This document shows, piece by piece, positions 1 through 64,000 of a stretch of DNA of 64,000 nt (its first letter is position 1; each line of letters starts with the position of its first letter). The DNA lies in assembly GCF_020745735.1 (NCBI RefSeq), contig NC_083408.1, positions 76,228,484 to 76,292,483 on the forward strand, in the 5' to 3' direction. Both the position numbers and the translations under genes were made by a program. The DNA comes from Hemiscyllium ocellatum. Its lineage: Eukaryota. The notes under the pieces are model-generated. The model saw nothing but the letters and a program-made list of their open reading frames with translations. It was not told where the DNA came from and searched no databases.

Positions 1-689
1 TCTCCACGGATGCTGTCTGACCCATGGCAATCTCCAGCACTACTGGTTTTCAAAATCACTCTCCCCAGGACAATCAGCGATAGGCAATAAATGCTTGCTT
101 AACTACTAATGACCATATCTAATGAAAGATTTTTGTTTTTAAAAAATTGTTGGAGATATGAGCTGCCAAGTCCCTGGATCATGATGGACTTCATTCGTGG
201 ACCTTAGAAAAAATGGCTAACGAGATAGTTCATGTGTTGGCCATTACAAAACTCTCTGATTCAGGAAATTTTCCATTAGATTCGAAAGTAGTAAATTGCT
301 TCATTTTTGAATAAAAGATCTAAAGTAAAGCAAAAAGCTTATCATAGTGAAGTTATTAGAAGCTATGATGAAAGATATTTAGGGGGTGAACTTAGAACAG
401 TTCAAGGTAATACAGTAGAGTGAAAATGGTTTTGTTAAAGGAAGATTGTGTTTAAGCAATTAAGCTCTTTCAAAAAGAATGACGTGTTGAATAAAGGAGA
501 ACCATAAATGTCATATCATAGGCTATTGTGGAAAATAAGTTCTCTCAGTCACAGGCAGATATCTTAAATCATCTTGCTCAGATGTGTGTGTTACAGAATG
601 TGGCAATATCTGCAGGTGGGATTTGAACCCAGGCTTTAATGGCCCAGAGGTTTTGTCAAAACTCAGATTGGATCAGGGACTTTTAAATC

Positions 690-2647
690 TTCAATTGATC
701 AGCAAGGCAGCCTTTGTGTAGAGCCGCAGAAGATGAGGAAATACTAAATAAGTATTTTGCATCAGTGTTTACTGTGGAAAAGGACATGGAAAATATAGAA
801 TGAAGTGAAATAGATGGTGACATCTTGAAAAATGTCCATATTACAGAGGAGGAAGTGTTGGAACTAGGGTGAGGTTGCGGCAGGGGGGGGAGAAATGAGG
901 AAACTGTTGAAGTCCACATTCTTGCCCTGGGGTTGAAGTGTTCCAAGGCAGAAGATGGGGCGTTTGCGATAATACAACTTGGGTATCATCTCCCCCAGAT
1001 TCACAGAATAATTACATTTCAACAAACAGAAAAATCCCAAGGGACAGACTCACCACCCATGGGTGGTCAAAAACGCATAAAAGTGGATAAATCCCCAGGA
1101 CCTGGTCAGGTGTACCCTAGAACTCTGTGGGAAGCTAGGGAAGTGGTCGCTGGGCCTCTTGCTGAGATATTTGTATCATCAATAGTCACAGGTGAGGTGC
1201 TGGAAGACTGGAGGTCGGCCAACATGGTGCCATTATTTAAGAAAGGAGGGAAGGACAAGCCAAGGAACTATAAACTAGTGAGCCTAATGTCAGTGGTGGG
1301 CAAGCTGTTGGAAGGAATCCTGAGGGACAGGATGTATTTGGAAAGGCAAGGACTGAGTACGGATAGTCAACATGGCTTTATACATGGGAAATCATGTCTC
1401 ACGGACTTGATTGAATTTTTTGAAGAAATAACAAAGAGGATTGATGAGGGCAGATTGGTGGACATGATCTATATGGACTTCAGTAGGGCGCTCGACTAAG
1501 TTCTCCATGGGAGACTGGTTAGCAAGGTTAGATCTCATGGAATACAGGGAGAACTAGCCATGTGGATACAGAACTGGCTCGAAGGGTACAGAGGGTGGTG
1601 GTGGCGGAGGGTTGATTTTCAGACTGGAGGCCTGTAACCAGTGGAGTGCCACAAGGACTGGTGCTGGGTCTAGAATTTTTTAATCATTTATATAAATGGT
1701 CTGGAAGTGAGCATAAGAGATATACATAATAAGTTTGCAAATGATCATCTTGTGTAGTGGACAATGAAGGAGGTTACCTCAGATTACAACGGGATCTGGA
1801 CCGGATGGGCCAATGGGCTGAGAAGTGGCAGATGGAATTCAATTTAGATAAATGTGAGGTGCTGCATTTTGGGAAAGCAAATCATAGCTGGACTTATACA
1901 CTTTATGGTAAGTTCCTCTTGAAATGTTGCTGAAAAAGAGAGACCTTGGTGTGCAGTTCATAGCTCCTTGAAAGTGGAGTCGCAGATAGATAGGATAGTG
2001 AAGGCGGCATTTGATATGCTTTCCTTTATTGGTCAGAGTACTGAGTACAGGAGTTGGGAGGTCATGTTGTGGCTGTACAGGACGTTGGTTAGGCCACTGT
2101 TGGATATTGCATGCAATTCTGGTCTTCTTCCTATCAGAATTCATGTCGCTAAACTTGAAAGGGTTCAGAAAAGATTTACAAGGATGTTGCCAGGATGGCG
2201 GATTTGAACTATAGGGAGAGGTTGAATAGGCTAGGACTGTTTTCCCTTGAATGGCGCAGGCTGAGGGTGACCTTATAGAGGTTTATAAAATCATGAGGGG
2301 CATGGATAGGGTAAATAAACAAGTTATTTTCTCTGGAGTGGGGGGAGTCCAGAACTAGAGGGCATAGGTTTAGGGTGAGGGGGAAAAAGACATAAAAGAG
2401 ACCTAAGGGGCAACTTTTTCACGCAGTGGGTAGTACGTGTATGGAATGAGCTGCCAGAGGAAGTGGTGGAGGCTAGTACAATTGCAACATTTAAAAGGCA
2501 ACTGGATGGTATATGAATAGGAAGGGTTTGGAGGGATATGGGCCACGTGCTGGCAGGTGGGACTAGATTGGGTTGGGATATCTGGTCGGCATGGATGAGT
2601 TGGACCAAAGGGTCTATTTCCGTGCTGTACATTTCTCTGACTCTATG
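690..2647 (+). mobile_element. CR1 (HER1-like) LINE, 5'-truncated and decayed, interrupted at about 864-1070 by a PLE fragment plus unknown DNA
   Basis: ORF2 motifs KSPGPGQVYPRTLWE, QHGF, KSCLT, IYMDFS. Typical 3' tail ending ctctatga. Nested within an older CR1 (about 150-540 and 2690-3600). Confidence 0.92.
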
Positions 2648-5391
2648 AACACCGTTTAACTAAACTATTACAGCAGACCATAGTGCAGGAGACCACAGAG
2701 AAGACTGGCCAGCTGGCAGAAAACAATTGCATAAATGAGTCATTTTATGCTTGATGAGGTGCGACAAATGATCTGCCATAGGGATCAGAACAAACCAAAG
2801 ATATCATTGCTAAGTTTGCTAATTACAAAGATAAGTAGGAAAGTAGGTTGTGAAGAGGACAAAGAGGCTAAAAACGGAATATAGAAAACTTAAATGGCTG
2901 GACACAGGTCTTATGAATGGAGTACAACATGGTAAGTACAAAATTACCTGTTTTGGCAATAAGAATAAGATCCAAACAGAGAGAGTTTGCAGAGTTTAGG
3001 AATGCAAATGAAGCAGAATGTCTTTGTGCATGAATTGCAAAAGGTTAGAATGTTATCACTTGTCGTGGATAATATGCTGGAAGTTGCAATTCAGTTGTAC
3101 AACATACTGGCAAGACCACATTTGAAGTACGCTTGTACAGAATTGGTCTTCTTGTCTAAGGAAGCTTTAAATGCATTGAAAATAGTTCACAGGTTTACTA
3201 GACTTAATACCAAGCAAAGACAGGTTGTCTTATGGGGAAAGGTTGGACAGGCTTGGCTTGTATTGCTAGAGTAAGAGGAAATCTATCTAAAAAAAAATCC
3301 TGAGGGGTCATAAAAGGGTTCATATGGAAAAGTGTTTTCTCATGACTGAATCTATAACTGGGTGCCACTATTTAAAAATAAGGGGTCAGGGAGATAGGGA
3401 TAGGGAGCAATAGGGAAAATTTTACTCCTGCAAAAGGTGCTAGAAGCAAAGCCTTTGAAAAATTTTAGGCAGATTGAATAGATTTTTGATCAGCAAAGGA
3501 TTACAAGATTACGGAGGTTAACAGGAATGCGGAATAATCACATCACTCAAAATCTATTGAATGATGGAGCAGGCTCAACCATGCTTTCTCCTGATTAGCA
3601 TGTTCACTCAGACAAGTTGCCCTACCATATCTTAAGTTATTCTACTTATCAATGGTTTGATAAGTTATCAGTTATGGAATAATCAACTTATTCCACTGTA
3701 ACAAAGAATAGTCCAAATGATGAAGGGTGAAACAGATAGAGATCTCACACTCACCAAACTCCAGCTTTTCATTCAGAACAAGTCACAATCCACTACCAGC
3801 TGCATTCCAACCCTAGAAGTTATTCTAATAGAGACTCAGAGTCAGCACTGGTGCAGCTGAAGAAACTAGTTTAAACTAGCAAACCAATTAACTAATAACA
3901 ACTGCTTTCTCGTAGAAATCTTGTGTATTCCTGCCCAAGTCTGAAAGAAATTTAAACAATAAATTTCAATTAAATGCTAAATACATACAAGACTAGATTT
4001 TTGGGAAAACAATGAACTCTAACAGATTGGCAATCAGAATTTTTCCTTTGTACAAATAATAATTGTGCCTAATCATATTGTTCTTTAAATCTTCTGTTGT
4101 CACTTCTTCAGTAATGGCCTCAGTTGCAGAAAACAACATCTATTTCTTTAAATAACTGCTTATTAATAGAACGCTCCTCTTTACTCTCCAACTTGAATCA
4201 CGGTCTGCACCTCAATGCTATAAACTCCCAGTTTACTCATCGAACCAGAAGACTTCCTCCTCTTTTGTACAGGGAACACCTATTGGATAAAAGCACCTGG
4301 GGTTCCCTAGGGCAAAGATGGAGGTAATGATGCAACTGAGCAAATGACCAACTGCAGAGCTGATGTAGATATTGGAGGAACAAGGGTTAGACAATTCCTA
4401 ATTTGAAAAAGCAATTCGAAATTCATTGGTTGAAGAGTTTGTTTTTGTACAGATGGATATCAAAAGTGTTGAGGTTTGGGCATGTAACTGGAATGTGGGT
4501 GGAGAGTCATGCAAGGAAGTGATCAGAGATGATCTTATCCACAACTGAGAAAGTGAGACTAAGCACACCACTTGAGTTGGTCAGTGCAAAAGGGAACTTG
4601 TGAAGTCAAAAGTTTACATGGAGGGCAATATTTCAAGAAAATAACCAGGCAGTCCACTCAAAGGAGAAAGAACATGATGGATTGAGATGGAGTGAAATTA
4701 CTGGGGATAAATGGAGATAGATGTTTTTTATTCATTAGTAGAGATGTCATTCATGACCAAGGTTGGGAGCCAAATAACATTTCAAAAAAAAAAGCAGTTT
4801 ATAAATATTCCATTTATCTTCTCCATTTCTGAACACAGACATTACGTTGTATACCATCCCGGAGTACAATTTGCATAATAGCACAGTTGAGAACACATGG
4901 ATTACAATTCAAGACACAAAACTGACTAGTCAATCAAGAGGTGAATTAATTACTATGCATTCCATGCATTAGTTAGTCTAGAATTTAAACACAAATTAAA
5001 TTTGTATGTTGCTATGCTCCTAATTGTGTGCCAAGCCACTTCTAACAAAATTTGGGCTTTATTACCGAGGCATCTTCAAAAGTAATACTGGAGAATCTCA
5101 AGATAAATGCCAAACTGTCAAATACATCAGTTATGGAAGCTGGTCCTAAATATCAAATCAATGATTTTGAATCATCTACAGATGAATGTCCATCTTTTGC
5201 CTATTACAGTTAATTTGAAAAGTCTATGAAATATATTTATTTTTAAATGTCAAGCTGAAGACAATGGAGGAATTTTAATACTTTAACTATTAAAATTAAA
5301 TTTGTAATTTTAAGAAATTCACAATTTTCATTACAAAATTATTAAATGACAAGATGTATATGCACATTTCTAGATCTTTCTGAACACTTAC

Positions 5392-5470
5392 TTCCCTGCC
5401 CTGCTTCATCATCATCATTTGGGAAAAGGTCATCTAATGGTTCTTTGGATGAATCAGTATCCTTGTCCTC
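5392..5470 (-). CDS. KLC1: KLC1 exon 4 (acidic linker with the LFP autoinhibitory motif)
   Basis: Not in the ORF track. Reads EDKDTDSSKEPLDDLFPNDDDEAGQG plus 1 nt. Acceptor tgtacag|GAG, donor GGAA|gtaagt. 79 nt. No exon 5 (GGYEIPARL) was found in 1-5391, so the gene continues off-window. Confidence 0.95.
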
Positions 5471-5824
5471 CTGTACAATTTATTAAAAAAAATACACATT
5501 ATCTATAAGGACACTATCTAAATGTCTCAAAGTAAATAAACGTGAAATGATTAATGTTGACGTATGCAGTTAAAAGTTAAGCCCAACTGGGTCCGAATAC
5601 TCTTATGTTCAAGGCTTTTCAGCAACTTGAATTATCTTCGCCCGGTTAATAGAAAGTAAAATAAAATTGGAGGTTACTGAATTAACGTAATGTCAGGTAT
5701 TTTATCAGTGTTAAAGCAGTTCAGGAGATAGATTCCCCCAATTAAACAGCTTACAATGTAGGATGCAGGTCTAAGAATTAAGGAAAGGATTAGGATTATT
5801 CTGCCATTTACAGAACTGGTGCGA

Positions 5825-6870
5825 AGACAGGTGGTGGTGGTGGACAGTTGATTTTCAAACTGGGGGCCTGTGACCAACATGTGCCACAAGAATCAGTGCT
5901 GGGTCCACTGCCTTTGTCATTCAAATAAATGATTTGGATGTGAACATAGGAGGTACGGTTAGTAGATTTGCAGATAATACCAAAATTGGAGGTGTAATGG
6001 ACAGCGAAGGTGGTTACCTTAAAGTACAAGGGGATCTTGATCAGATGGGCCAGTGGACTGAGGAGAGGCAGATGGAGTTTAATTTAGATGAATGCGAGGT
6101 ACAGCATTTTAGAAAGGCAAATCAGAGCGGGACTTGTACACTTAATGGGAAGGTCCTGGGAGGTGCTGCTGAACGAAGAAACCTTGGAGTGCAGGTTCAT
6201 AGTTCCTTGGAAGTAAAGTCGCAAGCAGATAGCATAGTGAAAGAGACATTTTGTATGCTTGCTTTCATTAGTCAGTGCTTTGAGTATGGGAGTAAGGAGG
6301 TCATGCTGTGACTGTACAGAACATTGGTTAGGCCACTATTAGAATACCATGCAATTCTGGTCTCCCTGCTACAGGAAGGATGTTGTGAAACTTGAAATGG
6401 TTCAGAAAAAACTTCCAAGGATGTTGTCAGGGTTGGAGGGTTTGAGCTTGAGGGAGAGGCAAAATAGACTGGAGCTGTTTTCCCTGGAGCATTGAAGGCT
6501 GAGGGCTGACCTTATGGAGGTTTATGAAATCATGAGGGGCATGGAAAGGGTAAACAGATAAAGTCTTTTCCCTGGGGTGGTGGAGTCAAAAACTAAATGG
6601 CATAGGTTTAAGGTGAGGGGGCAAAGATTTAAAAGGATCTAAGGGGCAACTTCTTCACCCAGAGGGTGGTGTATGTATGGAGTGGGCTGCCAGGGAAGTG
6701 ATGGAAGCTGGTACAATTACAACATTTAAAAGGCATCTGGATGGGTATAAGAATAGGAAGGGTTTAAGAGAGATACAGTCAAATGCTGACAAGTGGCAGT
6801 AGTTTTTGTTTAGGATATCTGTCCTCTTAGACGAGTTGGACTGAAGGTTCTGTTTCCCTGCTGTATATCG
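5825..6870 (+). mobile_element. CR1 LINE 3' fragment
   Basis: RFADNTKIGGVMDSE, QMEFN and LGVQVHSSL motifs plus the CR1 3' UTR. Confidence 0.9.
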
Positions 6871-7203
6871 CTAACAAAAGTCATATCAAACTTAAGATAT
6901 TAAATGTTTCTCTCTTCACATGTGTTGCCAGACCTGCTGAGTTTCTCTAGCTTTTATTTCTAATGACCTTATTTTATGCTGATAATAGAAGCATTTGCAA
7001 AACTCTGAACTCTGGTGGCTTTGCTTTAACAGATCAATATAAATTAATCAGTAGGGAAAATTATTAGTTGCAAAAGCATAATGGATAATGTTAAATACAC
7101 ATATTTATCTCATTAAATTGAAGTTGGAGGTAAGAGAAGTGAAAAAGTTTAGCCAAAAGAGGTAATTATGTGTAAGCAACACTGAATAAGGTGAAACCTG
7201 TTA

Positions 7204-7512
<309 letters not shown>

Positions 7513-10007
7513 TTATTGTAACTATTTTCCAAAAATCTATAAAACGGCATTTCAAATTTAAAAAATTACTTTCAGAGAGTAAATATAACTATAATGCACA
7601 CCTCACACAAAAAAAACACTGTTGAGCTTGGTGCTTTAGGCTCATCAAGATATTTGCAAAAGTACCAAAATAGAAAGGGGAAGAACATCTTATGATGTTA
7701 AGTGAAGTGTGCATTTTTTGGTTAGCAAGTGGACTTTGGTGGAGGCAGTATCATAGAGAAAACACAAAGTTAGATGACAACAGTTAAATGCTAAGCTATA
7801 AAATGTTGTTCCTCCTTTCTTGCAAATGTCCTGATGAATGCAAGACAACAGCTCCAACAAAATGTTTTTTTTCAGCAATACTCAGGTTTATAATGCCCAC
7901 GGTAAAATTACATAATATTTTCAACATCCCAAATGCAAAAGAAATCCAATCTTTTAACTTTGTTGCCCAATTTTGTGATAATTCTAACATTTTAAATTAA
8001 TTTTTAAGTTTTAGTGCAAAGGCGGTTTTCCTTTATGAAAAAAGGAAAAATTGATAATGCACATAATTCAAACATGGGTTAGAGGCAATCCTAAGTTATG
8101 AACATCCAATTTTCTGCAAGCTACACAACACACACTTCTGTGCTATATGAAAATATATTCATTTAATACTTCATTGTAATTTCACAAGAGATATATGAAT
8201 ATTGAGAAAAAAAATCATGCTTGACAACTCTCAGAAACAAAGTTTGAAATCTGTCCTCAAATTAAAAAGTTTAATCTCAAGTCGGCCATATGTTAAAAAG
8301 TGAATTGGCTTGTCTCCTAATTTAGTAAATCACAGCAAAGTGCAAAGTGATAAAGCCAAAAATGGCAACTGTTGATTAGGGGACCTTTAGAATATCAGAC
8401 TTAGGAATGGGATAGGTCATTCACCACTTACCTGCTGAGCATATTCAATGACCATATTACATCGGAGTAGAATGTTCCAAAGATTCACTATCCAAGTGAA
8501 TTATAGTCTTCCTCATTTCAGATCAAAATGGCTTGTCCATTATTCTGAGATTGTGCCCCCTTTACTCCTCCTTCTCCTCCTTCACCATGTAACCCCAAAA
8601 AAAGAAACTTCTTTTCTGCATCCATTCTGTACATAATTTCACATTCCAATTACATCACCTCTCCTCAAAGGACAGTCCTGTTAGTGCAGAAATGAGTCTC
8701 GTGAACCTCTGCTGCACTGCCTCTATAGCAAGTTTATTTTTCCTAAAGGAAGGGGAACCAAAGTAGCAACAATAATCGGTATGTCCTCACTAAGATTTGG
8801 TATGATTGAAGAAAAACATCTTTGTCTTGTACTCATCAGCTTGTGATAAAGGCCAGCATACTGTATGCCTTCCTAATTGCTTGTTGTACCTGCATATTAG
8901 CTTCGTGTCTTACAAAATATTTATAAACTTATGCCCCTTAAGAATCTCATGGTGCAGGGCTAGTGTCCTTTGGTGTGGGCCAGCATCCTAGATTCAAATT
9001 CCACCTGCTCCACAGGTATATCATAATACATCTGAACGAGTAAGTTAAAAATATGTATGTAGGCCTCTTTGGCCCTTGCCAATCTTTCATCTTTTAAGAA
9101 ATATGAGAAAGATAAGTTTACACCCCTCTGACTTGATGAGGATTGCTGTTATGAATAAAAGAATAATAATGGTGAAAAGCTGATATAAATGGGGTACAGA
9201 AAAGTGTTATGCAAGCTGGTTGCTTATCATTACTAACAATGTCACATGCCATGATGGGTCATGAAGGAAATCTTGCGAACCAGTTCCAGTCATAACTTTT
9301 CATCAAAACAAAAATTTGCTACATTCACTTGATATTGGATGTTTGTCCTCTAGCTTGAATTGGAGTTAGACATACCATGGTTTGTCAAGAACTATGACAA
9401 TTTAAATTACTGAGGCAGTTTGGGAGCACCTGCCTTCGTAAGTACCCAAGGTTAGAATTCCAAATGTGGAATTTCCCTTCTTTCTTGTTGAACAGAATGC
9501 CTATTTGCATTTGCAATGATCTGAAAGTATAACAGCCTAAGGAGGAATCTGTAAATATATACTAAGGGCTTTAATATGCAGTAAAAAGATCATCTGTAGT
9601 GCATATATCGTGAAAAATATCCCATGAGTGAAAAAAAATTTAACCAAGGTAAAGAACGTCAACAATTCGTATTGTTGCAAATATTCCACAACACAAAAAG
9701 AAAAATAGTCTTGAGGTCCTACAGGCTAAGTGCAAGGATAGACTTGGAATGAAGAAAGCAAATGACAAGAGCGGGTCAGACCTCACACGAAGGCCTCCAA
9801 CTCAGAATAGTTGACTTTTAACTCTTAGAAAAAAAATCTTGTTCAAACCAAGATGACAGTGAGTGAATCAGGCTGGGTTGCTAAAAAAATTCTATCTAAT
9901 AGCATCTGCACACAGTAGGGAAATAAACTATGAAAGTGGCCTTTTATAACTCCATGGATGTCCAAAGATTCAACTGCTGTTTGTAGGTATTGCAAAATCT
10001 AGTGCAT

Positions 10008-10352
10008 GGGGTAGTATGGTGGCTCAGTGGTGAGCACTGCTGCCTCACAGCACCAGGGATCCAGGTTCAATCCCAGTCTTGGGCAACTGTGTCCAGTTTG
10101 CACATTCTCCCCACTTCCGCTGGATGCTCCGGTTTCCTCCCACAGTCCAAAGACATATAGATTAGGTAAACTAACCATGCAAAGTTGCCCGTAGTGTCCA
10201 GGGATGTGCAGACTAGGTGGATTAGATTTGGGAAATGCAGGATTACAGGGATAGGGTAGGGTGGGTGGGATATTCTTCAGATGATCAGTGTGGACTCAAT
10301 AGGCAGGGTCACTTGCTTCTATAGGGTCACTATAGGGATTCTACAATTCTAT
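10008..10352 (+). mobile_element. HE1/V-SINE-type SINE
   Basis: A box TGGCTCAGTGG (10020-10030), B box GGTTCAATCCC (10064-10074) and V-domain sequence. Confidence 0.88.
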
Positions 10353-10489
10353 GCAGCTTACATGTAACATGGATGATCTGATAAAGGTGGTTAGGAAAAG
10401 CTAAATTCGTGTTTTTCTAAACCTAGTTTCTTCCTTGTTCCCTCTCCTTGCCTGAAGGTCATGACTCATATGTTTGCCTTGTGAGAGGA

Positions 10490-10600
10490 AGTAAAAGGAC
10501 TACAGATGCATGATCAGAGTCAAAAAAATGTTTGGTGCTGGAAACAGCATCCAAGAAGCAGGAGAATCAATGTTTTGAGCATAAGCTCTTCATCAGGACT
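10490..10600 (-). mobile_element. Short PLE terminus fragment with a decayed hammerhead
   Basis: Minus-strand CTGATGA-agagc(ttat)gctc-AAAAc. Same family as the elements at 20368 and 61007. Confidence 0.6.
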
Positions 10601-10706
10601 ATGTTTCTCTTGCACCTCGTTAAACTGTATGCTGAGTGAGTCAGTTTTAAGGTTTTCATGATTCTTGTGTTTCAGTAGCATGCCACAGTGAGTTTTAACA
10701 ACAAAA

Positions 10707-11375
10707 GAATCATAGAGATGTACAGCACGGAAATAGACACTTCGGTCCAACTCATCCATGCCAACCAAATATCCCAATCCAATCTAGTCCCACCTGCCAG
10801 CACCTGGCCCATTTCTCTCCAATCCCTTTCTATTCATATACCCATCCAAATGCCTTTTAAATGTTGCAATTGTATAAGCTTCCACCACTTCCTCTGGCAG
10901 CTCATTCTATACACTACTACCCTCAGCATGAAAACGTTGCCCCTTAGTCTCTTTTATAATTTTCCCTCTCACTCTAAACCTATGCCCTCTAGTTCTGGGC
11001 TCTGTCACATCAGGGAAAAGACTTTGTTTCTTTATCCTATCCATGCTCCTTATGATTTTATACACCTCTATAAGGTCACCCTTCAGCCTCCGACGCTCAA
11101 GGGAAACAGCCCTAGCCTAGTCAACCTCTCCCTATAGTTCAAATCCTCCAACCCTGGCAACATCTTGTAAATCTTTTCTGAACCCTTTCAAGTTTCACAA
11201 CATCATTCCAATAGGAAGGAGACCAGAATTGCAAGCAATATTCCAACCGTGGCCGAACCAATGTCCTGTAGAGTCACAACATGACCTCCCAACTCCTGTA
11301 CTCAATACTCTGGCTAATAAAGGAAAGCATACCAAACACCTTTTTCACTATCCTACCTAACTGCAACTCCACTTT
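10707..11375 (-). mobile_element. CR1 LINE 3' fragment
   Basis: Reverse complement of the CR1 tail (catagagatgtacagcacggaaa) and the end of ORF2. Confidence 0.9.
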
Positions 11376-11664
11376 CTTATATGGGTTTAAAACATGCTGG
11401 AAATTAATGAAAATTATATTAAATAATCTGAGATTTAGTTTCCACTTGAGATAACTGGCTTACTTCCAAAAATATCATTTAAGCATAGAGAAGGAATTTA
11501 GTGCTTCACCCAGTAGTAAAGCATTATGTCTTCTCAAAGGCATTGATGCCTCTCCACAGTGCCATTGGAAACATTTAATGTTGAAATAAATTGGCAAGAA
11601 CATGAGTAGTGTACAAAGTACCTTACTAAAATAAACCTTGATGTACAAGTTTGGAAGTGTTTAC

Positions 11665-11925
11665 CTGTGCCTCACTGAGACCAAGTTCTAACATTTCCAG
11701 AGATTTGCGGATCATGTTGGATTTCTCTTCAACCAAGTTCATCTCATCATCTTTCTTAAGACATTTCAGAGTTTCCAGCAGGCTATGCAAAATAGAGTTG
11801 TGCTCATTTTTTAAGGCTTCAAGTCCTTGGATCACTTGCTTTGTTTTGCCAATAATCTCTTCTTGTGACAGCTTTTCCAGTTTGTCTTCCTTTAAATACA
11901 CCATTGTGGACATGGTGTCATACAT
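11665..11925 (-). CDS. KLC1: Kinesin light chain 1, first coding exon (exon 2; the exon starts at 11926, one nt before the ATG)
   Basis: Translates MYDTMSTMVYLKEDKLEKLSQEEIIGKTKQVIQGLEALKNEHNSILHSLLETLKCLKKDDEMNLVEEKSNMIRKSLEMLELGLSEAQ, near-identical to the vertebrate KLC1 N-terminus. Acceptor gtttttag|G-ATG, donor CAG|gtaaac. 261 nt, ends in phase 0. Confidence 0.97.
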
Positions 11926-12631
11926 CCTAAAAACAAACAGATTAAGTAGAATAAACACGTTAAAATGGTCTGAACAACTAATGCAGTAACCTTGCAATCT
12001 GCAATGATAAATTTGAAGAATGTGACTAAAATTTGTGACATGCAAGTTTTATAACAGAGAGGAGACATTATCGGCTTGCGATAATTAATCCATAGCAATT
12101 GTTGAAACACCATGGAGATCTCTCAGTCATATCACAATTTAAAATGAAATGTAAAGGATTATGGGATCAAAATAAATGTGAAGAGTGAGAAAAAGTCTAT
12201 AGCCTTAAAACTTGTTTTTAAACATTTAGACTACAACATAATGCTGAATTATAGAACACATTTATTGCACTATGAAATAGACAGGCAGGAAGGCTCAGAA
12301 AAGGGGGGACCTTAAAAATACAAAAGATAGGGACACCTGGGCTCACCAAGTGATAATAGGATGCTGTAAGACAATTAAGAACATTTGCCTAAGCATCAGT
12401 GAATCTGTGTGAACAGGACACGAGGTGATAACATTCACAGCTATTCCTTTGTGAAATTAATGAGTGTTTGATTCTGACCCTGAACCGAAACTCCGTACTA
12501 TCAAACTTTGTAATTAACGGTTAGATGCTGCCAATTATAATAGTTTCTTATTACCCCTTAAAAGTGGGGCAGTCACAGGGAGAAAAGAAATCTATGCTGT
12601 TACAAAACCCTGACTTGAGAGTTCAAAAGGA

Positions 12632-12634
<3 letters not shown>

Positions 12635-12682
<48 letters not shown>
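12635..12682. repeat. (GA)24 microsatellite
   Basis: Seen directly. Confidence 0.97.
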
Positions 12683-12686
<4 letters not shown>

Positions 12687-13003
12687 GAGAGAAAAGCCAT
12701 TTTAGTGCCGAGGCTGTTGAATCCAGTAGAAAATTAACTCGGTGCTTATCTGCTTTGGATTGAATTTAATTGCATTTTGAGACTTTTTGATGATTTTGAG
12801 TAGCCATTACAGGTTATGAAATGCAAACTCTGTAAAAGGAAATATTAATAAAGCTAACTTACTTGCTGTTTTCACAGACCTTACAGATTGCCCCACTGTC
12901 AATTCTAACTAATCAGACCTTATGTTTTATTTGAATTTGAATCAGAAACTTGAAAAGAAGGCATGTTTAATTCGAGACTAATAAATCATTTTAAATACAA
13001 CCT

Positions 13004-13730
13004 TGCAGTAACATTTCAGCCTCAGGCACAGAATGATTCTGTGCTTAAGATAAAAAGCAGTAACCTGCTCCAGCTTAAAATTCTTGTAAACCTAACACTG
13101 AAGAGATTCTGACACAATCGGTTGGGAAGCCATTTTATGGTCAAAGGTTTGCCCTCCTTGCTAAGAAGCCATTTCATAAAACAATTATATCAGACATGCG
13201 AGCTGGGCAAGGTTACCTTATGACATCTCCCACTTAATTTAGACTAGTACTTCTTTATAGGAACTTATCTCGCCACCAGATGCCAACTCAGCTGGATTTG
13301 TTTTTCCCACCTGATGGTCTCAAGGCCAGTAGAAGCGATCAGTCAAGCACACACACATCTGTCAATTAACTTCTCTTCCTTATGAATTATTGTCTTTCAC
13401 TATTATCTGTCTAATTAAGAACATGCAATGTTTTTGTAAACTTTTGTATAAAGGAAGCCACTTTGTATCAGTACATTGGAATAGCCTGCTGGGGCACCTG
13501 AAAAGCTGGTACCATACTCTCCTAGGTTATTAGAACCTACTTAGTTTACCTTGTAGGTATCAGTGTAATGTTGTAACAGTGATGCTATTAGTGAATAAAG
13601 AGGATGACTAAAACTAAACTAACTGTAACAGGCTTTTATTCCAGACTTCTTGAGACAAACCAAGAGAGAGGCTTTACAGATTTGAGTCCACAAGGGATTC
13701 CCTGGGCCGTCTCAAATCTGTACTTTAACA
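13004..13730 (+). mobile_element. Probable solo LTR (a second LTR-like block may precede it at about 12273-13000)
   Basis: TG...CA ends, TATAAA near 13447, AATAAA near 13594 and a terminal hairpin. No convincing TSD. Confidence 0.45.
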
Positions 13731-14477
13731 AGTACTAAGCCCAAGTCTAAACAAGCCTAAGAAAGCACTGGGAACTCAAATTGCTTCATTATTAGAGCAG
13801 GAAATATGGCACATGATTAGGCCATTGAAATGTGGATTGATTGTATAATACGCATATCAGAATGTAGTGAAAATTCATTTTGTAACAGCTGCGCTCTTGA
13901 AGAAACTAAAACAGATGAACTGGACTACATATAAAAAGTGATTTTCATTGCTTCCTATAATACCATCAGAACATATCTATATTGTACAGTATAGACATGA
14001 AGTAGATGCATAACTACAGTGAAAATAATTATCAGGACTAGTGAGCGAGCTGAATATTCAGGATTGGTTTCATTCATTTTCCTAAGGCAAGATAACAACA
14101 GTTCATTTGTAGAGATGATGTTAAAATAATTCAATCACAAGAAATCCATAAATTGTCACATTCTAAAATCAGCATTCTCTAAAAACTGTACCACAGATTA
14201 ATTTAGCAGGGTTTACCCTTAACTTTCATCAGGCATAGCATCCTGGATACAGAAGAAGCTGAAAGGCTCGATGTGATAGCTTGGTGTTTGCTGGCAATTA
14301 TCATAAACATTGCAAGTAGTTTCGCACGTGATATAAATGGCAAATGTAGAACAAGATCAGAAAAAAAATGATGTTAATAATCACCAATGGATTCTTCATT
14401 TGAATGAAGAGTATTTAGCAAGGAGAGCAATTTCTCCACTTTCTGGGTGCATGTCATCTGTTTTGTGATAAATTCAT

Positions 14478-15080
14478 ACAGTCATAGACTTGTACAGCAC
14501 GGGAAGAGACTTTTTGACCCAATTCGCCCACGCTAACCAGGTATCTTAAATTAATGTAGTCCCATTTGGCCCATATCCCTCAAAACCCTTCCTTTTCATG
14601 CACCCATCCAGATGCCTTTTAAATGCTGTAATTGTACCAGCATCCACCGCCTTCCTGGTAGCTCATTCCATACATGACCACCCTCAGAGAAACAGCTGTC
14701 CCTCAGGTCCCTTTTAAATCTTTCCCCTCCCATCTTAAACCTAGTTCTGGACTCCCCAGGGCTAGGGAAAAGACTGTCTGCATACCCAATCCATGCCCCT
14801 CATGATTTTATAAACCATTCAGGCTCCAACACTCCAGGGAAACAGCTGCAGCCTGTTCAGCCTCTCCCTGTAGCTCAAACCCTCCAACCCTGACAACATC
14901 CTTGTAAATCTTTTCTGAACCCTTTCAAGGTTCACAACATCCTTCATATAAGAGAGAGCCCAGCATTGCATGCAGTATGTCCTGTACAGCTGCATCATGA
15001 CCTCCCAATTCCTATACTCAAAGCACTGACCAATAAAAGGAAAGCAGACCAAATGCTCTCTTCACAGTCCTACCTACTGC
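14478..15080 (-). mobile_element. CR1 LINE 3' fragment
   Basis: LERVQKRFTRML motif and the CR1 tail. Confidence 0.88.
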
Positions 15081-15084
15081 CAAG

Positions 15085-15561
15085 TTCTAAACAAACAAAA
15101 TTTATTTACAAAATTACAGAATGAAACACAAAAACAGGAAACTAAATACCGGATTACCTATCCTATCCAAATGCGACTTAATGATGCTGTTCCAAAAATA
15201 CTTGCAACAGTCCCAAAACACTCATCCCATAGCACAAACAGTAAAAAACAAAGAGAGAGCACTCAGCAGCATTTTTCACATATCTCCTGCTGTAACTGAA
15301 CTCACTAAAGTTCTAAACTGAACTTAAAAACTCCAGCTAAATGAAAGCTAGCTACACAGCTAGCTGGCCACTCCCCTTTGATTATACCAGTTTCTTTGAA
15401 GACATGAAAGTCTTAGTTTGGAGTGTTATCTGTTAGAATAAACCAAAGGACCCCAGATAAAACTTTCAAACCCAACCTAGTTGGAATCTTGGGTCATTAT
15501 AACTTCTCTGAAAAAAGGTCAAGGGCATAGTAACCTCGTAAAAAGAACCAGTATTATGACA
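15085..15561 (-). mobile_element. Probable partial solo LTR
   Basis: Minus strand begins TGTCA, with TATAA near 15383 and AATAAA near 15103. Confidence 0.38.
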
Positions 15562-15879
15562 CACTTTAAATGAAAATAATTTTACTGAACAAAAATCAAT
15601 GAATCACAACTAGCCGTTCAGTTACATTTAAAGTACAGTAAAGAAGTACTTATTTTCTAAACTAAACTTCTAACTGTTTTCTCATCTGACTTCCATCCTC
15701 AATACGAAAAAAAAGATTAACCCCTTTGTCCAAGGTCTGTACGAAGGGTTTGTATAAAGGTTGAGCGGTCTTTGGGCCTTCCACTTACATTTGGCAAGGT
15801 TCTCTTCTCAAAGTTCTCCCAACTGTGCCCAATCCAACAAGTGAGGCCCTTCAATGCATCATGTTCATGCTAGTCATTG

Positions 15880-17175
15880 AATACCTGTCCACTCGAGCCC
15901 CAATTTCCAGCATATGTTCTGTAGCCTTGTATGCTAGAGCACTTCAGGTGTTCACTTAAATACTTTTGAATGTTGTGATAGTTCCTCCTTCTACCAACAT
16001 TATGTCCTCCATTCTCTGGACAAAAACATCTTTCCTTAAATCTACACACCCTGGTCACTTACTCCTCGACTAAGTGAAAAGTTTATTTTATCTACCCTGC
16101 CTATGTCCCTTACTTGTGTACATCTCAAATCAGGCCTTTGTCAGCCTTCTCTGCACAAAAGAAAACAACCCCAGCCTCTTTCAATGCAACATTCTAACCT
16201 AGGTAACATCCTGGTGAATCTTCTCTGTACCCTCTCTACTGCATTCACATCTTTCCTAATGAGTGGTGACCAGAACTGCATTTAGCACTCTAGATGTGGC
16301 CAAACTAATGTCTTATCCATCATAACCTTCCAACTTTTGTATTCAATGCCTCATTTAATCAAGACAAGTATCCCATTTGTCTTCATTCACATTACTCATG
16401 TATCCCATTGCCATTAAGGATCTATTAAGATGCACACCAAGATTCTTCTGATCCTCTCTACTTCGTTGGAGCCTACCGTTCCTTGTGTACTCCTTACCTT
16501 ATTAGACCTCTCAAGTGCATCACTTCCATTTTTATGGATTAATTTCCATTTGCCACCATTCTGCCCACTTGACCAGCCGATCTATATCATTCTGTATTCC
16601 AAGGCTTTCCTCCTTGCCAATTACTACATTAGTTTTCAGGCAAACTGCAAATATATAGATCAAGTCTCCTATATTCATCTCTAGATTATTAATACACACC
16701 ACAAACAGCATTATTCCCTGCAGCATGCCACTGGTCACAGATTTTCAGTCACAAGCACAACTTTCATATGTCATCCTCTGCCTCTTGCCACTAAATCAAT
16801 TTGCATCCAATTTGCTAAATTGCACTGGATACCATGGGCTCATATCTTCTTGACCAATCTCTCATGAAACACATCAAAAGTCCATGTGAAATCAATTATA
16901 CTACCTTCATCTACACAATTTGTTACCTCCTCAAAACTCCATCAAACCTGGCAGAAATTATCACCATCGAATATGACATGCTAACCATTGTGGATTAATC
17001 CTCGTCTCTCCAGATAGAGATGAATTCTATCCCTAAGAAAATTTTCCAAAAGCTAAAATTATAGCTCCCTAGTCTATCCTACGATCCTTCATGATTAATG
17101 ATATCACATTAACTGTCCTCTAGTTCTCTGGTACCTCTCCTGTGGCTAGAAAGGATTTGAAAATTAATGTCAGCA
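15880..17175 (-). mobile_element. Old CR1 LINE fragment
   Basis: Decayed RT motifs (IDRLVKWAEWWQMEIN). Confidence 0.75.
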
Positions 17176-18269
17176 TCGTGGACGTAGACATCTTTGCTCA
17201 GAATAGTAATGGTTCTATGATGCTTTTATTCTGGAGTCTTGAACCTGGAACTCTTCTTAGTTGCGCTCTCACAAAAGTGTAACTCAACATTAAGGATCTT
17301 TCAGTTAACAAGAGGTTTAAACTCTTTTAGCCAGCAAACCAAATGTAATCTTTTTAAAAAAAGACACAAAGTACCTAGTTTACCAAGCCGAGTATTTATT
17401 GCTCACTACTAATTGTTCTTTAGGCGGAGCTCTGAACTGCCTTCTCGAACCTCTGTAGTCCATAATGTGTTGGTAGATACATAGTGCTACTATTAAGGCA
17501 CATCCAAGATCCTGACCCAGCAACAGTGCGGAAACAGGAGTATGATTAAGCTAAGCTGTTGTTCAACTAGTCATCCATCTGCTGTCACGATTTTGGCATA
17601 AGCCCCAAAAGACAAGGAAACTTTGGCTGCCTCTGGCACTTCCAGAGCTTAGGTTAATTCAAAGTGGTGGCAATTTCATTTATTTGACATTTCTGTAATA
17701 AAAATGAGTATCTTATGAGGCCATTTTAGAGGGGTTCTAAACATTATTGGAAGAAGTTATATTGTGTTTTGCAACGGGCTTGCTTAATTTATTTCTTTTT
17801 AAAATGTGCTCAAAACAGAACATAACCTCTCAACCAATACAAACTTCTCTTTTTAACCCTTTTGCATTTCTATTATTTTGTTCTCCCAAGCAACTAGTTA
17901 ACTTAAACACAGCAACAAGAAAGGAAGCAGGGAGAGGATATAATAAGACCAAGAATCAGGAACCCAACCTTTCAGCTTCAACCCAGCAGCAAGACAGGAG
18001 GCATGGTTTTATACCTGCAGCTTTAGGGAACTGATAATTAGGGGGAGAAAATCAGGTAGTGAAATCACAGGCAAGTGGTGGATTAATTTGTTTGTGATTT
18101 GAAAAACTTTTTTTGGAAAAGCAGATTAACTGAGAAACAATAGGAACAAGTGAAAGTCAAGGTCAATCTAATAAAGTAATATAATAAAGTAAAGTAAGGC
18201 AAGGAATTAAAGTTAGCATAAAGGAAGTTTAAAACTGATTAAGAAAAATCAAGTTTAAACTCAAGACAT

Positions 18270-19025
18270 GACAACACAGTTTAAGAGAAATGTGTGACTT
18301 GTAATATGTGGGAAGTCATGGACTGCACATATACAAGTACTTACAGCTGAAGAAATACAAGTTCAAAATCTCAATTGATTAAAAACACTGTGGCACATCT
18401 GCAAGGCTAAGAGTTAAGTAGAAAGGTGGTCACATTGCAGCTTTGGAGTTGAGAGGAAAGGAGGCAACTGAAGGCAGTTCAAGAGAAATAGGAAGATGCA
18501 GGGATCCACTGACATCCCACTCACAAACTGATTTTCCATTTCAGAAACTGATTAGAGCACTGGATCCTCAGGGGAATGCCTTTAGAGCCATGTTTGTGGC
18601 ACTGCTAGCAGGCTCATTTGTACAGCAGGGGAAGAAGAACAAAGGAGAAGTGGAGCATTCATTACTTAAGGGAATAAGTTGACGTTTCTGTGTTTGTAAT
18701 TGTGACTCCAGCATTGATGTTGCCTTCCTGTTGACAGGATCAAGGAACTCACAGAGCAGCTACAAGACATTTTTCTGGGGAGGGATAACAACCAGGGGTC
18801 ATTAGCATTGTTGGTATCAATAACATAGTGGGAAGGGAATGTGATCCTGCAATCAGAATATAGGGAGCTACATAGAAAATTAGCAAGCAAGGCCTCAAAA
18901 ATGTAGTAATCTCTGGATTACTTCTAGTATCACAAGCAAGCAACTACAGAAATAGAAGGATAAGGCAGATGAATGTCTGGGCAGAAAGATGGCACAGGAG
19001 GGAAGGCTTTAGATTTGTGGGACAA
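18270..19025 (+). mobile_element. CR1 ORF1 (SGNH esterase-like) remnant
   Basis: Decayed match to the CR1 ORF1 pattern GDS..RG..RRFC...CCLPG.R.KD..E.LQDI...VG.NDI. Confidence 0.65.
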
Positions 19026-19257
19026 GATGTAAATAAAGATGTGTGGAGCTTTTCTTGAATTCAACATGCTGCCATAGTTACGCCAACTATTCCTCATCTA
19101 ACATGAAAGCCATATTAATTGCAAGTACACCAAGTATGAAAGATAAGTGACAATCCCATTTTTAAAATACCGACATTACTTTTTTTAAAACTTGTGGAAA
19201 GTAGTGAAGTATCACGATGCCACAGACAAACTTGCTTTGCTTCCATTTTTATAGCTG

Positions 19258-19900
19258 AGTAGAGGATTGATGAGGGCAGAGCAATGGATGTAATCAATAT
19301 GGACTTCAGTAAGGCGTTTAACAAGGATTCTCACGGTAGACTGGTAAGCAAGATTAGATCACATGGAATACAGGGAGAACTAGCCATTTGGATACAGAGC
19401 AGGCTCAAAGGTAGAAGACAGAGTGGTGGTAGTGAAAGATTACCTTTCAGACTGGAGGCCTGTGACCAGTGGCATATCACGAGGATCGATGCTGGGTTCA
19501 CTGCTTTTTGTCAATTATATAAATGATTTGAATGTGAACATAAGAGTTATAGTGAGTAAGTTTGCAGATGACACCAATAATAGAGGCGTAGTGGACAGTG
19601 AAGAAGGTTACCACAGAGTACAATGGGATCTTGATCAAATGGGCCAATAGGCCGAGGAGCGGCAGATGGAGTTTAATTTAGATCAACGTGAGGTGCTGCA
19701 TTTTGGAAAGGCAAATCTGGGCAGGACTTATATACTCAATGATAAGGTCCTGTGGAGTGTTGCTGAACAAAGAGACCTTGGAGTGCAGGTTGATAGCTCC
19801 TTGAAAGTAGAGTCACAAGTAAATAGGATAATGAAGGTGGCATTTGGTATCTTTCCTCTTTTGGTTAAAACATCAAGTATAGGAGTTGAGAGGCCATGTC
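19258..19900 (+). mobile_element. CR1 RT fragment
   Basis: MDFSKAF, SKFADDT and MEFNLD motifs. Confidence 0.88.
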
Positions 19901-20203
19901 CTTAGAGGGTATGTTTGCCAATATTCCTATCAAGTAAAACAAATTATTAATATTACCACAAGACAGAGCTAGAGAGACAAAAATATACGACAGCAACAAA
20001 GAGATTTAAGTTAAAAACAGAAATAGATACTTTGAGGGAACTGTTGGATTAGTTAAAGCTTTGAAGAGTGCAGTCAACTGGAAATAAGATAATGCTAGTG
20101 CTTGGAAAAACTCAGCAATTTTTAGCACATAGGAGTGAAGCTCCTTTACCTCATGTAAGCATAAATTGTCTTAGAGGGTTCAGTGCTAGGGTCCACCAAA
20201 CAT

Positions 20204-20320
20204 GGGGGCCCTGTTGTGGTGCATTGGTAGCGTCCCTAGCCCTGAGAGACCTGAGTTCAAGTCCCATCTGCTCCAGACATGTGCAATGATATCTCTGAAC
20301 TGAAGAAATAGGAAAAATAG
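20204..20320 (+). mobile_element. Short (about 110 bp) tRNA-derived SINE; relatives near 555-655 (-), 8944-9053 (+), 39848-40040 (+) and 45062-45145 (-)
   Basis: tggtgcattgg...gagttcaagtccc..ctgctccag...ctctgaac pattern shared across the copies. Confidence 0.65.
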
Positions 20321-20367
20321 CTTTTTTTTTTAAAATGCTTGATCTGCAACCTGGCAAATGTAATCAG

Positions 20368-21304
20368 TAGTTGAAAACGTGGTGCTGGAAAAGCACAGCA
20401 GGTCCGGCAGCAACCGAAGAGCTGGAGAATCGACATTTCAGGCAAAAGCCCTTCATCAGAAATGGGCTTGAGAGTGGGTGGAGAGATAATGGGGGGGATG
20501 GTAGCTAGGAGCTCGATAGTTAGATGAAGCTGGGGGTTATAGTGATAGGTCAGAGCGGAGGATGGAGCGGACAGTTGTTAAGGAAGATGGACAGGTAGGA
20601 CAGGTCATGAGGGTAGTGCCAGGTTGTAAAGTTAGATCTGGGATAAGGTGGGGTGGTAAGGGGGAAAAAAAGAGGAACCTGGTGAAATCCACATTGATGC
20701 AGTGTGGTTGGAGGGTTCCCAGGCGGAAGATGAGGCGTTCTTCCTCCAAGTGTCCATGGAGGCGGCCCAGGATGTGCATGGCTGCAGAGTGGGAGGGGGA
20801 GTTGAAGTGTTTAGCCACTGGGCAGTGGGGTTGGTTACTGCCCCATGGCCAAACACTTCAACTCCCCCTCCCACTTCACAGACACTCATGTCCTGGGCCG
20901 CCTCTGTCGGCACAGCTTAACCACCTGATGCCTGGAGGGCGAACACCTCATCTTCCGCCTTGGGACCCTCCAACGACACTGCATCAACGTGGATTTCACC
21001 AGATTCTTCATTTTACCCTCCCCCATCATCTTATCCCAGATCCAACCTTCCAAACCAGCACTGCCCTCATGATCTGTCCATCTTCCTTCCCACCAAGCTG
21101 CTCCACCCTCCTCTCCAATCTATCACCATTACCCCCACCTTTATCTACCCATCGCAATCTCAGCTACCTTCCTCCCAGCCCCACCACCTTCCCATTTATC
21201 GCCCCACCCATGTTTCACAAGCCTCAATCTTCAGATGCTACCTGACCTGCTGTGCTTTTCCAGCACCACACCATCTCCAGCATCTGCAGTCTTCAGTTTC
21301 TCCT
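20368..21304. mobile_element. Foldback Penelope-like element (two inverted 3' ends) with a 12-bp TSD
   Basis: TSD AAATGTAATCAG at 20356-20367 and 21305-21316. Both arms encode the GIY-YIG C-terminal motif HFNSPSH...LIFRLGTLQ..CINVDF. Hammerhead core CTGATGA-agggc-tttt-gcct-GAAA-tGTC on the minus strand at 20432-20459. Confidence 0.85.
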
Positions 21305-21452
21305 AAATGTAATCAGCACTTGGGTTTGACTTGCAAATTTTATGTAGTTTATGTACTGAAATTGACTCATCAGATTGAATCACTGAAATTATTTAGTTAT
21401 CCTGGCCACCATACAACATGTAACATTGGCACTTTTTTTTGTAAACCAAGAT

Positions 21453-22328
21453 GTGGAGGAGTCAGTGTTAGATTGGGATGGGCAAAATTAAAAATCACAC
21501 AACAGGTTATTGTCCAACAGGTTTATTTGGAAGTACAAACTTTTGGAGCAGTGCTTCTTCGTCAGGTAGCTAGTGGAGCAAGATCATAGAAGACAGAATT
21601 TATAGTAAAAAAATCAAAGTGTCATTAATTGATGCAATGTATTGAACAAACCTAGATTCCTGTTAAGTATTAATCACATAGAATGGGTTGCAGGTTTTGA
21701 TTCATTAATATGTAAATCCCAGAACTTCTTTCAAGTCACATTCTTGAGATAACCTAAGGTTTTATTAAAAAAAAGGTGACATCTCAGCTCAAACAATGAT
21801 TTGAAGTTGTGAGGTTAGAGTCTGTCTGTACTCCAACCGTAAGTCAGACTGGTTCTATTTCCAAAGTAGAAATTTATAAAATGTCACATGGACTGACTGC
21901 CTGCAGGTTGTGCGCTTTTTGAACACAATAAAATGTACCTGCAAATGCTGATAGCCAAGTTCGGTACCCATGAGAATAGCCTCAACCAGGATCTTGAGTC
22001 ACCTGTAGCGTGACATGAAGCCCACTACATAAGACACAACTCTCACACATACTCTTATAAATGATCTCTCTCACAAGCTCTCTCTGAGACACATGCCTAC
22101 ACACACACACTCTCTCAGACATACACTCTGTCACACTCTCACACATTATCAAGTACACACATACACATCTATGGGGTGAATTTGCATTACAGATATATTG
22201 ATTTTTTATTATAAATTGCGTCCTATGATCCTGCCCCACTAAGTACCGATCAAAGGAACAGTGGTCCAATGGCTTGTACTTCCAAATGAACCTACTGGAC
22301 AATAACCTGGTGTTGTGAGATTTTTAAC
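21453..22328. mobile_element. Foldback PLE of a second family with a 15-bp TSD
   Basis: TTTGTAAACCAAGAT at 21438-21452 and 22329-22343. The left arm is an inverted 3' end. The right arm starts with LIAKFGTHENSLNQDL (GIY-YIG C-terminus), then a (CA)-rich tract and the terminus. Hammerhead cores in both arms are decayed. Confidence 0.8.
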
Positions 22329-24949
22329 TTTGTAAACCAAGATTCACATCATTTAAACAGTGTTATCCTACCATGAAAAAAGAAACATGAAGGCTTCACA
22401 TACATTGTTTTAAATATGCATTTTGAACGCAATTAGTATTTCGTTAGCAAAAATCTGGAGACTATGTTTTACAATCACAAAAATAAATCAAACATAGGCA
22501 ACACTAATGCAAGAATTACAACTATTTTTTCATCTTGGGAGTCCATCTTTGCCATGCCAAGGAATTCTGGCTAGTGAGTTGGCAAGATAGACTCCCAGGT
22601 AGAGGAGCTGAGCATTGGAGCTCCTCTGACAGGGGGCCATCTGCCACAGATTGACCAGTAGTCCTGAACATTTACCCCAGTTGCTCCTTGTGGAGGATCT
22701 ACTTCCCCAACGATGCAGAGTTCATCTAGGCACCTTCGGGGTCCCTTTAGGGCAATTAAAATCTCCCCTAAGGAGAATGATTTAACCATCATCAATAGAG
22801 CTATGAGGAGTTCAAAAGAAGCACATCTGCTCAGGCCCCCGCTAATATGTGACTACATTCACAAAGTGAAGCATTGCAACCCAAAACCAAACCGAGAGTT
22901 GGAGCAAACAGCCTGGGACATACTGCTTGAACCTGAAGATCTCTAGGTGAAGAGACTGCCAACAAGATAGCCACCTCACCAGAATGAGAGTCCAGGTATC
23001 AGATGTAGGCCACGCCCTGCCAATGCAGGAGCCATGTGGCTTTATCTCCTGGAGGAGCATAGGTTTCTTGCAGGAGGCTCACCATGTACTCCTGTCCTCT
23101 GAGGAACAAGAGGATGCGAAACCTGCACTGTGCCTCTCTGCTGCCGTTGACGGAGATTGGCTATGGATGCCTTTATGGCAACAATATTGTGTCTTCCAGT
23201 TAAAAGCCTCCGACTCCCAACCCCTCCACCAGATGGTGGGAGGTGATCTGGAGTCACCGGTTAGAAACAATCCTGCCTTAATCCCACCACAGGGACGACA
23301 GCAAGGGGATCCCCTACAGGGCCCACTTAGAAATTTGGCAGCACACATATGGAAACACCACTTCTAAGCTCCTTTTCATATCACAAATGATCCCAATTTC
23401 AAACTTTTTTTTTAAATTCATGAGATGTAGAGATAACTGCCAAGGTTAGCACTTACTGCCCTTTCTAATGGTCATTGAGAAGTCAACAATAAAAGTGTAT
23501 ATGCCTACTGTGCTGGTAGGGAGGGAGTTTAAGCATTTTGCCCCAGCTACAGTCAAGGGCTAGCAATGTACTTTAAGTGAGGATTGAGCACAGTAACCAT
23601 GGCTGGCACGTGGTGAGCAGAGTCCAGTAACAAAGACAAGTGTGCTAGAATTCATACACTAGTGAAACAGAAAATGCCAATGGAAAAAATGGGATAATGT
23701 CACAGCTTATAAATTAAGGGAATTATGCAAAAACACACAAATGATAAAGAAGTACTCTCTAGAGATTCACTTTTCCATGGTAACAGAACAGTACATTCTG
23801 TTGTGTTAACAGGCTGAACATTGGAGGACTGCAGATAACTATCAATGAGGAAATAACACACAATCAGCACCATTATCTACACTACTTCCTGCATCTAAGG
23901 TCTCTTCGGAATCTGAACCAGCTAACAATAATATATCAGCCTAGTTATCATTCAGTGACTGGCGAAATATTTTGGCTCCAAGGCCTGAGATAATATTATT
24001 GACTTCAGAAGATGTCTAATTTATCAATAGACTGTGTAACAACTCTCATGCATGAGTAAGATTTCTAAGTAATCAGCAATCTCTTAACAAGATTAAATAA
24101 ACAGTGATTTCCCATAAAATATTCACAGTTATTTATTTCCATCTTTTAAAGAAGTTATTTAAAATGATCTGGTAATCCACTCATTTTACTGGCACGATTT
24201 AGTTTCATATTCAAGTACTAAGTTTAGCTAAATGGTGAGAAGAAAAGGTTCCATTAATCTTCCAATTCTACACCATGTACCTTAACGACACCAAAATCTA
24301 TAAAAAATTTTAAGGAAAGTGACTTCTGAATCAATTCTAGACCTAGGTCCTGGACCCCAAACCTCATGCTATTCCTAGATATTGTAACTATTCTCAATCT
24401 TCCTACCATCAAATTCCTGACAAAAACCGCTGCACATTTTCTCTAGCAATAGTTACGGTGCCCCCTTAGGGCCCTTGATTATTTATTATTTGTGGAATAT
24501 TCTATATTCACTTCTGATATGACTCTTCAAATAATGTTATTCAAAGCAGAAGCTGTCTCAGCTTCCCCAAATATCATGAATTATCACAAAGATGTTCAAA
24601 AAGAGCACACAATTTTAGAACTACACATCCTGTGCATCAGTTTTGATCAATAGCAATGTTATTAGGGACTTTCACAACAAAGTCTAACCTGCACTTGCTT
24701 GACTCCTTTAGAACAAAGTAAAATTTCCAAGGTACACCACAGGAATAAAATTAGGTAAAATTGGACATTGAGCCACATATAAAAAAAAATTAGTAAAGAT
24801 GAAGGCAACTTTTAGGGAGAGTTTTAAAAAGAGGGGAAGAGAAGCAGAAATGTATTTAGTAAGGTACTTTCAGACCTTAGGACCTTGGTAACTGCAGTCA
24901 ATTACTGCAATATGCATTCAGTACTTTTAAAAATGATCCAACAATCTGA

Positions 24950-27317
24950 ATACAAGGTATGGAGCCTACCAGGGAGAAGGCAATTCTGGATCTGGTATTG
25001 TGCAACAAACCAGAATTGAGCAGGGACCTCGAAGTGGAAGAGCCATTGGGAAATAGTGACCATAATACAATAAGCATCAATCTGCAATTTGAGAGGGAGA
25101 GGGTACAATCGGAAGTGACAATATTTCTGTTGAATAAAGGGAACTATGGAGCTATGAGGGAGGAGCTGGCCAAAGTTCAATGGTGCAATACCTTAGCAGG
25201 GATGACAATGGAGGAACAATGGCAGATATTTCTGTGAATAATGAAGAAGTTGCAGGATCAGTTCATTCCAAAAAGGAAGAAAGATCCTAGGAGGAGGCAT
25301 GGGTGGCCGTGACTGACGAGGGAAGTTAAGGAACATATAAAAGTTAAAAGAGAAAAAGTATAACATAGTAAAGATAAGTGGGAAAACAGAGGACTGGGAA
25401 GCTTTTAAAGAACAACAGAGGATTACTAAGAAGGAAATACGCAGAGGAAAAATGAGGTATGAAGGTAAACTGGCCAAAAATATAAAGGAGGATAGTAAAA
25501 GCTTTTTTAGGTATGTGAAAGGCAAAAAAAAGGTTAAGACTAAAATTGGGCCCTTGAAGACAGAAACAGGGGAATATATTATGGGGAACAAAGAAATGGC
25601 AGAAGAGTTGAATTGGTACTTTAGATCTGTGTTCACTGGGGAAGACACAAGCAATCTCCCAGAGGTAACAGTGGCTGAAGGACCTGAACTGAAGGGAATT
25701 TATATTTGCCAGGAATTGGTGTTGGAGAGACTGCTAGGTCTGAAGGTTGATAAGTCCCCAGGGCCTGATGGTCTACATCCCATCTGAAGGAGGTGGCTCG
25801 AGAAATCGTGGATGCGTTGGTGATTATTTTCCAGAGTTCGATAGATTCGGGATCAGTTCCTGCGGATTGGAGCGTGGCTAATGTTGTACCATTTTTTAAG
25901 AAAGGTGGGAGAAAGAAAGCAGGAAATTATAGACCAGTTCGTCTGACCTCAGTAGTGGGAAAGATGCTGGAGTCTATTATAAAGGATGAAATTACGACAC
26001 ATCTGGATAGTAGTAATAGGATAGGTCAGAGTCAGCATGGATTTATGAAGGGGAAATCATGCTTGACTAATCTTCTTGAATTTTTTGAGGATGTAACTCT
26101 GAAGATGGACGAGGGAGATCCAGTAGATATAGTGTACCTGGACTTTCAGAAAGCTTTTGATAAAGTCTCACATAGGAGGTCAGTGAGCAAACTTAGGGCA
26201 CATGGTATGGGGGCAAGGTACTAACTTGGATTGAAAGTTGGTTGGCTGATAGGAATCAAAGAGTAGTGATAAACGGTTCAATTTCGGAATGGCCAGTGGG
26301 GTACCACAGGGATCAGTGCTGGGATCGCAGCTTTTTACAATATATATTAATGACATAGAAGATGATGGTATTAGTAATAACATGAGCAAATTTGCTGATG
26401 ATACTAAGCTGGGTGGCAGGGTGAAATGTGAGGTGGATGTTAGGAGATTACAGGGTGACCTGGACAGGTTAGGTGAGTGGTCAGATGCATGGCAGATGCA
26501 GTTTAATGTAGATAAAAGTATGGTTATCCACTTTGGTGGCAAGAGCAGGAAGGCAGATTACTACCTAAATGGAATCAATTTAGGTAAAGGGACAGTACAA
26601 AGAGGTCTGGGTGTTCTTGTACACCAGTCAATGAAGGTAAGCATGCAGCTACAGCAGGTAGTGAAGAAGGTTAATAGCATGCTGGCCTTCATAACAAGAG
26701 GAATTGAGTACAGAAGCAAAGAGGTTCTTCTGCAGCTGTACAGGGCCCTGGTGAGACCACACCTGGAGTACTGTGTGCAGTTCTGGTCTCCAAATTTGAG
26801 GAAAGACATTCTGGCTATTGAGGGAGTGCAGCGTAGGTTCACGAGGTTAATTCCTGGAAAGATAGGACTACCTTATGCTGAAAGACTGGAGCGACTGGGC
26901 TTGTATACCCTTGAGTTTAGAAGACTGAGAGGGGATCTGATTGAGACATATAAGATTATTAAAGGATTGGACACTCTGGAGGCAAGAAGCATGTTTCCGC
27001 TGATGGGTGCATGCCGAAGCAGAGGACACAGCTTAAAAATACAGGGTAGACCATTTAGGATAGAGATGAGGAGAAACTTCTTCACCCAGAGAATGGTGGC
27101 TGTGTGGAATGCTCTGCCCCAGAGGGCAGTGGAGGCCTAGTCTCTGGATTCATTTAAGAAAGAGTTGGATAGAGCTCTCAAGGATAATGGAATCAAGGGT
27201 TATGGAGATAAGGCAGGAACAGGATACTGATTAAGGATGATCAGCCATGATCATATTGAATGGTTGTGCAGGCTCGAAGGGTAGAATAGCCTACTCCTGT
27301 ACCTATTGTCTATTGTA
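24950..27317 (+). mobile_element. Relatively young CR1 LINE of a distinct subfamily, ORF2 from the end of the endonuclease through RT, with few lesions
   Basis: PTREKAILDLVL, LGNSDHN, KSPGPDGLHP, YLDFQKAFD, SGVPQGSVLG, KFADDTKLGG, PHLEYCVQFWSP. Tail cctactcctg..ctattgtctattgt. Confidence 0.95.
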
Positions 27318-27389
27318 ATCGTGCTACACTAGTTTGAATAAACTACAGGGTTGTTTCGCAGTATTGTTCTTTCCGAGGATGATATCCAA

Positions 27390-27905
27390 TAGCATCCCTG
27401 CTATAGGAAGGATGTTGTGAAACTTTGAAGCATGCTGAAAAGATCTACAAGGATGATTACAGAGTTGAGAATTGAGCTATACCAGGTGGTTAAATAGGCT
27501 GTAGCTATTTTCCCTAGAAGGTCAGAGGTCAAGGAGTGACCTTATAGAGATTTCTAAAATCATGAAGGGCATTGGTAGGGTCAATAGACAAGGTCTTTTC
27601 CCTGGAGTGGGCAGTACAAAACTAGAGGGCACAGGTTTAAGGCGACAGGGGAAAAGATTTAAAAGGGACTCAAGGGGCAACTTTTTCATGCAGACGGTGG
27701 TGCGTGTATCGAAACAGCTGCCAGAGGAAGTGGTGGAGGGTGGTACAGTTACAACATTTAAAAGGCATCTGGAAGGTAATATGAATAGGAAGGTTTTAGA
27801 GGGATATGGGCCGAATGTTGGCAAGATTTACTTAGGGCAGCTGGTCGGCATGGACAAGTTGGACTGAAGGGTCTGTTTCCATGCTGTACAGTTCTTTGAC
27901 TATGA
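27390..27905 (+). mobile_element. CR1 3' fragment
   Basis: End of ORF2 plus the 3' UTR. Confidence 0.88.
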
Positions 27906-28189
27906 CAATAATATGGTAAGATTAATCTGAGTTGCACCTTAACGTACTAAATAAGTGTTGCCACTGGTAAAAAAAATGCAACTTAAGTTTGTATTTAGGG
28001 TAATCATGGTTGATCAAAACTCAATGGATAGAACATGCACAGTACTTTTTCAAATTTTCTGAAATACCACTAATTTACTAGCCTAAGAAATAAAATAAAA
28101 TCACATGAAATTTGAAAATGGTCAATGCTGAGATGATCTGCATTTTCAGAAACTGAATTGTGTACTGTTGAATTTTATCTTCATTCAGA

Positions 28190-30740
28190 GAGAGTCATAG
28201 AGATGTACAGCATGGAAACAGACCCTTCAGTCCAGCCTGTCCATGCCAACCAGATATCCCAACCCAATCTAGTCCCAGCACCAGCACCTGGCCCATATCC
28301 CTCCAAACCCTTCCTATTCATATACACAGCCAAATGCCTCTTAAATGCAATTGTACCAGCCTCCTCCACTTCCTCTGGCAGCTCATTCCATACACATACC
28401 ACCCTCTGTATGAAAACGTTGCCCCTTAGGTCCCTTTCATATCTTTTCCCCTTCACCCTGATTTTATGCCCTCTAGTTCTGCACTCCCCCACCCCAGGGA
28501 AAAGACTTTGTCTATTTATCCTATCCATGCCCCTCATAATTTTGTAAATCTCTATAAAGTCACCCCTCAGTCTCCGACGCTCCAGGGAAAACAGCCTCAG
28601 CCTGTCGAGCCTCTCCCTATAGCTCAAATCCTCCAACACTGGCAATATCCTTGTAAATCTTTCCTGAACCCTTTCAAGTTTCACAACATCTTTCCGATAG
28701 GAAGGAGACCAGAATTGCATGCAATATTCCAACAGTGGCCTAACCAATGTCCTGTAAAGCCGCAACATGACGTCCCAACTCCTGCACTCAATACTCTGAC
28801 CAATAAAAAAATGCATGCAAAATGCCTTCTTCACCATCCTATCAACCTGCGACTCCACTTTCAAGGAGCTATGAACCTGCACTCCAAGGTCTCTTTGTTC
28901 AGCAACACTCCCTAGGACCTCACCATTAAGTGTATAAGTCCTGCTAAAATTTGCTTTCCCAAAATGCAGCAGCTCACAGTTATCAGAATTAAATACCGTC
29001 TGCCACTTCTCTGCCATTCTGAGATCCTGTTGTAATCTGAGGTAACCTTCTTCGCTGTCCACTACACCTCTAGTTTGTGTCACCTGCAAACTTACTAACC
29101 ATACCTCTTATACTCGCATCCAAATCATTTATTTAAATGACAAAAAGTAGAGGAGAACTGATCTTTGTGGCACTACATTGGTCACAGGCCTCCAGTCTGA
29201 AAAACAATCCTCCACCACCTTTGAGCCAGTTCTGTATCCAAATAGCTAGTCCTCCCTGCATTGTGAGATCTAACCTTGCTGATCAGTCTTCCATGGGAAA
29301 CCTAGTCGAACGCCTTACTGAAGTCCATATAGATCACATCTACTACTCTGCCCTCATTAATCCTCTTTGTTACTTCTTCAAAAAACTCAATCAAGTTTGT
29401 GAGACATGATTTCCCATGCACAAAACCATGTTGACTATCTCTAATCAGTCTTTGCCTTTCCAAAGATATATATATCCTGTCCCTCAGGATTCCCTCCAAC
29501 AACTTGCCCACCACCAACATCAGGTTTGCTGTCTTGTCCTTACCACCCTTAAAGAGTGGCACCACGTTAGCCAACTTCCAGTCTTCTGGCACCTCACTTG
29601 TGACTATCAATGATACAAATATCTCAGCAATCACTTCTCTAGCTTCCCACAGAGTTCTAGGGTACACCGGATCAGGGCCTGGGGATTTATCCATCTTTAT
29701 GCATTTCAAGACATCCAACACTTCCTCTTCTGTAATATGGACATTTCAAGATATCACCATATATTTTGCTACTATCTTCCATATCCTTTGCCACAGTAAA
29801 TGCTGATGCAAAATACTCGTTTAGTATCTCCGCTATTTTCTGCTGCTCCACACAAAGGCCTTGCTGATCTTTGAGGGGTGAGAGAAGTGACGTTTCGGGC
29901 ATAAGCCCTTCTTTTCAACTCTGGTACTCCAGCATCTGCAGTCCTCACTTTCTCCTACTTGATCTTGGAGGGGCCCTATTCTCCCCCTAGTTACCCTTTT
30001 CTCCTTAATGTATTTGTAAAAACCCTTTGGATTCTCCTTAATTCGATTTGCCAAAGCTATCTCATGTCCCCTTTTTTTTGTCCTCCTGATTTCCCTCTTA
30101 AGTATACTCTTACTGCCTTTATACCCTTCCGAAGATTCAACTCGATCTGTCCTGTCTATAGCTTACATGAGCTTCCTTCTTTTTCTTAACCAAACCCTCA
30201 ATTTCTTTAGTCATCCAGCATTCCCTATACCTAACAGCCTTCCCTTTCACCCTGACAGGAATATATTTTCTCTGGATGCTCGTTATCTCATTTCTGAAGG
30301 CTTCCCATTTTCCAGCCGTCCCTTTACCTGCAAACATCTGGCACCAAGCAGTTTTCAAAAGTTCTTGCCTAATACCATCAAAATTGGCCTTTCTCCGATT
30401 TAGAACTTCAACTTTTAGATGTGGTCTATCCTTTTCCATCACTATTTTAAAGCTAATAGTGTTCTGGTTACTGGCCCCAAAGTGCTCCCCACTGACACCT
30501 GTCACCTGCCCTGCCTTATTTCCCAAGATTAGGTAAAGTTTTGCACCTTCTCTAATAGGTATATCCTATTACTGAATCAGAAAATTTTCTTGTACACACT
30601 TAAATTCCTCTCCGTCTAACCCCTTAACACTGTGGCAGTCCCAGTCTATGTTTGGAAAGTTAAAATCCCCTACCATTAATAAAAATATCTTTTTAAAAAA
30701 ATCCCCTACCATAACCACCCTATTATTCTTACAGATAGCT
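28190..30740 (-). mobile_element. CR1 LINE, about 2.5 kb of ORF2
   Basis: ORFs 28181-29089, 29302-29721 and 30137-30526 are colinear CR1 ORF2 pieces. Confidence 0.93.
29879..29959. mobile_element. 81-bp collapsed PLE-derived mini-insert inside a CR1
   Basis: TSD TGATCTT(T/G)GAGGGG at 29865-29878 and 29960-29973. Carries gggcttatgcccGAAACGTC on the minus strand and the PLE terminus ccagcatctgcagtcctcactttctcc. Confidence 0.72.
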
Positions 30741-31409
30741 GTTAGTCATGTTTGTTTGTGAGATACTGAGCAAAGCATGTCATTATATAAGAAACAAAAG
30801 CTCACAGACAAAACATAAATATTTACAATAAAAAGATTATAGATGTTTACTAGGTGTTGCGATGCACTTAATGAATGTTGCTCCCAAAACCATAACAGGA
30901 CACTGCATACTCAGCATAAAGTTTACACCAAAACCTTCCCCTGAGTGTTATAATGATCAGAAATTGAATTGGACCAGCAACATAAATACTGTAGCTACAA
31001 AAGCAGGTCAGAGGTTGGGAATTGTGCAGTGCGTAACTCAACTCCTTTTTTCCTAGTGCTTGAATACAAGGTGAAGGTTTGGAAATATGATGGAAAAGTC
31101 AACCCTTGCATTGGTGACTGCAGCTCAGGAAGCTCAACACTATCCAGCATAAAGCAGCTCACTTAACAGGTACTTCATCCAACATTTATTCCCTTCACCA
31201 GTGACACATTTGCAAGATGTACAGCTCTAACTCACCCAGGCTCTTTCGATAGCACTTTCCAAACCTGCAAAAGACAAAGGCAGAAAATGCATGGAGTACC
31301 AACACCTGCAAATTCCCTTCAACTCATTCATTGTCCTAGATGGGAACAACATCACATTCCTTCTCCGTTACCAAATCAAACTTGAACTCTGTTAAATGCA
31401 TTTAAGTTG

Positions 31410-33030
31410 AGATCCCCTTACATTTTGCCAAATTGAAGATGACCAATTTACCCATGCTCACTGCTTCCAATTAGCCAGCCAAACTATTTATGCCAATATG
31501 CTAGCCCCTACACAAACAGCTTTTACTTTTCCCAATAACTTTGCATGTAGCACCTTATTGAATGCCTGCTGGAAATAAGCACAATGCATCCATTAACTTT
31601 CCTGTACCCACAATGTGTTACCTCCTCAAAGTACTCTACAAGACTGATCAAACATGATGTCCTTTTCACAAAACCATATTGACTCTGCCTGATCACCTTG
31701 AACTTAACTGTATCCCGTTTTAATGTCTTCAACAATGACTTCTAATATCTTCCCTTCAACACATTAAGCTAACTGGCCTGTAGTTCCTGCTTTCTGTCAC
31801 CATCTCTTTTTGATCGAAAGAGTTACATTTACTATTTTTTCAATCTAATGGGGCTATTGCAAATCAAGAATGTTTTACAAAACTGAATCCAATGCATGGA
31901 TTTCCTCCCACAGTACAAAGATGTGCTGATTAGGTGGACCGGCCATGCTAAATTGTTCAGTGTCCAGAGGTATGCAGGCTGGATAGATTACCCGTGGGAA
32001 ATGAGACAGGGTGGAGATCTCGGTAGGATGCTTCTTGAAGGTCAATGTGGACTCAATAGGCCGAATGGCCTGCTTCCATTTTGTTGGGATTCTATGATGC
32101 GATGAAAATAAATTATTGCCATAGAGAGAATGCAATAAAGATTCATCAAATTGGTTTTCAAGGTGGCAGGACTGTCCTATGAAGAGAGATTGGAGAATAC
32201 AAGTCCAGTTTGCCCAAAGTTTCAAAGAATGAGGTGAACACATCGAAACATACAAAATACTCAAAAGGATGTGCATAGTAGATGCCAATATAATGTTTCT
32301 CCTGGTTGGGGAATCCAGAACTGGGGGCACAACTTTAAAATTAAGGAAATATCACATAGGTCAGAGATAAGAAGAGTTTGTTTTACTCAGAATTCCCCAG
32401 CTCCTAGGGCTGCGTACCTCATTCTTTGAAAACCTTTAAAATAGAGGTTGATGAATTTTTATCAATTGCATTAAGGTTGATGGGGCTGTTTTGTGAGAAA
32501 CGGTCCTTCAACTCACTTTGCAAATTCTAGATCTGTTGGTTGACCGATTCATATTCTCTCTTCCTTTCTGTCAGATTCTGTTTATTATTTCTGATAAATA
32601 AATATCTTTGGCCTGACTCTACTCTTTGATTTACCACATCTTCCCCAATGTGATCTCTTGCCCCCTCTACTCTAAAATGCTCTCTACTTCCTTGATTGTG
32701 GGGTTGGCAAGAATACCAGCCCTAGCACAGTCTAAGTAAAGACTATCAAATCAGTAAGATCCCAACGTCCCAAGAATCAAAAGTAAGTTCTCCCACACCA
32801 ACCTTCAAGCTACGTGTTCATCATTCTAATCTGACTTGCCCCATGTTCATTTGTACGTGGCTCAGGTAATGATAATGTAGATTATGTTGTTTTAGATTCT
32901 GCTTCTTAATTTGACATCTAGCTCCTCATACTGTCTACTCAGAACCTCATTTGTCATGTCTACGTTGTTGATATCTTCATAAACTACAATAACTAAATCG
33001 TCCCATTTCAGGTTTCTCTCCAGCCCTGAG
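31410..33030. mobile_element. Cluster of old CR1 fragments in both orientations, with a partial HE1-like SINE at about 31897-32100
   Basis: QSQYGFVKRTSCL motif on the minus strand. SINE body ttcctcccacagtacaaagatgtgc..ggccatgctaaattg. Confidence 0.65.
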
Positions 33031-34294
33031 CTGTCTGTACTCGTGCTCTTTCCTACCAAGAAAAATGTCAATAAAAGCATCCAAGGAAGAAATGTCAAAA
33101 ACATCAGTAAATATTCAAAGATCCAAGGTGTATTCTCAAATTGTCGCCCCTCTTGTGAAATGATGACAAAATGTAGGTAAACCACATGCTCCTATATTTG
33201 ATTTGGGCATGATGCATTAAAAAAATTCTTTCAGAGCTGAAGAACAGACATAATGGACTCAAAACGTTAACTTTGTTCCTCTCAGAACAGATATTGCCAG
33301 ACCTCCTGCTTTTCTCCAGCATTTTCTGTGTTGGTTAATGCATTAAAGAAATTCCTGGAGGCACTTCTTGAATGCGTTTCACACATTCATTTCAGATAAC
33401 CTTTATGAAGTTCCAATCTAATTTTGGTAGTGAGGAAGATAACCTTGGGACACCAATGTGTATAACAGCAAAAATCTGCCTATATTCACTTGACCAATTC
33501 TAGAGACATCTCTAACGACATGTATTTACAAAAATATATTATCACAGCCCACATCTTAAACTGGGGTTTGGGCATCTTGTCAAATGGTTTTAATTTATTG
33601 TAATGTATGATTCATTCACTTGGAAGACTATTATTTGGTAGCTGAAATTAAGTAAGTTGCTCCAAATTCTTAGCAGACCTTAGTAAGTTAACCACTTCAA
33701 AAAAGGTGGTAAATTAGACCACTGGGATAATGATTTTATGAATACTGCCATTGATTTTTATATCAGATGAAGAGTTTGGATCAACTCAAATCTGACAGGA
33801 TGATTTCCATTTAATTAGATAAAACATTATAGAGAGGAATATGTTTATTTCAATATTCTGAGAGTTAAACAGATTGCCTAAATACTTAAAATGAACAAAA
33901 TGCATTCTTGAACTTCAATATTTGTTGCGTACATACTCATATAGTTAACTTATTTCTGATCAGGACCTAACAGTATAGTGCATATTAGGAGATTAAAAAA
34001 AGCTTAGTCAAATTTGGGCTCCATTTCCTCCATCATTCAGCAAGATCATGGCTGATCTAATAATTCTCGATCCCATTCTTGCCTTTTCCTCATAACACTT
34101 CACTGATTAAAAATCTGTCAGAGTCTTGCATTTATTTAATCATCCAGTCTTCACTTACCCTCTCCGGTAAAGGTTTCCAAAATTGCTAATACGACACTAC
34201 ATATGATCTAGTACAGTTTTAGCAAGATGTTCCTATTTTATACTCCACTGCATTTGAAATAAAAGTCAACATTTCATTTGCTTTCTTTGATACC

Positions 34295-35310
34295 CAGAGA
34301 GAAAATGAGAACTGCAGATACTGGAGGTCAAAGGTGTGGCGCTGAAAAAGCACAGCAGGTCAGGCAGCATCCAAGGAGCAGGAGAGTCATGTTTTGGGAA
34401 TAAGTCCTTCATCAGGAATGTGTATGCACCTGGGGGATGGGAGGAGCGGGGGATGGGGGGAGCAGAGATGATGAGAGATAAATAGGAGGGTGGGGGTGGT
34501 GGAAAGGTAGCTAGGAAGGTGATAGATAGATACAAGTGGGGATGATGGTGATAGATCGGAGGGGAGGATGGACTGGATAGGTGGGAAGGAAGATGGACAG
34601 TTCAAGAGGGCTGTGCTGAATTACAGGCACCCACCCCTCCTCCTTCATCTTCATCCAAGGCCCCCAAGGATCCTTCCACATCCAGCAGAGATTTTCCTAC
34701 AAATCCAAACACCTCATCTACTGTGTCCGTTACTCTCTTTATGGTCTCCTCTAGCTTGGGAAGACAGGACATCAATTCACGGAAGGTTTCAGGAACACCT
34801 CTGGGACATACACATCAAACAACCCCACTGCCTTGCAGCTGACCACTTTAATTCCCCCTCCCACTCCGCCAAGGATATGCAAGTCCTGGGCCTCCCCCAC
34901 TGCCAAATCCAACCCTGGAGGAAGAACGGCTCATCTTCTGTCTAGGGTCCCTCCAACCATATGGCACCATCAACTTCATGTCGAGTTTCCTCATTTCTCT
35001 TATCCCCACCTCATCCCAGATCCAACCCTCCAACTTGGCACCTCCCTCTTGAACTGTCCTACCTCTCCATCTTCCTTCCCACCTATCCACTCCACTCTCC
35101 CCTCCAACCTATCACTATCACCCCCACTTGCATCTACCGATGCCTTCCCAGGTATCTTCTCTCCCCCCCCCCCCCACCTCTCCTAATCTCTCAGGCCCCT
35201 TCCCCTATCCCCACATTCCCGACGAAGGGCTTATGTCCAAAATGTTGACTCTCCTGCTCCTCGGATGCTGCCTTACCTGCTGTGCTTTTCTAGCGCCACA
35301 CTTTCCAACT
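34295..35310. mobile_element. Foldback PLE nested in an old CR1, containing a GIY-YIG endonuclease remnant
   Basis: The right arm reads HLIYCVRYSLYGLL*LGKTG...EHLWD...HFNSPSHS (decayed LIY-YIG). Both ends carry the gtgtggcgct..aaaagcacagcagg terminus in opposite orientation. Imperfect TSD tcttt(tt/g)g(a/g)tacc. Confidence 0.8.
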
Positions 35311-35869
35311 TCTTTGGTACCATTCAACTTGGAGTCAGTTTTTGTGACATGCATGCGGACCCCAAAATCCTTTTATTCTATAGCTTTATGCTTCTACTTA
35401 AGTAATATTCCAGTCTTCTATTCTTCCTGCCATGATCTCCCATTTCCCACATTATATTCCAGCTGCCAACTTTTCAACCACCATCAATCGATCAATATCC
35501 CTCTGCAGACTGTGCCATTCTCACCTGCCCTCCCATCAATTTTGTGTCACCCACAAACTTCACGATAGTGTATTTACATCCTTCATCCAAGTTTATTAAT
35601 GTAAATTATAAATAAATGCAATCCAACATTGATTCCTCCAGGTTGCCATCCTGAAAATACCTCCCTTATCCCTGTTCTATTAATTAGTCAATCCTCTATC
35701 CATGCTAATATACAAATCCCAACATGGCACTTAACTAATTAAGTAGCCTTATGTGCGATACTTTATTCATTGTATTTTGGAAATCCAAATATATTGTATC
35801 TACTGTTCCCACTTCATTTATCTTGTTACTTCCTCAAAGAATTATAATAAATTTGTCAATCATAAATTC

Positions 35870-36137
35870 TTGCATACTGTGCACAGAAGAATATTCTGAT
35901 GAATTGGGTGTCTGAGAACCCGTCGGGTTTGCTGGGATGGTAGAAATTAATTATGCAGCACATTCCCTTGGACTTTTTTTTACAAACATGGTAGGTTAAT
36001 AATTAGGAGACAGTAGATGTATTCTAATTTGTCTTTTTTATTATACTGATATTTGTTATTGATTGTATTTTTCAAATGATTTTATATGTTTGTAAAGTTA
36101 AAAAAAATTTGCTAATAAATATATTTACAAAAACAAA
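35870..36137 (+). mobile_element. Probable L1-clade LINE 3' end
   Basis: Reads AQKNILMNWVSENPSGLLGW, resembling the L1 ORF2 C-terminus, followed by a T-rich UTR, AATAAA and an A-rich tail. Confidence 0.5.
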
Positions 36138-36172
36138 CTTACATCCTGTATTAGAGGTATGTGCCAAGGTTT

Positions 36173-36190
36173 GGGGGGGGGGGGGGGGGG
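36173..36190 (+). repeat. Poly-G tract (18 nt)
   Basis: Seen directly. Confidence 0.9.
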
Positions 36191-39089
36191 TTAATTCTCA
36201 TGAATTACTTGGTCTTCTCACAATTCTGTATACCTCAATCATATCATCCTCAGCTCAGCCTTCACCACTCCATGGATAAAAACCCAGTCTATCCAGTCTC
36301 TATTCATAACAGACTTTTCATCCCAGGCAACATCCCAGTGAATATGCTAGGATGCAATCCATCAATTCCAGAGGATTCATCTATCTTTAGCCCCATTAGC
36401 TTCCCTACTACTTATTCTCCAGTTAATATATTAATTTCTCCCTCCCACTTTGCCACTTGATTTAGTATTTTCAGAATACTACAGCATATTTTACTGTGAA
36501 GACTAATGGAAAGTTTTTGTTCATCTTCTCTGCTATCTCCTGGTTCACCAGTATTATTTCCTCAGTCTCATTTTGCAAGGGATCCATGTTCACTTTAGCC
36601 TCTCACTTCCTTTTAATACATTTAAAGCAGCTCTTATTGCCTGTTTTTGTATAACTTATTGTTTTACCCTCAATTTTATTTGATGTTCTTTAAAATCTTT
36701 GCCAATTCTCTCGCAATCATTAATCGTTGTCACATGGTATGCTTTTCCTTTCAGTTTGATACTACTGAATTTCTTGGTTAATTTATCCTCTTTCTGGAAT
36801 CCTTCTTCCTCCAAGGGATAGCTCTTTTAATTATTTTCTTCAACATCTGCCATTGTTCCTCAATCTTTTTTTCTGCTGAAGTGCTTTTCAAGTCCACTCC
36901 AGGCAATTTTTCCTTCATTCTTTGTAATTACCCTTACTTGGGTTCACTAGTGGTTTTCAAGCTCAAACTGAATGCAAAATTTTACTATATTATGATCACT
37001 GTTTTCTAGATACAAAATAAATTTATCCCTGATTGGATCCAAAATAGATTTGTTTGAGGAAACTGTCTTGAATACGCTATGAATTCTTTCTCATACCCAC
37101 TTGGCAATTTGATTTTCCCCAATCTGCATGTGATTTAAAATCATCCATGATTAATGTACTTCCTTTTTACATGCCCTCATTATCTCCTGATTTAATCTGT
37201 CTTGTTGTAATAGCCAAGACTTTTTTTTAGAAAGATTGTGGTTGCAATAGACTATTCCCACCAGTGCCTTCCTCCCCTTGTTATTTCTTACTTGTACCAA
37301 TATAGATTCTACATCATTCAATTCAAGATTATTTCTTGCATTTATCTATTTCATACTCCCAAAACCAGCAACCACTCTTCCCTTCCTGCCTGCCCTTTTG
37401 AAAAGTCATATACCTTTAACTAGTTTGCTCATGTGGAAAATAAAACAGAACAGTATAACAGGTCCATATCCCACTAGTCCCTGCCTGTTTACATGTCTAA
37501 ATACCTCTAAAATGTAGTCACCATATCTGCTTCAACTACCTCCTATGGCGGTGTGTATCTGGCACCTAGTAGCCTCTGTACAAAAAAAGTCTGCCTTCCT
37601 CATTTCCTTTAAATTGACCTCCTCTCATCTTAAGCCTAAGTCCTCTATTTTTCCCACCGTGGGGGAAAAAAAAACTCCAATTATTCGTGCCTCAAAATTT
37701 TATATACTTCTGTCAGGTCATCCAATGGCTAGAATATCATACTCATTCATTTTATTTGTGCTATTAATTCATTTATTTTGCTGTGAATATTAACAAGTCA
37801 CTAATATCTTTACCCATTTGATCCTATTGCTTATTTTTGGTCTACTCTTTTTCCCCCATCCTGACCCACCGTATATCGTTATGTAAGTTGCTGTTACATT
37901 GCTGCCACATCCTCTTGTTTTGTAGGGTTATCTATCTATCGCCCTCCAGAACCCACCACCCTACTCCCATCTAGTAGAAAACTCTTCTACAACTCTTCTT
38001 CATGCACTCCAAGAACACTTCCAAGTGATGCCTATCCCACCGGGCTGTTTTATGTCCATTCCTCCCATGTCAATCTGAATCACGCATTTAATTCCTTGAC
38101 ATTATTTATCCTATACCAGTTTGCCTGCAGCTCGCGTAATAGTAATCCCAAGGTCCGGCAAAAACTGATCAAAATCATTTCCAACCTTGGTTTCTACAAA
38201 TTGTCGAGCAGATTTGTTTATCATGTTGTAAACTGTTAACAGCAGCAATTTAGTAGAACTAATCCCACCAGTCGGCACAACAACACTGATATTTCCTCAT
38301 TTTACAAGGAAATGAGTCACATTACACCACCGCCAAAACCTTGGTCAGGCCGCAAAATATGACGGGATAAGGTCTCCCATCCTGCGATTTGCAATTCCAA
38401 GAACTATTAACGTTATTCAACTCAAAAAATGTATTAACATAAATTTCAATCAACGTATCAAATATCAAAACATCCAGAATCAGTTTCATAAACACGTGGC
38501 ATCGATAGTACCCTAATCCGAAAGTAAAAACAGCAGCTTCGCTTGTTCCTCACTAAAATCGCTGAAGAATTAAATACAAGAACGCATTCGGCGGACCCTT
38601 GACATAGAATTAGTTCTCGCTACCACTTTCAGACATCAAGCAGATCGACAGCGCACTGGCCACACCTGAAAGTGAAAGAATGACACATGCACACCCTCGA
38701 CCACCCTGAAAATCTAGTTACCGTTTGCTGCAAATTGATGGTCCGATCTCAGTGCGAGGATGTCCAGTCAGCAGCGTTTCCTGTCAGGCCAGGGAAGAGA
38801 GATGGGGAAATGAAACGGGCGTCAGTGACTAAAGGCGGTTTCGTTTTCACCGGCAACGACGTCTTTTTCCGAAGAAATTGTCTGGAACGGAGCCCCGATC
38901 CAGTTTTTTTTAAAAAAAGGAGTCTGCTTACACCCAGAACCGCACTAAATGTGAGAATATCGCGATGTCACTTCACTCCGAGCAGGGCTTTTAATATTAC
39001 TGTTACAGACGTTCGCCAATATTATCATACCAATGTAACCCTATAATGAATTCTTCCAGATTTTATTTCTGAGCGGTATTCGCCCCTCA

Positions 39090-39390
39090 CTCTGCCCCCA
39101 GCCCCCCGCGGATTCACAGCAAAAGATGGCGGCTCCTCCCTAACCGGCAACTCCTTACGTCAGTGTTTGCCTGCCACCAGACCCGCCCTCGTCCCTAAGC
39201 CTCTGTGCACGAGCAGCCCTGCCCCGTCTCCGGAACTACGCGAACATGCACCACACGCCGGCGGTGCACGCGCATCCATGTTTCTCCCCCTCGAAGAGCG
39301 CACGGTCGCCGCTCCTGGACTAACGGTGCGCGTGCACTCCACCACGGCTCTTGGACTGGGCGCGCGCCCCTGGTCCCGCCCTTAGCCAGG
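39090..39390 (-). promoter_or_regulatory. KLC1: CpG-island promoter and probable non-coding exon 1 of KLC1 (candidate donor after 39159)
   Basis: The most CpG-dense unique segment in the window. GC boxes CCCGCCC at 39182-39188 and 39375-39381, YY1-type AAGATGGCGGC at 39123-39133, NRF1-like GC repeats at 39264-39274 and 39327-39337, ETS-like CCGGAA at 39230-39235. Minus-strand donor GAC|gtaagg. It lies upstream of KLC1 exon 2, which starts at an acceptor and so needs a UTR exon. Confidence 0.78.
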
Positions 39391-39624
39391 CACTGAAGAT
39401 TATGAGGTCACAGGCTGGAATGTGCTTTGGCTCGTTTTCCTGGCAAAGCATGTTCGACTCAGCATATTTCTATGTTTGCTGAACTCACACAAAAGCGCAT
39501 TGCCCTTTAAGATAGGATGCTGTCAATACTGTACTTAATTTGTTTACCTAAGTGTGCAGTCAGTGATCTTTCAACTCAACCGACTACTTGTTCCTTTTTG
39601 TCATGTTCAAGGGGTGTGAAAGGG

Positions 39625-39792
39625 CTGGAAACAAAAATAGAAAAACTCAGCAGGTCTGGTAGCTTCTGAAATAAACAGAGATAACGTTTCGGGTCCGGTG
39701 ACCTTTCTTCCGAACTCAAGAACATACGTTGCCAGACCTGCTGATTTTTTTCCAGCAATTTCTGTTTTCGTTTCTGATTTCCAGCATCTATG
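39625..39792. mobile_element. Mini foldback PLE-derived repeat (third family), about 250 bp upstream of the KLC1 CpG island
   Basis: Inverted arms tcagcaggtctgg / ccagacctgctga. Minus-strand agtt-CGGAAGA-aaggtc(accg)gaccc-GAAACGTT, with CUGA mutated to CGGA. Related short copies lie near 1-52, 6875-6960, 33230-33335, 42280-42402 and 46272-46410. Confidence 0.68.
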
Positions 39793-39847
39793 GGAGAGGG
39801 GGTTAGGATGTCTAGGGTTTGTGTTAACATGGAAACAGAAAATTAAG

Positions 39848-40651
39848 GATCTTGAGGCGCATAGTGTGTTCCTAGCTCTAGACAGAAGCGCAAGTCTCAC
39901 CTGCCCAAAAGGTGTGTCATATTTTTGAACATGCTGATTAAAAAATTTTTTGGTGGGGGGTTCATGTGGTGCAGTGGTTGCATCTTGAGTACCTCTACCT
40001 GCCATGTAGATATGCCATGAAAGGTTGATTTAAATATGTATGTTAAAACCATGTTCATACTATGTGGACAGGGAGTAAGCAATGTTGAATTGAATTAGCC
40101 TTATTGTCACATGTATTCAAATGAATACAATGAAAAGTTTACAAGTCACCCCAATACAGCACATCTTAAGTACAAAGGTACCTAGGTACAGATTTTTAAA
40201 TAATATACTCTTAGGAGAAAAAAAGAGAAATAAAATGTCCAGCATTACAGATCATAGGACTAAATTAGAAAAATTATTTTAAAAATCTCAGAATAACAGT
40301 CTTTCCAAGTCAATCCATGCTATTACCTAGCCTCCAGTAACTGACTTCCACAGCTTCACCATTGCCTGCGCCATACCCACAAACGTAGGAGTTGCCAACT
40401 TTTTGCCACTGGGCCCACGACCAGGAGGTCCATCTCAGCAACAGATTAATGTTGATCAATGGCAGGTGGGACTTGGACATGGACCTCCTGAGCAAGAGGT
40501 ACTCAAGATGCAACCACTGCACCACATGAATCCCCTTAACCCCACCAAAAAAAATTTTTAATCAGCATGTTCAAAAATATGACACACCTTTTGGGCAGGT
40601 GAGACTTACGCTTCTGTCTAGAGCTAGGAACACACTATGCACCTCAAGATC
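39848..40651. repeat. Inverted repeat with arms at 39848-40005 and 40459-40651
   Basis: The arms are near-identical reverse complements apart from a few substitutions and two indels. Confidence 0.93.
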
Positions 40652-40769
40652 ATTGATCAATGTCAAAGAGAATGGTAATGGGGTAAACTAAGATCAAAGG
40701 ATGTATCTAGAAGGTATGAATAGCACAATGATGATTAATTGCACAGAACGAAGCCACTTGTTCCATCAT

Positions 40770-42237
40770 CATAGCTAAAGTGATTGCTCGGCCCCCTTGT
40801 TGAGATACTTGTATCATCAATAGCCATGGGTGAAGTCCTGAAATATTGGAGGCTAGCTAACAAGGTGCCGCTATTTAAGAAAGGTGTTAAGGAAAAGCTA
40901 GGGAACTATAGATGAGTGAATCTGACATCAGTGGTGAATAAATTGTTGGACGGCATTCTGAGGGACAGGATTTACAAATATTTGGAAAGGCAAGGACTCA
41001 TTAGGAATTGTCCACATGGCTTTGTGCTTGGGAAATTGTGTGTCACTAACTTGATTGAGTTTTTTCCAGTGACAAAGAAGATTGATGAAGGCAGATGTTG
41101 TGGATGTTGTCTACATGGACCTCAGCAAGATGTTCAACAAGGTTCTGCAAGGTAGACTAGTAGCAAGATTAAATCACATAGAATCCAGGGAGAGCGAGCC
41201 ATTTGGATACAAAATTGGTTTGAGGGTTGGAGGCAGAAGGTGGTTTCTCAGACTGGAGGGCTATGACCAGCGACGTGCCACAAGGATTGGTTCTGGGTCC
41301 AATGCTTTTTGGCATGTATATACATGATTTGGGTGTCAATATAGGAGGAATGATTAGTAAGTTTGGAGATGACACCAAAATTGGTGATGTAGTGGACAGT
41401 GAAGAGGTTATCTCCGAGTACATGGGACCTTGATCAGATAAGCTGAAGAGTGGCAGATGGAGTTTAATTTAGATAAATGTGAGTTCCTGCATTTTGGTAA
41501 GACAAATTAGGACAGAACTTATACACTTAATGGCAAAGTTCTGGGGAGTGTTGTTGACCAAGGAGATCTTGGAGCACGGGTTCAAAATTCCTAATGGAGG
41601 AGTCGTTTGGTATGCTTGCCTTTATTGGTCAGTGCTTTAAGTATAGAAGTTGGGATGTCATGTTGCGGCTGTATGGACATTGATTAAGCCACTTTGGAAA
41701 AGTGCCTTCAATTCTGGTTTCTTTCCTATAGGAAAGATGTTAAACTTGAAAGGGTGCAGAAAATATTGACAAGGACTTTGCCAGGTTTGGAGGCTTTGAC
41801 CTATAGGGAGAGGCTGACGATACTAGGGCTATTTTTCCTGGAGCATCGGAGGCTGAGGGGTGACCTTATAGAGGTTGAAAATCGTGAAGGACATGGATAG
41901 GCTAAACAGTCTAGGTCTTTTTCCCGGGGTAGAGGAATCCAAAACTAGAGGGCATAGGTTTAAATTAAGAGGGGAATGATTTAGAAGGGACTTAAGGAGA
42001 ATCTTTTCATGCAGAGGGTGATGCATGAATGGAGTGAGCTGCCAGAGGAGATAGTGGAGGCTGATACAATTACAGCATTTAAAAAGCATCTAGATGGGTA
42101 TTTGAATAGGATAAATTTAGAGGGATATGGGCCAAACACTGGCAAATAGGACTAGATTAATTTAGGATATCTGGCTGGGGTATGGACAAGTTGTACAAAA
42201 GGGTCTGTTTCCGTGCTGTACAACTCTATGACTCTAC
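40770..42237 (+). mobile_element. CR1 LINE between COA8 and KLC1
   Basis: RT motifs (KFGDDTKIG) and the tail ctctatgactcta. Confidence 0.9.
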
Positions 42238-45163
42238 GTCTGCACTAGCCAAAACAACAAGCTATCTAACCTAATAAAAGCAAGTACTGCGCTAGGAGCC
42301 TGAAATAAAAATGGAAAGTGCTGGAGAAACACAACAGGTCTAGCAGCATCTGTGGAGAGAAGAAAGCAAAGTTAATACTTCAAATCCAACGACTCTTCTT
42401 CAAAATATTCAACCTAACCCCAGTTTGCGGCATCTAGTTCATATCCCTACAGGTTACGGCACTTTAGGTGCAAATTCAGAGACCTTATAAATATGTTGAG
42501 GATTTTTGCATCTACTACTCTTTCAGGCAGTAATTTTCAGGTCCCAAGTATCTTTGTGGTGAAAATAATTCTGCCTTCATTTGCTGTGAAACCACAGGAA
42601 TGTGTGGCAAGGCAAAAGGGGCACTTTTCAAAAAAATAAACCTGGAGCATTTCTTTGTTCAATTATACTTGGCATGCAAGTATTAACAGAATGGAGGAGG
42701 TTTGTGTATTACTGAGCATCCTCTTCACGTGTTTAGGATGGTTTCCTTTCTTTATTACTCAATGTCTCTATTTATAAAATTAAAGATCACAAATGTATCT
42801 TTAATCGCATTCTCAACATGTTTCTTGTGTTCTTAACATGAAAGGAAGAGCATTGATGAAGTAGATAGTTGTTCTGAGGACACTGCCCTGAAGCACTTCT
42901 ACCATCAATGTCCTTGGGTAGAGATAGCAGACCTCAAACAATTACAACTATTTTCCTTTGCGCTCCATAGAACTCCAACCAGTGGAGAGCATTCAATACT
43001 CATTGATTTCAAATCTTCTTGGACTCCCTAATGTGACAGTTGATCAAATGCTGCCTTGATATTAAAGGCAATAATTTTCACCTTACCCTGGAACTTGGTT
43101 CCTTTATCCAAGTTTGACTCAAGTCTGTAATGAGGTTTAGAGCTGATTTGTCCTGGCAAAATCTAAGTGCTACTCGATATCTTGATGATATCTTTCATCA
43201 TTGATGGCTGAGAATAGATTCAGGGCAGTAATTGGCTTTGTCCAGGACATATTTAGACAATTTTCCATTTTGTCAGATAGATAACATGTTGTAGCTTTGC
43301 TGGAATAGCTTTGTTACAGCCACTATTAGTTCAAGAGCATGGGTGTTTTGGGAGAGTTTAGGACCAGAGGGCATAATCTCAGAGTAAAGGAATTTCTTCT
43401 TTCAGAGAGTAGCGAAGCTATGGCATTCACCATCACAGAGGGCTATAGAGTCAAATATATTCAAGGCCATGATAGGTTTTTAATAAGGAAGAGAATCACG
43501 TTATGGGAAAAATGCAGGAAAATGGATTTGAGAATTATCAGATCAGCCATGATCTCAATGAATAGCAGAACAAATTCAATGGGCTGAATGGCCTACCTCT
43601 GCTCCTGTGTCTTAAGGTCTTAGCTAGAGTGCTGAATGCTTAAAATGTTGTCAGGGCCCAGAGTCGTCTACTTTCTATGAGGCCTAGTAAAAGATTGTAG
43701 ACTTTTTATACTTTAATCATCTTGTCAATTAAAAAGTTAATACAGTTTTGCATACATAACATCCCTGGTTAGTTACCCAATATTTATCAATCTCTGCAAG
43801 AAGTTATATATTAACTATGTAGTAATTTTTTTCTCACTTAAATTTCAATTCACGTTTCTTTGCAGTAGCTTGCAGTTTAGCAGAACAGAGTAATAATGAA
43901 TGTGGTGAAGATTTCCATGTATACATTAGGAGGCTTATGTTAAAACCAGAAACGTTTGAGGCAAGGACACCAGGAAGAGCCAACGTGGGCTAACATAGGC
44001 TTTAAATTGAAATGCTGGATAGTTCAGTTCAAATTTGTCAAGCAGTCTACACAATGATATGCAAAGAAGCAACTCAAAAGATACTTAGATACTCCATGCT
44101 AATTTACATCATAAATCTAATCATCAGCTAAAAAGTAGTAGGAGAAGTTGCACAACATAAGGGTTTAGTAATGATCACAAATAAACAAGAGGATGCCCAG
44201 TAACCTCTCAACCTCCTAGAGGACCATCATCACCAGTAATCGAACTGGACAAAAGAAATTAAAATCTCTAAAGCTTTAAAGGCAGAACAGAGATTTGGCA
44301 CCCTGCAATGTGCACATTTACTTTAGAAGTAATAAAATGCATGTTTCAGAAATAATGAAACCATAATTCAATCTCTCTGTTCAAATTGTCACATTGTATC
44401 TCTTGAAATTGATAGCAAAGCCAATTGAGCAAGTATTTTAATTTCTCAGTTTTCTTATCTTCGCTCCTAATAAAGTAAATGACGTGGCTAAGTAGAGAAA
44501 ATACTACAAAAGGTGAAGAATTTTCTGAGATGCACCAGATTCCAAATGCAATAATATCTAATACAATACATACACAATACCATCAATAAAACTCTAATTT
44601 TATTTGAGTGGTTGATAATAAAATAAAATCTAGCTCCTCAGATGGTTTGGGAGAAAATTACATGGTGTGTGTTAATGAGTGATTCAGACTAGCAGATTTA
44701 TCTTCTCAACAAATTGATTCAGTGCCTCAGACTTGGAGTTAGGAGAAAGGAGAGAAACCGCCTCCAACTTCCAATCATTATGCAGTGACAATTGCCAGAA
44801 AATGGATGCGTATGGATATGAAGATTGGAATTGGTTATGATTTTAAAATTGCTCAATAGTATATTGAATAGTGAAAACTCATGTTTAAAACTGTGGAATC
44901 TACTGGCTTAAACAAAGTTACTGGTTTCTACTGAGATAAAATAGCAAAAAACTGGTATTCTTCCATTTCTCATTAAAGAAGAATTTTCGATTGCTGTGCA
45001 ATTAATGGGCTCTTATAAACTTTGTGATCAGTTATTGTTTTATTGTTTTATTAGAGTTCTTTTTAACTGATCTGTTCACAGATGTTATTACACACCCCTG
45101 GAACAGGTGGAACATGAACCCGACACTATTACACAAACACAAGGGTTGAAAACACACAATGTC

Positions 45164-45169
45164 TTTATT
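45164..45169 (-). terminator. Candidate COA8 polyadenylation signal (AATAAA); alternatives are ATTAAA at 45463-45468 and further AATAAA near 45040-45052
   Basis: TTTATT on the + strand about 400 nt downstream of the COA8 stop. Actual usage is unknown. Confidence 0.4.
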
Positions 45170-45208
45170 TATAAGATAAACACAGAATATACATCATAAT
45201 TTGATTAC

Positions 45209-45426
45209 TGTTGTGGCTCTGTTCGCTGAGCTGACAACCAGAAGCGGCAGATTCAAACCACTACAAATGCCGGAGGAAAGATCACAGAAGCGCTTCACAG
45301 GAGGCTCCCAAGCACTGAGGATGTCACCTAGACAGGGGACGAAACGTCTGCAACACAAATTCCCAGCTCGGCGAACAGAACCACAACAACGAGCACCCGA
45401 GCTACAAATCTTCTCACAAACTTTGA
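45209..45426 (+). mobile_element. Young 5'-truncated Penelope-like element end with an inverted 5' segment and a 13-bp TSD
   Basis: TSD ATAATTTGATTAC at 45196-45208 and 45427-45439. The segment 45209-45232 is an inverted copy of about 45364-45388. Contains the hammerhead, and CpGs are retained. Confidence 0.8.
45312..45351 (+). ncRNA. Minimal type I hammerhead ribozyme (Penelope-type)
   Basis: gca-CTGAGGA-t-gtcacct(agac)aggggac-GAAA-CG-TC-tgc: stem I gca/tgc, intact core, stem II with 6 of 7 pairs, palindromic ACGT at helix III, GUC cleavage triplet. Confidence 0.8.
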
Positions 45427-45572
45427 ATAATTTGATTACAATTGTGTATGTCTTAGGATACCTTTAATTCAAGATGCTAAAATTTATAACCAGATCTTAA
45501 TATCCTCATGACAGAGTTAAGTTTCAACTCCAAGCATTTACATCCTATTAAACTTTTCATTGAACAGGATAT

Positions 45573-45675
45573 TCATTGTTCGACTTCCTTCCTCTTTCTC
45601 AGTTTCCTCCAGGCATTCTGCAGCACAACTCGACCCATTAACCATGTGATAGTAAAATTACGCTTGTACCATTCC
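45573..45675 (-). CDS. COA8: COA8 last coding exon (exon 5)
   Basis: (K)EWYKRNFTITWLMGRVVLQNAWRKLRKRKEVEQ*, matching COA8 DWYKRNFAITFFMGKVAL. Acceptor ttcttcaattag|G, stop TGA at 45573-45575. Confidence 0.94.
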
Positions 45676-46503
45676 CTAATTGAAGAAACATGGAAAAAGT
45701 GACTTATTCATTTGACAACGTTCACTAGGTTATAAGGTTATACCTAATTTAGGCATGAAACTTCAGAGTATTACAATGTTGAGCAATGTATTTCAGCAAT
45801 TTCCTTTCTATCCAGCAATATATAAATGGTTTGATTTCAACCTGTTGACAATAATAATACCTTGGTAAAGGTGAGGAAAAAATGAAGAACTTTGATAAGA
45901 ATCTCAAATTTTAAATCTGTTTTTATTAGCCTCTCCATTTTCATATAGCTATTATTCACCTCACTACAATGTACTTTCGGGACAAAAAGTGAACAGGGCT
46001 TCTTTAAAATTTCTGGTCAGTTTTCTCCTTCACTTACGAATGTAATGTTGCAATGCTACATATATGTTCTACTTAAAACCATCAGATTTATTGATCAGAT
46101 CTCAATATTGGTAGGGAAGTTTATAGATTGTAAAGCAAGTGATTATTTATTTTAATTTGCTATATGTACATAGCTATAGTGGTATATAACAATATAACTT
46201 ACAGAAATAATCACACTAACATTATTCTTTATGTCCAAGAATATATTACTTTTCAAGCACAGCAGACTACACTAAGTTCTGATATAGAGTGACCGGACTT
46301 GAAACATGAACTCTGTTTTCTTCCCACAAATGTTGCCAGACCTGCTGAGTTTTTCCAGCAATTTCTGCTTTTGTTTCTGATCTCCAGCATCCGCAGTTCT
46401 TTGTTTCATACCACACTGCCAATTAATTTGTAGCCCTCTTAATAAAATCAAATATTTAAACATTGTTTACACTATTTAAAATTTAATCAGCAGGTTGACT
46501 TAC

Positions 46504-46594
46504 TTATTATAGTTCACATGTTTATTATAATTTACATCAAGAAAATCCTTATAAAATTCAGCCATCTCTTCTGCACTGAGAGTATTTTTTCTCC
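46504..46594 (-). CDS. COA8: COA8 exon 4
   Basis: (G)[29 protein letters not shown] plus AA, matching COA8 TLNAEEMADFYKEFL. Acceptor tttttcag|GG, donor AA|gtaagt. 91 nt, phases fit exons 3 and 5. Confidence 0.94.
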
Positions 46595-47809
46595 CTGAAA
46601 AATATAATATCACCAATTAAAATCATAAGCACTGTCTAAGATATAAACTTATATGATCAGATGCTATTAAATGAAGCTGCCTTGAGTAAAAAGCATCTTA
46701 TAGATATTTAAGAACTAGAAACAGAACGGCATTCCAGTTATAATTTATTCTTAGCTGAGTATTTTACTGAGCACAAGCAAAAAGACATAAAAAAAAGTAA
46801 GAAATTGATTCATTTCACACTTGTCTGTTCTTTGGTAAAGATTGGTTTTCAAATAGAAATAACAATTTTTGTTTAATTATACAATTCAATGAATATCATT
46901 CTCAGCAATCACATTTCAATGCAGATGAATTCCTACAATTTTCTTCACACATTGCTAACTATAAAGACAGATAGACATGTTCTCACCGTTGTTAAAAGGT
47001 AGTTTTCCCCCCTGAGATGACCAGATTCAGAGGTCCTTGTATTCAGGTTGAACCTTTCAATAGTGCATCACAGTTTTTAAAAAAATTAGATTTTTGTAAA
47101 ATAAAACTAAATTTGTATAACTTAACTGAAATTATTTTAAAACTCCTTCCCATTCAGATGCACTGTTCCAAATTGGTGTTAACTAACCAAGATCTATTCC
47201 TCATGCCACACAATAAGTATGTCAATGCAGCCTAGTCAACTTTCTCACATTCTAATTTCTTTACTGAGAGATATGAATTTTTGCATCACACGTAATGGAA
47301 AATTGTAAACATAAACCAGAACTAAGATAATCAATTAAAAAGAAAGAACTAAAGATCAGAAGAAATGTTTTAAGAGGTTTATTAGGATATGCTTCAACCT
47401 AAACGATTCAGTCAGGAACAGTCAGCAACACATGTATTTAATTAAAATATACATATAATGTATAATATATAGACATAAGTAAAGGTCAGAGAAATGAGAA
47501 AAGAGTAGATGGTTCCAGCTGCACAGGCATGATATCTAATGGCAAATTTCTGACTCCATGTTCTGATGTGATACAACGTAAAATTAGAGAATTGAATACA
47601 AATGCAGCATATTACTGGAAAAGTAAACTGTTTTAGCTCCATAAAATTTCCACTGAATTGAAGTATCACAATAAAAAAAAGGCTAGGGCACAACTGATAA
47701 ATCTAAAGTATTTCAAATTTTCAGCTCAATGAAACATATTCCTAGCTTATACAATTCAATTTAAAAGCTACACCTTACCTTCCAAAGCCTCTATAAAATT
47801 CCTCCTATC

Positions 47810-48420
47810 TTATCAACATTCTGTGGATTGCCATTAACAAGAAAGTAAAATGGATAAGCCATATAAATACTGTGGCCATACGACCAATTCAGAGACTAGG
47901 AATTCTGTAGCGAGCAACTTAATTCCTGATACACCAACGTTGGTCTACCATCCTCGAAGACATATCAGGAGTATGATGGAATATTCTTCATTTGCCTCCA
48001 ACAACATTCAAACACAAAACAGCTCTTCACTAGCAGTGCAACCACAGTTACAAAACTTTTACTTCCTTCACCACAGATGCACAGTGGCAACAGTATGTAC
48101 CATCAACAAGATTATGGCAGCAACCTATCAAGGCTGCTTCAGTACACATTCCAGACTTTTGACCTCTACCTCCAACAAGGGCAGAAAATGCATGAAAACT
48201 CCACTACTTGCAAGTTCCTCTCCAAACTTCCATCATAACTTGGAAACATATAATTATTTTGCTACTGCTGGGTTAAATATCTTCTTAATGGCACTGTGGA
48301 TGCTCATGACCTGCAGCAATTCAAGCAAGCAGCTCACCATTACCTTCAAGAACAATTAAGGATAGGCATTAAATGCTGGCCTATTCAGCAATACACACAT
48401 TCCATGAACAATTAATAATA
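47810..48420 (+). mobile_element. 3' fragment of the L2/Crack-like LINE
   Basis: HINTVA and IRSMMEYS motifs, and the tail ggataggcattaaatgctggcc. Confidence 0.7.
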
Positions 48421-49375
48421 AACATTCACTCCTTGGTGCACTGGAGCTTTAATATATGAAGCCATTGATGCCTGGAATTCCCAACTGGGATACTAATATC
48501 ACAGGTATTGACACACAACTTTGCTCCACAGAGAGGAAGTGCAGAAAAAGATCACGGATCAGCCTAAAGAAAAACACTTGCACATCTCCTAGTGGCCAGT
48601 TATAGAATAGCATTTAAAATGGGATTTGTGGCCTGAAAGCTAGTGGAGATCACGAAAAATAAACTGAATAATACTAAATTTGAAAAGCTGAAAAGGGGAC
48701 CAATGCTTCAATGTCACGCAAAGCTACTACCTGTTGCCAGAGAGCAAAACAGATTCTTGGTATTGAGTTAATTCAGTCCAAAAACACATACACTAGCAAA
48801 GTAAATTACTTGATGTCAGTGTCCAACCTCTTAATGCCATAATGTCACAAGTAAGGTATTATGTGTTACGAGATAAGAGTTGTTATTGGCCAAATTGAGT
48901 TCTGATGTTTAATAAGGAATTTATGAGCAGGAATTGTAATTCAAGTGGCATCAATTTAAATAATCTGCAGGTGGATGAAAAATACTAAAATTTGTAAATG
49001 TTGAAAGACATTGCCATCAGTCATGTATAGTACTTTACCTTCAGTGATATTAAGTTCTGTGCAGATCATCTCCCTTCACAGTGAAAGTTCTACATAAGGT
49101 TGGAGTTTCTTCAATAGTTTTTAAAACATGGTAACAAGGGATCTTTAAAACTAAAGACCAAGAACGCTCAAACACTCTAAAGAATATTCAGTGATGCACA
49201 CTCCTCAATCAATATCAACATTTTATATACATTCACAACAATCTAAATAGAATTACTGCACAAACTTGTTTATTTATATTTCTTACAGACAATATTTTAC
49301 AACAATATTGCATGAATTTAAAAAATATGTATAGGTACCTAATTGAAATAAAAATTAAGGTTATGGTTTACCCAC

Positions 49376-49439
49376 CTTCCTCATCTCTTAATGCTATTCC
49401 TTTTGCCTTTAAGCGGGAGTGTATGAATTTCTCTTTCTC
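49376..49439 (-). CDS. COA8: COA8/APOPT1 (cytochrome c oxidase assembly factor 8) exon 3
   Basis: EKEKFIHSRLKAKGIALRDEE plus G, matching COA8 EKEEFIHSRLKTKG. Acceptor tttctttccag|GAG, donor GAAG|gtgggt. 64 nt. Confidence 0.93.
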
Positions 49440-50059
49440 CTGGAAAGAAATGAACAACATTTTACCGAAAGCAGATACAGCTGTACAGCACTTTTACAAT
49501 TTGATGCAATGTTGAATTTAAGAGATGTCACAATATTACTTGCAGATAAGAAGTGAAATATTTTATGCTGAAAACTGAAGAACTTTCCCCTGTGGTTTAC
49601 TTTAATTTGTGTGCATTTCAAAACAAATATGTGTATTCGTCAAATACTGAATCTGAAACTTATTGCTTCTGAGAAAAACTGCAAACCTCAGATAGCACAC
49701 CGTATAATGTCCTGAGAGAGAAGTTGATTGATCCCAGGATTATGCTAGAGGCAAGTCTGGGTCTGTCTTATTGGCTCCTAACATGGGAAAGAAATGTCAC
49801 AATGAAGCAGACTTCAACAAAAGATTCTGACATCTTTTTTGAGAAAGGCAAATTGGCAATCTCAGCCAGACTACTGCCACGGGACATCTGCAGCAGAAAG
49901 TTTGGACAACTTATTCTGATTTTTAAAAAAATTCTTCTACCTCTCTACCTGGGGGGAAAAATTAGTCTATTTCCTTAAGCTGCAAGTAGACTGTTTTTTC
50001 CCGTGTAATTAATATGCTCTAAAGAGAAATGATATAGAGATATGCGACAAAGTTTTTGA

Positions 50060-50985
50060 GCTGGTAAGAAATCAGAAATGGAAGTTATGGATCAGAAGGT
50101 GAAGTCTTTGATAGAAAGATAGGAGGAGCAGAGTTGTAATCTCAGGAATGCTGCCAGTGCCATGGGCTAATGATACTAGGAACAGAGAGCAAGTGCAGAT
50201 GAGCAGGTGGCTGCAGGGCTGGTATAGGAGGGACGGCTTCAGATATATGTGGATCATCTGAGGAACGTAGGACCTGTACAAGGATAGGTTGCACCTGAAC
50301 TGAAGGGGCACCAATATCCTGGTAGGGCGGTTTGTTAGAGCTCTTCGGCTGGGTTTACACTAGTCTAGCAGGGGGTGGGGGCCAGATCTATGGATCTGAG
50401 GGTGAAGTAGCTACTGAACAGCCAGATACAGCATGCAAAGAGTCAGTGAGGAAGGATAGACAGCTGAGAGGGACCTTGTTGTTTGTGAAGACAGCATGAA
50501 ACAGGCTGATTTGCTTGAACAGATTTACGTTAAGAAGAAGGATATGCTGAAAAGTTTGAAAAAGACAAGGATAATAGATAAGTCCCCTGGGCCAGACAGG
50601 ATATACCCAAGGTGTCTACTTAAAGCGAGGAAAACGATTGCTGCACCAATGGCAATGACCTTTGGATCCTCACTGTCTACTGGAGTAGTGCCAGATGATT
50701 GGAGGGTGGCTTTCATTAGCAGGGGGATTGAGTTTAAGAGCTACAAGGTTAGCTACAGCTCTGTAGAACCTAGTTAAACCACACTTGGAATAGTGTGTTC
50801 CGTTCTGGTCACCTCATTACAGGAAGGATGTTGAAGCTTTAGAGAAGGTGCAGAGATTTACCAGGATGCTGCCTGGACTGGAGGGTATGTGTTATGAAGA
50901 AAGGTTGAGGGAGCTAGGGCTTTTCTCATTGGAGCAAAAAAGGATGAGAGGTGACTTGACAGAGGTGTACAAGATGACAAGAGTG
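50060..50985 (+). mobile_element. Internally deleted CR1 (ORF1 piece joined to ORF2 pieces)
   Basis: ORF1-like segment at 50090-50470, then DKSPGPDRIYPR...DDWRVA joined directly to FISRGIEFKS. Confidence 0.75.
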
Positions 50986-51253
50986 TTATGAAGGTGTAAG
51001 TGTATACTGTACCTTTAAGAGAGACTGAAGGCTGGCAAGGACTGACTGAAAGCACAGAGTGTGTTGAACTATTTAAAAACGTAATATTTGGTTGCAAAAC
51101 AAATAGCTGGAGTGCGTTGCCATGGTACACAACAAATTGCACTGATGCGGAGTGATGCCACCCAGTTCAATTCCCGCACTAACTGAGGTTACCATGAAGA
51201 ATTCTCCTTCTCAACCCCTTCCCTTGCCGAAGTGCAGTAACTTGCAGGTTAAA

Positions 51254-51477
51254 GTCAATGTTAAATAAACATGGAGCCAGAAAAAGCACAGCAGGTCAAA
51301 CAGCATCATAAGAGCAGGAGAGTCAACATTTCAGGCAGGGCCCTTCAGCAGGACATGGTGAAATGTCCTGCCTGATATATCAACTCTTCTGCTCTTCTGA
51401 TGCTGCTTGACCTGATATACTTTTTCCGGCTCCACGTTTTATCGACTCTGACTTTCCATCATCTGCAGTCCGACTTT
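51254..51477. mobile_element. Mini foldback PLE with a 9-bp TSD, inserted in a SINE
   Basis: CAGGTTAAA at 51245-51253 and 51478-51486. Inverted arms (aaaagcacagcaggtcaa versus ttgacctg..tactttt) and a decayed hammerhead core. Confidence 0.72.
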
Positions 51478-51708
51478 CAGGTTAAACTGCCACTTATTAA
51501 CTCTCTCTAATGAGAGAGCAGCCCTATGATCCTCCACATGTATGAAGACTTTATCGTTGGAGAAGTACCACTGCGAAAGCCTTTGCAAGAGCTTCTCATG
51601 ACCAGTGTCAAGAAAGGCAGTCCAATAGCAATGTTTTCTGCAGTCAAACTTATCCACCAACTCACAGATGTTCTTGGCTTATGATTGACCAAAATACAGA
51701 AGTTTTTT

Positions 51709-52009
51709 TTAGATTAGATTACCTACAGTGTGGAAACAGGCCCTTCGGCCCAACAAGTCCACACCGACCCACCGAAGCGCAACCCACCCATACCCCTTCA
51801 CCTAACACTATGGGCAATTTAGCATGGCCAATGAATCTGACCTGCATATCTTTGGACTGTGGGAGGAAACCGGAGTACCCGGAGGAAACCCACGCAGACA
51901 CAGGGACAATGTGCAAACTCCACACAGTCAGTCACCTGAGGTGGGAAATGAACCCGGGTCTCTGGCGCTGTGAGGCAGCAGTGCTAACCACTGTGCCACC
52001 GTGCTGCCC
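51709..52009 (-). mobile_element. Full-length HE1/V-SINE-type tRNA-derived SINE
   Basis: Head ggcagcacggtggcacagtggttagcactgctgcctcacagcgccagagacccgggttc (A and B boxes), central ggtttcctccggg..ctccggtttcctccc, CR1-like tail and (aatct)n end. Confidence 0.92.
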
Positions 52010-52873
52010 ACAAAGTCGCATTCAGAAAGGTACCAAATCTTGATCAGTAGGGGAATCAAGGTTTACGGGGAAAGCACAGGAAAGTTAGATCAGAGCAGGT
52101 TCAAGGGGCCAAATAGACTACTCCTGTTCCAATTTCTTAATACAAAAATACTCTCAGGATTGCGCGAAGATGTTAGAAAATATACAAACCTCTAGGCAAC
52201 TTATCTATCCAACTCTTCAAGTACAGTTTGCTCCCCATGTAGTAGAGTTTGCAGATTTCACATTGGACTTAATGGTCAGCTCAGAATCCAAAAAAGAAAC
52301 CACAGGGGAAGGCTAGTCATCCTAGATCCTGAGGGACTACTTAAAGATCTGAATTTAAACATTGCCTTTTGGTTACCTATTCCACCAATCTGTTCTCTTG
52401 AAGTCTATTACCACACACCTCATTATTCATCAGATTTTTAAAATTCTAAGGGATATTGGCCCAAGTAATGACCTTTGAGCAATACTGCTGTTTGCCATCA
52501 TCCAGTTTAAAAATGCCCACATTTACTCTGTTTCCTGTCACTTGACCAATTCTGCATCCATGTCACCCCTTTTATTACATGGGTTTCAAATCAGTTAATA
52601 AGCCTTGACAAAATATTTAATGAAACCACTCTTTGAAGCCTATACACCAAACCCCTCTTATCATCTGCCTTATCAAGTTTAAGTTCACCTGAGAATGTAA
52701 ATTTGTAAAATGTTTTGTGATTTACATATGAAAGAAGTGAAACTAACACGGTCATTCTGACAGATGAGAAACTTAACAAATAATCAAGTTATTTTTCAAT
52801 GTATAATTTCAGTTATATCACATTGTAAACTTTTGCTATAAATTCTGTGTCTTATAATTGTGTACTCCACAAC

Positions 52874-52908
52874 CACCTGATGAAGAAGCAGTGCTCTGAA
52901 AGCTAGTG
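52874..52908 (+). ncRNA. Minimal hammerhead ribozyme in a PLE 3' end (element about 52675-52997)
   Basis: cac-CTGATGA-a-gaagc(agt)gctct-GAAA-GC-TA-gtg: stem I cac/gtg, palindromic AGCT, imperfect stem II. Confidence 0.68.
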
Positions 52909-53104
52909 CTTCCAATTAAACCTGTTGGACTATAACCTGGTGTTGTGTGATTTTTAATTTTGTACACCCCAGTCCAACACCAGCATCTCCAAATCATTTC
53001 CAAAACTGATTTAGAACGAATCTGTGTACATTTTAAAGTTGGAAGGAACATTTAGTACATTAATTTTAAACAGTTAGCCAAATGAATCTTATGTTTAGAA
53101 GTTA

Positions 53105-53287
53105 GGGCGTTGGTTAGCTTAGTTGGCTTGATGGCTGGTTTGCAATACAGGGTGACACCAACTATGCAGTTTCAATTTCCATACAAACTAAAAGTCCTGC
53201 CTTCTCAACCTCACTCCTCACCTAAGGCATGATAACTCTCAATCATCTCAGAGTACAGTCTTTGGTCCCCTGGAACTATGTTGGTCC
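53105..53287 (+). mobile_element. tRNA-derived SINE of another family (a relative lies at about 51145-51555)
   Basis: Head ggttagcttagttggc. Body ccttctcaacc shared with the 51.2-kb copy. Confidence 0.55.
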
Positions 53288-54020
53288 CTGTAAATCTTTT
53301 CTGAACCCTTTCAAGTTTCACAACATCTTTCTGATAGGAAGGAGACCAGAATTGCATGCAATATTCCAAAAGTGGCCTAACCAATGATCTGTACAGCTGC
53401 AACATGAACTCCCAACTCCTGCACTCAATACTCTGACCAATAAACAAAAACATACCAAATGCCTTCTTCACTATTCTATCTACCTGCGACTCCACTTTCA
53501 AGGAGCTATGAACCTGCACTCCAAAGTCTCTTTGTTCAGCAACACTCCCTAGGACTTTACCATTAAGTGTATAAGTCCTGCTAAGATTTGCTTTCCCAAA
53601 ATACAGCACCTTGCATTTATTTGAATTAAACTCCATCTGCCACTTCTCAGCCCACTGGGCCATCTGATCGAGATCCTGTTGTAGTCTGAGGTATCCTTCT
53701 TCACTGTCCACCACACCTCCAATTTTGGTGTCATCTACAAACTTACTAACTGTACCTCTTATGGTCGCATCCAAATCATTTATGCAAATGACAAAAAGTA
53801 GAGGACCCAGCACCAATCCTTGTGGCACTCCACTGGTCACAGGCCTCCAGTCTGAAAACAACCCTCCACCACAACCACCACCCTCTTGCCTTCTACTTTT
53901 GAGCCAGTTCTGTATCCACATGGCCAGTTCTCCCTGTATTCCATGGGAGCTAATCTTGCTAACCAGCCTCCCATGGGGAAACTTGTCGCACGTCTTAATG
54001 AAGTCCATATAGATCTTGTG
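53288..54020 (-). mobile_element. CR1 RT fragment
   Basis: 275-aa ORF with SGVPQG and SKFVDDTKIGG. Confidence 0.92.
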
Positions 54021-54440
54021 CACAGAATTTTCACTCAACTGTTGAGTAGATCATTGCTTATGAGCAATTGCACCAGAGGTTTCCACTAAAGGCACTGCTT
54101 TACTATTTATGCAAAGTTCTGTTTGTAATCTTGAGATGTAATATTAATTTACAATCAGAATTGTTACAATGCAGGAGGAGGCCACTCAGTCCATCATACC
54201 TGCACCAACTCTTCAAAATAACATCATTACAATCTCCTGCCTTTACCCAATATTATTGACACTATTTCTAACCAAATAATCATCCAATACCTTTTCAATG
54301 CTTCAGTTGAACCTGCTTCTACCACATTTCCAGGCAGTCATTCTACACTCTAACTACTTGCTCCTTTTGCACATTACTTTAAATCTATACAATCTATATA
54401 AGTGGCTGGTTAAGTATTGTGTACAAGTTATACATTATCT

Positions 54441-55367
54441 CCTTGCTCTTTTTTATTAATGACTTGGATGAGGGAGTCGAAGGGTGGGTCAGTAAATTTG
54501 CAGATGATACGAAGATTGGTGGAGTTGTGGACAGTGAGGAGGGCTGTTGTCGGCTGCAAAGGGACTTAGATATGATGCAGAGCTGGGCTGAGGAGTGGCA
54601 GATGGAGTTCAACCTTGCCAAGTGTGAGGTTGTCCATTTTGGAAGAACAAATAAGAATGCAGAATACAGGGTTAACGGTAGGGTTCTTAGTCAGGTGGAG
54701 GAACAGAGGGATCTTGGGGTCTATGTACATAGATCTTTGAAAGTCGCCACTCAGGTGGATAGAGCTTGTAAGAAGGCCTATGGTGTATTAGCGTTCATTA
54801 GCAGAGGGATTGAATTCAAGAGTCGTGAAGTGATGTTGCAGCTGTACAGGACTTTGGTTAGGCCACATTTGGAGTTCTGTGTGCAGTTCTGGTCGCCTCA
54901 CTTTAGGAAAGATGTGGAAGCTTTGGAGAGGGTGCAGAGAAGATTTACCAGGATGTTGCCTGGAATGGAGAATAGGTCGTATGAGGATAGGTTGAGAGTT
55001 CTCGGCCTTTTCTCGTTGGAACGGCGAAGGATGAGGGGTGACTTGATAGAGGTTTATAAGATGATCAGAGGAATAGATGGAGTAGACAGTCAGAAACTTT
55101 TTCCTCGGGTACAACAGTGTTACAAGGGGACATAAATTTAAGGTGAAGGGTGGAAGGTATAGGGGAAATGTCAGGGGTGGGTTCTTTACCCAGAGAGTGG
55201 TGGGGGCATGGAATGCGCTGCCCGTGGGAGTGGTAGAGTCAGAATCATTGGCGACCTTTAAGCGGCAATTGGATAGGTACATGGATGGGTGCTTAATCTA
55301 GGATAGATGTTCGGCACAACATCGTGGGCCGAAGGGCCTGTTCTGTGCTGTATTGTTCTATGTTCTA
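54441..55367 (+). mobile_element. Young CR1 3' fragment inserted into an older minus-strand CR1 (about 54160-56170)
   Basis: Uninterrupted frame of about 230 aa (INDLDEG...KFADDTKIGG...PHLEFCVQFWSP). Tail (tgttcta)2. TSD-like TCTATATA at 54393-54400 and 55364-55371. Confidence 0.93.
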
Positions 55368-58300
55368 TATACCCTCTTTCTTGGTCATTTTATGAGCAGG
55401 CACAGTTTCCCCCTATCTACTATACCAGCTCACTCATGATTTTGAAAACGTTGATCAAATCTCTTCTCAGCCTTCTTCTTTTCAAATTTTCTCATTCCTG
55501 GAACCATTCTTGCCAATTGCTTCTGCACCCTCTCCTAGTATTCATTTATTTCTTAAAATGGGGCACTTACAACTGTACACAATATTCCAACTGAGATTTA
55601 ACAAGTGGCTGGTTAGGTATTGTGTACAAGTTATACATTATCACCTTGCTCTTGTACTCTATGCCTGTAAATAAAGCAAATGACACTGCATAATTTATTA
55701 CTTGTTCTATCCACGTGTCATGCCACCTTCAATGATCTGTGCACATTTATACCCAGGACCCTCTGCTCCTGCACCCACTTTAGACATATACCTTCTACTT
55801 TATATTGTCTTTCAATGTTCTTCCAATCATACTGCATCAAATCACATTTCTCTGCATTGAACCTCATTTGTTACCTATACACCCATCCCACCAACTTGTC
55901 AATATCCTTTTGGAGTTCCATAAAGTCTTCCTCACAGCCTACAACTGTTTCAAATTTTGTTTCATCTGCAAACTTTGAAATTGTGCCCTCTACACCAAGA
56001 TTCACGATCATTAACATATTATTAGGAGAAGCAAGGCTCCCAATATCAGCCCCTGGGAACTCCAAATCTTCCGAAAAACATCCATTGACCTTTAGTATCT
56101 GTTTCCTCCTACTCAGCCAATTTTGTACTCATTTTGCTACTGTTTCTGTTATACAATGGCCTATAAAGTACCTGACAATAATGCAAATGAAGCATTCTCA
56201 AAGTAGCTACAGCAATTGTGCTGAAGTCCAAAATAATTTCTTAAAATTTATTTATGGGATGTGGCATTTATTGCCCAATCAGCATGTATTTCCTGTTCCT
56301 AATTGCTCTTAAAATAGTGATGAACTGCCTTCTCAAACCACTGCAATCCACACAATCTTAGGAAATGCACAATACCGTTAGGGAGAAAGTTTGGACCTTC
56401 GTGTTTCATTTACACTCCAGGTTTAGCATTCCATCAAATCAGAGTTAGCTTCTGTGGAAAACACTGCACTCCCTTTATGTATATTTGCTAAGTTAAAAAC
56501 CGGACAGTAGTGCAGGAGTACGCCCATCGAGACGACTGCAGTGGCTCAAGAAGGCAGCTCAGCACAACCTTCTCAAAGGCATAGGAATGGGGAATACATT
56601 CTACCTTTTTTTTCAGGCAAGACACACAACCCACAAAAGAGTGAATGCAATTAGAGTGAATTACAAAAAGTCGAAAAACCCACCACATTTTAGTAGGTAT
56701 TGGAGCTCAAGTGCAGTAACGTTTAAAAATGAAATAATTGGATATTAATATTTAAAACATTTGAACAGTGCCTGGTGCTTCACAAATGTAAATAGTCCAA
56801 AATAATAAGATATAAAAATCAAGTAATTCATGTAGAAAGGACATCTTTATACCATAATTGACAAAGCTTGGATAATATCAACAAAAGAAATGCAACTAAG
56901 AGCTTAAAATTATAATCCCTATTGACAGCAATAAATGTAATGAGAGAAAAATTTCAACAGAAAGAAAATTGCTGGGCAAGATTTCACTTTAAAAGCTTTA
57001 TTGTTGCAAACCAACAGAATAAAAACAATTTTAAACTTTAGTTAACAAATGATGGAAAATTCAAAAAAGGGTCAATTTCACTTTGAATACTTGATACAGG
57101 CTTATGCCTCACATAATTAAAAGCACTTACTTGCTACACAAATATAGCATCACATGCAATCTCTGTCTTTACAAGCCAGCCTTTGTTTGTTGGACATCTC
57201 AACAGCCAACCATCAATTTTAGCCCTCAGTTGTACTCATTGGTAACCATAATCCATCCGAGACACAGTTATAAGCCACGAGGCACAGGTTTACAAATCTT
57301 CTCTCACTCAGGTCATAGCCATTCTGACAGGACAGGATCTCTAGACGGTCCCTTCTCCAACTTCATTGAAGATCACAGTGGGATCTGGCACTACTTCAGC
57401 AGCAGCAATCAATATTGTCCAAGCCACAATCCCTTGGTCTTCCTGTCTTCAATGTTTTGTCCTTTCCAACTGCACATTGTAACATTCTCAGAGACCTGCT
57501 TCAGCTCAGGAACTGTTTGAAGACTGCCAAACAAAAAATTGTTCCACTCAAAAATGCTTATTGGTTTGCTGTTTGCATATATTCTCAGTGTTGTAAACTG
57601 CTGCACAGAAAAAAAGACTGAAACTCAGCCCCACTGTAGTTATCTTTCTATACATCCTTTGCTTCTTAGCTGCTCACATTCAAATAATAATGGACATTTC
57701 TCAGAATCCAAACAATGGTAGAATCAGGAAACCAACAAACCCTTTTTCAAAATCTATTTTCTTATTAAAGACACAACACACAAAAAAATACAAGTTTTCC
57801 CAGCACTAAGACATCAGTGTTCATGCATACTAGCAGACCGATTTGAAAGGTCTGCCAGAAAAAAAGGACACAGTAGTCAGAACTGATCTAGCAGAATCAA
57901 AGCGCTTCTCTATTTAAACTAAGGAGATGACTATGCAGAAGGACATTTGTTGGGATCAGGCAAGAGAAAGTTGAAAACAACAAGAAAAAAGTAAAATATA
58001 TATAAAGTAAATTTATAGACTCCACTTCTGTAAATGTGATGCAAGTATAATCTCATCGTGTAGTGGCATTGAACTATTGGTACCGACACTGCAAACTAGC
58101 TAATTCTCTCTCTTCCTCTGGGATCAGTTGCAAAGATGATCCAAATGACCAACTCTAAAAGAAATGCTCATTGGCCAAAATTAAAACTGTCCAAACAGGG
58201 TTACTTGCACAGTACAATTATAGAATCGCCAAAGTTCAACCACCATACCATAACCCACCAACATTTTATGTTCTGTTGCCTTCTCTGGGATTTTGTCCTG

Positions 58301-59679
58301 AGGAATACTAGATGCCACATGGGAAGTGGAATTAGTTGTGCTTGAGTTAGTCCTTGAATTTTCTGGCACTACAGTTAGGTGCTGTGGTTAGCAAAGAGGA
58401 GATTTTGGTCATTGGAGGATTCCTTTTTGTCTGTAAAGAGAAGAGGGAGGTCATAGCATCCCAAGTCCAGTTCTAAAAAAAATCTACTCTGCAATCAGTA
58501 ACTACGGGATTGGGTTTTCACAGTTGTCTCTAAATTTTTACACGTGTATGTGGAATTTCATGATTTACTTGTATACAGAAAGAGAATACTGAGAATGATA
58601 GGAGGATACAAGGTACTGTGGGTACAAGAGCAGATCAGAGGTTAGTAATCCTGCAATGAATAACTCTCATAATGACATGCCCAAAGCACACCCACCATCT
58701 ACAAAGCACAGTGAGGAATGCAGCAGGAAAAAAAATCCCACCCCAAAGCAAAGAATAAGTTATAGATTCTAACTTTTTTTTATTTTATGTGGTGTCTGCA
58801 TCGATATTTGGAAACATATTGTTTAATTTTTATCAGCTCTAAAATATTATAACCTTTAGTGGTTCAAGTTTGATCTTCAATTCTTGATGGACTGCAAGTG
58901 ACAAGCAGTTTAAATAATTGAACAATAACTACTTAGCAACAGTGCAAAATTATGAGACAAACTCTCCTCAGAATAAAAAAAAACTATCAATGCAGGTTCT
59001 AAGATTTAAAATGTATTTCCCAATCTGTATTCTGCAGCAACTGTGACAGCAGCATGCTAGTTAATTGTGTATGGTACTGAAATAGCAGAAATCTTGAAAA
59101 TATGAGGAAACAAAATATTTGACCATAAGTAGTTTGTAAATTGTTCTTTTAGATCAATCTGTATTTATTTTAATACCTTTAAACTTGTTCTAGTGGAGAA
59201 AGCAACTCAAGTTAACAGACAGAAGTAATATGAAATAACGTTGGCAGTGCCACCTGGAGTTGAAAGAATGAATCGGCAAAGGAGATTCATTGTATTACAC
59301 ATTCAACATGATCAAGCATTAGTTTCACATTATGAAGTAATAATGACTTGGAATAAGTATGAAAAGGAATGTGTTTGCAGTCACAAGCTCTTTAATATTA
59401 TTATAATTAGGTAGTTCTGCAGTAAACATAGCTTAAGCTGTCCCTAGCATTTTGAAATTTACAGTGGAAGATCTACAAGCTTTTAAAAAAAACGTTAGGA
59501 AAAATTAGAAGAGAATGTCAATTTTCTGGAGTGCAACAATAACACAGGCCTAAACTTAACTGAAGTTGTTTAACATTATAGATAACAAACTACCCAACTT
59601 CAGTTAACATTTAAAATTCCAATATCATCTCCTCTTGTCTGAAACCAGCATTAAACATTATTTTGTCATTTTGTTTTTA

Positions 59680-62600
59680 CTGCTCATTATGGGAGTCACT
59701 CGTTCATCCCTGGTAGATCATCACTACTATCACCTTCTTGATCAGCAGCAGTTCATTTGCTGTAGGTGGACTCACAATGCCGTTAGGGATGGAGTTCCAG
59801 GCTTTTAACCCATTGCAAGTGAAGGAACAGTGACACATTTCCAAGTTAGAATAATAAGTGGCTTGATGAGCAACTTACAGATGATGGTGTTCTCATGTAT
59901 CTACTGCCCATATCCTTCTAGATAGCAGTGGTCATGCACTTGAAAGGTCCTGTCTTAAACAGCCTTGGCGAATTCTCCTAGTGCATCATATATGTATGGC
60001 TGCTGAGTTTTGGTAATGTCAGAAGTGCATGTTTGTGGATGTATTGCTAATCAAGCCAGATGTTTTTTCCTGAATGTTGTTAAGCTTCTTGCGTGTTGTT
60101 GGAGCTGTACTCAACCAGGTAAATTGAATATTCCTGACCTGTGCCTTGTAGAAGATGGATGTGCTTTAGGGAGCTATTTTGAGAGCAACTTACTGCAGGA
60201 TTTCTAGTACCATATCTGGTCTTGTATCTGAAGTATTTACATGGCTAGTCCAATTTAATTTCAAGTCAGTGGGAACCCCCAAGATATAGGCATTGGGATT
60301 CAGCAATGGTAATTGAATATCAAGGGCTGATGGTTGGATTTTCTCTTTTTGAATGGTCATTGCCTGACAGTGTGTGGCATGAAAGTTACTTGTAAACTCA
60401 AGTGTTGATACTGTTGCATTTGGATATAGATTTCTCCAGTATGTGAAGAGTCATGAACAGTGCTAAACATTGTGCAATCAGCAGCAAACATCCCCACCTC
60501 TGGCCTTATGATGGAGAGAAAGTTACAGATGAAGCAACTGAAGATAGTTGGGTTTAAAAGCTGAGGAACTCCTGCATAGATATTGTGACCTCATACAATC
60601 ATCATTGTGCTAAGTTTGACTCCAACCAGCTGAGTGTTTTACCTCCATTCCCATTGACCCATGTTTTGCAAGGGCTCTTTGATGCCACACTCAGTCAAAT
60701 GCAGCCTTGAAGTGAAGAGCAGTCATTCTCACTTCACCTCTGGAATTCAATTCTTTTGACCTATTTGAATTAAGGCTTTAATGTGGTCAGGAGGGGAGTG
60801 GCTCTGGTGGAACCCAAATTGAGTGTTATGAGCAGGTTATTGCTGTAGAAGTCTACTGTTGATGACACAACATTTTTCTGCAATTGAGAGTAGACTGATA
60901 AGGTGATAATTAATAGAGTTGGAGTTGTCCTACTTTGTGTGCAGGAAATACCTGGGCAACTCTTTACATCGTCAGGCGAATGCGTGATGTAAGCGCACTA
61001 GAACACAGTTGAAAAATGTGCTGGAAAAACACAGCAGGCCAGGCAGCATCCGAGGAGCGGGAGAATCGACATTTCGGGCATAAGCCCTTCTTCAGGAACG
61101 AGGCTGGTGTGTCAAGAGGGCTGAGATAAAGGGTAGGGGGGAGGGAATTTGGGGGAGGGGTGCTGGGAATACAACTGGTGGAAGGAGATGAGGGCGATAG
61201 GCCAGAGAGGAAGTGGGGGCAGAGAGGTTGGGAAGAAGATTGCAGGTCAAGAAGGCGGTGCTGAAGCCAGGGGTTGGGGCTGAGATAAGGTGGGGGGCGG
61301 GGAAATGAGGAAGCTGGATAAATCTACATTCAAGGCACTAGAACACCGTCTGGTTTGAGATGTGGCAAGTGCTGGACACACATCCTCAGTACTATTGCCA
61401 GAATGTTGTCAGAACATATACCCTTTGCAACATCAAATGTTCCAGCTGTTTCACAACAACACATGGAGCAAATTGATTTGGCTGAAGACTGGCATCAGCA
61501 ATGCTGGTGACATCTGGAAAAGAGGCAGAGTTGAATCATCCACTTGACATTTGCAGCTGATCCTTGTCACAAATGTTTCAGCCTTATCTTTTTGATATAA
61601 CATTGAGGACAAGGATCACTCCCTCCTCCAGTGATTTAACCGTATGCCATAATTCATTCCTGGATGCAGCAGGACTGCAGAGCTTAGGCCTGATCCGTTG
61701 ATGGTGGAATCGTTTAGCCCTAATATTTGCTGCTTCTGCTATTTAAAACACAGAGGCAGTTCTATTTTGTAGTTTCACCAGGTTGGCACCTCATTTTTAG
61801 GTACATGAGGGAAATGTCAGGCCTTCAGGTTGCAGATTATGTTTAAGTATAATTTTGCTGCCACTAATGGCTCACAGTAAATCATGCCCAACCTCAAGTT
61901 GTTTGTTTATCTCATTTAGTACAGTGATAATGCCACACAACATGATGGAGTCGTCGTTCAATGAAAAAATGGGACTTTGTCTCACCAAAGAATGTGCAGT
62001 TGTCACTCTTATACTGTCATGGACAAATGCATTTGCAGCAGGCAGACTGGTGAGGGTAAGGTCAAGTACATCTTTTCCACCATCTTCTGCAGGTTTAATC
62101 TTGCAGCTGCGTCCTTTAGAATTCAACCAGATTAATCAGCAATGATGCTGCCGAGCTACTCTTCATGGTGCACAAATTTTCCACCCAGAGTACATTCTGT
62201 ATCACTGTCACCCTCCATACTTGTTCAAGGTGGTGTTCAATGTGGAGGAGTACTGGTTCATCAGTTGAGGCGGGCTGTACATGGTAAACAGCAGGCAATT
62301 ACCTTGCCCATTTCTGATCCAATGTCATGAGACTTCATAGGATTCACAGTCCATGTTGAAGGGTCCCTGGGCAAATCACTCCCTGCTGTATATCACAGTG
62401 CCATTGCAACTGCTGTTTTTTGTCAAGCCAGTGGAACAGGACATATCCATGGATGATGATATTGTTGTTTGGGTCATTGTGGAAGGTAAGACTCTTGAGT
62501 ATGGCTATACCAGTCAGTAGTTCAACTAGTCTGCAAGGCAGTTTTCCAAATTTTACCACTTACTCCTAAACGTCGGTAAGGAAGACTTTACAGGATTGAT

Positions 62601-62972
62601 GAGGCTGAGTTTGATGTTGTTGCTTCCAGCACTTAGGTTGATGCCATTGGTTTGATTTCCTTTTGAGACATCCTAGCAGTTGATACAATTGTCTGGCTTG
62701 GTATGCCTTTTTAGAGATTAGTTAAGAGTCAAACACATTGCTTTGGCAATGGAGTTACAGGTAGGTCAGACCAATAGGAACTACAGTTTTCCATCCCTAA
62801 AGGACTTTAATGAATAAGATTGAGATATACACAAATCGATATTAGATTCGTGGTCATTTGACTTCTAATTTAAGATTTTTATTAAATTTAAAACTGAACC
62901 TAGGTCCCTAGAACATTCCCTGGGTCTCTGTATTATGAGTCCAGTAATAATATCACTACATCAGTGCCTACC
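59680..62972 (-). mobile_element. Near-full-length decayed CR1-superfamily (L2/Crack-like) LINE with a tRNA/SINE-like 5' end
   Basis: AP-endonuclease remnants (IHGYVLFH, VLLHIEHHLE..QNVLWV, VLDLTLTSLPA..HDSI), an RT region and a 3' tail. Other pieces of this family lie near 17385-17740, 23410-23580, 30940-31390, 42840-43340, 47810-48420 and 63040-63310. Confidence 0.72.
61007..61334 (-). mobile_element. Truncated PLE 3' end with a 12-bp TSD and a hammerhead core
   Basis: TSD GCACTAGAACAC at 60995-61006 and 61335-61346. Minus-strand CTGAAGA-a-gggc(ttat)gccc-GAAA-tGTC at 61068-61095. Confidence 0.82.
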
Positions 62973-64000
62973 AAAGGCAGTGCAAGCACTAATCTAATGG
63001 TGGCTACTTCATCAATGACTTTCCCTCTGTCAGAAGGTCAGAGATGGCAATGTTCACTGATGATTGCATGATGTCCAGCATCATTCGCAACTCCTCAGAT
63101 GCTGAAGCAGTTCATGCCTGAACACAGCAAGTCCTGGACCACATCCATGTTTGTGCTGAAAGGTGGTAAGTAATATTCACATCAAACAAATGCAAGGCAA
63201 TTAACATCTCTAACAAGAGAATCTAACCATCATCCTGAGACATTCAATGACATTACCATCACTGAATTGTCCACTATCAACATGCTGGAAGCTAACCATT
63301 GATCAGAAGCAGCTGAAGGTGTTTGGTTCGAGGACACTATCCTGAGGAACTCAGAGTTAAGAGTTCTACAACACAGAAATAGGTCCTTTGCCCCTTCAGG
63401 TCTGTGCTGGTCAGAACAACCATCTATTCATCTTATCTCAATTTTTTAACACTTAGCCCATAAGCCTTATATGGTTTGGCATTGCAAATGCACATCTAAA
63501 TACTTCTTAAATATTATGAGGGTTTCACATCTAAAAAACAGTTTTTGTCGCACCCGGTGAATCTTCTGCCCTTTTAACTTAAATTGATTCCCCTGTTTAT
63601 TGTTTCCTATTTCACCTCACACTTTACAGTTATTTGAAAAGGAAAAGAATAAATAGAGTGAGCTTTTATCCTCGAAGAAAAGTCTGCGGAGTTCATAATG
63701 ACAAATAAGTAAATGGTAAATAAATTAAAAAGATATTTTATATCTGTTTTGATGCAGACGGCACAAATAGCATCCCAGAAATAATTGTAAATCAGCATAA
63801 AAATGTGAAGGAGGAACTTAAAATATTAAAGTAGGGAAAGGGTACTCACAAAATTACTAGAACTAAAAAGTAATAAGTAGCTGCTGAGATAATAAATGCA
63901 TTGGTGTTAATTTTCCAAGATTCTACAGATTTCCACATGGACCACTCTGAAAAGAAAATCCATGAAGATCACAAACTTGAGAGATTGGGTGCATTATCAG

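What the first reader, a model, noticed from the sequence alone, without database searches (positions are those of the whole stretch)
11665..46594. COA8 exon 4 splices in frame onto KLC1 exon 2: a potentially ancient COA8-KLC1 read-through protein
Seen: COA8 exon 4 ends in phase 2 (...TAT AAT AA|gt at 46504). The KLC1 exon 2 acceptor leaves exactly one nucleotide (G, 11926) before the ATG. Joining them gives AAG ATG TAT GAC, i.e. ...HVNYNK-MYDTMST... with no stop. The genes are tandem on the same strand, with only about 6 kb between the COA8 stop and the KLC1 CpG island. Established: COA8/APOPT1 lies directly upstream of KLC1 in human, and COA8 is a mitochondrial protein with an N-terminal targeting sequence. 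From memory, unverified: human annotation includes an APOPT1-KLC1 read-through with the same junction. Inference: if the junction is used in shark as well, a chimera joining most of COA8 to full-length KLC1 may have been kept across jawed vertebrates and could link kinesin-1 to mitochondria. The acceptor position at -1 lies in UTR, so KLC1 coding alone does not force it. Chance frame compatibility is 1 in 3.
Basis: partly seen in the sequence, partly recalled or inferred. Interest (0 to 1): 0.72.

Follow-up and report, generated by a model that had tools for sequence, protein, structure and literature searches.

The report
COA8–KLC1 splice sites are frame-compatible
In this shark, the last-but-one exon of the mitochondrial gene COA8 could splice in frame onto the first coding exon of its neighbour KLC1, and three bony fishes show the same fit, but nothing shows that such a fused message or protein is made, so it is probably an inherited coincidence between two ordinary genes.

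Summary
On the minus strand, COA8 exon 4 (46594-46504) ends AA|gt in phase 2. KLC1 exon 2 (11926-11665) begins ag|G ATG. Joining them reads ...HVNYNK-MYDTMST... with no stop.

I added a comparison across species. The same two sites give the same in-frame join in three teleosts, where COA8 also lies just upstream of KLC1 on the same strand. The one-base gap between the KLC1 acceptor and the ATG holds in every vertebrate KLC1 copy I could read: 8 loci as DNA, and 28 of 28 genomic ORF fragments. So the potential for a chimera dates back to the common ancestor of jawed vertebrates.

This is weak evidence for a selected fusion. The COA8 donor phase is fixed by COA8 coding. The KLC1 acceptor abuts its own start codon. 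The compatibility is therefore one ancestral 1-in-3 event, inherited passively.

I found no transcript or protein with this junction. The only COA8+KLC1 protein in the databases is a fish gene model joined by a different path, and it looks like a merged prediction.

[quoted passage not shown] Human annotation already lists a separate kinesin-light-chain locus here. Expression in shark could not be tested with these tools. Interest is low to moderate.

The parts
49376..49439 (-). COA8 exon 3 (64 nt, EKEKFIHSRLKAKGIALRDEE + G). Its donor is in phase 1, so a join to KLC1 exon 2 would be out of frame.
   Evidence: Sequence read (cag|GAG ... GAA G|gtgggt). tblastn with fish COA8 protein P0349. Direct reading of G + exon 2 gives GGA TGT ATG ... 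ATT TAA, a stop after 11 codons.
46504..46594 (-). COA8 exon 4 (91 nt). It ends AA|gtaagt in phase 2 and is the proposed donor of the chimera.
   Evidence: Pfam PF10231 COA8, E 6e-10, profile positions 71-100 of 122. The homologous exon ends AA|gtgagt in three teleosts.
45573..45675 (-). COA8 exon 5 coding part (acceptor ttag|G, then EWYKRNFTITWLMGRVVLQNAWRKLRKRKEVEQ and stop TGA at 45575-45573). The proposed chimera skips it.
   Evidence: Pfam COA8 profile 98-122. tblastn.
45164..45169 (-). First AATAAA downstream of the COA8 stop (about 400 nt of 3' UTR). It is the likely COA8 poly(A) signal that a read-through transcript would have to ignore.
   Evidence: Pattern scan and sequence. Its use is inferred, not shown.
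38722..39400 (-). KLC1 CpG-island promoter and non-coding exon 1. The inferred donor is CAAACG|gtaact, with the last exon base at 38722. The chimera skips this exon.
   Evidence: CpG observed/expected 0.95 and 0.75 in 38001-40000. Sequence. The donor was placed by resemblance to GAACG|gtaaga used in the A. toweri gene model. The 5' limit is approximate.
11665..11926 (-). KLC1 exon 2 (acceptor ttttag|G, ATG at 11925-11923, 87 codons, donor CAG|gtaa). It is the proposed acceptor of the chimera.
   Evidence: It is 90-98% identical to vertebrate KLC1 N-termini. The same ag|R ATG layout is present in loci L001-L008.
7213..7443 (-). KLC1 exon 3 (231 nt, [22 protein letters not shown]...[10 protein letters not shown]).

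Best explanation
COA8 and KLC1 are two ordinary, separately expressed neighbours on the same strand. The COA8 exon 4 donor and the KLC1 exon 2 acceptor happen to be phase-compatible. This compatibility was already present in the common ancestor of sharks and bony fishes. It has been carried along passively since then. The donor phase is locked by COA8's own reading frame. The acceptor sits one purine before KLC1's own start codon, where splice-site and start-context constraints leave no room to drift.

If RNA polymerase II occasionally fails to terminate at the COA8 poly(A) site, COA8 exon 5 is not defined as a terminal exon and KLC1 exon 1 has no acceptor. The spliceosome would then pair the strong COA8 exon 4 donor (GTAAGT) with the KLC1 exon 2 acceptor, 34.6 kb downstream. 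That is the usual second-to-last-exon to second-exon pattern of read-through chimeras. The message would encode COA8 without its last 33 residues, then a junction Lys (the AA ending exon 4 plus the first base of KLC1 exon 2), then full-length KLC1.

Shown: the anatomy, the in-frame arithmetic, and its conservation.
Inferred: that any such transcript is at most a rare by-product with no selected function.
For: - Exact junction and open frame.
- COA8 and KLC1 identities.
- Synteny, donor phase and acceptor offset are identical in Notothenia coriiceps (L001), an unnamed teleost (L004) and Ataeniobius toweri (L008).
- The acceptor offset of 1 nt also holds in a second shark and three further vertebrate contigs. 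In 28 of 28 KLC1 genomic ORF fragments an Arg (AGR) follows pyrimidine-tract codons directly before the Met.
- AA plus any base can never make a stop, so keeping the join open needs no extra constraint (direct reasoning).
- No protein with the exon 4 to exon 2 junction appeared among 150 cluster representatives, 120 short fragments and 120 mid-length KLC1 entries.
- The only merged entry uses another path.
- Published surveys report that skipping the upstream terminal exon and the downstream first exon is the commonest conjoined-gene pattern. Such products were amplified from 8 of 10 randomly chosen tandem pairs less than 10 kb apart, and only 16% of conjoined genes keep both reading frames (PMC2953495).
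Against: - The one-base offset is invariant across all sampled gnathostome KLC1 genes. In the one paralogue I could check (Tetraodon KLC4, no COA8 within 10 kb upstream), the inferred acceptor lies 22 nt before the ATG, with in-frame TAG and TGA. So the distance is not fixed across the KLC family, and some constraint on KLC1's layout is possible.
- Human annotation keeps a separate protein-coding kinesin-light-chain locus here.
- My negative protein searches were limited by length filters: complete fusions of about 700-790 residues were out of range. No RNA-seq could be searched.
Confidence: 0.75

Rival explanations
1. One reading: a COA8(exons 1-4)-KLC1 chimeric protein is really made and has been kept by selection since the gnathostome ancestor, giving kinesin light chain a mitochondrial address.
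For: Frame compatibility and tandem synteny are conserved in 4 of 4 species where both sites could be read. The KLC1 offset is invariant in all sampled vertebrates, whereas the KLC4 paralogue has a longer leader containing stops. A separate kinesin-light-chain locus next to COA8 exists in human annotation.
Against: Both sites are constrained by their own genes, so conservation is expected without any fusion. No transcript or protein with the junction was found. COA8's N-terminus is a cleaved import presequence, the mature protein is inside the organelle, and the precursor is unstable (PMC6328941). This would import or destroy KLC1 rather than tether it to the surface. The chimeric intron would be 34.6 kb and would cross an active CpG-island promoter.
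Confidence: 0.07
2. Read-through from COA8 into KLC1 occurs and matters as regulation, not as a protein. Examples are transcriptional interference with the KLC1 promoter, or a way to couple the output of the two genes. On this view the in-frame join is incidental.
For: The intergenic gap is short (about 6 kb in shark, less in teleosts), and the same-strand order is conserved. Read-through is reported to alter expression of parent genes in most conjoined genes (PMC2953495).
Against: There is no expression data of any kind here. KLC1 has its own strong CpG-island promoter. Conserved synteny of the wider MARK3-CKB-TRMT61A-BAG5-COA8-KLC1-XRCC3 block (PMC8319724) needs no such explanation.
Confidence: 0.08
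3. One of the two proposed splice sites is not the real exon boundary, so the join is an artefact of exon calling.
For: No shark transcript was available to confirm either boundary.
Against: Exon 4 plus exon 5 give a continuous match to the Pfam COA8 profile (71-100, then 98-122). GTAAGT or GTGAGT follows the same AA in four species. A pyrimidine tract plus AG plus one purine plus ATG is conserved in 8 loci. Spliced database proteins start at this Met or read exon 1 into it with the expected Arg codon.
Confidence: 0.03

Closest known systems
Human read-through locus between COA8 (APOPT1) and KLC1: ENSG00000256500 / AL139300.1 (older clone name RP11-73M18.2, equated from memory)
   Same: Same gene pair and order. 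It is listed as a protein-coding 'kinesin light chain' apart from KLC1 and beside COA8. From memory, unverified, it is annotated as an APOPT1-KLC1 read-through.
   Different: I could not see its exon junction or protein. Whether it uses exon 4 to exon 2 is unconfirmed. No paper in the library describes it functionally. The shark case has no transcript support at all.
Conjoined genes, also called cis-splicing of adjacent genes or transcription-induced chimeras (e.g. TNFSF12-TNFSF13, Kua-UBE2V1, NME1-NME2, as listed in PMC2953495)
   Same: Same-strand neighbours a few kb apart. [quoted passage not shown] Both reading frames would be preserved.
   Different: Those are defined by observed chimeric RNAs. 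Here only the genomic precondition is shown. That survey found little conservation of human conjoined junctions in fish and frog, whereas here the precondition is conserved from shark to teleost.
Merged gene prediction 'Kinesin light chain 1, partial' of Ataeniobius toweri (P0253)
   Same: It carries COA8 (PF10231) and KLC1 TPR domains in one annotated protein from the same tandem locus.
   Different: It starts inside COA8 exon 3 and runs through exon 5 to an internal donor before the stop. It then passes through a piece of the CpG-rich KLC1 exon 1 into exon 2. That is a different path, typical of a predictor fusing neighbours, and it is not evidence for the exon 4 to exon 2 junction.

Membership tests
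COA8 / APOPT1 (Pfam PF10231) | Sequence match to the COA8 family profile above the curated cut-off | tested here: met
   The exon 4 ORF scores 39.7 bits (cut-off 27), E 6e-10. Exon 5 scores 20 bits on its own, covering profile 98-122. tblastn with fish COA8 P0349 hits exons 3, 4 and 5.
COA8 / APOPT1 (Pfam PF10231) | Five coding exons with an N-terminal mitochondrial presequence | tested here: inconclusive
Only exons 3-5 lie in the window. Exon 2 (65 residues in teleost L004) and exon 1 are absent from it. Human COA8 has five coding exons and a 26-residue presequence (PMC6328941).
Kinesin light chain 1 orthologue | N-terminal heptad-repeat region orthologous to KLC1 (starts MYD/E.MSTMV), followed by exon 3 VMMALS...[10 protein letters not shown] | tested here: met
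   It is 90-98% identical to vertebrate KLC1 exon 2 fragments. Named KLC1 proteins were recovered with the same N-terminus. Exon 3 was found at 7443-7213. The TPR exons lie outside the window.
Read-through chimera (conjoined gene / cis-SAGe) | Two adjacent genes on the same strand, close together | tested here: met
   COA8 stop at 45573, KLC1 CpG island at about 39.4-38.7 kb, same strand. The same order is seen in three teleosts.
Read-through chimera (conjoined gene / cis-SAGe) | An observed RNA containing exons of both genes | not testable with these tools
   No RNA-seq or cDNA collection for sharks can be searched here. Protein-database proxies gave no entry with the junction, but the length filters excluded full-length fusions.
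Read-through chimera (conjoined gene / cis-SAGe) | Junction through canonical parental splice sites, with both reading frames kept | tested here: met
   This holds at the genome level only. AA|gtaagt plus ttttag|G ATG gives AAG ATG, open throughout.

The most novel reading that the evidence does not exclude
A COA8(exons 1-4)-KLC1 fusion protein is translated at a functional level in all jawed vertebrates. It would be a roughly 450-million-year-old read-through gene that sends a pool of kinesin light chain to mitochondria, or subjects it to COA8's redox-controlled stability. The invariant one-base acceptor offset of KLC1 would be partly maintained for that reason.
Probability: 0.06. Interest if true: 0.7.

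Novelty: new member of a known kind. Interest (0 to 1): 0.25.

Why it matters
Deeply conserved read-through proteins are rare. Published surveys found almost no human conjoined junctions conserved in fish. If a COA8-KLC1 chimera were really made from shark to human, it would be a striking case of a conserved conjoined gene, and it would suggest a new link between a cytochrome oxidase assembly factor and microtubule transport.

What is shown here is only that the genomic precondition is ancient. That is worth knowing as a pointer for a cheap RNA-seq check, but on present evidence the arrangement is an ordinary consequence of two conserved neighbours with fixed splice sites.

Tried and rejected
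- Exhaustive HMMER search of 1.84 billion cluster representatives with KLC1 exon 2. Several hits had N-terminal extensions. All were translated intron or GC-rich 5' leader, and none contained COA8.
- Word-index search for 48-152-residue fragments found no COA8 domain. It did supply the 28 ORF fragments used for the acceptor comparison.
- Search with a spliced gecko KLC1 N-terminus (P0007, 135-430 residues) found one COA8+KLC1 entry (P0253). Its locus shows a different, probably artefactual join.
- Search with the COA8 part of P0253 for longer-than-COA8 proteins (219-696 residues) returned only P0253 and three over-long COA8 models. It found no exon 4 to KLC1 fusion. Complete fusions would exceed the length window, so this is not a proof of absence.
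- ESM Atlas look-ups gave nothing usable for COA8 pieces.
- Seven literature searches found no paper describing a COA8/APOPT1-KLC1 chimera. The supplements held for the conjoined-gene survey do not list the pair.
Rfam found no match at gathering score over 11-50 kb, nor at E<=1 over 44900-45700. I dropped that argument.
- The bacterial promoter/terminator scan is irrelevant to a vertebrate locus and was ignored.
Full report
**1. The observation**

Reading the minus strand confirms the finding base for base.
- COA8 exon 4 begins after tttcag at 46594 and ends ...AAC TAT AAT AA|gtaagt. Its last exon base is 46504.
- KLC1 exon 2 begins after a clean pyrimidine tract and ttttag with a single G at 11926, followed by ATG TAT GAC ACC ATG TCC.
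- A scripted join translates in one frame as [45 protein letters not shown]... and stays open to the exon 2 donor at 11665.

The window has no N runs.

**2. Gene identities and anatomy**

Pfam places the exon 4 ORF on COA8 (PF10231) profile positions 71-100 of 122 (E 6e-10) and the next exon on positions 98-122.

The canonical COA8 join is AA|G GAA TGG..., giving ...NYNK-EWYKRNFTITWLMGRVVLQNAWRKLRKRKEVEQ*, with the stop at 45575-45573. Exon 3 lies at 49439-49376 and ends in phase 1.

A fish COA8 protein recovered later (P0349) hits only exons 3, 4 and 5 in the window. Exons 1 and 2 therefore lie beyond its end.

For KLC1:
- The only CpG island in the window is at about 38-40 kb.
- The likely exon 1 donor is CAAACG|gtaact at 38722.
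- Exon 2 is 11926-11665, and exon 3 is 7443-7213.

The chimeric intron would be 34.6 kb. It would cross the COA8 terminal exon, its AATAAA at 45169, about 6 kb of spacer, the KLC1 promoter and exon 1, and the 27-kb first intron.

Only the exon 4 donor gives a productive join. From exon 3 (phase 1) the reading frame hits TAA after 11 codons (read).

**3. Is it more than chance?**

Only one untranslated base separates the acceptor from the ATG, and AA plus any base is Lys or Asn. The only requirement is therefore the phase match, which has a probability of 1/3.

Database searches with the exon 2 peptide returned many short ORFs called on unspliced genomic contigs.

In all 28 KLC1-type fragments that extend upstream, the residue before the Met is Arg. 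It is preceded by Phe, Leu, Ser, Cys or Pro-rich stretches. This is the signature of a pyrimidine tract plus AG plus one purine plus ATG.

DNA fetched for eight loci shows the layout directly:

| Locus | Source | Acceptor |
|---|---|---|
| L003 | second shark | cag\|G ATG |
| L006 | unidentified vertebrate contig | tag\|A ATG |
| L007 | unidentified vertebrate contig | cag\|A ATG |
| L002 | unidentified vertebrate contig | cag\|A ATG |
| L004, L005 | one unnamed teleost | cag\|G ATG |
| L001 | Notothenia coriiceps | tag\|A ATG |
| L008 | Ataeniobius toweri | tag\|G ATG |

Three teleost loci are compact enough to hold both genes. COA8 exons 3-5 lie 7-10 kb upstream of KLC1 exon 2 on the same strand, and exon 4 ends ...TAT/TAC AAC AA|gtgagt in phase 2. 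So 4 of 4 species are in frame, and the junction codon is always Lys.

The potential for the chimera is therefore as old as the shark-bony fish ancestor.

**4. Why this is weak evidence for a selected fusion**

The four observations are not independent. The donor phase cannot change without breaking COA8. The acceptor is wedged between its own AG and the KLC1 start codon, where the splice consensus (purine at exon position +1) and the start context both act.

One ancestral coincidence at 1/3, passively inherited, explains everything seen.

One control cuts slightly the other way. In the Tetraodon KLC4 paralogue (flanked by an L2-type ribosomal-protein gene and kinase-domain genes, which I take to be MRPL2 and PTK7; no COA8 within 10 kb), the inferred acceptor is 22 nt before the ATG, and the leader has in-frame TAG and TGA. 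The acceptor-to-ATG distance is thus not frozen across the KLC family. This is a single locus with an unverified acceptor. KLC1 also differs in having four extra coding residues (MYDN/MRED) that bring its ATG up against the intron.

**5. Is the junction used?**

I could not search RNA data. As a proxy I looked for proteins carrying COA8 in front of KLC1.
- None of the 150 best cluster representatives does. Their N-terminal extensions are intron or GC-rich leader, with no COA8 domain.
- None of 120 short fragments does.
- Among 120 mid-length KLC1 entries, 16 proteins in hand are spliced across exons 2-3. Of these, 14 start at the canonical Met. One gecko model reads exon 1 in frame. One, P0253 from Ataeniobius toweri, carries COA8.

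The P0253 locus shows that it is joined from an internal donor in COA8 exon 5 (...ACT AAA AAA CG|gtgcaa), through a piece of the CpG-rich KLC1 exon 1, into exon 2. That is a different path and looks like a predictor merging neighbours.

A last search with the COA8 part of P0253 for proteins of 219-696 residues found no other fusion. Complete fusions (about 700-790 residues) lie outside every length window I could reach, so absence is not proven.

**6. What is known**

The conjoined-gene survey (PMC2953495) reports four relevant points:
- The commonest pattern drops the upstream terminal exon and the downstream first exon.
- Such products could be amplified for 8 of 10 randomly chosen tandem pairs less than 10 kb apart.
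- Only 16% keep both frames.
- Human junctions showed no significant conservation in fish or frog.

So a trace COA8-KLC1 read-through in shark would be unremarkable, and an in-frame one is expected for a sizeable minority of pairs.

For human, the library confirms that ENSG00000256500 is AL139300.1. It also shows that RP11-73M18.2 is treated as 'a kinesin light chain' distinct from KLC1 and named next to COA8. That RP11-73M18.2 is the older name of the same locus rests on my memory. Its description as an APOPT1-KLC1 read-through, and its junction, also rest on memory only. No paper discusses such a chimera.

**7. Function**

Human COA8 has a cleaved 26-residue presequence. [quoted passage not shown] Its precursor is mostly degraded by the proteasome unless cells are under oxidative stress (PMC6328941).

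The chimera would keep COA8 profile positions 1-100 and lose the C-terminal EWYKRNFTIT... segment. A protein of about 570 residues behind such a presequence would be imported, stalled at the import pore, or degraded.

**8. Verdict**

- Conservation of the precondition is newly shown.
- The interpretation as an ancient functional protein is untested and unlikely (about 6%).
- The most likely reading (about 75%) is an incidental, inherited phase compatibility between two conserved neighbours, with at most low-level read-through.
- This is a further, unconfirmed candidate of a well-known kind. A junction-read count in public shark and fish RNA-seq would settle it.

Noticed in passing
Rfam gave no match on either strand at gathering score, nor at E<=1. 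By eye the plus strand has CTGAGGATG...GACGAAACGTC, which is close to but not the CUGAUGA core. It looks like part of a common shark repeat.
   Followed up: partly
window 53214-54050, minus strand: A 279-residue open stretch in COA8 intron 2 matches reverse transcriptase (Pfam RVT_1, E 4e-19). It is a LINE-type retroelement remnant in the same orientation as the gene.
   Followed up: partly
L008:3001-21322 (Ataeniobius toweri, GCA_036250305.1): The deposited model 'Kinesin light chain 1, partial' (P0253) merges COA8 exons 3-5 with KLC1. It does so through an internal donor in COA8 exon 5 and a fragment of KLC1 exon 1, and is probably a gene-prediction fusion of neighbours.
   Followed up: yes
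L009:9900-10060 (Tetraodon nigroviridis, KLC4-like gene beside an L2-type ribosomal-protein gene and kinase-domain genes): The KLC paralogue has its inferred exon 2 acceptor 22 nt before the ATG, with in-frame TAG and TGA in the leader. This is unlike the one-base layout that is invariant in KLC1.
   Followed up: partly
P0007 (Sphaerodactylus townsendi, UniRef entry): A gecko KLC1 model starts at an upstream ATG in exon 1 and reads in frame into the normal Met (…GEDVRR-MYDNM…). In some species the KLC1 leader exon is therefore open in the KLC1 frame.
   Followed up: no
window 38722 and L008:6509: The inferred KLC1 exon 1 donor is similar in shark (CAAACG|gtaact) and in a goodeid fish (GAACG|gtaaga). 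This gives the same CGG/CGR Arg codon across the exon 1-exon 2 junction.
   Followed up: no
window 39680-39800, minus strand: A SINE-like element (…gaaaggtcaccggacccgaaacgtta…ctgctgagttttt…) lies just upstream of the KLC1 CpG island.
   Followed up: no
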